From: a virus
Lineage: Duplodnaviria > Caudoviricetes
IMG/VR virus record: IMGVR_UViG_3300035419_000202
Coordinates: 1 to 64,000 of that record
DNA length: 64,000 bases
Strand: one strand, 5' to 3'
Shown here: positions 1 to 64,000 of the stretch, piece after piece
Layout: each line of letters starts with the position of its first letter
Position numbering within the stretch: position 1 is the stretch's first letter
The notes under the pieces: generated by a model
What the model saw: only the letters and a program-made list of their open reading frames with translations
Databases searched by the model: none
Told to the model about the DNA's origin: nothing
Position numbers and translations under genes: made by a program

Positions 1-3000
1 ATTATTGGCAAGAAAACATATACAAGTTCAAACAAAGTACAATTTACTAATGGACTAAAAGTTAAGTTTGCTGGTAGAGTAACTCCAGAAAAATATGCTA
101 GTGATGAATGGTATGTTGAAGGTGTTGGCAGTAGCATTAGACTAGTCAGAGAACAAGATTTAGTTATACCTGCAAGTTATGTAGGTGACAAATTAGTTCC
201 ATTTGATAGCGAAGGCTTTGACAGATTGCCGTTTGGTAATGCAAGTGCGTTTGCAGAAACAAAAGATTACATTGTTATTAACAGAGCAAGTGTTGATAGA
301 AATGCTTGGACACGTTATAACAAATGGTTTCATAAAGATGTTATTGAAAAATCTGCAGAGTACAACAACGAAATAGCAAGTATTGATCAAAGCGGTAGAG
401 CTTCAAGACCAATCATTGAATTTAATGCAGGACTAAAACTATTTAATTATGGTACTCAAGCAAAAGATGATGTAGATTTAATTGATTATAAAACTACTGA
501 TGCCTTTAGTACAATAGAAGGTGGCACAGGCTACAGCATTGATAACGTTAATGTTGCTGACGGCATGCGTGTTATTTTTAACGCCGATACTGACAGAACT
601 GTAAGAGGTAAAATTTACAAAGTTAAATTTATTCTAATTGATAATATTAGACAAATTAGTTTAGTAGAAGATACTGATGCTACAGCACAAGTAAACGAAA
701 CAGTATTAATTAAAAGCGGTGACACATATAAAGGTAGGTTGTTCTATTTTGACGGCACTAACTGGAATGAGTCACAAAGAAAACTAAAAGTAAATCAGCA
801 ACCATTGTTTGACGTTTTTGACGAAAGCGATGATAGTTTTGGTACTTATAATGCAAGCACATTTAGCGGCACAGAATTATTTGCATATACACAAGGTACA
901 GGCACAAACGATGCTGAATTAGGATTTCCACTATCATACAGAGCTATTGAAAACTTTGGTGATATACAATTTAAATTTCCATTAGTAAGCGACTCATTTG
1001 TTTATGAAGAAAATAATAGTAATATTACTGTAAACGTTGAAACTGGGTATGTAAGAAAGTATACTGACCTAACATCATATGTAAGTGAAAACGGTTGGAT
1101 TAAAGCAAACAAGCCAAGCACACAAGCAATAGTAAGACAATACGTAGTAGATACTACTTTAAATGATTTTGCTGTAGATGTATTTGATCGTAGTGGCGAC
1201 CTAAACGATTTAGTTGTTAAAGTTTATGTTAACAATAGTTTTAAGAAAGAGTCAACACATTACGATATTAATAGAATAAATGGTGTTGCTTATATAACAT
1301 TTAAAACTAATTTAAAAACAGACGACATTGTATTATTAAGATGTTTTAGTAAAGCAACAAAAACAGACAACGGTTATTATGAATTAGCATATAACTTAGA
1401 ACGTAACCCTATGAACGAAAACATAGGCGATTTTACTATTGGTGAAGTTACAGATCATGTAAGCACAATAATTGAAAACACTTTCGATTATGATGGTAAT
1501 AAATTTCCAGGCGTTAGTAATTTAAGAGATATTGGCAACCTAAGTCAATTTGGTACACGTTTTGTAAAACACACTGGACCTATTGCACTTGCAAGTTATC
1601 ATCTTACAGATAAAAATGCAAATATTGTAAAAGCACTAAAGTATGCTAGACTAGAATATGCAAAATACAAAAGATTATTTTTGCAAGTAGCAGACACTTT
1701 AGGATATGATGGTCCGATCAAAGAACATGTGGACAATATCATTGCAGAAATAAACAGTCAAAAGACTGACGGAATGCCGTTTTATTTCTCAGACATGATT
1801 CCACATGGAGCATCTAAACGTACATTACATATTGTAAGAGCAAGTGATGGTATTTTTTACCCGCTTGCTACAAAGTTTGACTTATCAAACCTAAGTGAAA
1901 GAGCTGTATTAGTATACCTAAATGATAAAGCATTGTGTCACGGTTCAGATTACACATTTACAGAAGAAGGCTTTGTAAAAATATCAGCGACACTTGCTGT
2001 TAATGATGAAATAGAAATATATGAGTATGACACAACTGATGGGTGTTTTGTTCCTACTACACCAACAAAGTTAGGATTATATCCTGCTTACAAACCTGAG
2101 CTTTATTTAGACACAACACAAGAAACACCACGTAATGTTATCCAAGGACATGACGGAAGTATTAGTTTTGCTTATGGCGACTATCGTGATGATTTAATAT
2201 TAGATTTTGAAAGAAGAATTTATAACAACCTAAAACAAGCCTATAACACAGATGTATTTGATGTACATGAATTTGTTGGCGGCAACTTTAGAGATACAGG
2301 ATTTAAAAGACAAGATGTCGATAGTGCAATGGTAAGTGACTTTGTACAATGGTCAATAATTGCAGGCGATCCAAATTATACAGAAAATAATTTTTGGAAA
2401 GACACACAAACATTTAGATACAATTATAAAAATATGTCATCTCCAACAGGCAAACCTTTACCAGGTTTTTGGAGAGGCGTATACAAAGATGCGTACGATA
2501 CTGATCGTCCTCATACTCATCCTTGGGAAATGCTTGGCTTTACTATTAAGCCATCGTGGTGGGAAGCAGAATATGGTCCAGCACCGTATACTAGAAACAA
2601 CTTTGTACTTTGGGAAGATATTGAAAAAGGTCTAATCAAAGAGCCGGGTAAACCAGCAAGAGTTGACAACAGATATAAGCGTCCAGGACTAACGAATCAT
2701 ATTCCTGCAGACGAAAACGGAAATTTATTAAGTCCGTTGGACAGTAACTATGCACAAAACTTTGTTGCTGTAAGAACAAGAGATTCGTATACGTTTGGTG
2801 ATCATACTCCTACTGAAAGTGCATGGAGAAGAAGTAGTGAATATCCGTTTGCACTAATTACAAGTTGGCTGTTAAATCAACCAGCAAAGGTACTAGGAAC
2901 AGGTTTTGACTTATCAAGAATGATGAGAAACAAAACAGGTAATCTTGTTTATACTCCGTCTAATACAATTATTAGATTAAAAGATTTAGTATTTCCAAAT

Positions 3001-6000
3001 ACATATACAGACAATCAACGTGTTATTACAAGTGGTCTTGTTAACTTTATATACAACTACATAGTTAGTGATATAAACACTAGTTATAATGAGTACCAAA
3101 CAGAATTAAAAACCTTAAAGAATCAACTAGCACTTAAAGTTGGTGGCTTTACTGACAAAAGTAAATTTAAATTAATACTAGATAGCAGAACACCTTTAAA
3201 TGAAGGAAACGTATTTGTACCAGAAGAAAACTATAAACTGTTTTTAAATACATCTACACCAGTAGAAATTGCAAATTACAGCGGTGTTGTTGTACAGAAA
3301 AATACAAATGGTTATGTTATAAAAGGATACGATCAGGCAACAGCAGAATTTAAATATTTTGAACCTATTCAAGCATCGTCAGATCCTGTAATAAACATAG
3401 GTGGTATTTCAGAGTCGTTTGTAAATTGGGATAGCGGAAAACAATACGTCAAAGGACAAAATGTTCGCTTTGATAGTTTTTACTACAGAGTAAATTCAAG
3501 CCATGTAAGTGGTTCAAGTTTTGATGACACTAAAATGACTAAGTTAGCAGAGCTTCCGCTTGTAGGTGGTAGATCGAATGTACTTAGAAGAAAGTTTACA
3601 AATCGTGTTAACACAATACCTTACGGAACACTATTAACAACTACACAAGAAGTTGTAGATTTCTTGTTAGGTTATGAAGCATACTTAAAAGCACAAGGCT
3701 TTAAGTTTGAATATTACAACAAAGATATAAGTGTAGTTGAAGATTGGACATTTAGTGTAAAAGAATTTATGTTCTGGACTACACAAAATTGGGCGGCTGG
3801 TAGTGTACTAACAATAAGCCCGGGCGCACAACAATTTAAGTTCAACAGACAATACATGGTTGTAGATAACATCTTTGATACTTTCTATGATTATAGTTTG
3901 TTAAAAGCAGATGGACAGAAATTAGAAAGATCATTTAGTAGTATTGCTAGAGATACAGAAAATGATTTTGGCCTAAGTATTAAAAATACAGCAGATGGTA
4001 TTTACAGTGTTAAACTTCCGTTAGTACAAAGAGAACATGTAATATTATTAGATAACAAAACTGTATTTGGTGATGTTATATATGATCAAGAAGCAGGATA
4101 CAGACAAGAAAGAATCAAAGTTACTGGATATAGAAGTGACAATTGGTCCGGCGGATTAAACATACCAGGATTTATATACGACGAAGCAGAAGTAAGAGAC
4201 TGGACACCATATAAAGATTATGGCATAGGTAAACTAATCAAACATAAAGAGTTTTACTATGTTGCATTGGCCAATGTAACTGGCACAGAAGTCTTTGTTG
4301 ATTCACAATGGGAACGTTTAGAAAATCGTCCTCAAGCACAACTAGTGCCAAACTTTGAATACAAAATTAATCAATTTGCAGACTTTTATGATTTAGATAC
4401 AGACAATTTTGATCTTGAACAACAAAAGCATGCACAGCATTTAATTGGATATCAAAAACGCAAGTACTTAGAAAACATTATAAATGATGATGTAAGTCAG
4501 TACAAATTCTATCAAGGAATGTTACAAGACAAAGGTACAAAAAATAGTTTGGTAAAACTGTTTGATGCTCTTGCAAGTGCTGATAAAGAAAGTTTAGAGT
4601 TTTACGAAGAATGGGCAATTAGAGTTGGACAGTACGGTGCTACTGAAAACTTTGAAGATGTTGAATTTTTAATTGACGAAAAGGAAATTAAAACTAATCC
4701 ACAGCCGATAGAGCTTGTAACTAATTTACCTGCTAACGACACCGACACTATTTATAAACTCACCCCAGCAGACGTATATAAAAGACCTCAAAACTACGAT
4801 CATAAACCATTTCCGACTGTAATAGATTACAAACAGTTTACTAAAGACGCTGGATTTGTGTTTGATTCCGATGTTGCATATAGAATTAATGACAAGACAG
4901 ACATACTTACAGCAAACATTAATGTTATAGGTGCAAAGGATTATGTATGGGTAACAGGCGATCAACAGCCATGGGACGTCCTACAACACGTAACTACTAA
5001 CATTAGAGTAACTGATATAACAGGATTTGATGAAGGCGCTGATGCGTTTGTAGGTGTAGATAATCCAGGCGGAACATTTGAGTTTGATAGAGCCCACAAT
5101 TTTAAAAGAGGCGATATCATTGGATTAAAAAATACTTCAACACAGAACGACGGATTTTATACAGTAGAAGTTGTAAAACCTACTAGTGTAAACGTTCTTG
5201 CTGGAGCAAATAACAGCATAGAAGATCTAACTGATATCAACGGCTATGTAAGTATTTTACGATCAGTAAACTTTGACACTATAAAAGATGCAAACGTTGT
5301 ACTAGAAGATAAGATAGTTGAAGACCAAAAAGTTTGGATCAACGGCTCAAGCAAAAACGATTGGGCTGTTGCTATACAAGAAAATGTATATGATGATAAG
5401 AAGCATTATAATAATCCTAGCGATTATGATATTACATCTACATACGAATTTGGTTCTGCTATGTCATCAAACAAAGCAAATACTAGAATTGTGCTTGGAG
5501 ATCATAGTGCAAATAGTTTGAATGGTAATGTGTACACTTATCAAAGAGGATCAAATCTTAGAGAATTACTTTATGAAGCAACACTTAATTTAGATACCGA
5601 CACATATCCAGTAGCAGACGGACATCGCTTTGGAGCAGACATTGATATTAGTTCCGATGGTAAGTACCTTATTGTAGGGTCAAGCACAGCAAGTGATGTT
5701 GCTTCTAACTATCGAGACACATATAGTAAAACTATAGAATACGCAGAAAATGACACTGTCAAATATAACGAAAACTATTGGAAGGCTGTAAGAACAATTA
5801 CTCCTGAAAGTGCAAGTATTGCATTTAGTACATTTGACAGTTATGCAAACTTTGAAAGATCCAGTGACAGTAGTTTACTAACACTTATACTACAGGGTAG
5901 TCCATACTTACCAAACACACAAACAGATCATTTATTGATTGCAGCACCGTTTGATCAGTATAGAGGTTCTAAGCCACAGGACAAATTAGTTCTTAACTGG

Positions 6001-9000
6001 AACAATTATACAAACTTTAATAGAAACACAGGTAGTACAACTCCTGTAGAAGTATTCCCACAAGGTATTAATCCCCAAAATACAGCATCACAATATACAG
6101 AGCCAACATCAACATTTATAGAAGGCGAGCATGTTATTGTAGAAAAAGTTGATGCTGTACTACTAGTAGAGCCATTTACTGATCCTCCTGAAGAAGGAGA
6201 TATTATTGATACAGTAGGCGGCTCAGCAACAGTATACAAAGCCTTCCAAAGAGACTTTAAACTTGTAATGTATATAAAAGATACAAATGGAGTATTTGGA
6301 CCAACTGGAACTGTTACAAACAGCAACGGCACACTAATCGGTGAGTATACACAACCAAACTACAATGGCACAACTGGAGCAGCTGGCGGTTGGTGGTATA
6401 TTAATACAGGTACAAATTATCTAACATCAGATGAATTTACAGAAGCAAAAGATTTTGGTGTACCAGGTTATGGACTAGTATATCAAGACGTACTAGTGTA
6501 TGATGAAAATACTCAAACATATGCAAGGACTATACCAAACTTTTATGCAAATGGTTTAGATGATGTTCAAAACACTATATTCCCAACTAGAGATGAACCA
6601 GTGTTTGTTAGTGTTCTTTCACACAGAGGCGCGGCATATATAAATGTTGACAACGATGGTGTACAAAACATTTTAGACAACAGATGGTTAATGAGAGTTC
6701 CGTCAGCTCTAAATGGAGAAATTACACAAGCAGGAGATCAATTTAGGGCATATATTAATGACCAAGCTGATGCACCAGACTTTACTTTACTAGGTATTGA
6801 TCCTAGTTATATTAACGACAACTTACACACTGTTGTAGATATGTGGGAAGGTTATATTGACTTTACATTTACTAAAACACAGGGTGCTGATGTTGATATG
6901 TTATCAGACCAAGACATTGACACTGGTGACTTTTTTGAGCCTGCTTATGAAGGAAAAGTATTTTCAGACTTAAATGGAAATATTGTAAACATAGGCGGCG
7001 CCGCAGGCGACTTTATTAGAGATGAAATTTCCGGTGCAAGAGGCCGTGTTGCATATTATATAAGACGTGCAACCGACCAAGGTAGAGTATACCTCAAAGA
7101 TGTTACAGGAACATTTACGCAAGGCAACAGATTATTACTTGAAACACTTGAAGGACCTTCACAGTTACCAAACCAACGTATTATGGGTCCAATTAATAAA
7201 ATTTCTGTAACAGGAAATAACACAGGTAAAATTGCTGTTATGCAAAAGGGAACTAGTTTTCCTGCACACCCTGAATCATATGGCGGCTTAGATCAGTTTA
7301 GAGATTTAAATGCGTTTGCACATATTAATAAAGAGTTTTGGGTTTACAAAGAAAACTTAACAGAGGCTGGTGCAGAAGCAGAGGCAAGTATACCTAGTAC
7401 AGCAAACAGTGACTGGCGACTTGTTTACAATTTACCTGTAGACACAAGCGGTTCACAAGTAAGTAAGCCAGCTAACCAAGGTGTATACAGTATCTTCAAT
7501 AGAGTAGGAAGTACATGGACCAACAGAGGAACATGGACTATTCCTGGAAGTACTACAAACAGTAATGTTGGTAAACAAGTTGCTGTAACACAAGACGGCG
7601 ACTTGTATAGATTTTATGTAGGTTCAAAAGAAAACCTAACAGTTATCAAACATGGTACTGACAAGTATGGTAAAAATTATAATTATGCATTAGACATCAA
7701 TCCTCATTATAGAGGACCGTACACAGCAGATGTTGCATACAAAACAGATGAAATAGTTTTATATAACAATCAGTTATATTCAGCACTTACATTTGTTAAA
7801 GGTGTAGTGCCTACTGACTCACTAAAATGGACAACGTTAGACAGCACAGTTAACTATCTTCCAACATTACCAAATGCTGTAAACATTTATAATGATCCGG
7901 TGTTTAATGATTTAGGCGAAGGCGTCTTAGACTTTACACAAGAAATATCAGTAAGTGAAAATGGGCAAGTTCTTGCAATTAGTGTTATTACTGACACAAG
8001 TGTTGACCCTGATAACAAAGTTCTTGTTTATAGAATTTTAGACGACAGATATGTTTTTGATCAAACTATTGTTGCACCAGTTTCAAACACCGGTTGGGGT
8101 AGTAGCATAAGTTTAAGCGAAGATGGCGATACTTTAGTAATTGCAGATCCTGAAAGTGACGTACAGGGCTTTAACACAGGCAAAGTATTTGTGTATGCAA
8201 AAGTAAATGGTACTTTTGAATTACATCAAACATTGTCAGGCACTGGTACACTTAGTGAAAAGTTTGGCACCAAAGTTAGTATTTCAAAAGATATAATTGC
8301 TGTAACAAGTGGCAATGGCGATATTATTACTGAAACAACATTTGACGATGGTACAACATCATTTGACGATACATTTACAACATATCCTGACAAGAGAATA
8401 GACAGTGGTAGTGTTAGACTTTATCAGAAAATTAAAGATGCATTTATACTTGCGGAAGAATTAGACTATGACGGTGACGACAATGTACTAGTTGCAAGTA
8501 GATTTGGTGAGCAAGTTTTAATTAACGACAACCACGTTTATGTAGGTGTTCCGGCAGATCCAAACACATATTATGATGAAGATATTAATCCGGGTAGTTT
8601 TGTAGATTATCAAGTTACACAAAACAAAAAACCATGGACACTATTAAGAACACCAAACGAAGTTGTTGATATACAAAAAATTAAATCAACATTTTTATAT
8701 GATGTAAAAACAAACCAATTATCTACATATTTAGATTACATTGATCCTGTACAAGGCAAAATTGCAGGACCAGCAGAACAAGAGTTAACATTTAAATCAA
8801 ACATAGATTTTGCACGTTACAATGTTACAACATTGCCAGACTACTTTAGTGAAACTGCTAATTGGGAAGAACAACATGTTGGTAAACTATGGTGGGATTT
8901 ATCTACTGCTAAATTCTTTAATGTTTATCAAGAAGATATTACTAACCAAGCAAACAACTGGAGCAAGTTAATACCTAATTACACAGTTGATGTTTACGAA

Positions 9001-12000
9001 TGGGTAGAAAGTAATATTGTACCTGAAGACTGGGATACACAAGCAGAAACAGCCGCAGGCTTTGCAAAAGGTATAAGCGGATTTTCTAAATATGGCAACG
9101 ATGCATACAGTCAAAAATTAGTTTACGATCCTGTATCACAAACATTTAGTGACAAGTATTATTTCTGGGTTAAAAATAAATTAACAGTTCCGGTAATGGA
9201 TTCAAGAAAAATTAGTGCATCTGAAGTTGCAAATCTAATTGCTGACCCAAGAGGACAAGGTTATAGTTTTGTAGCATTGTTAAGTAATGATAGATTTGTT
9301 CTTTACAACTGTGAAAGTTTAATTAAAGATAAAGACATTGCTTTACATGTAAGTTACTATACACAAGATACACAAGAACAAAATAGACATTTTGAATATA
9401 GTTTGTTAACAGAAGGACTAGAAACAAGTGTACCTAAAGCAGACATAGAAAGAAAATGGATTGACAGTTTACTTGGTTACGATTCAAGAGGACGTATTGT
9501 TCCAGATCCTGAGTTAAGTGCAAAAGACAAATATGGTACATTAAATAGTCCAAGACAAAGTTGGTTTGTTAATAGACAAGAAGCATTTAAGCAAGTTGTT
9601 GAAAGAGCAAACTTAGCACTTCGAGAAACTATCATTGTAGATGACTTTAGTTTTACTACACTTAACAGTGCTGATGTCCAACCGTTTGTTACAGACAGAA
9701 CATACGATTATAAAATTGATACATTAGAAGAATTAGATTTTATTGGTATTAATAAAATTAAGACAGCAAAACTACAAGCATCAGTACATGGTGGTGTAGT
9801 GAATGATATTAGAATTATTGATACTGGTAGAGGATATAACGATCCTACATATGACAATACTACAAGTGTTGTAAGACACGGGCCAAGTTTTGAATTATTT
9901 GGCAACGGTAGTGGATTAGACTTTAATTTAGAAATTAATAATCTAGGACAAATTAGTAAAGTAAACATTATTAACGGTGGTTCTGGATATGATGAAAATT
10001 TAAGAATTGAAGTAAGGCCACTTACAGTATTAGTTGAAAATGATAGCACAGTTAATAACAAATGGGCTATTTACGAATGGAATAAATCATCAAGTCTTTG
10101 GAATAGAGTAAAATCACAAAGTTACGATACAAAAGAATATTGGGATTATGTAGACTGGTATGCAACAGGTTATACACAATTTACAAGAATTGATCATAGA
10201 GTAGATGAAAGTTATCAGTTAGCATCGGCAAATGCTAAGATTGGCCAAATTGTTAAGATTGATAATATAGGTAACGGTGGCTGGTTGTTATTAAAACGTG
10301 TTGCAGATACTAATTCTTTAGACTATACAATTGATTATGAAACTATTGGTAGAGAAAACGGTACAATAGAAATTAGTAGCAAAATTTATAATGTAATAGA
10401 AAATACAGTTGGTTATGATTTACTAGGCTACGACAATAGATTCTTTGATACTGAACCAGTAACTGAAGGTAGACAAATACTAACAGCACTAAAGAACGAT
10501 ATATTTGTAGATAACTTAGCAATTAAATGGCAAGAACTATTCCTTGCAAGTGTTAGATATGTATTGTCAGAACAACAAAATGTTGATTGGGTATATAAAA
10601 CAAGTTTTGTAAAAGCAAAACATAATGTAGGTGAACTAGAGCAAAAAATAAATTATCAAAATGATAACTTGAGTAGTTACAATGATTATATTAATGAAGT
10701 TAAACCTTACAAAACAAATATACGTGAATATCTAAGTTCTTATGAAAATGTAGATAATACTAATACACAAACTAGTGATTTTGATGTTCCTCCTTATTAT
10801 GACTATACACAAAACGGAATAAAAACTAAATCTGTAAAAATTAGAGATAACGACTTAATTGGTGCAGATGCATTTTTTGATGAATATCCATACCAGTCAT
10901 GGAAAGAAAATTATGGATATAAAGTTACAGCAATTAATATTTACGATGGCGGAAGCAAATATACATATCCACCAACAGTAACTATTGCAGGCGGTGGCGG
11001 CACTGGCGCAACAGCAAGAGCATATATTGGCGCAGGCAAAGTAATTAAAATTGAAGTAACAAATAGCGGATCAGGTTATACTAGTGCGCCAACTGTTACA
11101 CTAAGTGGATCACAAGCAGACGGTTCTACAACAGCAATAGCATCAGCACAAATTGGCGACGGTGTTGTAAGAAGTTTACATGTTGGTATTAAGTTTGACA
11201 GAGTATCTGGACAATACTTTATTACAACATTACCTGAAACAGAAACATTTACAGGTACAGCAATAAATGATAAGTTTGATTTAAAATGGCCAATTAATTT
11301 AAAACGTAATAAAATAAAAGTTACAATTAATGGTACATTATTATTGCGTAGTGAATATACGTTTACTAATGTAGATGACAAAACATATACATATGATAGA
11401 CAAAAAGGTCAAATAGCATTCAGTAAAACTCCTGAACTAGGAGATGTTATTTTAGTTGAATACGAAAAAGACCCTGCAATATTAAATGCACAAGATAGAA
11501 TTAATCATTTATATAATCCTACAACAGGAATGCTTGGTAAAGACTTAGCACAATTAATGGTTGGTGTTGATTACGGCGGTGTTGAAGTTAAGAGTTTCGG
11601 CTTTGAAGGAACATCAGGATGGATGACCGACGAATACGGAACAGATACTTGGGACAGTTACGATAATACATTTGAAGATGAAATTTTCTTTGCAGATGGA
11701 ACTACTGTTGCTATTGAACTTGCTAAACCTTTAGAAGATGGCGTTGAATATAATGTTTACTTGAAGCGTTTTGGACAAACAAAAGCAATTAGAATAGACG
11801 ATCCTAGTTACAATACTGTTCCTACTAATCCTTTAGCAATGATGCAAACACTTGTTGGCGACGGTGTAACACAAACAATCAATTTAGCTGAGAATGATAT
11901 TCAAGTTAATGACGGTGACATTGTTACTATTAGAAAAACAACTTCAGATGGAAGTTTCAAACCAGACGGTGACAGTTATGATACTATACTTGAAGGCGGA

Positions 12001-14073
12001 GCATTAGAGTACGGTAATGCTGGCGGTATTAATGCTGATGATATTATATTAGATGGTGACTTGTTTGTTACTCCGTTAACATCAGGCGGTCCAGAAGAAT
12101 TAGTAAATGGTCAAGTAATGGACTCTGTGAATATTACAGTTTATGAAAGAAACGGTGAAGGCCAAGGTCAGATATATAATCAGAATTACTTAACTGACGG
12201 TACAACTACAACTTACCCATTAGGACTAGCACCACACAGTAATGACGCTGTAATTGTTAAACTAGGTAATACTATAGTTGATAAAGCTCAGTATTCATTA
12301 GACTACACAGCTCTTACAGTAACATTTAATAATGCACCTGCAGAAGATCAAATATTAACAATTCTTACAGTTGGAATCAACGGACAAAATATTATTGACC
12401 TTGGTGTATTGTTTACAATCGAAGGACAAAGTTCGTATGTAACAAATCTTTTATGGGATGACAAGTATGCTGTTTACCTTAGAAAAAATGGACAAGAGCC
12501 AGATGGCCCTGAACTAATTGCTAAAAAGAGTGATACAGGGTTTATTGAATTTGTGTTTAGTCCAGTAGCACCGCCTGCTGGCACAAGATTAGATTATGAA
12601 ATTTATGCTGATAACACACTTATAAATTATAGCAAAATACAAAAAGATAATATTATTGCTGACGGATCAAGTGTAACATATAACTTGTCAACTAATGCAA
12701 TATATGAAACACCTGCAGAGTTCTTTAGCATTGTAGAAGTTAATGGTGCTATTAAAAAGCCGGGCTACTCAAAAGTATTCCATATTACTGAAGCAACGAA
12801 AAGAACATATACTTTAGAAACATTCCAAGTACAAGAAGCAACGCTAAGTGCTGCTGATACAGAAGTTTATTTAAACGGTAAACTGTTAAACCAGCAAGGT
12901 AGTTATACAGTTAACATTGGTGAAAGTAGTATTACAATAGCAAGTAATCTTTTGTCAGAAGGTGATATACTATCTGTTTACTTTAGAAACGGCGATTACC
13001 GTATAGTTGGAAATCAACTTACATTTACTGATTTACCAGCAGAAGATGATATTATAAATGCTTATACATTTAGTAATCATGATATATTAGACATTAACCG
13101 CATAAGTTATGATGTTATTAATAGAAGTGCATTAACACCTGGATCAGATAACTATTCAGCATACCATCAGTTAACAGGTGGTAGAGTATTGTTAAATCAA
13201 CCAGCCAGCGGTGTCGAATATGTTTGGATATTTAAAAATGGTTCTATGTTATCGCCAAGTGTAGATTACAAGTTACAAGACAACATGAGAATTATTGAAC
13301 TTGCTAATGAGCCTAGTGAAAATGATACAATAGATATTATACACTTTACAGCACCAATTAGCACACCGACTATTGCATGGCAACAGTTTAAAGATATTCT
13401 TAACAGAACACACTACAAACGTGTTGACAACAACGATGGTGTAAGACTAGCACAAGACTTAGAATTTAATGATTTAAGAATTGTTGTAGTTGAAGGAGCA
13501 GATAGATTACCAACTCCGGATAAACGTGCTAACAAGCCAGGCATTATTTGGATCAATGGAGAACGTATTGAGTATTTTGCAAAAACAGGTAATGATCTAA
13601 GACAATTACGCAGAGGCACACTAGGCACAGGTATTGCAACAACACATAAAATAGGAACTAGGGTATACGGTGCTGGAGTAGAGAAAAATATTCCATATGC
13701 TGATCAAAATATAGTTTGGTCACCAGTTGATGCTGTAACTGAAGGACAAACTGAATTTACACTTGATTTTACACCTAACAGTGTAAATGAGTTCGAAGTT
13801 TTTGCTGCAGGAAAGAGGTTAAATAAGGCTGCTATAGCAACATTTGATCCCGCACTTGCTATTGACTCACCCGAAGGTGACGTAAATACACCAGCAGAGT
13901 TCACTGTAAATGGCAATACATTAACACTAACAAGTCCAATGAAAGCAAATCAAAAGTTAGTTGTTATTAGAAAAGTAGGTAAATTGTGGACAGATCCGGG
14001 CACTCCATTAAAAGATGCTCAAAACGACATTGGTAGTTTCTTACGTGGAGCAAGAAGTGAATTACCCGAATAA
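1..14073 (+). CDS. Giant virion structural protein (baseplate-wedge/tail-associated type), 5'-truncated, at least 4,690 aa
   Basis: Frame 1 is open from base 1 ([18 protein letters not shown]...), so the TTG at 226 is not the true start. Contains FG-GAP-like repeats ([36 protein letters not shown]), CBM5/12-like modules ([23 protein letters not shown]), GGSGY/T4-like wedge repeats ([16 protein letters not shown]) and C-terminal VYLNG/DY beta-sandwich repeats; lies upstream of fibre genes. Confidence 0.8.
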
Positions 14074-14080
14074 ATATACT
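14071..14080 (+). promoter_or_regulatory. Late-promoter-like motif TAAATA(TACT) overlapping the stop codon of the giant gene
   Basis: TAAATATACT; the identical 10-mer is on the minus strand at 47954-47963; resembles the T4 late promoter TATAAATA. Confidence 0.55.
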
Positions 14081-14094
14081 AGTAGGAATAGAAA

Positions 14095-14715
14095 ATGACA
14101 AACACAATTAATGAACAAAACGGTGTATTTGTACAAGGGCATATTAAAATAAGTGACCCTAACAGTGGCGAAGTCTTTGTTAACAAAAAGAACGCTATAC
14201 ACTATGAAAATATGAGTATTGCTCTTGCAGAATCATTAGGTAATGCAGGACAAGGGCCTATTGCTGTAATGAGTTTCGGCAATGGCGGTACTAATATAGA
14301 TTCAACAGGAGTAATAACATATCTTACTCCAAACTCGACAGGAACAAACGCAGGTTTGTACAATCAAACGTTTACAAAAATAGTTGATGATCGAAATACA
14401 GACAATTTAGATCCTACTAGAAACAAGATAGAAACTAGGCATGTAAATGGTACAAACTATACTGATATTGTTATCACATGTTTACTAGACTACGGTGAAC
14501 CAAACGGTCAAGATGCATTTGATACAGCATCTGATGCAGATAACAGTTTTGTATTTGATGAACTAGGATTGCGTAGTGCAAGTGCAGATGGTGTTTTAGG
14601 TAATGGTAGATTACTTACACATGTCATTTTCCACCCTGTACAAAAATCACTAAACAGATTGATCCAAGTAGACTATACAGTTCGAGTACAAAGCCTTAGC
14701 GGAGGTAACAGCTAA
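14095..14715 (+). CDS. Virion structural protein (baseplate-associated), 206 aa
   Basis: Between the giant structural gene and fibre genes; AGGA upstream; beta-rich sequence with FDELGL and FHPVQKSLNRLIQVDYTVRV segments; TAATG overlap with next gene. Confidence 0.6.
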   Translation: MTNTINEQNGVFVQGHIKISDPNSGEVFVNKKNAIHYENMSIALAESLGNAGQGPIAVMSFGNGGTNIDSTGVITYLTPNSTGTNAGLYNQTFTKIVDDRNTDNLDPTRNKIETRHVNGTNYTDIVITCLLDYGEPNGQDAFDTASDADNSFVFDELGLRSASADGVLGNGRLLTHVIFHPVQKSLNRLIQVDYTVRVQSLSGGNS

Positions 14716-16793
14716 TGGCATATCAAATCCAATTTACAGATTTTACAAATAAAGGATCTATCGTTGTAGAAGATAGAGAAATAAACAACACCGATACTAG
14801 TTTAGCTCTACCTGGAAGAAACAGCACAGCATACGGCGAAGCGATTGCAAGTAACTTCTTGCACATTTTAGAAAACTTTGCAAATAACAATCCCCCTGCT
14901 AATCCTGTTGAAGGACAAACATGGTATGATACAACTGTTGGTGTTGATGCACTTAAAATATATGACGGAACAAATTGGGTTGAATCAGGCGGCATTAAAA
15001 AAGGCGCAGCACAACCTGAAGTTGGAAACAGCGTAATTGGCGATCTTTGGGTAGATACTAGTAACCAACAATTATATTTGAACAACGGTTCAAGTTGGAT
15101 ACTTGTAGGACCAGAATTTAGTGAAGGTTTATCTTCAGGCACAAAAGCAGAACAAATCCAAGGTACAGATGACAAAACTTACACAATTTTAAAAGTTGAA
15201 GTAGGTGCTCAACCTGTAGCAATTATTACAAATGCACAATTTACACCTAAAGTAAACATTAGAGGATTTTCAGAACTTAAACCAGGATTTAATTTAACTA
15301 ATTTAACACTGTCAAATACTATTGCTAGATACAACGGTACAGCAGAATCTGCAGATGCACTTAGAATTGGAAACAATAATATTCCTTCTAGCAACTTTTT
15401 ACGTGCTGATGTAAACACAACAGCAAATGGTATACTTTATGTTAAGAATAACCAAGGTGTGCAAGTAGGTGCAAACTCACAACTAGCATTAGAATCATCA
15501 GGCGAAAGCGGCGTTGTAAAAAGTAACTTCAACGGTGCTAGTTTAGACTTTAAAGTTAAAAATGACCAAGGCGAACAAACAGCAATTAGAATTAAGTCTG
15601 ACACTAATGTTGGTATTAATCAAGAAAATCCTCAAGTTCCATTAGATGTAACAGGTAGTGGACGTTTTACAGGAAACTTAGACGTAACTGGTGTTGAAGA
15701 TGCAGATGATAGTTTCAACGATACACTAACTGAAGGTGCTATTGTAACATCAGGCGGTGCAAGTGTTGCAAAGAATCTTAAAATTGGTGCAAAACTAACT
15801 GTAAAAGGTCAAACAAACATAGGCGGAGATGTTGTTGCTGACCCAGATGCATTAACTAAACCTAATATGGAAGGGTTTGGTACTGTAAAGGCAGATACAT
15901 TTGAAGGCTTCTTTAACGGAAGTGTGTCAGGTACTATTAACGGTACAGCATCGAGTGCGGCAAAACTTAATAACAAAACTGTATTTGAAATGACAGGTGA
16001 TGTAAGTTCAGATCCAGTAACATTTGATGGTGCAGGCGACCTTACAAAAACATTTACAACTACATTAAGTGATAGATTTATATCAGATAAAAGTGTTGTT
16101 GTTACTCCTCAAACAGGGGACGAATTATTAATCAACAGAACACAAGGTGACGGCGGTTTATTTAGAATATCACAATCAAACTTGCTAAAAGGTGTTCCGA
16201 AAAATCCAGTAGGAATGATTGTACCGTTTGCAGGTGAAGTTGCACCTCCAGGTTGGTATTTGTGTGATGGAAAAGAAATTAGACAAACAGAAGCAACAGA
16301 TTTGTACAATGTAATCGGATTTAAATTTAAAGATCCGTTATCAATGTCAAATTCGTCAGCATCATTCTTTGCTTTACCAGATTTTAGAGGTAGATTTTTA
16401 CTAGGTGCTGATAACATGGGCGGGTTACCTGCAGATGTTGTAACTAATACTAATGCAGATAATATAGGTAGCTCATCAGGTTCAGAATTTAAAGATATTA
16501 AAGTAGAAAACTTACCAGAACACGAACACGACATGAAGTCACCAGGTGGTACACAGCATTATGCAATTATTGACGATACTGTACCGCCAGATGAGCAAGG
16601 AAGTATTAACCAACCGTTGAATATTGCCCAAGGCACACAAACAACTAGTGGTATTCCATCAAGTGGTGGAATTAAAGAAGGCGGAACAGACGGCCAAGGA
16701 TCATTTAGAGGTGCAGAAAAGTTAGGTACAGCACTTGATGGGTTACCGCCGTTCGTTACAGTAAATTACATAATATTTGCCGATAATGTTTAG
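14715..16793 (+). CDS. Tail fibre / baseplate protein with C-terminal phage tail-collar domain
   Basis: Collar motif PVGMIVPFAGEVAPPGWYLCDG...LPDFRGRF; N-terminal GRN..YGE...LENFA..PP.NP..GQ.WYD domain shared with the next two genes. Confidence 0.8.
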   Translation: MAYQIQFTDFTNKGSIVVEDREINNTDTSLALPGRNSTAYGEAIASNFLHILENFANNNPPANPVEGQTWYDTTVGVDALKIYDGTNWVESGGIKKGAAQPEVGNSVIGDLWVDTSNQQLYLNNGSSWILVGPEFSEGLSSGTKAEQIQGTDDKTYTILKVEVGAQPVAIITNAQFTPKVNIRGFSELKPGFNLTNLTLSNTIARYNGTAESADALRIGNNNIPSSNFLRADVNTTANGILYVKNNQGVQVGANSQLALESSGESGVVKSNFNGASLDFKVKNDQGEQTAIRIKSDTNVGINQENPQVPLDVTGSGRFTGNLDVTGVEDADDSFNDTLTEGAIVTSGGASVAKNLKIGAKLTVKGQTNIGGDVVADPDALTKPNMEGFGTVKADTFEGFFNGSVSGTINGTASSAAKLNNKTVFEMTGDVSSDPVTFDGAGDLTKTFTTTLSDRFISDKSVVVTPQTGDELLINRTQGDGGLFRISQSNLLKGVPKNPVGMIVPFAGEVAPPGWYLCDGKEIRQTEATDLYNVIGFKFKDPLSMSNSSASFFALPDFRGRFLLGADNMGGLPADVVTNTNADNIGSSSGSEFKDIKVENLPEHEHDMKSPGGTQHYAIIDDTVPPDEQGSINQPLNIAQGTQTTSGIPSSGGIKEGGTDGQGSFRGAEKLGTALDGLPPFVTVNYIIFADNV

Positions 16794-16801
16794 GAAACAA
16801 T

Positions 16802-18628
16802 ATGAGTTATAATTTAAACAAAACAGATGGAACACTACTTACAGAACTTGTAGATGGTATATTAGATAACAACACTACTGACATAAGTCTAGTAGGTAGA
16901 AACTATTCTGGATACGGCGAATTTATAAATGAAAACTTTATAAAAATGCTAGAAAATTTTGCTAATCCAAATAGTCCTGTAGCACCACTTAAAGGACAAC
17001 TTTGGTATGATACAAGTGAAAACAAACTAAAAGTATTTGACGGCACAAGTTTTCAATCAGCAGCTGGTAGTTTTATTAGTGAAACCTTTCCAACAGGACC
17101 TGTACCAGGCGACACATGGTTTAGTACAGAAGCAAAACAATTTTATTTGTATGACGGCGAATTATGGACATTGATTGGTCCAGCATTTAGTAGATTACAA
17201 GGCAAGAGTGGTGTTATTACAGATACAATTTTTGATACAGATCTTAATTCAAAAACAGTACTAAAAGTTTTTGTAAATGAAATATTACAGGCTGTAATAG
17301 CAGGTGAAACATTTACACCAAACCCAATACCTAACAACTTAGTACCAGGGTTAGTTACATCAGAAAATGCCACAGGAACTATTTTTAAAGGTATAAACTT
17401 AATAGACAAAGTAAACTTTAAATACAGAGGTGTTGCTGATTCTGCAGAAAATCTAATTAGTGCAACAGGCTTAGAAGTCAAAGAATCCGAAATAATGAAA
17501 AATAATGCCGATCAGGTGTTACAAGGAAGATTAGATGTTAGAGTTGATGCAGGTATATCAATTGGTCCTAACGATGATACTAGATTGTTTAAGGATAACG
17601 GTTTTACTATTAGGAATACTAGAGCAGGTGATGATTTTAATATTCTTGTACGTGGCGCAAATGATGTACTTGACCAAACAAGTGCGTTAGTAATAAAACC
17701 AACAACAAAACGTATAGGATTATTTAATGCAAATCCTGCTTATAATTTAGATGTTACAGGCGATGTACGTATCACTGGTAATTTAACAGTCGAAGGCGAC
17801 AGTTTTGTAACTGAAGCAGAAACACTACAAATAGCAGATAAAAACATTGAGTTGGCTGTAGTTGATAGTCCAACTAATTTAACATGTGACCAAGGCGGCA
17901 TTACACTTAAAGGTACTACTGATAAAACATTCCAATGGTTAAATTTAACAAGTTCATGGACAAGTAGCGAACACTTAGATCTAGCATCAGGAAAAAGTTA
18001 TAAAGTCAATAATGCTGATGTATTGTCAGCAACTACAATTGGCACTGGAGTAATTAACAGTAGCCTAAGAAACCTTGGCGTACTTGAAACACTAAACATT
18101 GGTACAGGCGGCACAGCAAGTGTAAACATATCTAATGCAGGTGTAATTACAAGACCAGGCCCAGGCTCAGGATTGTCAATTAACGTTGGCGGCGATGTTG
18201 ATTTAAACAGTAACAAAATTACAAACTTATTAACTCCAACAGCAGACGGTGACGGTGTTAACAAAGTATATGCTGATCAAACTGTACAAACAGAACCATT
18301 AGTGATGTCACTAGATGTTACAGGCATGGTTAGTATCAACGATGAAATTATTACAATATTACAAAGTCTGTACCCTGCAACAACGTTTGCTAACGGCAAA
18401 GAAGCAAGAATTGCTACAACGTCTTATGCAGGACAAACAACAGACCCAATTGATATTGCAACACCTACTACAACAACTGAAGTTGATGTTAATGCAGCCG
18501 CAGGCGGTGTAGTAAGTGTAATACAGGGCATAAGTTTACCTAACTCTTTAACTCCGACGTTTACGTTAAGCGTTACAAGAGGGCAAAGAAACTTTATAAT
18601 TACTAATGGAGCGTGGGTTGCAAATTAG
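16802..18628 (+). CDS. Tail fibre-like structural protein (paralog)
   Basis: Same N-terminal domain (GRNYSGYGEFINENFIKMLENFANPNSPVAPLKGQLWYD); fibre-type repeats LDVTGDVRITGNLTV and GITLKGTTDKTFQW. Confidence 0.75.
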   Translation: MSYNLNKTDGTLLTELVDGILDNNTTDISLVGRNYSGYGEFINENFIKMLENFANPNSPVAPLKGQLWYDTSENKLKVFDGTSFQSAAGSFISETFPTGPVPGDTWFSTEAKQFYLYDGELWTLIGPAFSRLQGKSGVITDTIFDTDLNSKTVLKVFVNEILQAVIAGETFTPNPIPNNLVPGLVTSENATGTIFKGINLIDKVNFKYRGVADSAENLISATGLEVKESEIMKNNADQVLQGRLDVRVDAGISIGPNDDTRLFKDNGFTIRNTRAGDDFNILVRGANDVLDQTSALVIKPTTKRIGLFNANPAYNLDVTGDVRITGNLTVEGDSFVTEAETLQIADKNIELAVVDSPTNLTCDQGGITLKGTTDKTFQWLNLTSSWTSSEHLDLASGKSYKVNNADVLSATTIGTGVINSSLRNLGVLETLNIGTGGTASVNISNAGVITRPGPGSGLSINVGGDVDLNSNKITNLLTPTADGDGVNKVYADQTVQTEPLVMSLDVTGMVSINDEIITILQSLYPATTFANGKEARIATTSYAGQTTDPIDIATPTTTTEVDVNAAAGGVVSVIQGISLPNSLTPTFTLSVTRGQRNFIITNGAWVAN

Positions 18629-18636
18629 TATAAATA
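18629..18636 (+). promoter_or_regulatory. T4-type late promoter consensus TATAAATA
   Basis: Exact TATAAATA immediately after the TAG of the upstream gene, 37 nt before the next ATG with AGGA between. Confidence 0.6.
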
Positions 18637-18672
18637 CAACGTGTAAACACAGGATTATATAGGACAAAAAAA

Positions 18673-20172
18673 ATGGCGTATCAAATAGATAGATTTAATA
18701 AGAGCCCCTTAACAACAGTGGAGGATGGTACTCTTGACGAAACTACAGATATTAAATTTGTAGGAAAAAATTATGCAGGATATGGAGAAATACATAACGA
18801 AAACTTCTTATTCTTGCTAGAAAACTTTGCAGGTGCTAATCAACCACCTAAACCAGTAAGCGGTCAACTTTGGTTTGACAGCGGTTCGGATAGAATGAAG
18901 TTTAGAGATGGCAACCAAAACTGGCGAACAGTAGGCGGTGCAGAAGTTTCCGGAGCTCAACCAGCAGGGTTAGCAGAAGGTGATTTTTGGTGGGATAGTG
19001 CTAACGAACAACTTTACGTTTACAACGGTGCCAATTTTGTCCTAATTGGGCCACAAGACGCAGGTGAAGGCCAAACAGCAATGGTTAGTCGTACTGTACT
19101 TGATAATACAAGCCCATCGGGCATTTCAAGAAGTATTATTACAGCAACAGTAAATGATTCTGTACAGTTTATTATATCACCAACAGCATTTACACTGGGC
19201 TCAGGCGCAGATAATGAAATAAACGGATTTAGTGATATTAAACAAGGTGTTACATTAAGAGACACGCCAGCTTCGGGTGTAACAAGTACAGCATTTAGAT
19301 TCCATGGTACAGCAACAAACGCTGAAAAATTAGGAGGGTTAAGTGCTGCAGATTTTGTACAGGGCGGAACACCAAGTTTTTCAACTCAATTAGATCTAAC
19401 AGCAGGTTTAGTGACACATAGTAATTTTTACTTTACAATGCGTCCAGATAACCAAACTGGTTTAATTAAAAACACAAGTGCAAACGCAAACCAAATTGAT
19501 TTTGAATTAAAAGCACCTTCCACAGGTACACTTACACATTCTGTTGCAATTACATCAGAAGGTATTATGCCAGGTGGTGCTACTACTGATCTTAAATTAG
19601 GTAAAGACGGTAATGCATGGGACGAAGTACATGCTACAGCATTTAAAGGTATAGCAGATAGTGCAAACGAATTAAGAATTGGCACATCAGGTAGCTCATA
19701 CACATATGCTACTGCATCAAATGTAGGCGGAACTATTGCTGTAAGAGAACAAGACGGTTCTAATACAAAACTAGTTGCAGACATTTTCCAAGGTATAGCA
19801 ACACAAGCACAGTTTGCTGACTTGGCAGAAAAATATACAGTAGAAAAAGATCATCCTGTAGGTACAGTTATGTATGTAAGTACAGCAGGCGAATATGAAA
19901 TTGCACCATGCTTATTGGATAGTTATCCAGTAGGTGTTATATCTGAAAAACCAGCATACTTAATGAATGCAGAAGCAGACGGTCAAGCAATAGCACTTGA
20001 AGGTCGTGTTCCAGTAAGATGTATTGGTGAAGTACGTAAAGGCGATAGAGTTTACGTAGACGCTGAAGGGTGTGCAAGTACAAAATTTGACGGTAATCCT
20101 TTAGTTGGTGTAGCACTTGAAAGCAACTTAGACGAACAAGAAAAATTAGTAGAGTGTATATTAAAACTTTAG
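18673..20172 (+). CDS. Tail fibre-like protein with C-terminal Peptidase G2/intramolecular-chaperone-like domain
   Basis: Shared N-terminal domain (GKNYAGYGEIHNENFLFLLENFAGANQPPKPVSGQLWFD); C-terminus ADLAEKY...PVGTV...GVISEKPAYLMN...IALEGRVPVR typical of fibre maturation domains. Confidence 0.75.
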   Translation: MAYQIDRFNKSPLTTVEDGTLDETTDIKFVGKNYAGYGEIHNENFLFLLENFAGANQPPKPVSGQLWFDSGSDRMKFRDGNQNWRTVGGAEVSGAQPAGLAEGDFWWDSANEQLYVYNGANFVLIGPQDAGEGQTAMVSRTVLDNTSPSGISRSIITATVNDSVQFIISPTAFTLGSGADNEINGFSDIKQGVTLRDTPASGVTSTAFRFHGTATNAEKLGGLSAADFVQGGTPSFSTQLDLTAGLVTHSNFYFTMRPDNQTGLIKNTSANANQIDFELKAPSTGTLTHSVAITSEGIMPGGATTDLKLGKDGNAWDEVHATAFKGIADSANELRIGTSGSSYTYATASNVGGTIAVREQDGSNTKLVADIFQGIATQAQFADLAEKYTVEKDHPVGTVMYVSTAGEYEIAPCLLDSYPVGVISEKPAYLMNAEADGQAIALEGRVPVRCIGEVRKGDRVYVDAEGCASTKFDGNPLVGVALESNLDEQEKLVECILKL

Positions 20173-20182
20173 GAGATAACTT

Positions 20183-21196
20183 ATGCCGGCTGTTACAGAC
20201 CTAGTCAACTCATCCGTATACAATTCGATTAGAAGCACAGTAAACAACGTGTTAGGTGTTGGCGATGGCGCACAAACAGGCTATGGCAGAACATTAGAAA
20301 GTGAGTCAAAAGCAGATAATGATATTATATATGCTGCTGATATGCAAAAACTTTTTAACGATTTAGTTAAAGCAAGAACACACCAAAAAGGTAATCCTCC
20401 AACATGGACAAATGCAGACGGACTTGCAGCTCCATCAATAGGAGAAATTGTTGGTGTATATGCTGCAGATGTAGGTCCAGGCGGAACAAGTGCAGATGCA
20501 ACAAACGATCAAGCAGAAGGATTTGCTGACTTTGAAGCAGCCGCACAGAATGTTCTAGATGACAGAGACGTATTTGATATATCACAGTTTTCAACTACAA
20601 TCGAAGATACAAACACAAGACAATCAAGTTGGAATGGCGAGATTGATCATACAGTAACAGTTACTTGGCAAAATGCCGATGAAAGAAGATACTTTTTTAA
20701 TACTGGCGGAACAATTAAATTTAATGCTTCACTAACAGGTGGTACAAGTGTACCAGGTGATGTAACAACAACACCTCCAGGAACAAAAGACGAAATATGG
20801 CAAACAATGTTAGGTACAATGGGTACTGTAAGATTTGCAAAAGGTATAACAGCATCAGATGGTTCCAATCCTGGCACAGGTACAGCGATTGGTAATTATC
20901 ATGATTGGTCAGGATCAAGTTCCTCAAGTCCAGTAAGAATTTTTACAAAAACTGGCTCCGGGTTGTATGCAGAAAACGAATACTATATTGATGCTTGGGA
21001 AACAGCGTCTAACAGTTTAAGATTTAAAATTGTATTTGTAGATAATGACATTGGTGACGAAGTTAGTGATCCTGCTTCATCAGGTCCTGAAGACGAGGAT
21101 GTCACAGGGGTAACTGAAAGTACAGTTTCTTTTGTATATGCTAGTGGAGCGTTAGCAATTCCTAAACCGTCCTTAACAGTCAATTCAAATCTATAA
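20183..21196 (+). CDS. Virion structural protein, 337 aa (paralog of the N-terminal part of 21221..24709)
   Basis: AGGAG SD; shares VLG.GDGAQ.GYG, W.NADGLAAPS, DQAEG(F/Y).DFEAAA and RRYFFNTGG.I.FNA motifs with the next gene. Confidence 0.7.
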   Translation: MPAVTDLVNSSVYNSIRSTVNNVLGVGDGAQTGYGRTLESESKADNDIIYAADMQKLFNDLVKARTHQKGNPPTWTNADGLAAPSIGEIVGVYAADVGPGGTSADATNDQAEGFADFEAAAQNVLDDRDVFDISQFSTTIEDTNTRQSSWNGEIDHTVTVTWQNADERRYFFNTGGTIKFNASLTGGTSVPGDVTTTPPGTKDEIWQTMLGTMGTVRFAKGITASDGSNPGTGTAIGNYHDWSGSSSSSPVRIFTKTGSGLYAENEYYIDAWETASNSLRFKIVFVDNDIGDEVSDPASSGPEDEDVTGVTESTVSFVYASGALAIPKPSLTVNSNL

Positions 21197-21199
21197 GTA
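21194..21199 (+). promoter_or_regulatory. Late-promoter-like variant TAAGTA overlapping a stop codon
   Basis: TAA stop of 20183..21196 forms the first half; one mismatch to TAAATA; 22 nt before the next ATG. Confidence 0.35.
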
Positions 21200-21220
21200 C
21201 ATACATAAGAGGAAACAGGA

Positions 21221-24200
21221 ATGGCTGTAGTTGGAACAAATGTTACCGCGGCAAATTATAATACAATCCAAGGTAAGATAGATGACGTTTTAGGTGCTGG
21301 AGACGGAGCACAAAACGGTTACGGCCAATCTTTACAAAGTTCACAAAAAAGCGCAGGCGATGTAATTGCTGCAACAGATATGCAACAGTTATACAACGAC
21401 CTTATCAAAGCAAGATTACATCAAACAAATCCAGTAACATGGTCCAATGCTGACGGACTTGCTGCACCAAGTGCGGCTGAAAATGTCGGTGCAAGTGCCG
21501 CAGACATTGGAGACGAAACTCCTCTAACTATTTTCTCACTTGTTGCGTCAACAGAATATATGATTGTTGATACAGGTGATTCTGATTTTACATTAATAGG
21601 TGCTTCTGCTAACGAAGCAGGAATAAAATTTACAGCAACAGGACCAGGAACTGGTACAGGTATTGCAAAACTTTCACCTACAAGTGCTAACGCAGAAGAC
21701 GATCAAGCAGAGGGATATTTAGACTTTGAAGCAGCGGCAGATGAAATTGTAGCAGATATAAATCAACATGATGCTGATAACTTTACAATATCAACAGTAA
21801 CCAGCACACGTACTAATCCGTGGGGCGGCGGCGACTTTGCTAGTCCTGGTTCTAAAATTACCAACGAAGTAGAAATTACTTGGCTTAATTCTGATCAAAG
21901 AAGATACTTCTTTAACACAGGCGGTGAAATAAGATTTAATGCTGACCTTACAGGTGCTGTAACAGCAAATTCAAAAGAAGATAATTGGAACACTGTATTA
22001 GCCAACATGGGTACAATTACATTTGGTAAAAGCGCAACAACAGCAGATGGTTCGAGTCCAGGATCTGGTTCAGCAATTGGTAATTATTATGCAGATTGGA
22101 ATCTAACAAGTTCGAGTAATAGAGCGGTAATATATATAAAAAATGGCTCAGGCATATATGCTGACATTCAATATAGAATTGAAGCATGGGAAGTTGCTGC
22201 CGGTAATGCAACCACACCAAGCACACTAAGATTTAGAATAGAATTTCAAGATAACGATTACAGTAGTAGTCCTAGTGATGTAGATGAATATATCGATAAT
22301 GACATCGAAAGCAATGTAAAAATTTATCATGATACAGTTTTAGGAATACCAGCACCGTCACTCACAACAATTACAGCATTAGATGACGGCATACAAAATT
22401 CTGTTTCTGCTAACTTAACAAGAAATCCAGCAACAGGGTCTATTGACGAAGGCGAATCTGTAACGTTTACATTAAGTGTAAATCCTTCAGCTAATGGCAC
22501 TACAATAGATTATACATTGAGTGGTGTAGGTATAAGTGTTGGTGATCTTGACAATAGTCAAGGCATGGGCGGTGTATTTACTATTAATAATGGTATAGGA
22601 AGTGTAACTATAACTGCAAAGAATGACGAAACTTCAGAAGGAGCAGAAACATTGACTTGTAGTGTTCCTGCATTTGGATTGCAACAAAGTATACAAATAA
22701 ATGATACTAGTACTTCACCATCACCACCTGTGGTTAACACATACAATATAACAGGACCATCAAGTATTAATGAAGGAAGCACAGGCACCTATAACGTAAC
22801 AACCAACGACAATGATGGCACATATTATTACTCAGTAAGTCCGACAGGTGTAATGACCACAAACAATGGAAGTTTCAGTGTTACAGGCGGCAATGGATCA
22901 TTCAATCTCACAGCAGCTAATGATGCTGTAGTTGGAGATAACGAAACTATCACAGTATCATTTAGAACAGGTGGAGTAGGTGGAACAATAGTAGATAGTA
23001 TGAGTACATCTATTGTAGATACTACTGTGCCTGCAAGAACGGAAAATTTATATGCAATAGAATATTATGCTCTTGCAGACCTTGATGCCGGAGGAATGGG
23101 TAATGACGCATTTCAAACTTACGGAACGACCCAAAACAGGACAAGAATAGTTTCTGCAAATTCAGTCAGTCGTCCATCATTGCAAAATATTAGTGAAACA
23201 AGATACTATGGCGGCTTTGACACTGGCTATACGTGGGCTAAACAAGCTAACGACAATAGAATTGATATTGCTGTAGTTGGCGGCGGAGGCGGCGGCGCAG
23301 GTGTTTCAGTAGATAGTAGTAGAGAAGGCCCTGCAAGTGGCGGCGGCGCCGGCGGCGTTGCATTTAAGACACTACTGGACGGGAATATTCCAAATACAGC
23401 AAATATAATTGTTGGCAGAGGCGGAGATGGCTCACGCCAAGAAGGCGGGTCTAATGATTACAACTTAGGTCGCGCTGGAGGTATAAGCACTTTTTCATAT
23501 AGCTCTACTATAGATAAGTATTCATTCACATTTGGTAAGGAAAGTTTTGTAATGCAAGGCACTAACTTACCATCTGTGTGGGTCTGGGAAGGCAACGTAA
23601 TTAGGACGGCAATTAACGATTTTGCTGGTTCTTTTGTTTACAACGGTGTTACGTATGAACGCGGCACTCAAGAAGCATCTTTTAATTGGGGAAGTAATCC
23701 CCTAGAACCAGAATTAGCTTTTTACTATAGAATAAAAAGAGCTGGAGGAACAATAGATGCCGGTCCTGGCCAAAACAGCGGCTTTTTTGGCGTCACCGAT
23801 ATCTCAGGCGTAGGAGGGCTTGGTGGTCCTGCATCTGGCGGAGATTCAAACTTTGTAGGTGCTGCGGGTCTTAATACTTTAACTAATTTTAATACTCTTC
23901 GATCAAGCACTGGCGGAACCATAAGCACAGGAGATGGTATTCAAGCAAACTTACCTGACGGTGATACACTTCCTGCTAGTGGTACTTTGGCAGATGAAAA
24001 CGTAGGTAACAGAGTAAAAGAAGGCGCTAGAACAAACATCAGCGCCAACAAGATACTATTACAATATCTAGAAGTGCAAGGCGGCACTGCGGCTTGCCAA
24101 ATACCTAATTACGGAACCTACTGTAACGGTTTAGGAGTTGGTGCAGGAGGCGGAGGTATGTCTCAGCGTCAACAACCGTCTAGAGGCGGCGCAGGTCATC

Positions 24201-24709
24201 CTGGGGTAGTTGCTATAGCAAGATATAGTTCTACAGAACCTGCAAAATCGATAAACATTTATACAGCAAACGGTGTTGTAGGCATAACAACCTCTTTTCC
24301 AACAGTCTATGGTGCAGGCTGGAACGGTTCAACTATAGGCACAAATACAAATAATTTTACTACTACTAGCGGCAGTCATTCATTAGTAAGTGCAGTTATA
24401 ACCAGGATCGTATCAGCTCCTACAGGCACAACGAATATGAGTGGTATCATGTTTTTTGTGGAATTCAAGTTAAGTGGCAATGTACCGTTTGAAAGATTAC
24501 ACAGCGTTGATGTTTCACAAGGTACTAACAGAAATATTACTTTTGTAAAAACACAGCGATCAGCAAGAGGTTTCGATGGAACAAACACTACATTTACTCT
24601 TAGTACGCAAGACGGGCTACCACCATTAGTAACGTCGGATGACAGTAACGGATTTATTTGGGTTTTGAATCAGGGCAACTGGAATTTTACACTAAGGACT
24701 TTTGAATAA
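21221..24709 (+). CDS. Virion structural / putative receptor-binding protein with Ig/Calx-beta-like and glycine-rich modules, 1162 aa
   Basis: N-terminal paralog domain; SIDEGESVTFTL...DETSEGAETLT and SINEGSTGTYNV Ig-like repeats; Gly-rich VVGGGGGGAG...GGGAGG and GAGGGG...GGAGHPGVV.I.RY segments. Confidence 0.7.
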   Translation: MAVVGTNVTAANYNTIQGKIDDVLGAGDGAQNGYGQSLQSSQKSAGDVIAATDMQQLYNDLIKARLHQTNPVTWSNADGLAAPSAAENVGASAADIGDETPLTIFSLVASTEYMIVDTGDSDFTLIGASANEAGIKFTATGPGTGTGIAKLSPTSANAEDDQAEGYLDFEAAADEIVADINQHDADNFTISTVTSTRTNPWGGGDFASPGSKITNEVEITWLNSDQRRYFFNTGGEIRFNADLTGAVTANSKEDNWNTVLANMGTITFGKSATTADGSSPGSGSAIGNYYADWNLTSSSNRAVIYIKNGSGIYADIQYRIEAWEVAAGNATTPSTLRFRIEFQDNDYSSSPSDVDEYIDNDIESNVKIYHDTVLGIPAPSLTTITALDDGIQNSVSANLTRNPATGSIDEGESVTFTLSVNPSANGTTIDYTLSGVGISVGDLDNSQGMGGVFTINNGIGSVTITAKNDETSEGAETLTCSVPAFGLQQSIQINDTSTSPSPPVVNTYNITGPSSINEGSTGTYNVTTNDNDGTYYYSVSPTGVMTTNNGSFSVTGGNGSFNLTAANDAVVGDNETITVSFRTGGVGGTIVDSMSTSIVDTTVPARTENLYAIEYYALADLDAGGMGNDAFQTYGTTQNRTRIVSANSVSRPSLQNISETRYYGGFDTGYTWAKQANDNRIDIAVVGGGGGGAGVSVDSSREGPASGGGAGGVAFKTLLDGNIPNTANIIVGRGGDGSRQEGGSNDYNLGRAGGISTFSYSSTIDKYSFTFGKESFVMQGTNLPSVWVWEGNVIRTAINDFAGSFVYNGVTYERGTQEASFNWGSNPLEPELAFYYRIKRAGGTIDAGPGQNSGFFGVTDISGVGGLGGPASGGDSNFVGAAGLNTLTNFNTLRSSTGGTISTGDGIQANLPDGDTLPASGTLADENVGNRVKEGARTNISANKILLQYLEVQGGTAACQIPNYGTYCNGLGVGAGGGGMSQRQQPSRGGAGHPGVVAIARYSSTEPAKSINIYTANGVVGITTSFPTVYGAGWNGSTIGTNTNNFTTTSGSHSLVSAVITRIVSAPTGTTNMSGIMFFVEFKLSGNVPFERLHSVDVSQGTNRNITFVKTQRSARGFDGTNTTFTLSTQDGLPPLVTSDDSNGFIWVLNQGNWNFTLRTFE

Positions 24710-25179
24710 TGGCTACGTATTTTATAAATGAAGTATACGAGTTGTCAGAAGAATTTGTTGACGAATTACACAACGAGTTAGCTTTAGAATTTAGTAAACA
24801 CAATCCACATTGTGATCTAAAAAATGCTTTAAGCACATTATACACTGATGTGTTTACATATTTTTTACTTACAATAGATAATAAACCAGTATCACTTGTT
24901 ATAGGTATAGCAGAAGGTGATCAGTTTACTATAGGTGAAATACATAGCATTGCTTATAATGGCTCTAGAGATTACTTGTATGAATCTACATATTTTGATA
25001 CATTAAATAATGCATTAATTGAAAGAGGTTTTACCAGTAAAAAATTTATTACCTCTAAAACAGCTAGAGACGATAATTGGATAAGACGTACTTGTACTGA
25101 ACATCCACTTGCTGACAGTTATGCTCCAACGTTAGAAGAAACTGAAACTCATTCAATTTGGACTTGGTCTTTTTCTTGA
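24709..25179 (+). CDS. Hypothetical protein, 156 aa
   Basis: TAATG coupling to the upstream structural gene; the alpha/beta pattern is vaguely GNAT-like, but no motif is certain. Confidence 0.6.
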   Translation: MATYFINEVYELSEEFVDELHNELALEFSKHNPHCDLKNALSTLYTDVFTYFLLTIDNKPVSLVIGIAEGDQFTIGEIHSIAYNGSRDYLYESTYFDTLNNALIERGFTSKKFITSKTARDDNWIRRTCTEHPLADSYAPTLEETETHSIWTWSFS

Positions 25180-25204
25180 CATTTGACTCCTAAGAGTGTA
25201 TAAT
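25176..25204 (+). promoter_or_regulatory. Perfect sigma70-type promoter TTGACA-N17-TATAAT
   Basis: TTGACA 25176-25181, 17-nt spacer, TATAAT 25199-25204, followed by GGAG SD and ATG at 25231. Confidence 0.85.
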
Positions 25205-25230
25205 TACTATTATACCTTTGGAGATGTTGT

Positions 25231-25578
25231 ATGGACGAAAAACTAGCAAAAGCACTTGAAGCAAGCAATCTGCTTGACACAATAAACCAACAAAAAAAGA
25301 TACTACAGCAGCAATATGATGCTGATCTAATTCATTATGAAAACGGGTGTCAATTTACATCCAGCAAAGAACTAATCAGTTTTTGTCAAAGTTTAACATC
25401 TCTCGAACAAGATCAAATTGTTCTTATAGATGACAATGGACTTCCGTCTTTAATAAAAGACTTATCTGCATTTACAAAAAACTTAGTAAACACATATGCA
25501 ACAGCATCCAACAAATACTTTAATGAATACAACAAATTAAAAAAACAACGTTCTGTTGAAGGTATTTTTAATGACTAA
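25231..25578 (+). CDS. Hypothetical protein, 115 aa (first gene of the enzyme island)
   Basis: GGAG SD, downstream of the consensus promoter, overlaps next gene by 8 nt. Confidence 0.75.
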   Translation: MDEKLAKALEASNLLDTINQQKKILQQQYDADLIHYENGCQFTSSKELISFCQSLTSLEQDQIVLIDDNGLPSLIKDLSAFTKNLVNTYATASNKYFNEYNKLKKQRSVEGIFND

Positions 25579-26401
25579 AGGTATTCTTGTTTTTGCACAC
25601 AACAATGCTGAAATTGATTATGTAAAACAAGCGGCATTTCTTGCCGGTAGAGCAAAACAATATCTTAACTTACCAGTTAGTATTGTAACTGACGAACAAA
25701 GCATAGGTGATAGATATAAAGATTGGTTTGATAAAATTATTATCAATGATATATCTCAGTCGTCAACTAAAAAACAATATTACAATGGTGCAAAAACTCA
25801 CAGTGTTTTAGAATTTAAAAATGATAATCGTTGCCTAGCATATGATCTTAGTCCGTATGACGAAACAATAATGTTAGATAGTGATTATGTTATAGCAGAT
25901 GATATATTTAAAAACTGTTTTGATAGTGCATATGATTTTTTACTCTACAAAGATGCTATAGATATTTGTAGTCACAGAGAAACAAAAGAATTTACACATA
26001 TTAGCGAAACAAGTGTGGACTTTTATTGGGCAACGTGTGTGTTTTTTAGAAAAACAAAATTAAACAAATGCTTCTTTGAATTAATACAGCATATACAAGA
26101 ATATTATCAGCACTATAGAAGTGTTTACAATATACAGTCAACAACATATCGTAATGATTTTGCATTCAGTATTGCAATTCATATAATGAATGGATTTAAA
26201 AAAGGGGACTTTGCAAAAAGAATGCCTGGTAAGTTATTTTATACAGCAGATAGAGATATATTACACTCCATAGACGGAGATAAGTTTATCTTTCTCTTAC
26301 AACGTACAGGCTCACTAGACAATTTTAACCCTTGTAAGTTTCAAGGCAACAGTGTGCATGTAATGAATAAGTACACGTTGGAGGATAATTTAAGTGCCTA
26401 A
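25571..26401 (+). CDS. GT-A fold glycosyltransferase (GT8/GT71-like)
   Basis: DxD motif in SPYDETIMLDSDY; likely start ATG 25571 (GAAGG upstream, ATGACTAA overlap); paralog of next gene. Confidence 0.7.
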   Translation: MTKGILVFAHNNAEIDYVKQAAFLAGRAKQYLNLPVSIVTDEQSIGDRYKDWFDKIIINDISQSSTKKQYYNGAKTHSVLEFKNDNRCLAYDLSPYDETIMLDSDYVIADDIFKNCFDSAYDFLLYKDAIDICSHRETKEFTHISETSVDFYWATCVFFRKTKLNKCFFELIQHIQEYYQHYRSVYNIQSTTYRNDFAFSIAIHIMNGFKKGDFAKRMPGKLFYTADRDILHSIDGDKFIFLLQRTGSLDNFNPCKFQGNSVHVMNKYTLEDNLSA

Positions 26402-27230
26402 TTTTATACTAGTTGCTCAGAACACTCTAGAAGTAGATTATGTAAAACAAGCGTGTGCCCTTGCAATGAGCATACATGCAACTACACCTAATAGCAAAAT
26501 TAGCATACTTACTGATGACGATGTACCTGTAAAGTACAAAAAATTGTTTGATAATATAATTGAAATACCATGGGGTGATCTAGCAAACAAATATGATTGG
26601 AAAATACACAATAGATGGAAGACATATTTTGTTTCACCATACGAAGACGCAATAGTGTTAGACACAGATATGCTTGTACTTGAAGATATTACATCTTGGT
26701 ATGAATATCTACAACAGCATGATGTGTTTTTAACGTCTACTGTTTATGATTACAGAGGCAATAAAATTACAGATACCTTTTATAGGAAAAATTTTGTAAA
26801 GCATAATTTGCCTAACACATATATGGGACTACATTACTTTAAGAAAAGTGATTTTGCACTAGAATTTTATACATGGTTAGATACTATTACAAACAATTGG
26901 AAAGAATTTTATAAACTAGGCGGCGAAAAACCAATACAAAACTTTGCAAGCATGGATCTTACAGCGGCGATGACTGTAGATATACTTGATTGCAAATCAA
27001 AAGTTACTAACGAAAAAGTAACTGTGCCTAGTTTTACTCATATGAAAGCCAACATACAGGGTTGGGAAGAGCTTAGAGAGAGTTGGCAGACTAAAGTTGG
27101 TACTTACTTTACTGACGAAGGTGAGTTGTATATTGGACAATATAAACAAAGCGGAATATTTCATTACACAGAAGATGATTTTTTAACTGATGATATCATT
27201 CAAGTGTTAGAAAAAAGGATAGACTTATGA
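26394..27230 (+). CDS. GT-A fold glycosyltransferase (GT8/GT71-like)
   Basis: SPYEDAIVLDTDML DxD motif; DYVKQA motif shared with upstream paralog; GTG start, GGAGG upstream. Confidence 0.7.
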   Translation: MPNFILVAQNTLEVDYVKQACALAMSIHATTPNSKISILTDDDVPVKYKKLFDNIIEIPWGDLANKYDWKIHNRWKTYFVSPYEDAIVLDTDMLVLEDITSWYEYLQQHDVFLTSTVYDYRGNKITDTFYRKNFVKHNLPNTYMGLHYFKKSDFALEFYTWLDTITNNWKEFYKLGGEKPIQNFASMDLTAAMTVDILDCKSKVTNEKVTVPSFTHMKANIQGWEELRESWQTKVGTYFTDEGELYIGQYKQSGIFHYTEDDFLTDDIIQVLEKRIDL

Positions 27231-27802
27231 TTGTTTTAGAAACACCTACATTTGAGATAATATACAAAGTATATTTTGATAAACAAACAGGCAATATTAA
27301 GTCTATTTCAAATGTAGAACAAGATATAGAAGACTTTTTTGTAGCAGATATCGAAGATGTTCGTCCTTTTTTAAAGGGAATTAAAGATATTACAAAACAT
27401 AAAGTTATGTATGATGTAAAAACATCAGCATATGTAATAGTTGATAAGTTTAAAAAGATAGAGTCAGATGTAAATGACAACGTATACAAAATCTTACCTC
27501 AAGATAATGCACAGGTAATTGTGTCTTATAACAAATCTAAAAATGTTTGGAATGTGTCTTTATCAGACAAAGCAATTAACGAATTATCTTCTAAAAAAGA
27601 GCGTATCGATCAACTGTTAAAGTTTAGTATCACCCAAAAGAATAACCCCAATATTTTGCATGAGTATTTTACCACAACTGTAAAAAAGTTGTTGGATAAT
27701 CCCCAGTCATTTGACAGCCAGAGTCGGTATGATTTTGACAAATTTAGTGTATATACTAATAGGAAGTTCCAAAAGTATTCGTGCGAGGTAGTTAATGAAT
27801 AA
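27227..27802 (+). CDS. Hypothetical protein, 191 aa
   Basis: ATGA overlap upstream, 8-nt overlap downstream; no motif recognised. Confidence 0.7.
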   Translation: MIVLETPTFEIIYKVYFDKQTGNIKSISNVEQDIEDFFVADIEDVRPFLKGIKDITKHKVMYDVKTSAYVIVDKFKKIESDVNDNVYKILPQDNAQVIVSYNKSKNVWNVSLSDKAINELSSKKERIDQLLKFSITQKNNPNILHEYFTTTVKKLLDNPQSFDSQSRYDFDKFSVYTNRKFQKYSCEVVNE

Positions 27803-28685
27803 AATTAAAATCATTGATCAGGATATTATCTTTTTATCCTACGATGAACCCAATGCTGAAAAAAACTATGCCGATTTATGTAACAAGTTGCCTTGGGCAA
27901 AGCGTGTACACGGTGTAGATGGGTCAGATGCTGCACATAAAGCATGTGCAGACCTAAGTGAAACAGAATATTTTGTTACTGTTGATGGCGATAACATAAT
28001 TGACACTGAATTCCTGCAACAAGAAATTGATATTGAAAAATTAGGAGTCACACCTGACCACGTTTTTAGTTGGTGCGGCAATGTTCATGTAAATGGACTA
28101 ATGTACGGTAATGGTGGACTAAAGTTATGGACACGTAAGTTTGTTCATAACATGAAAACACATGAAAACAGCGATGCTAATGATACAGCAGGCTTAGTAG
28201 AATTCTGTTTTGATGAAAAATATTACCAATTCAACGACAACTACAGTACAAGTTACACAAACGCTACTCCGTTTCAAGCATGGAGAGCAGGTTTTCGTGA
28301 AGGTGTTAAAATGAGCCTAAATGAAGGTGCAAAACATGTTGATGTAAAAAACATTTGGTGGCAAAATTTAGACAGATTGCGTATTTGGTGTAGTATTGGT
28401 GCTGATGTAGAAAATGGTAACTGGAGTATGCTTGGTGCAAGGATGGGTTGCTATATGACTATGTGTACAGATTGGGATTATACAAATGTACGTGATTTTA
28501 AATACCTAACTAATTACTGGAAAGATGAAAAAGTTGCTGACTTAGATGTTAGTTCTGAGTTGTTTAGGTACGGCAATCTTATACGGTCAGAACTAAATTT
28601 AGAAATTGCTGACATAGACGCACTAGGAAGTAAATTTTTCAAAAGTGTATATCATAATACTCCAAGGATTATTAAAAAGAGATGA
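27795..28685 (+). CDS. GT-A (GT2-like) glycosyltransferase
   Basis: DIIFLSYDEPNA...YFVTVDGDN...YGNGGLKLW...AWRAGFREG; same motifs as the C-terminal domain of 35810..37489. Confidence 0.7.
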   Translation: MNKIKIIDQDIIFLSYDEPNAEKNYADLCNKLPWAKRVHGVDGSDAAHKACADLSETEYFVTVDGDNIIDTEFLQQEIDIEKLGVTPDHVFSWCGNVHVNGLMYGNGGLKLWTRKFVHNMKTHENSDANDTAGLVEFCFDEKYYQFNDNYSTSYTNATPFQAWRAGFREGVKMSLNEGAKHVDVKNIWWQNLDRLRIWCSIGADVENGNWSMLGARMGCYMTMCTDWDYTNVRDFKYLTNYWKDEKVADLDVSSELFRYGNLIRSELNLEIADIDALGSKFFKSVYHNTPRIIKKR

Positions 28686-30058
28686 ACACTGAATTAATTA
28701 GGATTAAGGAGATAATGCCAGGGCTCGAAAGAGAAACATCGCCTACTTTTTGTTTGGCTAAATGGCATCATGTAACAATCTACTTACAAACTGGTGAAAC
28801 ACATAGTTGTTATCATCCTGCTCCACACAAGATTCCGTTAGAAGGGCTGGAGCAAAATCCTAGTCAACTACATAACACTCCACAAAAAAAGCAAGAAAGA
28901 CTTGCTATGCTTAACGGGCAGAAACCAAGTGGATGTCAATATTGCTGGAACATAGAATGTATGGGCAAAGACTATGTTAGTGACAGACATATAAAAACAA
29001 CTAGCATTTATACTCCTGAACGCATTGAAGAAATAAAAAATAATCCTTGGGATTACGATATAAACCCTGAATATATTGAAGTTAACTTTAGTAATGAATG
29101 TAACTTTAAATGCGGCTATTGTCATCCTAAATTTAGTAGTAGATACTACAGCGAAATAAAACAAAACGGTCCATATAGTAACAGTACAGAACATCGTAAT
29201 GACATTGATTGGTTTGAATTGTATGAAGAAGATACTAACCCTTATGTAGACGCATGGTGGAAATGGTGGCCTGAAGTAAGCAAGACACTAAACATTTTGC
29301 GTGTAACTGGCGGCGAGCCTTTGATGCATAAAAGCACATGGCGCCTGTTTGACGAACTAGAACAAAATCCTAAACCTCATTTAAATATTGAACTTAATAG
29401 TAATATGGGTGTTAAGCCTGCAATGGTATATAGGTTAGTGGAACGTGTAAAAGATCTAAAAGAAAAAGGTTGCATCAATAGTTTTAAATTATACACAAGT
29501 ATCGACACTTGGGGTAAACGTGCAGAATACACACGTACAGGACTAGACGTTGAACTATGGGAACGTAACTTAGATTACTATCTTACAGCAACAGGTTGGC
29601 CTGTAACATTTATGGTTACATTTAACTTATTTGTAGTTACAAGTTTTGATAGTTTGTTAGAAAAAATATTAGAATGGCGTAAAAAGTATAACACAGATGA
29701 AAATGAAACTCAGTGGCAACGTGTAAGATTTGATACACCGTATTTAAAAGAGCCACTACAATTTGATATGAATATTTTACCCAAAGACGAGTTTTTACCT
29801 TACATGGAAAAACATCTTAAATTTATACAAGATAATACTGATGACAAAGACCGAACAAAATTTAGTTCTTTAGAGTATGAAAGATTTAGGCGTGTAATAG
29901 ACTACATGAAAAATACAGAATATGACCAAGATAAAATTATAAACGGTATGCGTAACTTCTATTCGTGGTTTTCAGAATATGACCGAAGAAGAAAAACTAA
30001 TTTAGTAGAAACATTTCCTGAGTTAGAAAAATTTTATAAGGATTGTAGTAATGTCTAA
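28682..30058 (+). CDS. Radical SAM enzyme with N-terminal twitch-like Cys region
   Basis: CNFKCGYC (CxxxCxxC), TGGEP; N-terminal CLAKW...HSCYH...C..CW. Confidence 0.9.
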   Translation: MNTELIRIKEIMPGLERETSPTFCLAKWHHVTIYLQTGETHSCYHPAPHKIPLEGLEQNPSQLHNTPQKKQERLAMLNGQKPSGCQYCWNIECMGKDYVSDRHIKTTSIYTPERIEEIKNNPWDYDINPEYIEVNFSNECNFKCGYCHPKFSSRYYSEIKQNGPYSNSTEHRNDIDWFELYEEDTNPYVDAWWKWWPEVSKTLNILRVTGGEPLMHKSTWRLFDELEQNPKPHLNIELNSNMGVKPAMVYRLVERVKDLKEKGCINSFKLYTSIDTWGKRAEYTRTGLDVELWERNLDYYLTATGWPVTFMVTFNLFVVTSFDSLLEKILEWRKKYNTDENETQWQRVRFDTPYLKEPLQFDMNILPKDEFLPYMEKHLKFIQDNTDDKDRTKFSSLEYERFRRVIDYMKNTEYDQDKIINGMRNFYSWFSEYDRRRKTNLVETFPELEKFYKDCSNV

Positions 30059-31325
30059 AACTTTAAGTTTTGCATACAAATGGTGCGGACCTAAATGGCC
30101 AATAACTAACAATAGAGTGCCTACACTAGCAGACATAAATCATGCTATGAATGAAGGACACATAGATGATGATGTACAAGCGCCAGTAGTGTTTCAGTCA
30201 TTTGAAAACAAAGAAATTATTTCTGCATTTGAGATTCCGCAAGACAAAAAGTATTTTTACGAATTAAATTTTACATCGTATTATTATAGAGATTGGACAA
30301 AACTTTTTAGTACTACTGATGGACCATTTGTTAATAATCCTCCTACTTCTACAGTTAGAGATCAAATACAGAATGGTAATGGATACGTACTTGTTACTAT
30401 TCCATTTGAAGGTTGGGCAACGCCTAAACATTGGGAAGTAATGACACGATTTTTTAATCATTATGAAATACCTTTAGACAAAGTTGTTTATTTTACTAAT
30501 TGTGCTAACGGCCAAGAGTTATATAATAAATGGGCAAATGGCACAGTAGGTCCTAAAATAAATGTAGAGTATTTCCCTACATTTAAAGTACATAGAACAA
30601 ACGTAGAGCAAACACTTCTCAAAGAAGAACCTTATAAAGTGGGACCAAGAGAAAAAGACTTCTTGTGTTTTCAACGTAGATACAGCGATCATAGACTTTC
30701 TTTTTTTATTAAAATGTTTAAAAGAAACTTACTTGATAAATTTTATATGAGTATGGATAGTAAACAACCAGAGTCAGGCCGATCATTTGAAAGTAATGTT
30801 GATTACCTTATAAAACGTTATCCTAATTTAGGTATAGCCCAAGAAGATATTGCACCTAGTAAAAGCAAACTACCGTTAGTACTAGATAATCCAAACTTTA
30901 ACAGTTATCCTATGGAGGCAACTGAAGAGTCGATAGAACATTTTTTCAAAAACAGCCTAATAAATATTATTAGTGAAACTTTTTTCTTTACTGATGAAAT
31001 ACACATTACAGAAAAAACTTATAAGCCTATTGCATATAAACAACCATTTATAATGATGGGTGCAAAAGGAAGTTTACAACACATAAAAAACATGGGATTT
31101 AAAACATTTGACCAGTGGTGGTCAGAAGATTATGATAATATTGCTGATCCTGTAGAACGTATAAACAGGATTTGTGACGTAGTACATATAATATCAGGTT
31201 GGTCTGATCTAGTAAAATTACAGTTTACAAAAGAAGTAGCAGAGATAGTTGAATATAATTTTAATCTTTTAAAAACAATACCTAATACTGAATTAGATTT
31301 AATAACAGAAAAATATGGAAACTAA
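30051..31325 (+). CDS. Putative GT-B glycosyltransferase (GT10/fucosyltransferase-like ITEK motif)
   Basis: IISETFF...ITEKTYKPIAYKQPFI.MG...GFKTFD.WWSEDYD; two paralogs nearby. Confidence 0.6.
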   Translation: MSKTLSFAYKWCGPKWPITNNRVPTLADINHAMNEGHIDDDVQAPVVFQSFENKEIISAFEIPQDKKYFYELNFTSYYYRDWTKLFSTTDGPFVNNPPTSTVRDQIQNGNGYVLVTIPFEGWATPKHWEVMTRFFNHYEIPLDKVVYFTNCANGQELYNKWANGTVGPKINVEYFPTFKVHRTNVEQTLLKEEPYKVGPREKDFLCFQRRYSDHRLSFFIKMFKRNLLDKFYMSMDSKQPESGRSFESNVDYLIKRYPNLGIAQEDIAPSKSKLPLVLDNPNFNSYPMEATEESIEHFFKNSLINIISETFFFTDEIHITEKTYKPIAYKQPFIMMGAKGSLQHIKNMGFKTFDQWWSEDYDNIADPVERINRICDVVHIISGWSDLVKLQFTKEVAEIVEYNFNLLKTIPNTELDLITEKYGN

Positions 31326-32295
31326 AATGAAAAAGAAAATACTAGTATGTGGAGCAGGCGGCTTCATAGGACATCACCTAGTTAATAAACTAGTTGAACA
31401 AGGACATTATGTAATAGGTGCAGATATAAAACAACCTGCTTTTGAACCTACAAAGGCACAAGAATTTTTTCAAGTAGATTTACGTAATCCAGACTTTGTT
31501 GCTGGTTGTGTAAAAACTGACCTAGATGAAGTGTACCAACTTGCGGCAGATATGGGCGGAACAGGATATATTGGCATTGGTGATCATGACAGTGATATTA
31601 TGCATAACAGTGCGTTAATAAATTTAAATGTATTGCATGAAGCAACTAAAAAAGGTATTAAAAAAATACTTTACACAAGTAGTGCATGTGTATATCCTGA
31701 ACGTAATCAGTTAGATCCTGACAATCCTTTTTGCGAAGAAAGTAGTGCGTATCCAGCAGAGCCTGATACAGAATACGGATGGGAAAAATTGTTTAGTGAA
31801 AGACTGTATCTAACACACAAGAAAAACTATGACATTGATGCAAAAGTTGTAAGACTACATAATGTATTTGGTCCACTTGGAAGTTGGGAAGATGGTAAAG
31901 AAAAAGCACCTGCGGCACTATGTCGTAAAGTTGCTGAAAGCGACGGTACTGTAGATATATGGGGACCAGGAAATCAAACTAGAAGTTTCTTGTATATAGA
32001 AGAATGTATTACAGGCTTACAAAAAATTATGGCAAGTAATATTGATCAACCAGTAAACCTTGGTAGCGAAAGAATGATTTCTATCAATGATCTAGCACAA
32101 CTTATAGGTCAAATTGCTGGTAAGAATACTTTAGAAATTAACAATGTAGATGGTCCAATTGGAGTGATGGGTAGAACCAGTCATAACAATCTTATTGAAG
32201 AATTACTTGGCTGGCGACCCGGCGAAGATTTAGAGTATGGACTTAAACATACCTATGCATGGATAAAGGATAAAGTTGATGAGCGTACACAGTAA
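31315..32295 (+). CDS. GDP-mannose 3,5-epimerase-like extended SDR
   Basis: GAGGFIG; LAADMGGTGYI; SSACVYPE; YGWEK (YxxxK); HNVFGP...EKAPAALCRK; QTRSFLYI - all match recalled GME family motifs. Confidence 0.85.
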   Translation: METKMKKKILVCGAGGFIGHHLVNKLVEQGHYVIGADIKQPAFEPTKAQEFFQVDLRNPDFVAGCVKTDLDEVYQLAADMGGTGYIGIGDHDSDIMHNSALINLNVLHEATKKGIKKILYTSSACVYPERNQLDPDNPFCEESSAYPAEPDTEYGWEKLFSERLYLTHKKNYDIDAKVVRLHNVFGPLGSWEDGKEKAPAALCRKVAESDGTVDIWGPGNQTRSFLYIEECITGLQKIMASNIDQPVNLGSERMISINDLAQLIGQIAGKNTLEINNVDGPIGVMGRTSHNNLIEELLGWRPGEDLEYGLKHTYAWIKDKVDERTQ

Positions 32296-33394
32296 AACAG
32301 GTAAGAAATGGTCACATGACTTAGCGTTTAGTGATGTACAAGACCTAAGCACAGTAGACCTTGAAAGTACAGAAGTTGTATACTACCATCATCCTTATGA
32401 TTCATTGATGGAAGGCGTACCTTTGTTAAATGCATTAAATAAACCAAATTGGAATCATATCAAACGTTTTAAAGACGTTCATTTAGTACATGAAAACGAT
32501 AGTGAAACATTTAGTATTGACTTTGCAGAAGATCTAAAAAATACTTTAGTTGAACACAGTTTAGGATTTGACGATATTAAAGTTATTGTTATGGATGAAA
32601 ATCATAAACAATTTTTACAATCATATCTTGCAAAGCATGGCAGAGATTGTAATATTATAGTTGATAACTATTTGCTTAAAGAAGTAACTATACCGGAATC
32701 ACACGATGCAGATATTACACACAAGTTTAGCAGCCTAAGCCGTAATTACAGAGACTGGCGAGCAATACTATATGTAAAACTAATTGACAGTGGTGTGTTA
32801 CAAGAACATTTCAAATACAGTTTTTTTAATATATGGCCATATCAAAATCCTCCAAAAGTTTTTAAAGCAAAACAAATAGTTGAAGATTTAGAAAAAAGAT
32901 TTGTACCAACAAGCAAAGAAGCATACCGTTGGCTCAAACAATGTCCACATGAATTAGATACAAATACCAGTGTATTAAACAAATGGTCAAATGTAACATA
33001 TGATGCAATATTATCAGCAGATTTTCATATTGCTATTGAAACACATTTTGATCAAACCTATTATACAAACAAAAGCGAGTACGATAGGACATTTGCACCC
33101 ACAAGTATCACAGAAAAAACATACAAGGCTGTAGCATGTAAGAAACCATTTATTGCGTTTAGTACACCTCGCATGCTTGTGGACTTCAGGGCATTAGGTT
33201 TTAAAACATTTAATCCGTATATAGACGAATCCTATGATGTAGAAACAGACAACAAAAAACGGATAAATATGATTGTAGACGAAATTACTCGCATTTGCAA
33301 TCTTCCTCCACAAGAGTATGCAGATGTACTAGAAGGTATAAAAGAAATTACCGAGTACAATTTTCGTAAACTTGTAGAGAAACAAAATGCATAA
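32276..33394 (+). CDS. Putative GT-B glycosyltransferase (GT10-like ITEK motif)
   Basis: HIAIETHF...SITEKTYKAVACKKPFI...GFKTFNPYIDESYD. Confidence 0.6.
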   Translation: MMSVHSKTGKKWSHDLAFSDVQDLSTVDLESTEVVYYHHPYDSLMEGVPLLNALNKPNWNHIKRFKDVHLVHENDSETFSIDFAEDLKNTLVEHSLGFDDIKVIVMDENHKQFLQSYLAKHGRDCNIIVDNYLLKEVTIPESHDADITHKFSSLSRNYRDWRAILYVKLIDSGVLQEHFKYSFFNIWPYQNPPKVFKAKQIVEDLEKRFVPTSKEAYRWLKQCPHELDTNTSVLNKWSNVTYDAILSADFHIAIETHFDQTYYTNKSEYDRTFAPTSITEKTYKAVACKKPFIAFSTPRMLVDFRALGFKTFNPYIDESYDVETDNKKRINMIVDEITRICNLPPQEYADVLEGIKEITEYNFRKLVEKQNA

Positions 33395-34067
33395 TGAAAT
33401 TTATCAACACTTTAACAGTTTAGATATTACACCAAAAAAAGTTAGCAGCGATCCTACAGATATCTGGATTGTTGATAATTTTTTGCCTCAGAACATATAC
33501 GAAGCAGTAGTTAAACAGATTACTGATATTCCTGATGCACAATGGAGTACATTTGCAAATGATTCTAGTAGTAGATCAGAATGCAGAAACCCTGTAAATG
33601 CACCACTACTAGAAACATTACAAAACACTTTTAATTCAAGTAAAACTATAAACTGGTTACAAGAACAAATTGGTATTACTGGACTTGTAGCAGATCCACA
33701 TTTACGTGGCGGAGGGCTATGTAAAGTACACAACGGTTACAAATTAGATCTACATACAGATTTTAATTGGAACGACCAAATTAAACTTAATAGAAAAGTT
33801 AATTTAATACTTTACTTAAATGAATGCTGGGATGAATCTTGGGGCGGAGATTTAGAATTCTGGGACAACGAAAAAACAAAATGTATGCATAGGTTAACAC
33901 CTAAGCCTAATCGACTTGCATTTTGGATATACGATACAGATCTTGTACATGGATTTCCTAACCAATTACAAACGCCTGATGATACGTCAAGAGATAATTT
34001 AATATTATTTTATTACACTAGCAATGGCACATGGGAAAAGGAACCAAGAAGATCTCAATTTATGTAG
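33387..34067 (+). CDS. Fe(II)/2-oxoglutarate dioxygenase (prolyl-4-hydroxylase-like, 2OG-FeII_Oxy_3 type)
   Basis: LDLHTDFN (HxD), RKVNLILYLN..W...WGGDLEFW, VHG, R.NLILFYY. Confidence 0.85.
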   Translation: MHNEIYQHFNSLDITPKKVSSDPTDIWIVDNFLPQNIYEAVVKQITDIPDAQWSTFANDSSSRSECRNPVNAPLLETLQNTFNSSKTINWLQEQIGITGLVADPHLRGGGLCKVHNGYKLDLHTDFNWNDQIKLNRKVNLILYLNECWDESWGGDLEFWDNEKTKCMHRLTPKPNRLAFWIYDTDLVHGFPNQLQTPDDTSRDNLILFYYTSNGTWEKEPRRSQFM

Positions 34068-34074
34068 AGGATCT

Positions 34075-34659
34075 ATGGCTAACTTTCATCTTTATGCAGA
34101 ACCATTTATAAAACAATTACCTGACAACCGTTCTATTGTATTAGAGATCGGTAGCGAACGTGGCGAAGGTAGTACAGCATGGTTTGACAGCATTTCAAAA
34201 AAATTAAACAAAGAATTTTATACTGTTGACGTAACAGACTACGCATCTAAAACTCTTAAACATCTTAAAAATACAAAGTTCATTGTAGCAGAAGCAGGCT
34301 CTAGTTGGGCGAAAATTTATCTTGATAAATCGATTAGTGTTTTGTATCTAGATAATTATGACTGGATAAGCACTATGAATAATATACGTCCTGTAGAAAA
34401 AGAACTTATAAGCGAATATAATACTAGAGGTGTTAAAATGACAAACTTTGATTGTCAGCGTGAACACCTAGAACAAATGGTGCGTTGCATGCCTTACATG
34501 GACAAGAAAAGTATTATAATATGCGATGACACACCATTTGACGAAAGCTCAGGAGTATACTTTGGTAAAAATGGACCTGTAATACCCTATGCGGTAATAC
34601 ATGGTTATAAAATAGCATACAGCGACAACAACGGTGTAATACTTACAAGAGGTATATAA
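34075..34659 (+). CDS. Class I SAM-dependent methyltransferase
   Basis: VLEIGSERGEGST motif I, VLYLDNYD, IICDDT; likely start ATG 34075 with GAGG. Confidence 0.7.
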   Translation: MANFHLYAEPFIKQLPDNRSIVLEIGSERGEGSTAWFDSISKKLNKEFYTVDVTDYASKTLKHLKNTKFIVAEAGSSWAKIYLDKSISVLYLDNYDWISTMNNIRPVEKELISEYNTRGVKMTNFDCQREHLEQMVRCMPYMDKKSIIICDDTPFDESSGVYFGKNGPVIPYAVIHGYKIAYSDNNGVILTRGI

Positions 34660-35789
34660 TGAAGTTACAGTTTATGAGACCAGACAGATTAAATTTAGAT
34701 CATGTACCTGAAATAAAAAAAGTACGATCATTCAAACAGTTTATACAGAGATACAAAACACCCGAACTAGGAGTTGGATTTGGCAATCCAAGTACTGAAT
34801 GTATTTTTCCTATCGAAGTTTCTAAACTATCGCATCAATGGACAGGCGATGCATTGGACATTGATTCCTTTAACACACTATTAAATATTCCTATGGAAGT
34901 AATACGTCTTGTACAACAAGGGAAATGTAGAATTGCAATTATTAGTATTGTAGAAGGTGATTCATATATTGGAGAAAATTGGAATTCATTTAAAGCATTG
35001 CATCATGATATGGAACAAAGAAAATTACCAAACGATAGTGTAATAATTGTAAGTGGTAATTTGAGGTTAAATGAAGAATATCAACAATGGTGTAAAAATG
35101 CAAACGTTTATCCTAAGTTAGAAATACAGGGCGGTATAGAATGGGATGCCAAAACAGCGTATAAGGAAGATGATCTTGTAATTGATAGTGTACTACGTAA
35201 TTGGAGTGACCTAGCAAAATTTAACAGTCTTAATAGGACTGATAGGCCGCATAGACGTAGGCACATTGACTGGTTAGAAAGTCAACCAAGGTTTACACAT
35301 GACAACCTAGTATCAGGATATGGATACAAAGTAGATGTAGATAATACTGTTGGCGGTTTAGGTAATGTAACAAATAGAGACATTTACAATGCAAGTCAGC
35401 TCAGTGTTGTTACAGAAACGTTTTTTGAAGAACCTGGATTGTTTATTACTGAAAAAACATTTAGGTCAATTGCTATTGGACATCCTTGTTTAGTATTAGG
35501 ACAACACGGAATACTAGATTACTTTGATAGTATAGGTATTAACTTACGTTTACCAGGTTTAAACACCGACTACGACAGCGTACAAGACCCTACAGTGCGT
35601 TTTAATTTGTTCCACGATACTTTACAGTACTGGGTACATTTAGAGCATACAGAACGCTATAACTTGCTTAAAAGATGGCAACCTATCTTAAAAAAGAACG
35701 CACAAGTGTATAACAGCATTGATTTTAAGCAAGAAATAACTAGAAATATTGTTCGATCTACAGAAAAATATTTCTTGACTAAACCCTAA
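34659..35789 (+). CDS. Putative GT-B glycosyltransferase (GT10-like ITEK motif)
   Basis: SVVTETFFEEPGLFITEKTFRSIAIGHPCLVLG; FNSLNRTDRPHR. Confidence 0.6.
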   Translation: MKLQFMRPDRLNLDHVPEIKKVRSFKQFIQRYKTPELGVGFGNPSTECIFPIEVSKLSHQWTGDALDIDSFNTLLNIPMEVIRLVQQGKCRIAIISIVEGDSYIGENWNSFKALHHDMEQRKLPNDSVIIVSGNLRLNEEYQQWCKNANVYPKLEIQGGIEWDAKTAYKEDDLVIDSVLRNWSDLAKFNSLNRTDRPHRRRHIDWLESQPRFTHDNLVSGYGYKVDVDNTVGGLGNVTNRDIYNASQLSVVTETFFEEPGLFITEKTFRSIAIGHPCLVLGQHGILDYFDSIGINLRLPGLNTDYDSVQDPTVRFNLFHDTLQYWVHLEHTERYNLLKRWQPILKKNAQVYNSIDFKQEITRNIVRSTEKYFLTKP

Positions 35790-35803
35790 AAAAGTAGTAT
35801 AAT
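35775..35803 (+). promoter_or_regulatory. Internal sigma70-type promoter TTGACT-N17-TATAAT
   Basis: TTGACT 35775-35780, TATAAT 35798-35803, directly before ATG 35810 (near-leaderless). Confidence 0.75.
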
Positions 35804-35809
35804 AACAAG

Positions 35810-37489
35810 ATGTATGATATAATTTTCGTGTCTGCAAAAGAAAATAGAACACAGTATAAAAAACTGTGTGATAGATTCCCTACGGCTAAGTTTGCAACAA
35901 GTTTTGAGCAAGCACAACGTAAAGCTCTGAGCGATATGTTTTATGTTGTTTGGGATGATGTAGATGTACAGGATAGTTTTGCATTTGATTATGAAGTTCC
36001 TAAATGGGATAGAAAATATGTACATACATTTTTAAATGACACATACTTTGATGGTATATGTTTAGTACCAAAGGACATACATATATCAGCAAAAGAAATA
36101 AAACACAGATTTTTTGTAAACAAAAAAGAAGTCGACATAGTAGCAAGTATGCCAACTAGGTATGACGTTTTTCATATAGATTCTTATAAAGATTACGAAG
36201 AAGCACTTGAAAAGTGTAATACCGATATGTTTTGGTGTATATGGAAGAACGTAGAACTAACCAAAAGTGTCATACTAGCGTCATACTTTAGTCACCACAA
36301 TAGTTATGATAGAAATGAAAACCATGTATACAAAAATGCATGTAACGATGAAGAAAGTTATCACGGTGGTGTTGTACTTGCATCTGTTAACAAGCCTTTG
36401 TCTAAAAGAGAAGTAGAACATAGATTTTTAATCAACAGAAAAGAAGTTGATGTAGTTGCTAGTAGATACAGATACCCAAAGCATGTTGTTAGCTCGTATG
36501 AACAGTATGAAAAAATACTATTAACAGAAACAAGTCCTTTGTTTTGGTTAGTTTGGGATAACGTTGATGTAACTGATAAAACAATATTTGATTTGTACTA
36601 CAATCCTACAGATGGCAGGTATGATGCTGACAGAGAAATGCATCATGTGTATAAGCATTTATTTAAAGGCGAGGAAACATATCACAATGGTGTTGTGCTA
36701 ACAACTACCAAACACACACTAGGTAGACGTGAATTTAACAGTAGGTATGTTGTAACAAGAAAAGAACACGAACGAGTAGTATCAGAGCCGTTGCCTTATG
36801 ATGTCGTATTCATTAGTTATAAAGAGCCCAATGCTGATAAACATTTTCAAAAATTACAAGATAAAATTAGGCAAGACGATCCAAGAATAAGTTTACGTTG
36901 GGTAAGAGATGTTAAAGGAATACATCAAGCACACAAAAAAGCCGCTGAGTTATCATCAACTAGAATGTTTTTTGTAGTAGACGGCGATGCTGATATGTGT
37001 GATGATTTTAAATTTGATTACCAAGTGCCTGTGTGGGACGAAACAACTGTACATGTATGGAGAAGTATAAATCCTGTTAATGGATTACAGTACGGTAACG
37101 GTGGTGTTAAACTGTTACCAAGACTACTTACAGAAAATGTAGATGTTAACACAACTGACATGACTACTAGTATTAGTGATAGATTTAAAGTTGTAGACCA
37201 AATAAGTAATTATACAGTGTTTAATACTGATGCATATAATACTTGGAAAAGTGCATTTAGAGAATGTACTAAACTAGCAAGTAAAAGTATTACTGGACAA
37301 ATTGATGATGAAACAGAAGATAGATTGCAAGCATGGCTACATCCTATACCAGATGCATCATTTAGAGCAGAAGCAAAACGTGGTGCTGAACAAGGCACTG
37401 TGTTTGGAAAAGAAAATAAAAACAAGCCCGAAGTCCTTGCACTTATTAACGACTTTGATTGGCTAGAGGAAAAGTTTAATGATCAATAA
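35810..37489 (+). CDS. Multi-module GT-A glycosyltransferase, 559 aa
   Basis: Three degenerate repeats (F..VW/IW D...H.(F/Y)...Y..G(I/V)(C/V)L...E...R(F/Y)...K) plus a C-terminal domain YDVVFISYKEPNA...FFVVDGDA...YGNGGVKLL...WKSAFRE. Confidence 0.75.
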   Translation: MYDIIFVSAKENRTQYKKLCDRFPTAKFATSFEQAQRKALSDMFYVVWDDVDVQDSFAFDYEVPKWDRKYVHTFLNDTYFDGICLVPKDIHISAKEIKHRFFVNKKEVDIVASMPTRYDVFHIDSYKDYEEALEKCNTDMFWCIWKNVELTKSVILASYFSHHNSYDRNENHVYKNACNDEESYHGGVVLASVNKPLSKREVEHRFLINRKEVDVVASRYRYPKHVVSSYEQYEKILLTETSPLFWLVWDNVDVTDKTIFDLYYNPTDGRYDADREMHHVYKHLFKGEETYHNGVVLTTTKHTLGRREFNSRYVVTRKEHERVVSEPLPYDVVFISYKEPNADKHFQKLQDKIRQDDPRISLRWVRDVKGIHQAHKKAAELSSTRMFFVVDGDADMCDDFKFDYQVPVWDETTVHVWRSINPVNGLQYGNGGVKLLPRLLTENVDVNTTDMTTSISDRFKVVDQISNYTVFNTDAYNTWKSAFRECTKLASKSITGQIDDETEDRLQAWLHPIPDASFRAEAKRGAEQGTVFGKENKNKPEVLALINDFDWLEEKFNDQ

Positions 37490-38042
37490 ACATTTTTGTG
37501 TACCTATTTTAGTTAAAGATAATTTTTGTTTGGAAGAAATTCCTGCAATGAAAAAAATTATTGATAACGAAGTAGTAACTAACACGACATTAGATGCACG
37601 TATACAAACAACACATCACACTAACCAACAATTATTTCAATATAGAGAATTTGATAATTTTAATCAGGCTATGTTACAAGAGGCTTTTCACTTTATGAAA
37701 GATCTTGGTTATGCTGGAGAGAGTGTTGGTATTACAAATATGTGGGCAAACAAAGTAGGCAAGCATGACTATCATATGCCGCATGTACACGGTGGAGCCA
37801 TTGTTACAGGTGTGTATTATTTAGATGCTCCTAAAGATGCAAAAATTAACTTTAGTACAGCAAGTTATGATTTAGAAATACATCCTGAAGAGCAAACAGA
37901 ATATAACGAAACTAAAGTATCTTACGATTGTAAGCCTGGTAGATTAATTTTATTTAAAGGAACAACAAAACATTGGTGTGACAGTCATTTACAAGATGAC
38001 TACAAATACACACTAGCATTTAATGTTGCACGGCGTCTATGA
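37479..38042 (+). CDS. Putative Fe(II)/2OG oxygenase (TIGR02466-like)
   Basis: WANKV...HMPHVHGGAIVTGVYYL...PGRLILF.G..KH...Y.LAFN. Confidence 0.8.
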   Translation: MINKHFCVPILVKDNFCLEEIPAMKKIIDNEVVTNTTLDARIQTTHHTNQQLFQYREFDNFNQAMLQEAFHFMKDLGYAGESVGITNMWANKVGKHDYHMPHVHGGAIVTGVYYLDAPKDAKINFSTASYDLEIHPEEQTEYNETKVSYDCKPGRLILFKGTTKHWCDSHLQDDYKYTLAFNVARRL

Positions 38043-39022
38043 GTAACTACGAACAAATACCATGGCAAGATATAACAGAGTTTGGCCAGAAAACTATGTT
38101 AAAGAGCCATCTTTTTAACGTTTCTTGGATACTGGCTAGATTTTGTAATTATTCATGCAGTTATTGCTGGCCATACGCAAGATCTAGTACCCCTGACCAC
38201 CAAGATCTAGAATTGTACTTAAACACTATAGATAGTATAAAGACACAAGCTCGTGCAAATGGTTTTACTGATTTCCACTTTAGTTTTTCTGGAGGTGAGC
38301 CTACAGCCTATAAATACTTTAACAAGATAGTTGAGCATTATGCTAACGATAGTGAACCAGAGTATCAAAGCATACACATGACAACAAATCTAAGTCCGGG
38401 CGAAAAATGGTGGGCTAGATTTATTGAAAATACTCAAAGTCTTGAACGTAGAAGTATAACCGCAAGTTATCACGCAGAATTTGCAAACGAACAAGAGTTT
38501 GGCGATAGATGCTTGCAACTAATAGATGGAGGTGTTTATGTTACGATTAATCAAGTTATGGTTCCAGAAATTTTCGGAGTTCTTTATGAAAGGCTGGAAC
38601 GCTTTGCCGCCAGAGGTATTAGCGTCACTCTCAAGCCCCAGTCCGATCCTACCGCCTCCCACGTGGTACATGGATACACTGAAGACCAGATCGCAACAAT
38701 GCGAACTGGATTCCCACAAACATGGAAAGGCAAAGCCGTTCCACAAGTCCTACTCAAAGATAATAAAGGAGTAGAGTACGAATTAGATCAAGCAGAAAGA
38801 TTTAATGCGTTTGGCTTTAATAAATTTAATGGTTGGGAATGTAACGCAGGGTATCAAAGTTGCGTTATACGTAGCAATGAAGTAAAGCGGGCATATAGTT
38901 GCCACCAAGAAGCCTTAGGCACGCTTACAGACGGTTTTACGCTGTTTAAGACACCATCTAAGTGTGTTACTAACACTTGTGTAAGTAGTGCAGATAGCAA
39001 AATACCCAAGAGGAAGATATGA
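38039..39022 (+). CDS. Radical SAM enzyme with C-terminal Cys (twitch-like) domain
   Basis: CNYSCSYC, FSGGEP; C-terminal CNAG...C...C....C. Confidence 0.9.
   Translation: MSNYEQIPWQDITEFGQKTMLKSHLFNVSWILARFCNYSCSYCWPYARSSTPDHQDLELYLNTIDSIKTQARANGFTDFHFSFSGGEPTAYKYFNKIVEHYANDSEPEYQSIHMTTNLSPGEKWWARFIENTQSLERRSITASYHAEFANEQEFGDRCLQLIDGGVYVTINQVMVPEIFGVLYERLERFAARGISVTLKPQSDPTASHVVHGYTEDQIATMRTGFPQTWKGKAVPQVLLKDNKGVEYELDQAERFNAFGFNKFNGWECNAGYQSCVIRSNEVKRAYSCHQEALGTLTDGFTLFKTPSKCVTNTCVSSADSKIPKRKI
38538..38774 (+). CDS. Candidate overprinted +1-frame protein (78 aa) nested in the radical SAM gene
   Basis: GGAGGT at 38528-38533, ATG 38538; coincides with a 50% GC patch and abnormal C-ending codons in the host frame. 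Confidence 0.5.
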   Translation: MLRLIKLWFQKFSEFFMKGWNALPPEVLASLSSPSPILPPPTWYMDTLKTRSQQCELDSHKHGKAKPFHKSYSKIIKE

Positions 39023-39732
39023 TGTTTGGTATACTAGGGTATGGGTTTGTTGGCAAAGCAACTAAATTAGGATTAGATTTACCTGATGATACAACTATCC
39101 ATGACATTGATTTAGGTACAGATAGAAGTATATTAGATAGTGCCGAAACAGTGTTTGTATGTTTACCCACTGAAACAGATAGTGATATTGATGTTTTAAT
39201 TAGTGAAGTACAACAGCTCAAAGCAGACACAGTTATAATACGTAGTACATTGCCACTTGGTACATGTAAAAGAATAAACAAATCATGTGTAATATACATG
39301 CCAGAGTTTTTACGTGAAAGGCATTGGAAAACAGACTGCCTTAATCGTCCTTTAGTTGTAGGATGTGATAGTAATATTCCAACATGGCTTAAATATGACG
39401 AGGACATAGTAGAATGTTCTACATTAGAAGCAGAGCTTGTAAAAATGTTTTCCAACAATCTTGCGGTAATGCGTATAGCGTTTGCAAATATATTCTACGA
39501 TATAGCAAACAATGTTGATGCAGATTACAACAATGTAAAAGATATGTTTCTTGCTGTACAACCAAAACAGTCATATTTAGACGTTCCAGGACTTGACGGT
39601 AAACAAGGATTCGCTGGCAAGTGTTTGCCAAAGGACTTAGACTTTTTAATATCTACTATGAATAATTTAGACATGAATACAAATATATTTGAGCAAGTAA
39701 AAGAACTTAACAAGGGTTGGCGTGATGTATAG
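39019..39732 (+). CDS. UDP-glucose/GDP-mannose dehydrogenase family protein (short form)
   Basis: GILGYGFVG, FVCLPT, IIRST, PEFLRE, AELVK, GFAGKCLPKD with catalytic Cys; C-terminal domain absent. Confidence 0.85.
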   Translation: MMFGILGYGFVGKATKLGLDLPDDTTIHDIDLGTDRSILDSAETVFVCLPTETDSDIDVLISEVQQLKADTVIIRSTLPLGTCKRINKSCVIYMPEFLRERHWKTDCLNRPLVVGCDSNIPTWLKYDEDIVECSTLEAELVKMFSNNLAVMRIAFANIFYDIANNVDADYNNVKDMFLAVQPKQSYLDVPGLDGKQGFAGKCLPKDLDFLISTMNNLDMNTNIFEQVKELNKGWRDV

Positions 39733-40711
39733 GTTAGATCAAATAAGAGACATACATTTAGAAGTTACTTCGCGATGTCAAGCACGTTGTCCAATGTGCC
39801 CAAGACGTATGCAAGGCGGTCCTATGATGCCGTTTGTAACACTAGACGATATAAACTTAGAAACATTTAAAGAATGGTTTCCGGTTAGTTTTATACAACA
39901 ACTTGACAAAGTTAATATGTGTGGCAACTTAGGTGATCCTATTATTAACACAGAGACACTTGACATATACAAATACTTACGCGAAGTAAACCCTAACATC
40001 ATTTTGCAAATGCATACAAACGGTAGTGCAAGGAATAGTGCATGGTGGCAAGAACTTGCTAGTGTTGGTGTAACTGTAGTATTTGGAATAGACGGTTTAG
40101 CAGATACACATTCTCGTTATAGAATAAACACAGACTTTCACACTATACTAGTAAATGCAAGAACATTTATAAAGGCAGGCGGCAATGCTAGATGGGATAT
40201 GTTAGTGTTCCGTCATAATAAGCATCAAGTAGAAGATTGTAGACAACTTGCGAGCGAACTAGGTTTTAGTGATTTTAAATATAAGAATTCTAGTAGATTT
40301 AAAAATGGTCAATTTAATGTTTTAGATGATAATGGAAAAACAATTGATATTTTGTATCCAACAGAAACAAGTGAAAGTTTTATAAAAATAGTAGAAGAAG
40401 CAAAACAAGAAATAAACCCAACAATAACTTGTAAAGCACAAGAATCTAATTCTATATATGTTGGTGCTAATGGTAACATAGCACCTTGCTGTTGGCTAGA
40501 CTTAGAATGGCTACCACCAGTTAGCGAAAGTAGAATTGATTACATGGATAAAATAGGAAATTTTCCTAATTTAAATAAACATACATTACAAGAAATATTT
40601 GACAGTAACTTTTTTAGTAGTATAGAAAGCACATGGTCAAACGGATGTTTAAAAGAATGCCAAAAACAATGTGGCAAGTTTGATAAACTAGGAGCTCAGT
40701 TTGAAAGTTGA
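39722..40711 (+). CDS. Radical SAM enzyme with C-terminal SPASM/twitch domain
   Basis: CQARCPMC, CGNLGDP, HTNG; C-terminal CKA...PCCW...C...C..QC. Confidence 0.9.
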   Translation: MMYRLDQIRDIHLEVTSRCQARCPMCPRRMQGGPMMPFVTLDDINLETFKEWFPVSFIQQLDKVNMCGNLGDPIINTETLDIYKYLREVNPNIILQMHTNGSARNSAWWQELASVGVTVVFGIDGLADTHSRYRINTDFHTILVNARTFIKAGGNARWDMLVFRHNKHQVEDCRQLASELGFSDFKYKNSSRFKNGQFNVLDDNGKTIDILYPTETSESFIKIVEEAKQEINPTITCKAQESNSIYVGANGNIAPCCWLDLEWLPPVSESRIDYMDKIGNFPNLNKHTLQEIFDSNFFSSIESTWSNGCLKECQKQCGKFDKLGAQFES

Positions 40712-41300
40712 TATTGAAGACGTACTATTTTGGATGGACGCAATTCGTAACAGCGAAAATCGATATCGTACCTTAGAAAGTTTTTGGAAAGGTCAAGTAC
40801 ATAGCAAACTCTGGTTAATAGAACAAATGCAAGAATACAAAGTTCAAGGTAGTATTGCTGTATACGGAGGCTGGAATGGAGTACTTGCAAGTTTATTGTT
40901 CAACAGTGACTTGTGCATACCAGAAATTGAAAGTATAGATATTGATCCTAGTTGCAAGCCTATTGCAGAAACTATTAACATGCGTTATCATATGGACGGA
41001 AGATTTTTTGCTACAACAGCAGATATGTGCGAGTACACTACAGATGCAGATGTTGCTATTAACACTAGTTGCGAGCATTTAACACAAGAGCAATATGATA
41101 AATGGTTAAGCAATATTCAGCCAGGTACTAAAGTAGTTCTACAAAGTAATAACTATGTTGACCTTGATGAACACATAAGATGTGCAAGTAGTATGGAAGA
41201 TTTTGTACAGCAATCAAAAATATATGTTGCATATGTTGGAGAATTTAAAACACCTAAGTATACAAGATATATGATTATAGGACATAAATTTAATGCGTAA
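40701..41300 (+). CDS. Class I SAM-dependent methyltransferase
   Basis: IAVYGGWNG motif I, SIDIDP, ADM, INTSCEH; TTG start with AGGAG. Confidence 0.75.
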   Translation: MKVDIEDVLFWMDAIRNSENRYRTLESFWKGQVHSKLWLIEQMQEYKVQGSIAVYGGWNGVLASLLFNSDLCIPEIESIDIDPSCKPIAETINMRYHMDGRFFATTADMCEYTTDADVAINTSCEHLTQEQYDKWLSNIQPGTKVVLQSNNYVDLDEHIRCASSMEDFVQQSKIYVAYVGEFKTPKYTRYMIIGHKFNA

Positions 41301-42588
41301 AACGTTTTGCCCGTTACCGTGGATACATTTAGCAACTAGACCAAATGGCGATGTTAGAGTTTGTTGTACAGCAAACGCTAGTGGCGCAGGCAAGACCGAC
41401 GACAAGGAAGTAGGACTTGTTAAACAAGATGGTATTAACATGAATCTACGTGATCACACTATCGAGGAAGTTTGGAATAGTGAGCAAATGCGTAATACTA
41501 GATTGCAAATGCTTAATGATGAAATCCCTTCAAGTTGCAGAAAATGTTTTGAAGAAGAAGAAAAGGGTATAAAAAGCAAAAGGAATTGGGAAACTGAAGT
41601 GTGGAATGAAAGGATTGATGTACAAGAAATTGTTGATCAAACACAAGAAGACGGCACGTTGCCTGTAAACATACCTTACTTTGATTTAAGATTAGGTAAC
41701 CTATGTAATTTAAAATGCATTATGTGTAGTCCGCATGATAGTTCAAAGTGGGTCAAAGATTGGAAATTACAATATCCGAAATACGAACTTATAGATTTAA
41801 AACAAGATCAAGGCTGGGATCCTAGTTTTGATTATGTATGGTATAAGAAAAGTAGTTTCTTAGACTCTGTAAAAAATCAAGCACACCATATAAAAGAATT
41901 ATACTTTGCTGGCGGCGAGCCGTTACTCATACCAGAACATTATGCAATACTACAATTTATGATAGACGAAGGGTATGCAAAAGATTGTATACTTAGATAC
42001 AATAGTAATGCTACAGACATATCGCAAAGGTTGCTAGATATGTGGGAATACTTCAAAGAAGTAAAATTTAATTTTAGTATTGATAGTGTTGGCGAAAAGA
42101 ATGATTACATAAGACATCCTAGTAAATGGGATAGCATTGTAAGTAATATGCATTTACTTGATAACACTTCAGACCATATTACTGTTAATCTTGCCTGTGC
42201 TGTACAACTTCTCAACGTACATAGTTTAGCAGAACTTGCACAATGGAAGTTAGATCAAAACTTTAAAAAAATAAACCGTGCGCCTTATGGCGGAGGCATT
42301 ATAGGGTTGCATTTAGTGTACTTACCGTCGTACTTAAATGTACGAGTACTACCTCAAGACTTAAAAGACCAAGCCGCAGATACGATAAGTAAGTTTGCTA
42401 ATAGTATTAACACACACGAATTCATAAACAGTGCTTATGGCAAAATGCGTTGGTTAGGATTAGTTGATTATATGAATTCAGAAGATTGGTCACATAAACT
42501 TCCAGCGGCTGTACAATACTTAGAAATATGCGATAAAACAAGAGAATTAAACTTTAGAAATACGTTTAAAGAATTGAGAAATATATGA
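41293..42588 (+). CDS. Radical SAM enzyme with N-terminal twitch-like domain
   Basis: CPLPW.H...VCC...CRKC; CNLKCIMC; AGGEP. Confidence 0.9.
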   Translation: MRKTFCPLPWIHLATRPNGDVRVCCTANASGAGKTDDKEVGLVKQDGINMNLRDHTIEEVWNSEQMRNTRLQMLNDEIPSSCRKCFEEEEKGIKSKRNWETEVWNERIDVQEIVDQTQEDGTLPVNIPYFDLRLGNLCNLKCIMCSPHDSSKWVKDWKLQYPKYELIDLKQDQGWDPSFDYVWYKKSSFLDSVKNQAHHIKELYFAGGEPLLIPEHYAILQFMIDEGYAKDCILRYNSNATDISQRLLDMWEYFKEVKFNFSIDSVGEKNDYIRHPSKWDSIVSNMHLLDNTSDHITVNLACAVQLLNVHSLAELAQWKLDQNFKKINRAPYGGGIIGLHLVYLPSYLNVRVLPQDLKDQAADTISKFANSINTHEFINSAYGKMRWLGLVDYMNSEDWSHKLPAAVQYLEICDKTRELNFRNTFKELRNI

Positions 42589-43241
42589 CACCTGAAGAAA
42601 TTGAAAGAGGACTACGTTGGCAAAGTTTAGTCAACTTAGGTAACCAAGTAAAACTAAAATGGCATATTGACCATCACCAAGTTGAGCAACAACTAGAACA
42701 GTTTAAGGACAACTGGTGTCCATACAATGCTAAGAAAGACACTCACAATAATCGTTGGGGACTACCAATAACAAGTCACACTGGCGATGTAATGGACAAT
42801 TATCATTTGAATAGTTTTGGTCATATGCAGAAATACCATGATATAGAAATGAAGGAAGAAAATTTTAATACACCAACAGAAGTGTATAATAGTATTCCAG
42901 AAATTAAAAGATTGGTAGATGTGTTTGCACCTGATATTGGTCGTGTACATATTGTAAAAGTAGACCAAGGAGGCTTCTTCCCTCCACATAGAGATTTCCA
43001 TGGTGTAAGTCCAGAATACTTTAGATTGCTAGTAGTGTTTGGACGTTGTAGTCCTGAAAATTATGTACAGATGATAGATGGTAAACCATTATATCCAGAA
43101 CCTGGGTTTGTTTATTTTACAAACTTCCAACTAGATCACAGTGTGTTTAGTTTTAGTGATAACTTGTATTCGTTAATTTTAACAGTAAAATTAAATGAAC
43201 GTACACAACAACTAGTTCTAGATAACACAATGGCAGAATGA
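42585..43241 (+). CDS. Aspartyl/asparaginyl beta-hydroxylase-like Fe(II)/2OG dioxygenase
   Basis: GGFFPPHRD (HxD) ... DHSVFS distal His. Confidence 0.75.
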   Translation: MTPEEIERGLRWQSLVNLGNQVKLKWHIDHHQVEQQLEQFKDNWCPYNAKKDTHNNRWGLPITSHTGDVMDNYHLNSFGHMQKYHDIEMKEENFNTPTEVYNSIPEIKRLVDVFAPDIGRVHIVKVDQGGFFPPHRDFHGVSPEYFRLLVVFGRCSPENYVQMIDGKPLYPEPGFVYFTNFQLDHSVFSFSDNLYSLILTVKLNERTQQLVLDNTMAE

Positions 43242-44161
43242 AACTCTCTTACAAAGATCCTGCAAAGGCAGATTGGTTTTTAGTTAGTTGGACACTGTCT
43301 AACAAATGCAATTACCGATGTTCCTATTGTCCAAGTAGACTACATGATGGAAGTACAGGGCATAAAAAGTGGGACACTGTTAAAAACTTTGTAGAAAACT
43401 TTAACGCTAATGGCAAACAAATTTGCTATAGGATTTCAGGCGGTGAACCTACCTACTGGAAACATTTTATTGACATGGCTAAACTTGTAAAACAGCAAGG
43501 ACAGTATTTTAGTTTTCTAACTAATGCAAGCCAAAAAGTAGAATACTTCGCAGAGATAACAGAACATACTGACGGAATGATTATAAGTTATCACCCTGAG
43601 TTTGCTGACATTGATCATATAATAGAAGTTATAAAAGTAATGACTTGTCCTGTTGCTGTCAATCTTATGATGTTACCTGATAATTTTGACGAGCTATTAG
43701 ACATTGCAGAACGCTTGTTTAATTGTAGTGACAATGTAATGATATGGCCAAAAGTTATTTTAGACAAACAAGAAATTGAAGGCTACCCTACTAACGAAGT
43801 AAGTGCATATTCAATGTCACAACAAAATATTATAACCAATTGGCCTTATACACGTAACCTAGATGACACAAAATTACACAGAGGCGGCTTACTATTAGAT
43901 AGCAAGGACATTAATGCAAATGACTTAATAGTCAACGAGCTTAACGCACACAAAGGTTGGAACTGTTGGGCAGGTTTGGATATGATTAGTATTGACATGT
44001 GGGGCGACATATACCGTGCTGAATGCCAGCAAGGTGGCAAGATAGGTAATTTAGAAAAATATAATTTGCCTGATAAAACAATTACGTGCGGTAAAGAAAA
44101 ATGTTATTGTTTAAGTGATATCTATTTACGTAAAGAGTTGATTGCTGTTCAACAACTTTAA
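43238..44161 (+). CDS. Radical SAM enzyme with C-terminal twitch-like domain
   Basis: CNYRCSYC, SGGEP, TNAS; CWAG...EC...C....C.C. Confidence 0.9.
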   Translation: MKLSYKDPAKADWFLVSWTLSNKCNYRCSYCPSRLHDGSTGHKKWDTVKNFVENFNANGKQICYRISGGEPTYWKHFIDMAKLVKQQGQYFSFLTNASQKVEYFAEITEHTDGMIISYHPEFADIDHIIEVIKVMTCPVAVNLMMLPDNFDELLDIAERLFNCSDNVMIWPKVILDKQEIEGYPTNEVSAYSMSQQNIITNWPYTRNLDDTKLHRGGLLLDSKDINANDLIVNELNAHKGWNCWAGLDMISIDMWGDIYRAECQQGGKIGNLEKYNLPDKTITCGKEKCYCLSDIYLRKELIAVQQL

Positions 44162-45268
44162 TTCACTATCAAATGTTAATACAAAGTGTTGACTGTCAGC
44201 CTTTCTGTATGCCATACAACATATTAAATTATTCTTTACATGTGGTCTACCTAACAGGTAATCTGTAAGATACAAAGTGTTAGTATTTCCATTTTCGTCA
44301 ACACTCATTATAGGACAACTAGGTGTACCTGATGGAAAAAATATTGCTTTGTTGTTTAGTGCTACACCGCAACGATATCTATATTTGCCACCAAAGTTAA
44401 GACCAATACCAAAAGTTTTGCTTTCTTTTGTATCGGTATCAAATATTATGCCCCAATTACTGTCTTGAGTATATTCGTCTCCATACGGTAGTGCAATTAT
44501 TTTATTATTAACTAATACGCCACTATTGTATTTTTTAGCAAAGTCATGAGGTAGTCTCATGTTATAATATGTTGCTTTGTTAGTAGTTGTATCAAATTCT
44601 ACTATTTCGTTCATACCAGGTGTTTCGCCAAATGGCAAACTATACAGTATATTATCTTTGACTATTATATCACTAAACTTTCTAGTAATGTTACTGTTTA
44701 CATCTAGCTCAAAACTTTCAAAGCCTTCGCCGTCAAAGCTCAACAGTTTGTTGTAACCAGGTTCATCGCCTCTTGGCATGCTCCAGTATTTTCCATTACA
44801 GTACACAGTTCCCATGTGTAACTTTTTACCTTTGTAGGGTAGTTTATGTTCTGTAACTTTGCCGTTGTTAATATACAATCCGTAGTTAGTACCTTCGTAA
44901 CCTAAAGGAAAACTAAAAGCAGACGTACCGTTTGATGCAATGCTGTAAAATTGTCCTTTGCCTGCAAATGGTAATTTGTGATATACTACATCATTGTCTT
45001 TAATTTGTACCACAACATTGAGTTCGTCGTATATACCGTATGGTATAAGCCATAAGTCGTTATCTAATACAATAGGAGCATTAGTTTTGCTAGTAGCAGG
45101 CGGCAGATCTAATGTTATAGTGTCTTTATTAAAACGCCAAACATCTGCATAATTTTTACATTGTTCTGTAGCAAATGGTGGGCTTGTTAAAGTATTATTC
45201 CAGTCAAGGAGTAATAGGTGCTTTATACTTTCTTCTTTGTAAAAATCTTCAAATGCTTTATACATCAT
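44126..45268 (-). CDS. Beta-propeller repeat protein, 380 aa
   Basis: About 7 repeats of LWLIPYG / AFSFPLG / YWSMPRG / LYSLPFG / IIALPYG / AIFFPSG. Confidence 0.65.
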   Translation of the reverse strand: MMYKAFEDFYKEESIKHLLLLDWNNTLTSPPFATEQCKNYADVWRFNKDTITLDLPPATSKTNAPIVLDNDLWLIPYGIYDELNVVVQIKDNDVVYHKLPFAGKGQFYSIASNGTSAFSFPLGYEGTNYGLYINNGKVTEHKLPYKGKKLHMGTVYCNGKYWSMPRGDEPGYNKLLSFDGEGFESFELDVNSNITRKFSDIIVKDNILYSLPFGETPGMNEIVEFDTTTNKATYYNMRLPHDFAKKYNSGVLVNNKIIALPYGDEYTQDSNWGIIFDTDTKESKTFGIGLNFGGKYRYRCGVALNNKAIFFPSGTPSCPIMSVDENGNTNTLYLTDYLLGRPHVKNNLICCMAYRKADSQHFVLTFDSELKLLNSNQLFT

Positions 45269-46484
45269 TTAAATCAAAAGTTTTTATAACTTGTTCCTTA
45301 ATTGTATCGAATACTAGTACAGTTTGAAACGAATCACTTTCGCCGTATGGAAATGCATATATGATATCGTTAATAATTACACATTGGTTGTATTTTTCAA
45401 TAGTAGTGTTGTCTGTAAAATGTTCACTTACATCAATAGTGTATGTTTCATTTGTTTCTGTATCTATAACTAATACTTCTGCTAAGTCTCCTTGACTCTT
45501 CCAAGTGTCAACAGGTTCACAAACACAGCCGCCTCTAGGTATATAATATATTTTACGTTGGCTGTTTTCTAATCCAGCAAAATATTTTTTACTTTCTTTG
45601 CCAATGCCAAGGTCTTTTGTATAGTGTTCTCCGTTAGCAAGTATAACTAACATTTCACTCCAGTCTTCGTCATGCCCTGCCGGCGGAAAATAAATGTTAC
45701 CGTTGGTTGCTACAGTGTGCGAATAATATTTTCTACTAGTGCCTTTTATCCCTGTTCGTATACTTCCCCAAGCACCGTTGTATTTTAACATAATATCGAA
45801 GTTTGGATTTTCACTGTATGGCGGAGCATACAATGTTCCATTACTATTAGCAAGGGTAGTAAATTTTTTATTTGTCATTGGCTCACTATCATAGTCTTGC
45901 CAATGGTTGCTTAGGTCAGTAAGTTTGTATGTTAATGAATCACAGTCAAACTCGATACATTCTGAAAAATAATTATCTAAGTTTTCGCCACGTGGAACGC
46001 CTATAATTTTATTACCTAGTAGCTGCGTAGTATGCCATTTCTTTGCATCACTTGCTGATTTAATATTTACATATGATCTAGTATATGTTTCTGTGTCAAT
46101 AGATATTGCCCAACTAAAATCATTATGTTCACCATAGGGTAACGCAAATATACTGTTACCGTATACATGCGGACATAACCATTTACCTTTGTCGTCAAAT
46201 GTATCAAGGTACTTAATGTCATTTGTCTTTGTATCTACAACTAGTATGTTACTTTCGTTATATGGTAAAAAGAATATTTTATCTCCAACAACTACTCCAC
46301 GTTGCCATTTTTCAAAACTGTCGTCTACTTGTAACTGTATTTTTTCAAATGAATCTGTATCAGTGTCAAACACTAGCATGTAGTCTACAACACTGTCTAA
46401 TCCGTAAGGGGGAATGTATATTTTATTTTTATATACTGTAGGATAACTAAAACTTTGAGGGGTCAAATTTATCTCCAAATGCAC
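45258..46484 (-). CDS. Beta-propeller repeat protein, 408 aa (paralog)
   Basis: Repeats IYIPPYG, IFFLPYN, IFALPYG, IIGVPRG, LYAPPYS, IYFPPAG, IYYIPRG, IYAFPYG. Confidence 0.65.
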   Translation of the reverse strand: MHLEINLTPQSFSYPTVYKNKIYIPPYGLDSVVDYMLVFDTDTDSFEKIQLQVDDSFEKWQRGVVVGDKIFFLPYNESNILVVDTKTNDIKYLDTFDDKGKWLCPHVYGNSIFALPYGEHNDFSWAISIDTETYTRSYVNIKSASDAKKWHTTQLLGNKIIGVPRGENLDNYFSECIEFDCDSLTYKLTDLSNHWQDYDSEPMTNKKFTTLANSNGTLYAPPYSENPNFDIMLKYNGAWGSIRTGIKGTSRKYYSHTVATNGNIYFPPAGHDEDWSEMLVILANGEHYTKDLGIGKESKKYFAGLENSQRKIYYIPRGGCVCEPVDTWKSQGDLAEVLVIDTETNETYTIDVSEHFTDNTTIEKYNQCVIINDIIYAFPYGESDSFQTVLVFDTIKEQVIKTFDLNDV

Positions 46485-46902
46485 TACGTAAATCTTTCTG
46501 CATTTTCTCTATAACCATATGTTTAGGATATACATTACAATTATCCCAATCAATCATGTACATGTCATCACCGTTAACAATTATATTACTTAACACCCAA
46601 TCGCCATGCACATATGGTAAAGTTTGCTCAATATTGTCTAAACAAAATTTATACACTTTTTCTATAAATTCTGGTGTGTGTTCTAGTGTACTTGCTGGAA
46701 CTCCTTCTATCTCTTTTGTATCTAACCACATGCACTCGTCGTTGTGTCCATGGTATACAACATAATCAGGAACAATATTTTTAAGCATTTTTACGTGTTC
46801 GTCTAGCCATATTGTATCTACAAAGTGCCATAGTTTTCTATAGTAACCGTCACCTTTATAAACACTTCTCTTTTTTTGTTTATTTGTTTTAATTAAGTCC
46901 AT
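46447..46902 (-). CDS. Small APH/choline-kinase-like phosphotransferase
   Basis: HGDWVLSN (HxDxxxxN) and IDWD motifs. Confidence 0.7.
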   Translation of the reverse strand: MDLIKTNKQKKRSVYKGDGYYRKLWHFVDTIWLDEHVKMLKNIVPDYVVYHGHNDECMWLDTKEIEGVPASTLEHTPEFIEKVYKFCLDNIEQTLPYVHGDWVLSNIIVNGDDMYMIDWDNCNVYPKHMVIEKMQKDLRSAFGDKFDPSKF

Positions 46903-47923
46903 ATGCTTTTGCTACCGGAGGTAGGTAATCCTTTATATACATTTTACGCCAACTATCCAACTTAGTAATATTGTATTTAAATTCTTCTTGTTTTAGCAAG
47001 TTAGCAGGTTCATTCATCCATTTATCTACACCTTGAAATTGTGCTTTTAATTCGTCGGGTGCATTTTTAACATGTAACCAATCAGGAGTCATAAGTAAAT
47101 TTTCAAAGATACTCCAGTTGCGTTTGTCTGCATATTCTTTTATGTCGTCATAGAACCATGCGTTCAAAGTACTAATAGTAGGACTTATATCAACTTTACA
47201 AAAGTCAGCCCAACGTTTTGCATTTTCTTCTGCTTCTTTCCATTTAGTGCCGTGTCTAATATAGTTTATACGATCGTCAGTAGCATCTAAACTAAAACTC
47301 ATAATAACCATATTAAATTTTCTAAGTAACTTTTCTAATTTAGGATTCCAAATTGTACAGTTAGTATTAAAACGTATTATTGTTTCTGGGTCTAATCTTT
47401 CTAAAAATCTAGGCAAGTGTTTTACCATCATAGGTTCACCGCCGGTCATGTATACTTCATTAATTGGTAGATCAAGTAATTTATCAAATGCTGTGTCATC
47501 TGCCCAATTAAAATGCGGAACATCTAATACACCGTGTAGCGGTGTAACACCTGCTTTCTGCATAGCAACTGCTTCTTCTGCTATTGAACTAGAACTCATG
47601 TGCCAACAACTAATACATTTTAAATTACAACTATTGCCTAAACGTAAATCTAAATGACTGAGTCCTGGACCGTATCTTCTTTCTTTTTGACGTTGACTTT
47701 GTAGGCCGTGTTCTTCCATTTCTTTGCAACGCCTACAAGCATCAGGCCATTCACCGCTTGCCATTTGCTCTCTAATACCTCTATGGAAATCACTGTCGTG
47801 CCATTCTTGCGGTGTGTGTGTTTTGATATTGTATTCGCCCTCAGGTTCTAAGCTCATACAGCACAATCTATATGATCCATTAGTACCTACATTGATTTGA
47901 TTATCAAGATATTTACATCTCAC
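46889..47923 (-). CDS. Radical SAM enzyme with N-terminal twitch-like domain
   Basis: CKY...RLCC...CRRC; CNLKCISC; TGGEP; likely GTG start at 47923 with AAGGAG at 47935-47940. Confidence 0.88.
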   Translation of the reverse strand: MRCKYLDNQINVGTNGSYRLCCMSLEPEGEYNIKTHTPQEWHDSDFHRGIREQMASGEWPDACRRCKEMEEHGLQSQRQKERRYGPGLSHLDLRLGNSCNLKCISCWHMSSSSIAEEAVAMQKAGVTPLHGVLDVPHFNWADDTAFDKLLDLPINEVYMTGGEPMMVKHLPRFLERLDPETIIRFNTNCTIWNPKLEKLLRKFNMVIMSFSLDATDDRINYIRHGTKWKEAEENAKRWADFCKVDISPTISTLNAWFYDDIKEYADKRNWSIFENLLMTPDWLHVKNAPDELKAQFQGVDKWMNEPANLLKQEEFKYNITKLDSWRKMYIKDYLPPVAKAYGLN

Positions 47924-47951
47924 GACTAAACACACTCCTTAAAAACTAGCA

Positions 47952-47963
47952 TAAGTATATTTA
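47952..47963. promoter_or_regulatory. Bidirectional late-promoter-like element TAAGTA/TATTTA between divergent operons
   Basis: TAAGTATATTTA gives TAAGTA on + and TAAATA on -, in the only divergent gap of the island. Confidence 0.5.
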
Positions 47964-47991
47964 ACACTACAGGGTAAAGAAAAAAGTAAAC

Positions 47992-48693
47992 ATGAACGCT
48001 GAATTAGAGAAGTACTTGTTAGAAAATGACAAGCAAATAGATATAACATATCCAGAACAATTCGATCCTAAATGGGTTGTAATGGAAAGCGGTTGGCCGT
48101 GTTTTAAATTAAGTGCATTAGACAATCAACCGTGGAAAGAAATGCACAAAGAAGCTGAAGCACTTGCAGATAAGTTTCATTTACATAGAGAAACTACATA
48201 TGGAAAAGGCTGGAAAAGCCTAACACTACATGGACTGAATGAAGATACCCAAACATTGAATAGTTATGGCGATAGACAAGAATCAATTAAACAGTTAGAT
48301 TGGACTTGGGTAGCAGATGAATGTCCTGTTACTAAAAAGTTTTTAACAGATGTATGGCCCGCGGAGTTTTTAAATCGTGTAAGGTTTATGTTACTTGAAC
48401 CAGGTGGATATATTCTTCCACATCAAGATAGATCAGATGAAGAAAAACGTTTGAGTGTTTGTAATATAAGTTTAAACAATCCTGAAGGTTGTAGATTTGT
48501 TTTTAAAGATCACGGCAGAGTTCCGTTTGATGATAATGGTAGTGCATACTTAATGGATATATCTAATGTTCATGCTGTATATAATAACAGTGATCAGCCA
48601 AGAATACATATGATTATACATTACGAACTTGGTAGACGTATTAGAGATTTTTTCTATGTCTTAAGAGCAAGTTACTATACTAACAGAGGGTAA
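47992..48693 (+). CDS. Asp/Asn beta-hydroxylase-like Fe(II)/2OG dioxygenase
   Basis: RVRFMLLEPGGYILPHQD...VHAVYN...RIHMII. Confidence 0.85.
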   Translation: MNAELEKYLLENDKQIDITYPEQFDPKWVVMESGWPCFKLSALDNQPWKEMHKEAEALADKFHLHRETTYGKGWKSLTLHGLNEDTQTLNSYGDRQESIKQLDWTWVADECPVTKKFLTDVWPAEFLNRVRFMLLEPGGYILPHQDRSDEEKRLSVCNISLNNPEGCRFVFKDHGRVPFDDNGSAYLMDISNVHAVYNNSDQPRIHMIIHYELGRRIRDFFYVLRASYYTNRG

Positions 48694-48694
48694 A

Positions 48695-50164
48695 ATGAAA
48701 GACTGGAATAGTATTACTATTGATCGCTATTACGAAGATCTAAAAATTGATAACAGAGTAGGCATCGGCATACTTAATATTAATCGTGATATAGATAATG
48801 CATGGCTACAAAAACGATGTTTTGATATGACTTATTTTTATATTAATCGTATGATTAAAATGGGCATGTGTAGTTATGTAGGATTTCATAAAACTGTTGA
48901 AGAAATATTAGAACAAAGTCTTCAAAAGAATAAAGAGTTTGCAATGATTGCATGTCAAGGATTGTTTTTATTTAGAGGACCTAGTTTAATAACTCAAAGT
49001 TTAAATTACTATGATAACAATAAAGACTTCTTTGCAATAGGTCATATAATGGACAAAGAAGCACAAACAGGAATGCAAGGTTCGTATCCTGGATTGCATA
49101 GACAATACCTATTTGTTAATTTACAAAAATGGGTAGAACTTGGCAAACCTAAGTTTGACGAAATGGGTGTATTTAGAGATAGAAAGCCTTTACTACAAAA
49201 TTACAAACTTAGTGAAGATACAGTACATAGCCATTATACTCCTAAGTGGATAGGTCCTGCAGACAATGCACAAGAAAAATATGTTGAGATTACAGCAGAC
49301 GGAAGTAACTGGATAGACATTGCTATACGTGCAGGCATAACTATAGATAATTTAACAAATGATATGCGTGATTGTAAAGTATTTTTATATCCATATGAGA
49401 ATACCCAGCAACTTGCAAATGCATGGCTTAACAAAGATCAAGACGAAGGCTTAAATCAAAGTCAAGCGGCTTGGATACGCAAACTTGGATATCAAGAATT
49501 TATAGAAAAAGATAGAGTATACGCATTTAATACAGAAACACTTTCAGGTGAGGGAGTAAGAACAGATGGTAAATTAATTGATCATTTGTTTAGTGCCGCC
49601 GCCGGCTTTAAGCCACTTGCTATATTAAACACAAACGGCTTTCATAAAGATACTACAGTAAATTATTTTGATTGGTGTGAAGCAAGTTTAAATTATAAAA
49701 AACACTTGCTAGAAACTTGGGATGGATATGATTTAGACAAATGGTTATTAGAACATGATCTTAAATATAACTTTAGTAGTACCTATAGAGGAAATTACAA
49801 AAAGTTTTGGGAACAAGAAGTTAAGGAACATGGAGGCAGAGAAGCGTTTAAAGAGTTATGGGATAGATACAGACAACTAAAACATACTTTTAATGTAGTA
49901 GACTTAGTAACACAACCTAACCAATTATTTGAACTAATAAATACTGCACAAGGAACAAAAGTACTGTGGACTACAAATATTTGGTCAAGCGAAATGCTCC
50001 AATGGAATGTAGAACCAGAACAACTTGAACAGCATTGGTTTAAATTTGAAGAAATGATTCCAGAAGACTTAGTGCTATATGGGCACGACTATGTCGCAAT
50101 GGATATGAGAGAAAGGTTAAGAAATGGAAAACACACAACACATCCAAGATTTGAGAATAATTAA
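48695..50164 (+). CDS. Hypothetical enzyme-like protein, 489 aa
   Basis: Long ORF in operon context; possibly GT-A-like N-terminal half and Rossmann-like C-terminal half, uncertain. Confidence 0.7.
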   Translation: MKDWNSITIDRYYEDLKIDNRVGIGILNINRDIDNAWLQKRCFDMTYFYINRMIKMGMCSYVGFHKTVEEILEQSLQKNKEFAMIACQGLFLFRGPSLITQSLNYYDNNKDFFAIGHIMDKEAQTGMQGSYPGLHRQYLFVNLQKWVELGKPKFDEMGVFRDRKPLLQNYKLSEDTVHSHYTPKWIGPADNAQEKYVEITADGSNWIDIAIRAGITIDNLTNDMRDCKVFLYPYENTQQLANAWLNKDQDEGLNQSQAAWIRKLGYQEFIEKDRVYAFNTETLSGEGVRTDGKLIDHLFSAAAGFKPLAILNTNGFHKDTTVNYFDWCEASLNYKKHLLETWDGYDLDKWLLEHDLKYNFSSTYRGNYKKFWEQEVKEHGGREAFKELWDRYRQLKHTFNVVDLVTQPNQLFELINTAQGTKVLWTTNIWSSEMLQWNVEPEQLEQHWFKFEEMIPEDLVLYGHDYVAMDMRERLRNGKHTTHPRFENN

Positions 50165-50873
50165 AGACTACGATCCTATTAATCACGGCTTAACTTACGA
50201 TTTCTTATATAACAATAACGATTGGGATATAATTGAACTTAACTATAATGTAGATGTTGAAAGTCTAAAAGCATGGTGGACTGACGTTAAAGAAAACTTT
50301 GATCACATGTTGTTTAACTTTAACAAGATGTCTGAAAAACTTAACTTAGAAAAAAGTAAAGAAATGGTAGAGCAAGGGTTTTGCGGTTACTATTGCGGAC
50401 CAATTGATGGTGTAACCCTAGCATGGCCTATAGAACGTTATGAAGCACTACCGCCTCCAGCACAATGTAATGCTGAAATGTATCCTGAAGTAGATTACGA
50501 TAACTTTATTAACGATGCAAAAATTATGCCTAAATTACACTTTGGTTATTTTAAACAGTTAGTAGAAGAATTAGGGTCAGATGCTTTTAGACAAGCAATC
50601 GTTACTAGACATCATCCAGGTATGTACATACGTCAACACATAGATAGTAAAGTACTTAAATTACATATTCCTATAGAAAGCAACAAAAACAGTTATTTCC
50701 ATTTTGGTGAAAACAAAGAACGCTCTTATCATATGAAAGAAGGTAAAGCATATATTCTTAACACTGGCGATTGGCACGGAACTACTAACGATAGTGACGA
50801 CTATAGATCTCATATTATTACAAGAGTAACTGAAGGCCATATCTTAAATGTAATAGGTATAACAAATGGATAA
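50124..50873 (+). CDS. Asp/Asn beta-hydroxylase-like Fe(II)/2OG dioxygenase
   Basis: PGMYIRQHID...LHIPI...WHGTTN...RSHII. Confidence 0.85.
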   Translation: MENTQHIQDLRIIKDYDPINHGLTYDFLYNNNDWDIIELNYNVDVESLKAWWTDVKENFDHMLFNFNKMSEKLNLEKSKEMVEQGFCGYYCGPIDGVTLAWPIERYEALPPPAQCNAEMYPEVDYDNFINDAKIMPKLHFGYFKQLVEELGSDAFRQAIVTRHHPGMYIRQHIDSKVLKLHIPIESNKNSYFHFGENKERSYHMKEGKAYILNTGDWHGTTNDSDDYRSHIITRVTEGHILNVIGITNG

Positions 50874-51609
50874 AGTTCTGCAACCTTCTCAAGTTGACTT
50901 GTCAGTTTTAGAAAGTTTAGAATGGGACATTATAATATTAGATAAAAAAATAGATGTTGAAAATTTACAACATTGGTATAATATTGTTATATCTAATTTA
51001 GACTACTTAAAATTTAATTTTCAAACATGCTCTGAGTACATAAAAGAATCTGTTAATAATAAATTTACTACTGATACAAATGATTATGAATGGGAACGTA
51101 ACAAAACCTACGAAGCATTAATTAATTCGTGGACATTAACTTGGCCAGCTCACAGAGATGTACCACTTCCGCCTCCTTGGGCTGCTGACATAGACTTTTT
51201 TACAGAATTAAAAAGTTACTTTGACAATAACGGTAATGTTATAAAGGACTTTGATTATAAAGATAATATATATCTTAGTCAATATAATTTTGGAGAATGG
51301 AAATCTATAGTAGAAGAAGTAGGCAACTATATTTACAATCCGCGTATTACACAACACCTGCCTGAACACATACTTCATCCGCACACAGATGGATACTGTG
51401 CTAGACTACACATTCCTATGACATATGATAATAGCAAATTTTACTGGGGAGAAAAATGGAACAGAGAATATAATTTTGAACCAGGAAATATTTACATTAT
51501 AAATTCTAGAGTTACGCACTCTACTACAAACTTTAGTCCTACATCAAGGGCAAATGTAATTGCTGATATACATAATAATAAATTTATGGATTTAGTAAAT
51601 TGGAAATGA
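50866..51609 (+). CDS. Asp/Asn beta-hydroxylase-like Fe(II)/2OG dioxygenase
   Basis: LHPHTD...RLHIPM...THSTTN...RANVI. Confidence 0.85.
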   Translation: MDKVLQPSQVDLSVLESLEWDIIILDKKIDVENLQHWYNIVISNLDYLKFNFQTCSEYIKESVNNKFTTDTNDYEWERNKTYEALINSWTLTWPAHRDVPLPPPWAADIDFFTELKSYFDNNGNVIKDFDYKDNIYLSQYNFGEWKSIVEEVGNYIYNPRITQHLPEHILHPHTDGYCARLHIPMTYDNSKFYWGEKWNREYNFEPGNIYIINSRVTHSTTNFSPTSRANVIADIHNNKFMDLVNWK

Positions 51610-52253
51610 AACGATATATAGAAGAACATCAAACAGTTGATTTAGGTTTTGACGTTAAACGTATATTTTGTGTTGATGTAAAAAAGTTACAGGACTGGTA
51701 TAATGATCTACAAGGAAATTACAAAGATTGGAAATTTGTTGTAGGAGAAAATCATCATGTGTGGCAGTTTCCAATTAGTGACCCTACTGGAGAGACTGGA
51801 CATATTATACCTGACGAAACTGGTTACTATACGTTATGCTGGAATAGTGACGAAGAAGGTCCTAAACCTTTTGAGCAAGGATGTGCAAAGCCAGAGTATA
51901 GAGACAATGACAACGATGAATTGAATCCTAGAAAATGTTTTACAGGATACGGATTAGACGTTGTAAAAAGTCTACCTTTTCGTAGTAAAAAATGGTTAGT
52001 AACTGAGCATGTAACTGGAACTAAATTGATCACACATCAAGATAGTCCTGATAAAATTAGAGTACATATTCCTATACACACTAACAAAGATAGTAATTGG
52101 ATTATAAACGGTAAAGAATATCATATGGAACCAGGTTGGGCATATCTTGTAAACACAACACTTCCTCATAGTGTTGAAAACAAAGGCACAACAGACAGAG
52201 TACACCTTTATGGTAAAGTGTGGACTGAGGACGTAAAAGCATGGTTAATGTAA
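51600..52253 (+). CDS. Asp/Asn beta-hydroxylase-like Fe(II)/2OG dioxygenase
   Basis: LITHQD...RVHIPI...PHSVEN...RVHLY. Exact start (51600 or 51606) uncertain. Confidence 0.85.
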   Translation: MEMKRYIEEHQTVDLGFDVKRIFCVDVKKLQDWYNDLQGNYKDWKFVVGENHHVWQFPISDPTGETGHIIPDETGYYTLCWNSDEEGPKPFEQGCAKPEYRDNDNDELNPRKCFTGYGLDVVKSLPFRSKKWLVTEHVTGTKLITHQDSPDKIRVHIPIHTNKDSNWIINGKEYHMEPGWAYLVNTTLPHSVENKGTTDRVHLYGKVWTEDVKAWLM

Positions 52254-52666
52254 AAACATATGCAATGAAAGATATGCACCCTATACCTAACAACGAATAT
52301 CTTATTGGTATACACAGTAATGGTAATTGGATACATTCTGAGCCTGTTATGGCAGATGCAGATAATGTTTTAAATTTAAAATTTGAGGATGTTGAAAAGA
52401 CAGGTTTAAAAGCAATCAAGTGGTACAATAACACACAACGAATAATACATGCTACAGCATGTAGCGATAAACAAGCAAAACAAATTATATATTTTGTACG
52501 CAAGATTCCTAAAAATGCAACACTACATGTATATTGTGCAAAAGGACAATCAAGAAGTGTTGCTGTTGCCAACTACGTTAAAAAGCATTATAATAACGAA
52601 ACAATAGATGACAGTGGTCATAACAAACATGTTTATAGTCTATTAGAAAGGTATCATGATGTTTGA
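52241..52666 (+). CDS. Cys-based (PTP/dual-specificity-like) phosphatase
   Basis: CX5R P-loop LHVYCAKGQSRS; upstream LKFEDV general-acid-like Asp. Confidence 0.75.
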   Translation: MVNVKTYAMKDMHPIPNNEYLIGIHSNGNWIHSEPVMADADNVLNLKFEDVEKTGLKAIKWYNNTQRIIHATACSDKQAKQIIYFVRKIPKNATLHVYCAKGQSRSVAVANYVKKHYNNETIDDSGHNKHVYSLLERYHDV

Positions 52667-53831
52667 TTTTGATATTAAAGAATTACCTAACTTTAAATTT
52701 TCGTTGCAAGAACTAAAAGACTATTATGCTAAAGTATCTCAGTATGACAATTTAAAGTGGCAACCAGATAGTACAAATACATTAGATCACAAAGTAAATG
52801 ATGTATACAGTTGGGCTATACAAAGTAATTTAAAGGATGCTACAAAGCCTTGTCCACCGTATGACATTAAACATGATACTGAAGTATTAGGCACGTTTGA
52901 TAACCCTACAGAGCTTGTATTTGGTTTTGGCAAGTATATTGTAGATGCAATACCCGATGTTAGGCAAACAGTTATAAGTGCCCATCCACCTAATACAGTT
53001 ATACAACAACATATAGATAATACTGAGTTTGTAAAAGTACATATACCTATACAGACAAATGATCAAAGTTATTTTGTATTTGGCGATTCAAAGTATAATT
53101 TACAAGAGGGTAAAGCATATCTTATTAATACTACTAATCAACATGGAACAATTAACCAAGGCGATACAGACAGAATACATTTAATATTTAAAATACCTAT
53201 CGACAATGTAGATGAACTACTAAACACAGATTGGATATTAGATCCAGCCCAAATAAACTTTGATTGTAAAAAAATAGAAAATGTAAAATTTAATTTTGAT
53301 GAACTTAAAGAATACTATAATGACCTTGTAGATAATTTTGACTACTTGAAATGGACAATGCCTGAAGTTTCAGGAACTAATCTTGAAGGATTATATGGTT
53401 ACGCAATATTAACTAATTGTGAAAACGTAGACGAACGTCCATTACCTCCGGGTATGCGTAAAGACAAAAAAGCATTTGATCCTATTATAAAACCTACTAA
53501 GATGCTCAAAGGGTTTGCTAAAAAACTATATGATCAAATTCCTTATATAGAAGAATTAGTAATTACTGGACATCCTCAAAATTCAGGAATACCCCCGCAT
53601 GCAGATAAAGATGAACATGTAAGAGTACATATTCCGTTGTATGCTAATAACGATTCGCATTTTATTATTAACGAACACCCGTATGTATTAGAACCTAATA
53701 ATGTTTACATTGTAAATACAAAACGCATACACACTACAATTAACAAAGGCTCTACAGATAGAATCCATTTACATTTTAAAATTCCCATAGGAAAAATAAA
53801 TATTTTTTTAAGGACACAAATAAACGTATGA
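52656..53831 (+). CDS. Tandem two-domain Asp/Asn beta-hydroxylase-like dioxygenase
   Basis: Two complete motif sets: IQQHID..VHIPI..QHGTIN..RIHLIF and IPPHAD..VHIPL..IHTTIN..RIHLHF. Confidence 0.85.
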   Translation: MMFDFDIKELPNFKFSLQELKDYYAKVSQYDNLKWQPDSTNTLDHKVNDVYSWAIQSNLKDATKPCPPYDIKHDTEVLGTFDNPTELVFGFGKYIVDAIPDVRQTVISAHPPNTVIQQHIDNTEFVKVHIPIQTNDQSYFVFGDSKYNLQEGKAYLINTTNQHGTINQGDTDRIHLIFKIPIDNVDELLNTDWILDPAQINFDCKKIENVKFNFDELKEYYNDLVDNFDYLKWTMPEVSGTNLEGLYGYAILTNCENVDERPLPPGMRKDKKAFDPIIKPTKMLKGFAKKLYDQIPYIEELVITGHPQNSGIPPHADKDEHVRVHIPLYANNDSHFIINEHPYVLEPNNVYIVNTKRIHTTINKGSTDRIHLHFKIPIGKINIFLRTQINV

Positions 53832-54934
53832 ATATAATTATTGTAGGCGGCGGAACAGCAGGTTGGATGACAGCCTCATACCTTTCTAAAAAGACTGACT
53901 GGGATATTACAGTTATCCAAAGTCAAGATATACCTATAATAGGTGTAGGTGAAAGTACACTGCCTAGTATGTATGACTTTATACATGATTGCGGATTAAC
54001 TGAGCAAGACTTATTTGATAATTGCAATGCGGTTCGTAAGTATACAATTAAACATAAAAACTGGCACGGCGAAAGTTGGTTCCATCATTTTTGTTTTGAT
54101 GAAACAGAACACGACGAACAAATGCGTTGGATGGAAAATTACGAGTTGCCAAATAAAAAATGGCGTCATGCATATCATATAGATGCAAATAAATTTGGTA
54201 TTATGTTGCGTGATAAAGTAGCATTGCCAAATGGTGTTAAATTAGAAACACGTACATTAGATAATATTGATGATTTACAAGCAGACTTGATTATTAATTG
54301 TACAGGATTTAATAAATTATTTCCTCAAAGAGAAATGGTTAGTACACGTCTTAAAAATAATTGTGCTGTAGTAGCACCTAGTTATGATAAAGAGTTAAAA
54401 TACTACACAGAAACAACTGCTATGAGTAACGGGTGGATGTGGAATATTTATTTACAAAATCGTATTGGTAATGGTTATGTGTTTAGTACAGAACATCAAA
54501 CAGTTGACGATGCTAAACGCGAGTTTATCGAAACATGTCCTTATAATCTTGAACTAGATAAAATGCGAGTATTACACTGGGAAAGTAAATATTGCCCAAC
54601 ACCGTATCAAGATAACATACTAAACATAGGGCTGAGTGCTGGATTTATTGAGCCTTTAGAAGCACAAGCAATTTGGCTAATACAATATCAGATTGAAATG
54701 CTAGTTAAACTATATGGTAAACAAAAAGTTTACAATAGACAATATGTTAAGATTGTAAAACATATTGAAGATTTTCTTGCATTGCATTATGAAGCAACAA
54801 GTAAGAATACACCATACTGGCAAAATGAAGTAAAAGAAATTGAAATTAAAAAGAAACCGTTTACTATTTTTGACGAATATAGTTTTAGGTGTTTAGCGAA
54901 CGGTTACGCTCTTCCATATACTTTGAAACATTAA
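53828..54934 (+). CDS. Flavin-dependent (tryptophan halogenase-family) halogenase, short form
   Basis: GGGTAGW, IGVGEST, candidate catalytic Lys in AVRKYTI, WMWNI (WxWxI), GFIEPLEA. Confidence 0.85.
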   Translation: MNIIIVGGGTAGWMTASYLSKKTDWDITVIQSQDIPIIGVGESTLPSMYDFIHDCGLTEQDLFDNCNAVRKYTIKHKNWHGESWFHHFCFDETEHDEQMRWMENYELPNKKWRHAYHIDANKFGIMLRDKVALPNGVKLETRTLDNIDDLQADLIINCTGFNKLFPQREMVSTRLKNNCAVVAPSYDKELKYYTETTAMSNGWMWNIYLQNRIGNGYVFSTEHQTVDDAKREFIETCPYNLELDKMRVLHWESKYCPTPYQDNILNIGLSAGFIEPLEAQAIWLIQYQIEMLVKLYGKQKVYNRQYVKIVKHIEDFLALHYEATSKNTPYWQNEVKEIEIKKKPFTIFDEYSFRCLANGYALPYTLKH

Positions 54935-55430
54935 TACGCCACAAGTTCTGCGGAACATTGTATAACTCCATCCTACGATCTAAAGTCCAAATTCCTGTTT
55001 TAGCAAGCATTGGCATAATAGTATTGTTTATACGTTGGCTTTTGCCGCCGTCGTTGTTAATGTTAGTACTAATATAAAGTTCTGCGTTAGGATTTTTAGT
55101 TGCCCAATCAATCTGTATAGGCAATAGATAACTTAACTGTATTCCAGTTTTAAATATATTTCTACCAGTGCCTAACGTATAGCCTGGTAATTGTGCGCCT
55201 CTAAATAATAGTCTATAAGCATCAGGACTAACTTCAGGAAGTTTGTGAGCACCAGCAATACTTACAATACGGTCTTGGTCAAATGCTGCACACCAAAACG
55301 GACACCAGTCCCATTTCATTTTTTCTAAAGAAGTATTGTTACTATAAGACTGAGAATTACAGAATATCTCAACAGCACCTCTGTCAGTTTTAGATAATGT
55401 TCTAAACGTCAGTCTTCCAAGTTTTTCCAT
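54885..55430 (-). CDS. GNAT-family acyltransferase-like protein
   Basis: FWCAAFDQDRIVSIAG...YRLLFRGAQLPGY..G pattern and LYISTN; low-level similarity. Confidence 0.5.
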   Translation of the reverse strand: MEKLGRLTFRTLSKTDRGAVEIFCNSQSYSNNTSLEKMKWDWCPFWCAAFDQDRIVSIAGAHKLPEVSPDAYRLLFRGAQLPGYTLGTGRNIFKTGIQLSYLLPIQIDWATKNPNAELYISTNINNDGGKSQRINNTIMPMLAKTGIWTLDRRMELYNVPQNLWRINVSKYMEERNRSLNT

Positions 55431-56070
55431 TTGCTTCTTTTCTTCTATGTGAGAATGTCATTGTGCTTGTATCAAAAATATCACCTGTAGCTCTACCATT
55501 TATTATTGCTTCACCTAAAGAAGATGTTGCTGTTACAGGGTGAAACATTATATGATCATCTGTTGGTCGATTATGCAAATCAAAACTAGGACTATCATAA
55601 CCTATAAGAATAGGCGGAGGAAACTCAGTCATGCCATACCAGTTTGCTACACACTGTACACCTCTATTTTTAAATGCATTTATAAAGTCTTGATCTATTT
55701 TATTACTACCTGTTACCATGTAACGTACACAACTCATATCTAAGTCTTTAAAGCCTTTTGTACTTTGTAAAAGCTCTAAATGACGCGGTATAAGCGCAAT
55801 ATAAGACGGTTGTAAGCGTTTAAATGCTTGTATGTACGTATATGGTGTAAAGTTGCTACAAACGTACTGTGCGCCGCTTAAAACGCTAGGATACGCTGTT
55901 ATAGTCCAATGTGCAATAGTATTAGCAGGAAACACATCTAATACAACATCCTTGCTGGTTAGTTGTATTTCTTTAGCACTACGTCTAGCACATTCATTAA
56001 TGTATTCCCAAGAGTGTGTTATTTGTTTAGGTTCATCTGTACTACCTGATGTGTAAAGTGTTATACTCAT
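55402..56070 (-). CDS. Minimal AMP-binding (ANL adenylation) enzyme, 222 aa
   Basis: YTSGST..PK (A3 P-loop), NWYGMTE (A5), TGD (A7), R (A8). Confidence 0.8.
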   Translation of the reverse strand: MSITLYTSGSTDEPKQITHSWEYINECARRSAKEIQLTSKDVVLDVFPANTIAHWTITAYPSVLSGAQYVCSNFTPYTYIQAFKRLQPSYIALIPRHLELLQSTKGFKDLDMSCVRYMVTGSNKIDQDFINAFKNRGVQCVANWYGMTEFPPPILIGYDSPSFDLHNRPTDDHIMFHPVTATSSLGEAIINGRATGDIFDTSTMTFSHRRKEANGKTWKTDV

Positions 56071-56882
56071 AGTAGTCTATCCTTTAATATATCTGCTGTA
56101 TGTTTATGTACACCTATACCTGGATGGCCTGATATAGTACCGTTTTGTTTACAAATATCTCTAGCAAATTTTTTATTGTTATCGTCAATACCTAATAGAT
56201 CAATATCAATACGTATAATAGGCAAAGTAGTAGGAAAATAACTAAACATTGTTAATGGTATGTTGTTAGTTTTACAAAATACTTCTAACATGTTTACGTA
56301 TATTTCTGCTTCGTTTTGTAAGAAGTCAGTGCGTTCTAGTAATTCATAAGGTTCTACATAATTGCATTTAGGCCTATGACCGCCAGTAAATGTAAGAGCA
56401 AAATTATCTGTAAGAAATGTATATCCGTGTGCAGGCGGAAATTCAAAACATGCACTTTTTGGAGCACCGTGTAAGTTTACATAATTAAAAAATGATATAA
56501 CTTGTAGTTTAGTGCTGTATGTAGGACCAGCATAACTTAGCATAGGTGTGTCTAGTTCTTTAGACAATATATCAGTGTACCTATCTTTCTCGTCTACACC
56601 AATACCTAAAGTATAACTTGTGCCACTAAAATAAATTAAGTCTTTAGTTAAATCCACTTCATTAGACATACGTAATCCTAAACTGTTAAAGTTGTAATTA
56701 ATCTCTTTGCTATTGTATATCCAACTATTATCTTGATATTTTTTGTTACGCTCGTGTAGTCTTTCGTTATCAGGTCCGTAGTAATTAGAACTTGTATTAG
56801 GAATCATACTGTCGTGTTGATACGGCCAGTCAGTCTTTTTGTAAGGAATACAAGTATTCAATCTTGTTTTAATATTAGTCAT
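56067..56882 (-). CDS. SGNH/GDSL-like hydrolase or acyltransferase
   Basis: FSGTSYTLGIGV (block I-like) and C-terminal GHPG..H (block V-like). Confidence 0.55.
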   Translation of the reverse strand: MTNIKTRLNTCIPYKKTDWPYQHDSMIPNTSSNYYGPDNERLHERNKKYQDNSWIYNSKEINYNFNSLGLRMSNEVDLTKDLIYFSGTSYTLGIGVDEKDRYTDILSKELDTPMLSYAGPTYSTKLQVISFFNYVNLHGAPKSACFEFPPAHGYTFLTDNFALTFTGGHRPKCNYVEPYELLERTDFLQNEAEIYVNMLEVFCKTNNIPLTMFSYFPTTLPIIRIDIDLLGIDDNNKKFARDICKQNGTISGHPGIGVHKHTADILKDRLL

Positions 56883-57645
56883 TGTATGTAATATGAGTTT
56901 TGCTTTTTAATAATCTATCTACAGCATCATTTGATGGATCAGAGTGTAACAATATCCATTCATCATCGCCGTGGTTTACAGGAGCATGTACATTGCTAAC
57001 ATTAACTAGATAAACTTCACCGGGCTTAGGATTATAACTTGCACGTTCGTATTGCCAAGTGTCAGCAGGTGTTTCCCCTAACTGTGAAAAGAAATGCCAT
57101 GATGAATCCTTATTAGTTTCTAAATTAACATGTAACCTAATCATATGCTCTGACATATCTTCACCGTCGTGATCTCGATGAGGACCTATACCTGCTTCAG
57201 TGCCGCAATTCATAGCTCTACCCCAGGTCCATGCATCTTGTCCTAAGGTTTCAACCATATTTTTATATGCACCAAAATAATATTGATCTAAATGATTGTT
57301 CATTCCACTTTCCCAAGTAGAAACTTCTAATTCAGGAAACTTTTCTTTATCACAAAACATTGGTCCTGGTATAGGATCTGTTCTTTGTACAGGCCATTGT
57401 AAAGTCCAATAACCAGCATCCCCTACACAGATGCCGTTCATTCTAGGGTTTTCTAAGAAATGTGATTGGAATAAATCTTTCATAGAAAACAAAAATAGAC
57501 TTTCGGGAGAAGTAGTTTTTACAGTTTCAAACCATTCTAGTAAAGGTTTAGGATCTACAGTAACATTTAACTTTACCATATCCCAGTCTAAGTTTCTTAA
57601 ATCTTCTCTAGTATAGTTTTGTGGATCTGTAATTATTTTGGTCAT
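56875..57645 (-). CDS. Asp/Asn beta-hydroxylase-like Fe(II)/2OG dioxygenase
   Basis: IGPHRD...RLHVNL...VHAPVN. Confidence 0.8.
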   Translation of the reverse strand: MTKIITDPQNYTREDLRNLDWDMVKLNVTVDPKPLLEWFETVKTTSPESLFLFSMKDLFQSHFLENPRMNGICVGDAGYWTLQWPVQRTDPIPGPMFCDKEKFPELEVSTWESGMNNHLDQYYFGAYKNMVETLGQDAWTWGRAMNCGTEAGIGPHRDHDGEDMSEHMIRLHVNLETNKDSSWHFFSQLGETPADTWQYERASYNPKPGEVYLVNVSNVHAPVNHGDDEWILLHSDPSNDAVDRLLKSKTHITYND

Positions 57646-57647
57646 AA

Positions 57648-57690
57648 AAAAACTCCTTCTGTAGTATTTAACCTACATTTAGGAGTTTTT
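57648..57690 (-). terminator. Hairpin (terminator-like and SD-sequestering) with TAAATA in its loop
   Basis: AAAAACTCCT/AGGAGTTTTT outer stem, TGTAG/CTACA inner stem, T-run on the minus strand; 3' arm is the AGGAG SD of 56875..57645. Confidence 0.7.
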
Positions 57691-57702
57691 AAAGTAATGT
57701 GA

Positions 57703-58785
57703 TTAGTTTAAGTCTACCCAAGCACTGCCTGTGTAGCCTTGGAATTTAGTGTTTGTAGTATTAAAAATTATCATTCCTGCCGCTGGTGCTGTAACAGCTG
57801 CATCACGTGCTGCATCGTCTGCATATACACCTGGCTGTAATACTGGAGATTGGAATACACCAACATTATCTAATGTTGCTTTTTTAGCATCTGCTACGTC
57901 TGGTCCATTAAGAACAGCAAATACTAATTTACCAAGTGCTAATGTACTTACACCATCACTTGCTTGAGCAAGCTCTGCTCTAATGTTACACGGAGCAAGC
58001 GGAACTTCATTTCCGCCCGGAATTGTTACTAAGCCACCAAAGTCAAGTCTTCCTAAGTTATCACCAGTTTGTAATACTGTTTGACTTTCGTATGTTCCGT
58101 TGTGGTTATAAAATCCTAAGTTTGCACCAGATCCTTCAGTTGTACCATTTTTACTAGCAACAGTTAAACCTGCAACGTTTGCATTAGATACTACTGTAAT
58201 ACCTGTTTGTGATGTTAAATCATCATCTCTTGTATCAAACGTAGCATTTAGTGTAGTGTCAATTGCACCTTTAAATTTACCATCAGTGCCATCAATAACT
58301 AGTGAAGAGTCATCTGCATATACACTACCTGATACATCACCTGAAATGTTAATGTCATAAGTAGCACCTGTAACTAATCCACCTGATGAATCGTTTGCTG
58401 GAACAAATGATGCACCGTCCCATTTTAATACTTGTCCTACAACAGGAGCATTAGATGCTAAGTCTACATCTTGTAATGAGTTAAGTGATTTGTTTGATAG
58501 TACAGTTGGATCGCCTGGTTCAAATTCGCCGTTGCCAGCATTCCATACTAAACCTTGTCCGCCTGTAGGTGGTGTAGTTGTAATATCTACATCGTTTAAA
58601 TCGTCTACGCTTAAAGAGGAGTTAGCAACGTCAACAGCAATACCACCTGCAGTAGACCCATCGCCTACAAAAAGTTTTTTAGTATCTGTTGTATATATTA
58701 ATTCGCCTTCGGCTGGCACCGGCAAAGAAACACCATCGAGTGTTTGTCTTTGTGCATCTGTGCCTCTTCTTAATCGCAATGCCAT
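57703..58785 (-). CDS. Fibre-like structural protein with major-tropism-determinant-like N-terminal domain
   Basis: LRLRRGTDAQR...AEGELIYTTDTKKLFVGDG; two L.D(V)D...P..GQ.L.W repeats; C-terminal GMIIFNTTNTKFQGYTGSAW. Confidence 0.7.
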   Translation of the reverse strand: MALRLRRGTDAQRQTLDGVSLPVPAEGELIYTTDTKKLFVGDGSTAGGIAVDVANSSLSVDDLNDVDITTTPPTGGQGLVWNAGNGEFEPGDPTVLSNKSLNSLQDVDLASNAPVVGQVLKWDGASFVPANDSSGGLVTGATYDINISGDVSGSVYADDSSLVIDGTDGKFKGAIDTTLNATFDTRDDDLTSQTGITVVSNANVAGLTVASKNGTTEGSGANLGFYNHNGTYESQTVLQTGDNLGRLDFGGLVTIPGGNEVPLAPCNIRAELAQASDGVSTLALGKLVFAVLNGPDVADAKKATLDNVGVFQSPVLQPGVYADDAARDAAVTAPAAGMIIFNTTNTKFQGYTGSAWVDLN

Positions 58786-58819
58786 TTGTAATAACTCCTA
58801 ATATTTTAGTTCTTATATA

Positions 58820-58825
58820 TATTTA
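58820..58825 (-). promoter_or_regulatory. Late-promoter-like TAAATA
   Basis: ATAAATATAT upstream of AGGAG SD and ATG 58785. Confidence 0.5.
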
Positions 58826-58836
58826 TCATAAAAGAG

Positions 58837-59157
58837 TTATTTTCTTTTCTTCATAAATATCTTTGTTCGCTTGGTAATATCCTTTTTTACACGCTCTATA
58901 TCCACTACAAAGTTAACACTTTGCAATACATCTTCGTATTCTTGCATAAGATCTTCCATGCTTTGTTCGAACGCTTCGGAGTTTTCACCCATTGGCATTT
59001 TAGGATCGTTTTCTATAACCCATATTTTGCCGTCGGTAAATGTAACTTCAACGGCCTTAATGTATTCAGTAGGAACAACTTTTATGTCGATATTACCGAG
59101 TACTTCAGGCCATTTGTCAATAACTTGTTTGCTGAGCTTATTCTTTTTCTTAGGCAC
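58837..59157 (-). CDS. Hypothetical protein, 106 aa
   Basis: GTG start overlapping upstream stop by 8 nt; basic N- and C-termini. Confidence 0.65.
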   Translation of the reverse strand: MPKKKNKLSKQVIDKWPEVLGNIDIKVVPTEYIKAVEVTFTDGKIWVIENDPKMPMGENSEAFEQSMEDLMQEYEDVLQSVNFVVDIERVKKDITKRTKIFMKKRK

Positions 59158-59749
59158 TTTGGGCGGACTTCTTACTACTTTTCTTAGTAGGTACTAGATC
59201 TTCCGCCTGTTCTCTTAAACGCTTTGCTTCTTTAAATAAAGAATCTGCTTGAGAACGGTATTGTGCTGCTAAGTCTTCATCGCTTAAAACATCGTTAGAT
59301 GTTGGAGCAACTGGTGCTTCTGCAATCACAGGTTGAGTTTCTTCAGACGTTTTAGCATTATTACTTGACTGAGGTTGTAGAGCTAAGTCTTCTACTGTAA
59401 CACCTTTTTGTGTTGCAATAGCATCATTTAGTTCTGACAATACAACAGTGTTTTGCATGTCTGGAGTCATTTCAATTGTATTAGTTGGCATCTTTGCAAA
59501 CTTACCAGTAGCGGCAAATGCTCTAAGCATATTTCTACCATCTGGTAATACAGCTCTGTCCATTGCTTCTGCAAGTTCATATGCTGTTTGTCCTGCATTA
59601 GATTCAACTAATTGCATTAATGAGTCGTGTGCGTCTGATTCAAGACTGTCAGTGAATACAACCAAACACTGGTCTGCTTCTTTAGGTACAACTCTGTACG
59701 CTACAACGCAACGTCTTTTTGGATTTATTTGTCTTCCAATATGTTTCAT
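59150..59749 (-). CDS. Hypothetical protein, 199 aa
   Basis: GGAG SD; coiled-coil C-terminus (LAAQYRSQADSLFKEAKRLREQAE). Confidence 0.75.
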   Translation of the reverse strand: MKHIGRQINPKRRCVVAYRVVPKEADQCLVVFTDSLESDAHDSLMQLVESNAGQTAYELAEAMDRAVLPDGRNMLRAFAATGKFAKMPTNTIEMTPDMQNTVVLSELNDAIATQKGVTVEDLALQPQSSNNAKTSEETQPVIAEAPVAPTSNDVLSDEDLAAQYRSQADSLFKEAKRLREQAEDLVPTKKSSKKSAQSA

Positions 59750-59750
59750 A

Positions 59751-59999
59751 TTATTCTCCTGCTGGAGCCTCTTGTGCTTCCGCTTGTGCTTCTTGTTGTG
59801 CTTGTACAGCGTTTAAGAATGCTTCTAGTTTACTATACACCGTGCCAACAGTAGTCATTTCGTTAGGCTTAAAAGCGCCACGAGTTGATGCAACATCAAT
59901 AATTGACTTCATTGCTGTTAGATCTTGTACAGTAAGATCTGGAGCAGGTGCTTGTTCAGTAGCAGGTTGTTGTGCTTCTGTTTTGTTTTCGTCGCTCAT
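59751..59999 (-). CDS. Hypothetical protein, 82 aa
   Basis: AGGAG SD; preceded by TAAATA. Confidence 0.75.
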   Translation of the reverse strand: MSDENKTEAQQPATEQAPAPDLTVQDLTAMKSIIDVASTRGAFKPNEMTTVGTVYSKLEAFLNAVQAQQEAQAEAQEAPAGE

Positions 60000-60036
60000 A
60001 ATTTATAATCTCCTATATTAATATATATGCGTACTT

Positions 60037-60042
60037 TATTTA
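60037..60042 (-). promoter_or_regulatory. Late-promoter-like TAAATA overlapping a stop codon
   Basis: The TAA of 60040..60309 is the first half of TAAATA, upstream of the AGGAG SD of 59751..59999. Confidence 0.5.
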
Positions 60043-60309
60043 TTTGTACTTCAAATGTGGACATGCCAACATGAAATAACTTGCTTCTTTTGGATCTTCA
60101 AAACCTACTTTAATATTACTTTGTCCAAGGCCACGATGTTTTTCTCGTGACACATGGTATCTATTTTTTAAGTTTTCGAATATCCACTTTTCAATACTAC
60201 TTTCCATATTGTAAGAAATGGGTACGCTAACAACTTCAAAATGCCTAGGCAAATATTGAGTGCTGCGTACCCCAAAGTAGTTTAAAGGGTTAGGCTGTTT
60301 GAGCTTCAT
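60040..60309 (-). CDS. Hypothetical protein, about 89 aa
   Basis: Likely ATG at 60309 (MKLKQPNPLNYF), overlapping the VWA gene end. Confidence 0.65.
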   Translation of the reverse strand: MKLKQPNPLNYFGVRSTQYLPRHFEVVSVPISYNMESSIEKWIFENLKNRYHVSREKHRGLGQSNIKVGFEDPKEASYFMLACPHLKYK

Positions 60310-61597
60310 AGTGAGCTGTAACTCCAAATGGGGCTAGTAGTTCTTTATTATGATTACTGTGAATAATAAACACTGTATCACAGTAGTCGGGATCTCCCCA
60401 GCTATCCCAAGCATAACCGTCAGTAAACATTAAAAACTTTTTAGGCGTAATGCCTTGGTCTTTCATGTATGTCCAGTTACACATAAAGTCAGTACCACCA
60501 CCACCTAAGATTTCATATGACATCAAATCTTGGCCTTCTGCGGCAGTAAAGTCTTCCTCATTATAAACATTAGTATCAAAGCACCACAACTTAATAGCAT
60601 AGTCTTTGTACTCGTCCATAATACCTTTTACTTCACCTAAAAAGTCTTCAGCTTGCTGATTACCAATTGAACCACTCATGTCAATTGCAATACACAAGTC
60701 AATTGTATCCATAAAGTTCATACCAGGCAGTATAGCACCGGTGTGCCAACCTTTACGTGAAGGACGACTAAACGTATAGTCGCTTTTAATTGTTGATTGA
60801 ATTTGCTGACGAAGCAGGTCACGCCAGTTGATTTTAGGCTCTGTAAGCTCTTTGATCATACGTTCGACACCTTTAGGAACATTGCCAGCACCTGCACTCT
60901 GTGCGGCTGTTACCATGTTCTCTTTTATTTCGTCACGTATCTTTTTAAGTTCTTCTTTGCTGTAAGTAGGCTTCTTTCCTTCTTTACCTTTGCCATCGTC
61001 TTTGCCGTCCTTGCCAGATGAACCGCCTTCATCGCCGTCACCGTCAGTCCAGTCAATATGTTCGTCTAGCAATTCACCTAATGCATTAAGTTGATCTTCG
61101 TCATACTTTTCAAACAAGTCATCATAAACTTCTTCTGAAGTCCAGTCTTCATATTTAAAGTCTTGGTAACAGTCTACAATCTTAGGCTTAGTACCAATGC
61201 TGTCTCTTACAAGAATGTTGTTTACAATGTAGTCTTGTGCAATGTTAGACAGCATAGCATCTAAGTTTCGGTCTTGCCAAGTTCTACGTTCTAAGTGATC
61301 AAATACACAGTGTAAAATTTCGTGTGCAATAACAAACTCAATTTCTTTATTGTCCATTGCATTAAAGAACTGAGTGTTAAAAAATAAGTTTCTGCCATCT
61401 ACGGCTGCTGTAGGACACCAGTCGTCTGCGGCTTGAATTTTAAGGCGTGTTGCCATATTACCAAAGAAAGGGTGCTTAAGAAGAAGTCCTACTCGTGCAA
61501 CAATAATGCGATCAAGTACTTCTTCACGCATTACTTTAAGTTCGGATTCAGTAATATCTGGATTAGGTGCCCAGTTCTTTTTACCTTCTACGCTCAT
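60290..61597 (-). CDS. VWA-domain protein with N-terminal HExxH metallopeptidase-like domain (DUF2201-type)
   Basis: AHEILH zinc motif; acidic/Gly linker; MIDAS IDMSGS; FTDG. Confidence 0.9.
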   Translation of the reverse strand: MSVEGKKNWAPNPDITESELKVMREEVLDRIIVARVGLLLKHPFFGNMATRLKIQAADDWCPTAAVDGRNLFFNTQFFNAMDNKEIEFVIAHEILHCVFDHLERRTWQDRNLDAMLSNIAQDYIVNNILVRDSIGTKPKIVDCYQDFKYEDWTSEEVYDDLFEKYDEDQLNALGELLDEHIDWTDGDGDEGGSSGKDGKDDGKGKEGKKPTYSKEELKKIRDEIKENMVTAAQSAGAGNVPKGVERMIKELTEPKINWRDLLRQQIQSTIKSDYTFSRPSRKGWHTGAILPGMNFMDTIDLCIAIDMSGSIGNQQAEDFLGEVKGIMDEYKDYAIKLWCFDTNVYNEEDFTAAEGQDLMSYEILGGGGTDFMCNWTYMKDQGITPKKFLMFTDGYAWDSWGDPDYCDTVFIIHSNHNKELLAPFGVTAHYEAQTA

Positions 61598-61627
61598 GTG
61601 CTATGTCCTTTCTAAGTTTATATATGT

Positions 61628-61656
61628 ATTATACAAGTATTTACTGAGTTTGTCAA
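61628..61656 (-). promoter_or_regulatory. Perfect sigma70-type promoter TTGACA-N17-TATAAT
   Basis: Minus strand TTGACA 61656-61651, TATAAT 61633-61628; the spacer also contains TAAATA. Confidence 0.85.
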
Positions 61657-61667
61657 CCATAAAAGGT

Positions 61668-61695
61668 GAAAGGGCGAGTATTAACCCGCCCTTTC
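61668..61695 (-). terminator. Intrinsic terminator-like hairpin after the AAA+ gene
   Basis: GAAAGGGCG/CGCCCTTTC stem, extendable to 11 bp with a G-U pair, TTAATA loop, followed by ACCTTTT. Confidence 0.75.
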
Positions 61696-61700
61696 TATTC

Positions 61701-62789
61701 TTATGAACCCTGTGCAGCCTTAATATACTTGCCATAACGTTCATGGAATTCATCAAAGCATTCCACAGCGTCCGGATCAATGGGCAATGAGTACTGAGTA
61801 AGTGCGAGCTTAATGCCCATTACAACTAATTCAGTATCAAAGTTATCCATCGAAAATCGCAGGAAGTTGTTAACTTTATTATCAAAGTCTTTGTCGTTCT
61901 TGTTATCAGCTTCTTGCAGCTCATAACACAATGACACAGTGAGGGAATACATAGCACTGATTTCTTTACTGGCCATCTCCTTGACTTTTCCTGCTAAGAT
62001 ATCACTTGGATTAGGCATCTGAGACGCAACTTTACGATGCGCCATAAACTTGACAGCCAAGCCTTCTCCAACTGATCCACTAACTAAGTCTGTAGTAGTG
62101 GTTTCGTCTAGATCGTCTTCGAGCAATTCACTCACAAACGACCATGAACGAGGTGTTGCAAATGATCGGCTTGCACTTCTTGGATCGAAGTCATACAAGT
62201 CTTTCTTTGCAAATGTTAAGTAACCAACAACATCTTTGTGTTGATTGTTAGTAACAGCCCACTGGAACCAGTCATCAAATGACACAGTAAGTTCTAAGTG
62301 GATAAAACGGTTTGCTAACGGAGCAGGCATTCTATAAGTAACACCTTTGTCAGCTTCACGGTTACCAGCCGCAACAATTACCACATTGTCTGGCAATTTG
62401 TATTGACCAACTCTACGATTAAGAATCAGCTGATATGCAGCCGCTTGTACAGCAGGCGCCGCTGAGTTCATTTCGTCTAAGAATAAAACGACATAGTCGT
62501 ATTGTGATGCAAACTCTTCGGTAGGAAGTTCTGCAGGTGCGCCCCACACCATTGTACCTGAATTGCTATCAAAGTACGGAATACCTTTAATGTCTGTAGG
62601 TTCCCAAAGTGACAAACGAATGTCAATCAAATGTGAATTACCAAGGTCATTAGTAATTTGTCCTACAATCTCGGACTTACCAATACCTGGGGGACCCCAA
62701 AGGAAGATAGGACGATTTTTGCGAATAGCATGATTAATGCTTGCTTTTGCGCCGTTGGGCGAAACTGTTCTTGTGATTACGTTTTCCAT
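61701..62789 (-). CDS. MoxR-family AAA+ ATPase
   Basis: Walker A GPPGIGKS, Walker B VLFLDE, AAGN, LANRF, TPRSW; adjacent to a VWA gene. Confidence 0.9.
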   Translation of the reverse strand: MENVITRTVSPNGAKASINHAIRKNRPIFLWGPPGIGKSEIVGQITNDLGNSHLIDIRLSLWEPTDIKGIPYFDSNSGTMVWGAPAELPTEEFASQYDYVVLFLDEMNSAAPAVQAAAYQLILNRRVGQYKLPDNVVIVAAGNREADKGVTYRMPAPLANRFIHLELTVSFDDWFQWAVTNNQHKDVVGYLTFAKKDLYDFDPRSASRSFATPRSWSFVSELLEDDLDETTTTDLVSGSVGEGLAVKFMAHRKVASQMPNPSDILAGKVKEMASKEISAMYSLTVSLCYELQEADNKNDKDFDNKVNNFLRFSMDNFDTELVVMGIKLALTQYSLPIDPDAVECFDEFHERYGKYIKAAQGS

Positions 62790-62836
62790 ATTGTATTACC
62801 TCTAGTTATCAGTGCGAATTTCTAACTTATGTATAT

Positions 62837-62865
62837 ATAATACTACCAATAGAGAGTAAAGTCAA
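62837..62865 (-). promoter_or_regulatory. sigma70-type promoter TTGACT-N17-TATATT
   Basis: Minus strand with A-tracts upstream (UP-like); upstream of the AAA+ gene. Confidence 0.7.
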
Positions 62866-62887
62866 CCTTTTTCTGCAGTTTTTTTAA

Positions 62888-63277
62888 TTATTTTTCGTCT
62901 TTATTTTGGCGGGCAAGTGCTTTAGCAAGTCCGTACTTGCGAAGATCACCGGAGAAAAGAGACAGTTCGACTGCCTTCTTTTGGTGTGTTACTTGTATAG
63001 ATCTTGGTCCTATGTAGTACGGACAGTCGATAAACTTGTCTAAAAATATAATAACTTGAGTAGTCATGGGCATATCGTGTGGATAAGGAACATCGTATGT
63101 TGCCACTTCTGCTTGTGTAAGTGCATCTAAACCTGCATCTGTAAGTCTAAGTCCACCAGCATCCTTGCTACGTGTATTATGCCACCACAACGGCATATGC
63201 TCCTTAACAGACAAGTCGTTAAAACTTTTGCCTAGTTCTTTTAGGAATAACTTTGTGTAGGTTTCTTTCCAGTTCAT
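62888..63277 (-). CDS. Hypothetical protein, 129 aa
   Basis: ATGA overlap with upstream gene; normal codon use. Confidence 0.75.
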   Translation of the reverse strand: MNWKETYTKLFLKELGKSFNDLSVKEHMPLWWHNTRSKDAGGLRLTDAGLDALTQAEVATYDVPYPHDMPMTTQVIIFLDKFIDCPYYIGPRSIQVTHQKKAVELSLFSGDLRKYGLAKALARQNKDEK

Positions 63278-63561
63278 TCGGTTACAATTTCGCCAGATGA
63301 CAACTTATATACTTTGAAGTCTTCACAGGAAAACAGTTCGTTAAGTTTCTGTGCTAAATTGTGTGCATGCCCTGGATTAGAAAAACTTGTTTTCTTATAT
63401 TTTGGTCCAGGATAATTTGTTAAAGCATTTGAACTTTTTAAATTGAATGGTTTTTCTTTATAGAATACAGCCCAGATAGCATCAGCATCTAGGACTTGCT
63501 CACATCTATAATTCTTTTTGTTTACATGTTCTAATAGAACATTTGGTTTGGGTCTGCTCAT
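63274..63561 (-). CDS. Hypothetical protein, 95 aa
   Basis: TAAGG SD-like site; KYKKTSFSNPGHA motif. Confidence 0.75.
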   Translation of the reverse strand: MSRPKPNVLLEHVNKKNYRCEQVLDADAIWAVFYKEKPFNLKSSNALTNYPGPKYKKTSFSNPGHAHNLAQKLNELFSCEDFKVYKLSSGEIVTE

Positions 63562-63595
63562 ATATACGTACCTTAATTAACTACGTATATATTTA
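63560..63595 (-). promoter_or_regulatory. TAAATA motif plus 11-bp inverted repeat enclosing the SD and start codon
   Basis: ATATATACGTA 63560-63570 / TACGTATATAT 63582-63592; TAAATA at 63590-63595. Confidence 0.55.
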
Positions 63596-63621
63596 TCTCT
63601 TTTTACAGTTATCTACGTGCT

Positions 63622-63834
63622 TTATAGTTTTATAGCGAGTAATAAAAATATAGCGATTAAAACAATGTTTGTAAAGAAGATACCTATTGCTAGTATAGTA
63701 TGATACCAAATCCAACGAGTTTTATAAGCATTTTCTATTGTTAGTTCTGAAGGATCTACGTCATCCTTCATTACATCAATAACTATATGATTAGTTTCTT
63801 TTGGATTTGATTTCCAAAATGTATACCATGACAT
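63622..63834 (-). CDS. Small membrane protein, 70 aa
   Basis: C-terminal hydrophobic helix ILAIGIFFTNIVLIAIFLLLAIKL; AGGA SD. Confidence 0.7.
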   Translation of the reverse strand: MSWYTFWKSNPKETNHIVIDVMKDDVDPSELTIENAYKTRWIWYHTILAIGIFFTNIVLIAIFLLLAIKL

Positions 63835-63846
63835 AAATTATCCTAA

Positions 63847-64000
63847 TTATTTCCAGTCTGCTCCACCGTCTAATTGTACCTCCACAGGCTCATTATCGAT
63901 GTTTTGTACGTGTTCTTTTATGAATTGTTCCATGTCACCGTTTAGGCGAGACATAACCTCGCCTAGAGTAAATGCAAGACGTTTTGCATTCTCTATATCA
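63847..64000 (-). CDS. Partial hypothetical protein (3' end only)
   Basis: Open frame ...DIENAKRLAFTLGEVMSRLNGDMEQFIKEHVQNIDNEPVEVQLDGGADWK* running off the window edge; not in the ORF track. Confidence 0.7.
   Translation of the reverse strand, partial: DIENAKRLAFTLGEVMSRLNGDMEQFIKEHVQNIDNEPVEVQLDGGADWK

Follow-up and report, generated by a model that had tools for sequence, protein, structure and literature searches.

What does a phage make with 32 kb of sugar, radical and oxygenase genes set beside its fibre genes? The locus in question occupies positions 25231-57645 of a 64,000-nucleotide stretch (the window) on a contig from an abundant, uncultured marine jumbo myophage of ~350 kb. The contig covers ~23% of that genome, and the phage DNA polymerase is closest to those of Phosso/Atu_ph07-type jumbo phages. 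Genes are named here by g and their leftmost coordinate. The initial annotation had described a tightly joined cluster of 37 genes, and this was borne out: the island contains 37 open reading frames, neighbouring frames overlap at 33 of 36 junctions, the biggest gap is 56 bp, and the coding density is ~100%. The island has two parts, a glycan/radical SAM part (25231-47935) and an array of Asp/Asn-hydroxylase and halogenase genes (47992-57645). Its surroundings are as follows.

1..14073, + strand: giant open reading frame, putative virion structural/fibre protein, upstream context (>4690 aa, 5' end open)
14095..25179, + strand: upstream fibre module of seven genes (g14095, g14715, g16802, g18673, g20183, g21221, g24709)
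57703..58785, - strand: fibre-like protein with an Mtd_N domain (PF18454, 8.8e-11), downstream context
60290..62789, - strand: VWA/metallopeptidase (DUF2201) and MoxR-type AAA ATPase, the conserved right-hand boundary

The giant frame showed segmental homology to a 4555-aa 'virion structural protein' of Sinorhizobium phage Phosso; Pfam gave nothing above threshold, just a sub-threshold CBM_5_12. In the upstream module, the N termini are paralogous to one another and the matches lie among annotated tail fibres; g14715 has a Collar domain (Pfam Collar, 1.6e-13), g21221 is a Gly-rich protein of 1162 aa, and the module also matches Pfam Gly_rich_2. Homologues of this module adjoin the giant virion protein in Phosso. 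Fibre genes had been placed on both sides of the island. The upstream side stood (Collar domain, tail-fibre homologues and giant frame), but the downstream side is weak, a single Mtd_N-bearing protein whose matches to structural proteins are short only. The VWA/DUF2201 and MoxR proteins share 43-47% identity with proteins of PA5oct and Phosso.

The island lies between fibre and MoxR/VWA genes in three long relatives (27-97% protein identity), and among 80 IMG/VR loci g25231 to g28682 directly follow fibre genes wherever upstream sequence is present. Synteny in related contigs, a check proposed earlier, was therefore passed, with fibre linkage in every relative examined. The dN/dS values of island genes, 0.03-0.23 (a range that omits one row aligned to the wrong paralogue), indicate purifying selection. 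To this extent the earlier interpretation held: the pathway is real, conserved, phage-borne and of gene-cluster complexity, and includes glycan-building enzymes. In Phosso, a different radical SAM cluster is found at the corresponding position, next to homologues of the fibre genes and of the giant virion protein gene. The linkage could just reflect a permissive hypervariable site.

The sugar genes of the first part, with the genes among them, are listed below.

25231..25578, + strand: conserved 115-aa protein that opens the island, no assigned function, no family match
25556..26401, + strand: family A, possible GT-A-like protein (sub-threshold Mannosyl_trans3, E 0.0034; paralogue of g26394)
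26394..27230, + strand: family A paralogue (36% identical to g25556 over 113 aa)
27227..27802, + strand: 191-aa protein, no assigned function
27795..28685, + strand: family B glycosyltransferase, GT-A fold with DxD by predicted structure, core cassette member
30051..31325, + strand: family C glycosyltransferase, GT-B fold (AF2 model, pLDDT 91)
31315..32295, + strand: GDP-mannose 3,5-epimerase (PDB 2c59, 4.6e-87; Pfam Epimerase, 2.6e-41)
32276..33394, + strand: family C paralogue, GT-B by paralogy (39% identical to the g30051 C terminus; row of alignment A1)
33387..34067, + strand: P4H-type 2OG-Fe(II) oxygenase (PF13640, 3e-14; weak OGFOD1/P4H matches)
34024..34659, + strand: putative class I methyltransferase, unconfirmed (motif by eye; Methyltransf_24, E 0.022)
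34659..35789, + strand: family C paralogue, GT-B by paralogy (row of alignment A1)
35810..37489, + strand: 559-aa protein, N-terminal half of no assigned function plus a family B GT-A domain
37479..38042, + strand: 2OG-Fe(II) oxygenase PF13759 (1.4e-13), accessory
39019..39732, + strand: truncated UDP-glucose/GDP-mannose dehydrogenase (PF00984, 7.1e-16; 237 aa; dN/dS 0.17)

Seven genes had been called glycosyltransferase-like. The predicted fold backs the five of families B and C, while the two of family A are weakly supported, by the sub-threshold Mannosyl_trans3 match. The g27795 model (AF2, pLDDT 80) has GT-A enzymes as its best Foldseek matches (SunS/ThuS, RmlT, TarP and PBCV-1 A64R), and D64/D66 are invariant in alignment A2. 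Among these neighbours, SunS/ThuS are peptide S-glycosyltransferases and A64R is the capsid-glycan transferase of PBCV-1. Residues 331-530 of g35810 are 31% identical to g27795, and the g35810 protein is conserved in most relatives. For g30051, every Foldseek match listed and nearly every VIA match listed has a GT-B fold, and GT10 fucosyltransferases are among those tied at the top. The epimerase assignment is clear, the second-best PDB family being far behind (5e-26 vs 4.6e-87); this enzyme makes GDP-L-galactose or GDP-L-gulose. The other nucleotide-sugar gene that had been claimed, g39019, is a dehydrogenase but truncated, its C-terminal domain not being detected. Near the left edge, g25231 keeps its position in nearly all of the 80 loci and g25556 is conserved in relatives; g26394 matched nothing at the thresholds used except the weak, unnamed PHROG phrog_1903 (E 0.0017). 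No PHROG match was found for g27227, and its Pfam DUF2316 and Mt_ATP_synt matches (E ~0.003-0.004, below cut-off) were judged to be chance. Of the two oxygenases, g33387 is accessory, being absent from relative G001, and g37479 shares 32% identity with Syn9 gp48.

The tied GT-B neighbours of g30051 also include the T4 alpha- and beta-glucosyltransferases. Together with early-looking promoters and a GTP cyclohydrolase I gene ~3 kb past the window on the same contig, they could suggest that transferases and tailoring enzymes decorate modified bases of the phage DNA, which would thereby evade host nucleases. This is very improbable. The island has no thymidylate-synthase-like, dNMP-kinase, TET/JBP or transglycosylase gene, its oxygenases come from families of protein or lipid hydroxylases, not from TET/JBP, and it is tied to fibre genes rather than replication genes. 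In addition, the epimerase product would be a GDP-L-sugar, and we know of no phage DNA glycosyltransferase that uses such a donor. The reported absence of base-hypermodification genes held for a starter enzyme in the window, with the cyclohydrolase just beyond as its qualification.

The remainder of the first part is dominated by radical SAM genes.

28682..30058, + strand: radical SAM protein with N-terminal twitch domain, N_Twi 1 (NF033640, 322 bits; CxxxCxxC at residue 140)
38039..39022, + strand: radical SAM protein (family E), core cassette (Pfam, 1.2e-10)
39722..40711, + strand: radical SAM protein with C-terminal SPASM, core cassette (Pfam Radical_SAM plus SPASM)
40701..41300, + strand: Rossmann-like 199-aa protein, core cassette (invariant GGWNG, DIDP and NTSCEH in alignment A5)
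41293..42588, + strand: radical SAM protein with N-terminal twitch domain, N_Twi 2, core cassette (NF033640, 410 bits)
42585..43241, + strand: cupin dioxygenase (HxD...H motif seen; paralogue of AspH-type genes)
43238..44161, + strand: radical SAM protein, family E paralogue (Pfam, 1.2e-11; paralogue of g38039)
44126..46484, - strand: two paralogous Kelch-like beta-propeller proteins, g44126 and g45258 (weak Kelch, 1.4e-4, plus paralogy)
46447..46902, - strand: small RIO/APH-type kinase-like protein (RIO1, 26.2 bits vs cut-off 22; APH)
46889..47935, - strand: radical SAM protein with N-terminal twitch domain, N_Twi 3 (NF033640, 219 bits)

All six radical SAM genes of the initial annotation were confirmed by CxxxCxxC motifs, and three exceed the NCBIfam NF033640 N_Twi_rSAM cut-off of 170 bits. 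The kinase call was likewise upheld above the RIO1 cut-off; one propeller has the weak Kelch match and the other is assigned as its paralogue. The two methyltransferases that had been named, g34024 and g40701, did not hold beyond a motif: g34024 has the Methyltransf_24 match given above, and the PDB matches of g40701 were just insignificant Rossmann-fold ones, leaving methyltransferase activity unproven. The cupin g42585 is the most conserved island protein, with 84-99% identity across most relatives and ~68-70% in the most diverged group, vs 50-64% for neighbouring genes there.

The core cassette also occurs in Bdellovibrionota, with homologues of g27795 and with proteins 48-49% (g38039) and 45-50% (g41293, auxiliary and core cysteines invariant) identical to those of the phage; the g40701 counterpart is part of a larger fused protein. 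There it lies beside GT2, carbamoyltransferase and SDR genes, with a fatty-acid desaturase gene and genes for multi-pass membrane proteins close by, and relative G003 has a carbamoyltransferase gene inside its island. A glycoprotein would suit the bacterial surroundings, but so would a surface polysaccharide or a glycolipid. It is conceivable, though rather unlikely, that the soluble enzymes act on lipid-linked LPS, capsule or glycolipid intermediates of the host during infection, which might, for example, block superinfection or keep progeny from sticking to debris. PF05118, the main family of the second part, also takes in the lipid A hydroxylase LpxO. Against this stand the strict linkage to fibre genes over wide divergence and the gene content: no flippase, polymerase, ligase or polyprenyl-phosphate transferase was found in the island, no LPS-specific enzyme (Kds or heptose pathway) was found, and none of the 37 proteins, which are soluble, has a convincing membrane segment.

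The second part comprises the following genes.

47992..48693, + strand: Asp/Asn beta-hydroxylase-type cupin (PF05118, 1.4e-13)
48695..50164, + strand: conserved 489-aa protein, no assigned function (dN/dS 0.05)
50124..52253, + strand: three Asp/Asn hydroxylase-type cupins, g50124, g50866 and g51600 (PF05118, paralogy)
52241..52666, + strand: CX5R phosphatase-like protein (HCxxxxxRS motif by eye; DSPc, E 0.039)
52656..53831, + strand: double-domain Asp/Asn hydroxylase-type cupin (PF05118, 5.6e-23, two stretches)
53828..54934, + strand: short flavin-dependent tryptophan-halogenase homologue, 368 aa (PF04820, 4.5e-72)
54885..55430, - strand: 181-aa protein, no assigned function, candidate for the GNAT call
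55402..56070, - strand: AMP-binding (ANL) central fragment, 222 aa (PF00501, 2.3e-19, profile positions 168-330 only)
56067..56882, - strand: 271-aa protein, no assigned function, candidate for the SGNH-like call
56875..57645, - strand: cupin, paralogue of the Asp/Asn hydroxylase array (blastp, 2e-23 to g50124)

Across the island nine Fe/2OG-type genes were recovered, as had been counted, by profile matches, paralogy and the HxD/E part of the motif in 9/9. Seven are Asp/Asn-hydroxylase-type cupins (one double-domain; g42585 and g56875 are included because of paralogy), and the other two belong to PF13640 and PF13759. PF05118 and PF13640 are known families of protein hydroxylases. The halogenase was corroborated (PyrH, 3.8e-45; VirX1, 4.9e-44) and shares ~30% identity with cyanophage halogenases. 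The adenylation enzyme survives as the central fragment only, and the phosphatase by its motif, with weak profile support. The GNAT and SGNH-like calls were not sustained, since g54885 and g56067 have no Pfam, PHROG or PDB match; g48695 also matched no Pfam, PHROG or PDB profile.

This mix of radical SAM/SPASM proteins, halogenase, ANL fragment, kinase/phosphatase and many oxygenases resembles a biosynthetic gene cluster, and the island might yield a diffusible or intracellular metabolite, e.g., a glycosylated, hydroxylated, halogenated peptide or nucleoside-sugar compound. Viral halogenases of the VirX1 type use small aromatic substrates, and family B is like the glycocin transferases SunS/ThuS. 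For the dioxygenase/halogenase array of Syn9, Iyer et al. (2010) preferred a role in making secondary metabolites (PMC2938197). We regard such a product as improbable here. Neither a transporter nor an enzyme that forms a scaffold (NRPS, PKS, ATP-grasp or cyclodipeptide synthase) was seen in the island, the small frames inspected held no recognisable precursor peptide, no peptide-maturase equivalog reached its own NCBIfam cut-off (g39722 included), and the ANL protein is just a 222-aa fragment.

The most likely reading, which we hold tentatively (probability about 0.42), is that, in the cytoplasm of the host, the island enzymes hydroxylate and glycosylate virion proteins of the phage itself, fibre proteins or others. 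It is suggested by the enzyme families and folds, intact motifs and purifying selection, by the place next to fibre genes in relatives and the like position of the Phosso cluster, by the lack of membrane machinery, by the SunS/ThuS/A64R neighbours of family B and the PF05118/PF13640 families, and by the glycan context of the cassette in Bdellovibrionota and the carbamoyltransferase in G003. Iyer et al. also suggested that co-encoded beta-hydroxylases act on tail-collar and collagen-like proteins (PMC2938197), and here one of the fibre genes upstream of the island encodes a Collar domain. The fibre proteins showed neither an EGF-like nor a collagen-like motif, which counts against this reading, and soluble transferases can act on lipid-linked host glycans too.

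What the enzymes act on, in which order they act and what each step produces are our inferences, as follows. The first part would build and tailor sugars: the epimerase would supply GDP-L-galactose or GDP-L-gulose, attachment of the sugars would fall to three transferases of the GT-B and up to four of the GT-A-like kind, and the conserved cassette (three N-terminal-twitch, one SPASM and two other radical SAM proteins, the Rossmann-like protein and a cupin) would carry out further radical chemistry. The second part, with its Asp/Asn-hydroxylase-type cupins, short flavin halogenase, phosphatase-like protein and adenylation fragment, would add hydroxyl groups, and perhaps halogens, to the side chains of proteins, and glycans could come to be attached at some of these.

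Two predicted promoters bear on the timing of expression.

25176..25204, + strand: sigma70-consensus promoter TTGACA-17-TATAAT (12/12 match)
35775..35803, + strand: second sigma70-type promoter, ahead of g35810 (11/12 match; conserved in G001)

The first lies in the 51-bp gap ahead of the first island gene, and its hexamers keep their positions in G001, G002 and G003 while the spacers have diverged. The pattern occurs four times in the window vs 0.32 expected. Promoters of the same type also precede DNA-metabolism and AAA genes, and the first 19 kb of the island starts at them, whereas one fibre gene carries TATAAATA instead. This difference suggests that the island is expressed earlier than the fibres, and the conserved promoter at its start speaks against the island simply being co-expressed with the late fibre genes. 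Presumably early promoters would also suit remodelling of the host surface, the role that has been proposed for the GT/epimerase 'LPS/cell-wall' clusters of large cyanomyoviruses (PMC12801897).

That no characterised phage pathway has this enzyme set, as had been stated, is literally true but overstated, since close precedents are published: Syn9 has dioxygenase/halogenase arrays next to its fibre genes (PMC2938197), large cyanomyoviruses have clusters rich in GT genes (PMC12801897), and one marine T4-like genome contains 12 radical SAM genes (PMC5332604). The second part resembles the Syn9 arrays in layout, and in Syn9 and S-SSM7 the halogenase/oxygenase array lies directly 3' of tail-fibre genes, as here, which also favours virion proteins as the target. 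Smaller versions of such enzyme islands are thus already known in cyanophages.

The 37 ORFs at 25231-57645 form a compact island, with overlaps at 33 of the 36 junctions and no gap longer than 56 bp. The synteny check proposed in the initial annotation was positive: the island lies between the same fibre genes and VWA/AAA genes in three long related contigs. Protein identity to the island was 48 to 97% in G001, 23 to 87% in G002, and 27 to 47% for the core genes in G003. In all 43 loci found via g41293 (ORFs are named by their lower coordinate) a core was kept, comprising g35810, g38039, g39722, g40701, g41293, g42585, g43238, two propellers, the kinase, g46889 and g47992, and the periphery was variable. 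The leading genes, from the small conserved ORF g25231 to g28682, followed directly after the fibre genes wherever upstream sequence was present (80 loci found via g28682, 69 to 97% identity). The dN/dS ratio between G000 and G001 ranged from 0.03 to 0.23 across the island, omitting one row aligned to the wrong paralogue. We conclude that the island is real and conserved, and almost certainly functional. Left of about 38 kb, most genes show a dS above 1 between the same two genomes; from 39.7 kb to the island end, the values are mostly 0.13 to 0.7. This abrupt shift indicates that the right-hand part recently recombined between lineages.

The window covers the first 64 kb of a virus record of 81.6 kb in IMG/VR and has a GC content of about 0.34; the CheckV completeness of 23% gives a genome of about 350 kb, and the lineage has contigs of 312 to 379 kb. 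The family B DNA polymerase, which lies beyond the window, has 50% identity to that of the cultured phage Phosso (PV764938.1), 45% to that of Atu_ph07, and about 42% to those of E. coli and Vibrio jumbo phages, and a MoxR-type AAA ATPase has 47% identity to PA5oct-type proteins and 45% to Phosso. Judged by several of its proteins, the phage belongs among the giant myophages and not among the T4-like cyanophages. Upstream of the island are a Collar-domain fibre gene and an ORF of more than 4690 aa (window 1-14073) with segment-wise homology to a Phosso protein of 4555 aa that is annotated as virion structural (L140 35697-45001), and g14095 has 57% identity to the neighbour of that giant protein. 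By these homologies, the giant-protein/fibre module is common to the soil Sinorhizobium phage and the marine lineage. Atu_ph07 was considered as an island carrier and set aside, the syntenic position there being without a comparable island, and megablast of 20 kb of the island returned no match in isolated phages. One gene beyond the window and outside the island was confirmed:

contig 67199-67888 (L138 3199-3888), GTP cyclohydrolase I (FolE)

Also just past the window are a phosphoribosyltransferase, a second short NDP-sugar epimerase/dehydratase and the family B DNA polymerase (L138 4570-5127, 11799-12572 and 13493-16165, respectively).

The island was invariably linked to the fibre module in the relatives examined, and the radical SAM cluster of Phosso occupies the same place. 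The explanation that we favour, with a probability of roughly 0.4, is that fibre or other virion proteins are hydroxylated, possibly halogenated, and glycosylated in the cytoplasm, in which L-galactose-type sugars and radical SAM tailoring would take part. The 37 proteins have no convincing membrane segment, the two marginal hydrophobic windows being inside radical SAM proteins. The protein-directed affinities of the AspH and P4H types and of the SunS/ThuS/A64R-like GT-A also speak for a virion target, and tail-collar and collagen-like proteins have been predicted as substrates of co-encoded beta-hydroxylases (Iyer et al., PMC2938197). What counts against this target is that the fibre proteins contain no EGF-like C-x-D/N-x4-F/Y-x-C motif and no collagen Gly-X-Y runs.

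A further point against it came from the promoters. Near-perfect sigma70 promoters precede the first gene of the island (25176) and g35810 (35775), unlike the fibre gene g18673, which is preceded by TATAAATA. The window has 4 copies of the sigma70 pattern where 0.32 would be expected, and none of 100 shuffles reached 4. Three of the four matches fall in the rare intergenic gaps, and the hexamers hold position in G001, G002 and G003 with diverging spacers. The same type was found before the AAA/VWA genes and in three further gaps of the DNA-metabolism region beyond the window. This pattern suggests that Part 1 of the island (25231-47935) is probably expressed with non-structural genes, which is compatible with enzymes being made ahead of their substrates but fits a host-directed role as well. 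Remodelling of host-envelope glycans, the alternative that draws on the promoter pattern shared with non-structural genes, appears somewhat unlikely to us: a host-envelope or LPS cluster would be expected to carry an LPS-specific enzyme or a membrane export or assembly protein, and Pfam and NCBIfam searches of the 37 proteins found neither. The fourth sigma70 match, TTGACT-17-TATAAT at 51254-51282 on the minus strand, is antisense inside the cupin gene g50866 and could be chance or an antisense promoter. The motif TATAAATA is depleted in the window (3 copies against 11.6 expected; at least 3 copies in 100 of 100 shuffles), and one copy is in the gap before g18673 (18629-18636). The depletion would fit avoidance, at other places, of a late-promoter motif of the T4-like kind; with a single intergenic copy, nothing was built on it.

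Returning to the enzymes that would modify virion proteins, we found all six radical SAM genes predicted from the sequence to be genuine, with CxxxCxxC in 6 of 6, and all are in Part 1. Three of them exceeded the curated cut-off of NF033640 (N_Twi_rSAM, radical SAM enzymes with an N-terminal twitch domain; 170 bits, whole-protein score): g41293 with 410, g28682 with 322 and g46889 with 219 bits. The auxiliary Cys cluster of that family, N-terminal to the CxxxCxxC core, was present, with invariant C6, C25, C82, C85 and C138/C142/C145 (alignment A3). Compared with the PDB, the N_Twi profile gave generic radical SAM similarity only (SkfB, 1.5e-7). The remaining three are g39722, which has a C-terminal SPASM domain, and the paralogous pair g38039 and g43238 (family E). 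About five distant N_Twi-like radical SAM genes occur in one region of Vibrio phage K566 (L139, 161.5-179 kb); the K566-group Vibrio jumbo phages (cultured, about 253 kb) were rejected as comparators, as the other island families are absent from them.

The SPASM domain of g39722 could point to a RiPP, and hence to an island that makes a small-molecule or peptide product instead of a modified virion. We regard such a product as quite improbable, since every peptide-maturase equivalog in NCBIfam stayed far under its cut-off. No recognisable RiPP precursor peptide gene was seen among the small ORFs looked at. We read the radical SAM enzymes as sugar-centred rather than as classical RiPP enzymes, mainly because of their glycan-tailoring gene context, and the maturase result is in line with this.

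That context came from cellular genomes. Among the best 78 genome loci, the counterparts of the core cassette were almost only from Bdellovibrionota, on loci that include megabase contigs and complete chromosomes; their N_Twi and family E radical SAM enzymes are 45 to 50% identical to those of the island. The cassette is multiplied in these bacteria (199 N_Twi copies in 78 loci), and the clusters on Bdellovibrionota chromosomes and MAGs hold up to about 6 to 10 radical SAM genes of the N-terminal-twitch, SPASM and a third type (L060-L137, e.g., L063, L065, L073, L080 and L090). These clusters share with the island N_Twi, radical SAM/SPASM and family E radical SAM enzymes, a Rossmann-like protein and a family B GT-A, and sometimes also a g42585-type cupin and AspH-type proteins. 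Unlike the island, they are chromosomal, have no fibre genes, halogenase or module of GDP-mannose 3,5-epimerase (GME) and GT-B genes, and add GT2, carbamoyltransferase, SDR, amine oxidase or desaturase genes. Interleaved with the bacterial cassette were GT2 genes (two families, 13 and 12 loci), carbamoyltransferases (7 loci), SDRs and AspH-type proteins; a fatty-acid desaturase or amine oxidases were single cases. A carbamoyltransferase also lies inside the island of G003, and the fibre-adjacent island of cyanophage S-SSM7 has two. By its neighbouring genes, the Bdellovibrionota and G003/S-SSM7 carbamoyltransferase context is one of glycan or glycoconjugate tailoring. A polysaccharide flippase beside the bacterial cassette was dropped as a candidate, its PF01943 matches being unplaceable on the loci (the contig numbering differs). 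Given the GC content and the shared genes, one may ask whether the phage lineage has marine Bdellovibrionota as hosts or gene donors.

All transferases and sugar-nucleotide enzymes are likewise in Part 1. The transferases are too divergent for Pfam and were therefore tested by fold, by which the inventory of GT-like genes held for families B and C and was left with a sub-threshold match for family A (g25556 and g26394). For family C (g30051, g32276 and g34659; predicted model pLDDT 91), GT-B folds were all of the listed Foldseek neighbours and nearly all of the listed VIA neighbours. The GT10 structures 5zoi (Z 10.3) and 8d0o (Z 10.0) were tied with other GT-B folds at Z of about 10, and no Pfam match, GT10 family PF00852 included, was obtained for family C even at E 10. 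For family B (g27795 and the C-terminal half of g35810), which has an invariant DxD, the model is a GT-A fold (pLDDT 80) with GT-A enzymes as best neighbours: the glycocin S-glycosyltransferases SunS and ThuS, the teichoic-acid transferases RmlT and TarP, and A64R of PBCV-1. PDB profile and sequence searches gave no significant match for families B and C, and the ESM Atlas gave weak leads only (GT10 0.79 for family C, and GT2 0.86). The sugar supply includes g31315, a GME (4.6e-87 against plant GME structures; next family 5e-26), which would convert GDP-mannose to GDP-L-galactose or GDP-L-gulose. In the 80-locus survey, the GME/GT-B module (30051-35789) was present in one close clade, as an accessory insertion. 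Its covariation with the fibre genes g21221 and g24709 was not used, both being confined to that clade and the relation confounded by relatedness.

The count of nine Fe/2OG-type oxygenase genes held, and all of them have an HxD/E motif (9 of 9). Seven of them (eight domains) are cupin genes of the Asp/Asn-hydroxylase (AspH) type, namely g42585, g47992, g50124, g50866, g51600, the double-domain g52656 and g56875; the remaining two encode one PF13640 and one PF13759 protein. The predicted halogenase, g53828, proved to be a flavin tryptophan-halogenase homologue (PF04820, 4.5e-72). Among solved structures, those of PyrH and of VirX1, a cyanophage enzyme, matched it best; with 368 aa, it falls short of both by about 150 aa. 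That such enzymes would serve DNA hypermodification is very improbable, as the 37 proteins include no thymidylate-synthase-like protein, dNMP kinase, TET/JBP or DpdA.

The hydroxylase/halogenase array next to fibre genes has its nearest parallel in cyanophage Syn9, for which ten tandem dioxygenases and two halogenases were described (Iyer, Abhiman, de Souza and Aravind 2010, PMC2938197). Like Syn9 and S-SSM7, the island has several distinct Fe/2OG-type oxygenases in tandem with a tryptophan-halogenase homologue and is fibre-adjacent: here the whole island comes directly after tail-fibre genes, and in the Syn9 record and S-SSM7 the array begins directly after tail-fibre and fibre-assembly genes. 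Syn9 gp41 and gp42 have 30 to 32% identity to the halogenase g53828, and g37479 matches gp48 (32% identity) and gp45. In contrast to Syn9, the island oxygenases are mostly AspH-type cupins, none of which matched the Syn9 region (tblastn, E 0.01); g37479 is the sole oxygenase match, so the oxygenase families are not the same. Further differences are that a 22-kb GT/radical SAM part, absent from Syn9, adjoins the array here, that the phage is not a T4-like cyanophage, and that the halogenase is shorter by about 150 aa. As far as gene order and similarity can tell, Part 2 (47992-57645) resembles the Syn9 arrays in layout, with partial homology.

Other calls of the initial annotation fared less well. 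The candidates for GNAT and SGNH-like proteins, g54885 and g56067, had no Pfam, PHROG or PDB match, and the two methyltransferases showed sequence motifs but only insignificant Rossmann-type matches; with no significant PDB matches for g40701, g56067 and g54885, all three labels stay unconfirmed. The adenylation enzyme was borne out as an AMP-binding match to a 222-aa central fragment only (profile positions 168-330). The kinase, phosphatase and Kelch (beta-propeller) calls are weak but reasonable. A PDB profile search with g48695 gave no significant match, and nothing usable for the unknown island proteins came from Pfam at E 10 or PHROGs. At 54885-56882 on the minus strand, an AMP-binding ORF lies between two unassigned ORFs with overlaps of 4 and 29 bp, an arrangement kept in G001 at 94 to 97% identity. 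An ANL enzyme that has been split or has degenerated could account for it.

Virus-encoded virion glycosylation is known from the capsid glycans of PBCV-1, the fibril glycans of mimivirus and the capsid and tail glycosylation of mycobacteriophages. To our knowledge, none of these systems has radical SAM enzymes, hydroxylase arrays or a halogenase. The mycobacteriophage modifications are mentioned in PMC11256854. Like these systems, the island encodes transferases, predicted to be soluble and cytoplasmic, together with nucleotide-sugar enzymes (GT-B and GT-A folds and GME), and PBCV-1 A64R is a structural neighbour of family B. The GT-rich 'LPS/cell-wall modification' clusters of large cyanomyoviruses (P-SSM2, S-SCSM1 and S-SCSM2R) also have many phage-encoded glycosyltransferases and nucleotide-sugar epimerases, with function predicted in both cases, and such genomes sometimes carry a radical SAM gene with the cluster and a halogenase elsewhere (PMC12801897). 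Those clusters have recognisable CAZy families and KdsA/B, heptose or rhamnose pathways (PMC12801897), whereas the island has no LPS-specific enzyme, its transferases are too divergent for Pfam, and six radical SAM enzymes dominate. Phosso has a radical SAM cluster beside homologous fibre and giant structural genes, but that cluster is about 10 kb, has no annotated transferases or hydroxylases, and shows no detectable homology beyond the radical SAM core. A marine T4-like genome has 12 radical SAM genes (PMC5332604).

The island is thus not categorically new, being preceded by fibre-adjacent dioxygenase/halogenase arrays, cyanomyovirus GT clusters and a multi-radical-SAM phage genome. What we believe to be new is that both themes are fused into a single unit of 32 kb, in a jumbo lineage outside the cyanophages; further novelties, in our view, are the radical SAM core cassette together with the counterparts in Bdellovibrionota, the module of GME and GT-B genes, a promoter architecture that is conserved, and the positional analogue in the cultured phage Phosso. 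We found no description of the island, NF033640 or Bdellovibrio radical SAM clusters in the literature that was searchable. A bolder proposal, which we hold to be doubtful, is that the core cassette (three N_Twi, radical SAM/SPASM and family E radical SAM enzymes, the Rossmann-like protein, the cupin and the divergent GT-A) is an undescribed radical SAM pathway for glycan or glycoprotein tailoring, common to a cosmopolitan marine jumbo-phage lineage and Bdellovibrionota. Together with the hydroxylase/halogenase array and the L-galactose module, it would produce a new, heavily modified virion fibre, a virus-encoded protein-glycan coat with radical chemistry.

If fibre decoration is true, this would be the most elaborate virus-encoded protein-modification system known from a bacteriophage, with a bearing on how marine phages tune receptor binding or hide their fibres from host or grazer recognition. 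A relative of g28682 is encoded in 561 IMG/VR stretches; since the lineage is common, the chemistry of the island could be widespread in the ocean. Whatever the target, the island is a large coherent set of uncharacterised enzyme families, including N-terminal-twitch radical SAM enzymes, Pfam-divergent transferases and a short viral halogenase, which are tied to Bdellovibrionota clusters and have in Phosso a cultured phage with an analogous, testable cluster.

N_Twi homologues with 40 to 47% identity were also present in six loci (L082, L087, L093, L095, L096 and L097) from bins of Planctomycetota, Crocinitomicaceae, Neisseriaceae, Gammaproteobacteria MED685, Acidimicrobiaceae and Chloroflexota MAGs. 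In L087, L093 and L095, where gene order was inspected, the radical SAM genes lie in phage-like, nearly all same-strand arrays, and the six may be misbinned phage contigs.

Follow-up and report, generated by a model that had tools for sequence, protein, structure and literature searches.

A short stretch within a radical SAM gene of a T4-like phage probably holds a second, overprinted gene, one that is real and specific to a single clade. It lies at 38538..38774 on the + strand of the window, which is the whole 64,000-nucleotide stretch of viral DNA analysed here, and it is read in the +1 frame relative to the enzyme gene that surrounds it (below, the host gene). Comparison of homologous genes shows, at the level of sequence, selection for an open +1 frame, selection for a start codon at its head, and constraint that is specific to certain sites. 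The preliminary description of this DNA had proposed a selected nested gene that distorts the synonymous sites of its host. The open frame, the retention of the start, and the synonymous constraint all support that proposal. That the nested open reading frame (ORF) is translated, and that a promoter motif inside the host gene is used, we infer.

The host gene and its G+C-rich patch

The window is part of an IMG/VR virus record of 81.6 kb. Its other genes include T4-like tail-fibre and baseplate genes, a structural ORF of 4690 amino acids, and a large locus for sugar or peptide modification (radical SAM, hydroxylase, glycosyltransferase). The host gene (38039..39022, + strand) encodes 327 amino acids recognised by Pfam PF04055 (E = 1.2e-10), with a CX3CX2C motif at residues 36-43 and a Cys-rich C-terminus. 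Against NCBIfam, every match to the enzyme fell under its cut-off, leaving no curated or specific subfamily. The enzyme is conserved over its full length across 155 unique IMG/VR homologues.

Within this gene lies a patch rich in G+C, at 38555-38755, where 100-nt windows peak at 0.56-0.57 against a mean of 0.35 (sd 0.055) for the window as a whole. Only 0.15% of 100-nt windows reach 0.56. There are four such patches in the 64 kb; the other three fall within 23197-24251, and are explained by the runs of glycine encoded there. The composition described earlier proved exact on recounting, with 100 G+C in 38561-38760, 48 in the 80 nucleotides of 38591-38670, and, among the 25 host-frame codons of 38591-38665, 17 that end in G or C, 12 of these in C. 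The patch is a genuine outlier, as had been claimed, but only about half of its excess comes from third positions. About half comes from codon positions 1 and 2 of the host residues, and the rest is a third-position peak. This peak (38603..38671, + strand) has a third-position G+C content (GC3) of 0.61, against 0.31 in the remainder of the gene; at about 38625-38665 it reaches 0.63, against 0.2-0.4 elsewhere in the gene. Here, host codons of the NCC type (GCC, CCC, TCC, ACC) supply the CCN and TCN codons of the +1 peptide.

Distribution of the patch and the nested ORF

Searches of the INPHARED phage set with DNA and with protein gave no match, possibly because near relatives are not among its entries. 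From IMG/VR, hundreds of homologues were retrieved, and the 155 unique genes that were analysed divide into a near clade and a far, or sister, clade. Unique sequences number 88 in the near clade, with 72-83% amino acid identity to the window, and 67 in the far clade, with 63-68% identity. Outside the overlap, the median p-distance at 4-fold sites in the near clade is 0.51, where saturation would be 0.69. Synonymous turnover in this clade has therefore been extensive.

Third-position G+C at codons 188-210 is 0.35-0.61 in 84 of the 88 near-clade sequences, versus about 0.3 in the rest of the gene. In all 84 of these patch-bearing sequences, no stop interrupts the +1 frame for at least 67 codons (67-82 or more). 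The four near-clade sequences that lack the ORF represent two separate lineages nested within the clade. These encode the same enzyme residues using codons that end in A or T (GC3 0.04-0.13), and their +1 frame meets stops after 6 codons. In the sister clade, GC3 is about 0.33, and +1 stops occur within 1-31 codons. Across the 155 sequences, the patch and the ORF are either both present or both absent.

An enzyme tree built with the overlap region excluded places the ORF and the patch in the ancestor of the near clade, with two later losses. A free-standing copy of the ORF was sought in the phage records that lack it (up to 282 kb), and none was found; only the homologous place was recovered, with 4-7 stops. 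Homologues with +1 stops and ordinary A/T-ending codons had been named in advance as evidence against a nested gene. Such homologues are seen only where patch and ORF are both absent, and this pattern is what a gene overprinted within one clade should show.

The +1 frame is held open

A stop can arise in the +1 frame only at host codons that have T in second position, and then only if the codon ends in A with a purine following, or in G with an A following. The suggestion that homologues would prove free of +1 stops was borne out in each of the 84 unique homologues that bear the patch, where stops are avoided in a manner that depends on sequence context. The run that is free of stops in every one of the 84 near-clade sequences is 71 codons long, starting at codon 162. 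The next longest such run, with all five alternative frames and the sister clade considered, has 29-30 codons or fewer.

In the core of the overlap (host codons 166-212), Val, Ile, and Leu codons that precede a purine never end in A (0 of 654). Outside the overlap, codons of the same kind end in A about as often as not, in 515 of 966 cases upstream and 301 of 564 downstream (53%). Nor are A-ending codons for these residues foreign to the core, where they make up 96 of the 272 (35%) that precede a pyrimidine. The same dependence on the next base is seen within single sites. At Leu185, TTA or CTA is found only before CAA or CAG (23 of 23), and never before GAA or AAA (0 of 55). At Val209, GTA stands only before C or T (67 of 67), with GTT or GTG before purines (9 sequences), and at Ile217, ATA stands only before C (12 of 12). 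An ATG followed by A is never found inside the overlap; 54 sequences have one just upstream. These switches within sites represent a limited number of independent lineages.

The region was, of course, noticed because it is open in the window. Tests in homologues are independent of that observation except through shared ancestry, which was addressed by counting events by parsimony on the gene tree. At-risk synonymous events in the core comprise 0 that create a stop and 56 that are safe; outside the core, 42 create a stop and 30 are safe (core versus outside, Fisher p = 1.5e-14). In the tail (codons 213-232), where the count is 0 to 4 (p = 0.036), avoidance of stops is weakly supported as far as codon 232.

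One might suppose that the C-ending patch was selected independently of any second protein, perhaps as a conserved cluster of unusual codons that tune the speed or the accuracy with which the enzyme is translated, and that the open frame is a by-product of the shortage of A/T-rich stop triplets there. The patch does fall in a part of the enzyme where conservation is among the highest. Further, sequence rich in G+C opens more than one frame together, and in the window a pair of antisense ORFs, of 75 amino acids (38519-38746) and 57 amino acids (38584-38757), also crosses the patch. The suppression of synonymous change, described below, is moderate, and the dNN/dNS ratio is not significant. Against these points, stretches of the enzyme that are equally conserved (residues 28-58, 78-92, and 250-273) show neither a GC3 peak nor synonymous suppression. 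The antisense frames are not kept open in relatives, many of which have host TTA or CTA codons that interrupt them, and both were therefore rejected as the selected frame. Within the patch, purine endings are frequent at codons with a second base other than T (ACA or ACG at Thr168; CCA or CCG at Pro175, Pro199, and Pro203). The pattern is therefore not accounted for by a broad preference for pyrimidine endings, or by one for G+C. Purine endings are missing just where a +1 stop would result, and the choice flips with the next base. Moreover, on its upstream side the open frame takes in codons 166-187, which are A/T-rich (GC3 only 0.23-0.36), and a tuned patch leaves unexplained an ATG that is conserved even as it relocates. 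We regard this explanation as unlikely, although it survives better than the other alternatives.

The start codon and its putative ribosome-binding site

The nested ORF, identified in the list of ORFs and again in relatives, has 78 codons and a TAG stop. A Shine-Dalgarno-like GGAGGT (38528..38533, + strand) stands 4 nt before its ATG at 38538, with the GGAGG core 5 nt before it; motif, start, and peptide sequence are all as first described. A second in-frame ATG, at 38526 in the window, would give 82 amino acids. The position of the stop varies among relatives, giving 67 to more than 100 codons.

An ATG is found at the position of 38538, or 2-4 codons upstream of it, in 80 of the 84 near-clade sequences that carry the ORF, and the remaining four have a TTG preceded by GGAGGA. 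This is so even though the start region comprises 49 haplotypes with differing host residues. In the host frame, the ATG at 38538 arises from a Tyr-Val or His-Val pair (TAT or CAT, then GTT). When that pair is replaced by Phe-Val or Tyr-Ile, there is usually an ATG 2-4 codons upstream instead, formed by an Asn codon followed by a codon that begins with G.

Strong motifs of the Shine-Dalgarno type precede the start in 32 of the 84 sequences (38%), and weak ones in 23; before other +1-frame ATGs in the same genes, strong motifs are found in just 4.5%. About a third of the relatives have no recognisable motif. Thus, of the conserved start and Shine-Dalgarno motif that had been anticipated, the start codon is retained and the motif is enriched, but the motif is missing in about a third.

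An identical stop-free +1 frame would also be needed if ribosomes shifted by +1 while translating the host gene, to make a truncated enzyme, with about 165 amino acids of the radical SAM core, that ends in an alternative C-terminus of 70-80 amino acids. Here, the GGAGG inside the gene would serve as a stimulator, as an internal Shine-Dalgarno-like GGAGG does for the +1 frameshift in prfB. Such a programmed shift is, however, decidedly improbable. Codons 160-166 vary in nucleotides and in residues across the 49 haplotypes, with no conserved slippery or hungry-codon site. In most sequences, +1 stops lie at host codons 160-161 and the ATG follows only 1-5 codons later. Last, the frame retains an ATG or TTG at its beginning, where a frameshift has no need of one.

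Synonymous constraint follows the predicted nested protein

A suppressed rate of synonymous change had also been predicted. It is found over the first two thirds of the ORF, but not over the last third. The normalised ratio of observed to expected synonymous change is 0.62-0.8 at 38540-38650, and 1.0-1.15 from 38660 on. Within the near clade, the p-distance at 4-fold sites is 0.32 inside the overlap, compared with the value outside it given above; for changes that are silent in the host frame but alter the nested residue, the p-distance is 0.44 versus 0.64-0.67. Suppression is moderate, and similarly deep dips occur elsewhere in the radical SAM gene.

The constraint covers the first 45-50 codons or so and is absent from roughly the last third of the ORF. 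The constrained core (38537..38677, + strand; host codons 166-212, ORF residues 1-47) spans an N-terminal amphipathic helix, a DLPPE motif, and a Pro/Ser stretch. Within it, the constraint is specific to sites. Host third positions have changed only 0-2 times, where 7-15 changes were expected, at residues L2, K6, K11, D22, L23, P24, P25, E26, and L31 of the nested protein, and changes are reduced at I5, L7, F16, V27, P36, and P40. At the sites that adjoin these, third positions change at or above expectation. The constrained residues make up the hydrophobic face of the N-terminal helix and an invariant DLPPE-(V/A)-(L/S)-x-x-L motif. The remainder of the ORF (38678..38774, + strand) is a variable, basic, and probably disordered tail (pLDDT below 50) that shows no synonymous suppression, with 11-13 third-position events per codon. 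An OLGenie-style estimate of dNN/dNS for the nested frame gave 0.73, which with a 95% bootstrap interval of 0.49-1.13 and controls of 0.79 and 1.05 is not significant.

Synonymous sites can, of course, also be constrained by a structured RNA or by another signal in the nucleic acid, such as an sRNA target, a protein-binding site, or a recombination signal. In a single sequence, the fold is somewhat more stable than those of shuffled sequences (z = -2.4 on the + strand, -2.3 on the - strand), and changes of one pyrimidine for another fit an alternation of G-C and G-U pairs. The preliminary description had offered two stems in support of such an alternative. The halves of one (GTTCCAG at 38561 and CTGGAAC at 38594) are indeed present in the window, but neither stem is conserved in relatives. 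RNAalifold, applied to 34 sequences, returned no conserved structure, only -6.75 kcal/mol with 15 pairs, 1 of them compensatory. As an RNA signal would further leave unexplained both the codon choice that depends on the neighbouring base and the conserved start codon, we consider it very improbable.

The least credible alternative, a recent recombinant tract from a host or another phage richer in G+C that is still decaying, as has been described for the psbA mosaics of cyanophages, draws on the clearly mosaic nature of the homologues (blocks of 93-99% identity are common to otherwise diverged genes), but a scan of cellular genomes gave no close donor (best match 31% identity, besides one phage-like MAG contig at 63%), for which reason recombination with a host was dropped. 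Moreover, the age of the patch equals that of the clade, and it has outlasted about 0.9 substitutions per synonymous site in the sequence around it. The tracts differ among themselves inside the patch, but never by changes that create a stop.

The predicted nested protein

We return to the nested gene as the preferred reading. Its predicted protein has 69-82 amino acids in most relatives; that of the window has 78, with a pI of 9.7. The AlphaFold2 model, from 37 sequences, begins with a helix at residues 2-22 (pLDDT about 92). This helix is amphipathic, with a hydrophobic moment of 1.55 versus 0.68 in shuffled sequences (p = 0.009). Another helix follows at 25-32, then a Pro/Ser linker, a helix at 41-57 that is weaker, and lastly a disordered tail.

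No relative of this protein emerged from any of the collections searched. The peptide has no match in Pfam, PHROGs, or NCBIfam, and a word-based search of 5.8 billion predicted proteins gave no candidate. A profile search of 1.84 billion representatives likewise gave no homologue; its single match, a tandem-repeat protein of 416 amino acids with a recurring unit of the DLPPQVAALL type, was judged spurious. Foldseek found nothing below E = 1 in BFVD. Such orphan status is what overprinting predicts.

The enzymes that surround the ORF had led to the idea that it encodes a RiPP-like substrate. An obligatory pairing of precursor and maturase does not hold here, as the enzyme occurs without the ORF in the 67 sister-clade sequences and in two near-clade lineages. 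The idea is weakened by the persistence of the enzyme without the ORF in so many lineages. Only the radical SAM core is recognised in the enzyme, in which the start of CX3CX2C at residue 36 leaves no room for an N-terminal RRE. The lone conserved Cys of the nested peptide (C55) is there because host ATG-C codons force it.

Our best guess is that the nested protein is a small accessory protein that would dock on a partner or on a membrane surface by means of its helix and its LPPE motif, in the manner of other overprinted viral proteins of de novo origin. A bolder reading, to which we give little credence, is that of a new-born protein, expressed late from a promoter of its own, that acts with the surrounding radical SAM/hydroxylase/glycosyltransferase locus as a carrier or substrate, or as a late switch of the enzyme. 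If true, the locus would be a dated case in which a phage created a new part of a pathway through overprinting of the gene for an enzyme.

A late-promoter motif inside the host gene

The sequence TATAAATA occurs at 38309..38316 (+ strand), within the radical SAM gene and 221 nt upstream of the nested start. It is an exact match to the T4-type late-promoter motif, whose definition, including the form NATAAATA in cyanomyoviruses, has been given elsewhere (PMC2984593). In the 64 kb of the window, TATAAATA is found 3 times, versus 11.6 expected, and the looser ATAAATA 13 times, versus 38.8 expected. Several of the ATAAATA copies stand 19-37 nt upstream of gene starts (14095, 18673, 53828, and 58785), with which the 221-nt distance at 38309 contrasts.

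Among relatives that carry the ORF, 82% have the motif at 38309; it is absent from the four near-clade sequences that lack the ORF and from all 67 of the sister clade. The synonymous sites of its TAT AAA codons are nearly invariant. This co-distribution of the ORF with the patch and with the promoter motif is not statistically strong, because only about three evolutionary transitions are involved. The putative late promoter may drive a late transcript for the nested gene, or else serve genes downstream. A scan of the + strand upstream of the ORF for sigma-70 promoters and terminators found nothing.

How the overlap might work, and what it implies

Taken together, these features suggest a stretch of DNA that would specify two proteins, a radical SAM enzyme in frame 0 and a small orphan protein of 70-82 amino acids in frame +1. 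The template would be the operon mRNA, and possibly also a late transcript that begins after TATAAATA at 38309. Ribosomes would initiate internally, at the ATG at 38538 behind a ribosome-binding site of the GGAGG type. The overprinting that gave rise to the gene would have taken place on the stem branch of a single clade of marine T4-like myoviruses. Selection has kept the frame open from that point on, with two losses.

The G+C-rich patch would then be the footprint of the nested gene. Because third positions of host codons are second positions of nested codons, host codons that end in C spell the Pro, Ser, and Leu of D-L-P-P-E-(V/A)-(L/S)-x-x-L and of the Pro-rich linker. Those that end in T would spell the conserved hydrophobic face of the N-terminal amphipathic helix.

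Overprinted genes are already known in phages, of course. What is new here is most likely an uncalled family of orphans in marine T4-like phages. To our knowledge, gene callers never report nested genes that are out of frame. This example suggests that a local anomaly in G+C and codon use in a single phage sequence can flag a nested gene, and that relatives from metagenomes suffice to test it. It would also be an unusually clean record of how a gene is born de novo in a large dsDNA phage, with a single origin that can be placed on a defined branch, descendants that number in the hundreds and have diverged, and two independent losses, each marked by a return of host codons to A/T endings. A late-promoter motif may have been recruited along with the gene. 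Should translation be confirmed, an uncharacterised small protein would be added to a widespread group of marine T4-like phages, together with a model for how two reading frames share constraint.

Comparison with known systems

The closest formal parallel is Rz1, which is nested in Rz in the spanins of the lambda type. Like Rz1, the nested protein would be small, rich in proline, and encoded wholly inside a phage gene in the +1 frame, with its own start and ribosome-binding site and, putatively, late expression. Unlike the case of Rz1, where the host is an i-spanin gene, the host gene here encodes a radical SAM enzyme (PF04055). A lipoprotein signal peptide is missing from the nested protein, as is a lipobox ([LVI][ASTVI][GAS]C). 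Its N-terminus carries conserved K6 and K11, usually with K14, and has no uninterrupted hydrophobic core; nor has it any detectable relationship to any protein in sequence or fold. An embedded o-spanin was rejected on these grounds, as the host is not Rz, a lipobox Cys is missing, and the N-terminus is modelled as an amphipathic helix.

The motif at 38309 resembles late promoters of the T4 type in its exact match to TATAAATA and in the strong depletion of that motif in the window. It differs in that this putative copy, by its position, lies inside coding sequence, and 221 nt from the nested start.

Like the overlaps that have been found by methods based on synonymous constraint (Synplot2, OLGenie) or by tests of ORF length in single genomes (PMC6188560), this one was assessed by conservation of the ORF, suppression of synonymous change, and selection in the alternative frame. 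Unlike them, its strongest signal is an avoidance of stops that depends on the neighbouring base, and not a deep drop in synonymous rate, and its OLGenie-type ratio is not significant.

Last come the overprinted accessory genes of viruses, among them E in D and K in A/C of phiX174, and the L gene of MS2. Many such genes in RNA viruses have been reviewed (PMC8227390). Like overprinted viral genes that arose de novo, the nested ORF is restricted to a clade, is an orphan, and lowers the synonymous rate of the older frame; its predicted product has a short helical segment followed by a disordered tail, with a composition that the host frame imposes. Unlike them, it lies in a large T4-like dsDNA phage (over 150 kb), where coding space is not limiting, and its birth can be placed, from environmental genomes, on a specific branch with two later losses.

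Inferred recombination within the radical SAM gene

The homologous radical SAM loci that were compared (L001-L267) are strongly mosaic. Here, genes that are about 80% identical elsewhere have blocks of 93-99% nucleotide identity in common, a pattern indicating that phages living side by side often recombine inside this gene.

One far-clade copy, from the sister clade whose genes lack the nested ORF, lies on a 6-kb contig (L082, JBDNIA010000194.1) that was binned into a Crocinitomicaceae MAG. Its radical SAM protein is 100% identical to those of three IMG/VR viral contigs (L108-L110), and the contig is probably a phage contig that was mis-binned.

Antisense frames and other G+C-rich patches

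Two antisense ORFs are open across the G+C patch of the radical SAM gene in the window sequence, one of 75 amino acids (38519-38746, minus strand) and one of 57 (38584-38757, minus strand). In many relatives, TTA or CTA codons of the host gene interrupt these frames, and both therefore look like by-products of the G+C patch.

Besides the radical SAM patch, only three segments in the window reach at least 56% G+C (23197-23451, 23724-23888 and 24061-24251), all in ORF 21221-24709. These encode Gly-rich runs (GGGGGAG, GGGAGG and GAGGGG), implying that amino-acid composition, rather than synonymous sites, drives their G+C content. The 1162-amino-acid product of this ORF had no PHROG match.

A giant ORF (1-14073, plus strand), at least 4690 amino acids long, continues past the window's 5' edge. 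Several tail-fibre-like genes follow it, with an N-terminal module in common (phrog_15511/14394).

Late-promoter motifs

An exact match to the T4-type late-promoter motif, TATAAATA, stands within the radical SAM coding sequence (38309-38316, plus strand). Its synonymous sites are conserved and, among the homologues compared, the motif is confined to the clade that bears the nested ORF. Across the whole window, the T4-type late-promoter motif is depleted about four-fold.

Copies of ATAAATA precede four other genes, on the plus strand at 14070-14076, 18630-18636 and 53796-53802 (gene starts 14095, 18673 and 53828) and on the minus strand at 58820-58826 (gene start 58785). They lie 19-37 nt upstream of these starts, a placement that fits working late promoters in the marine T4-like phage.
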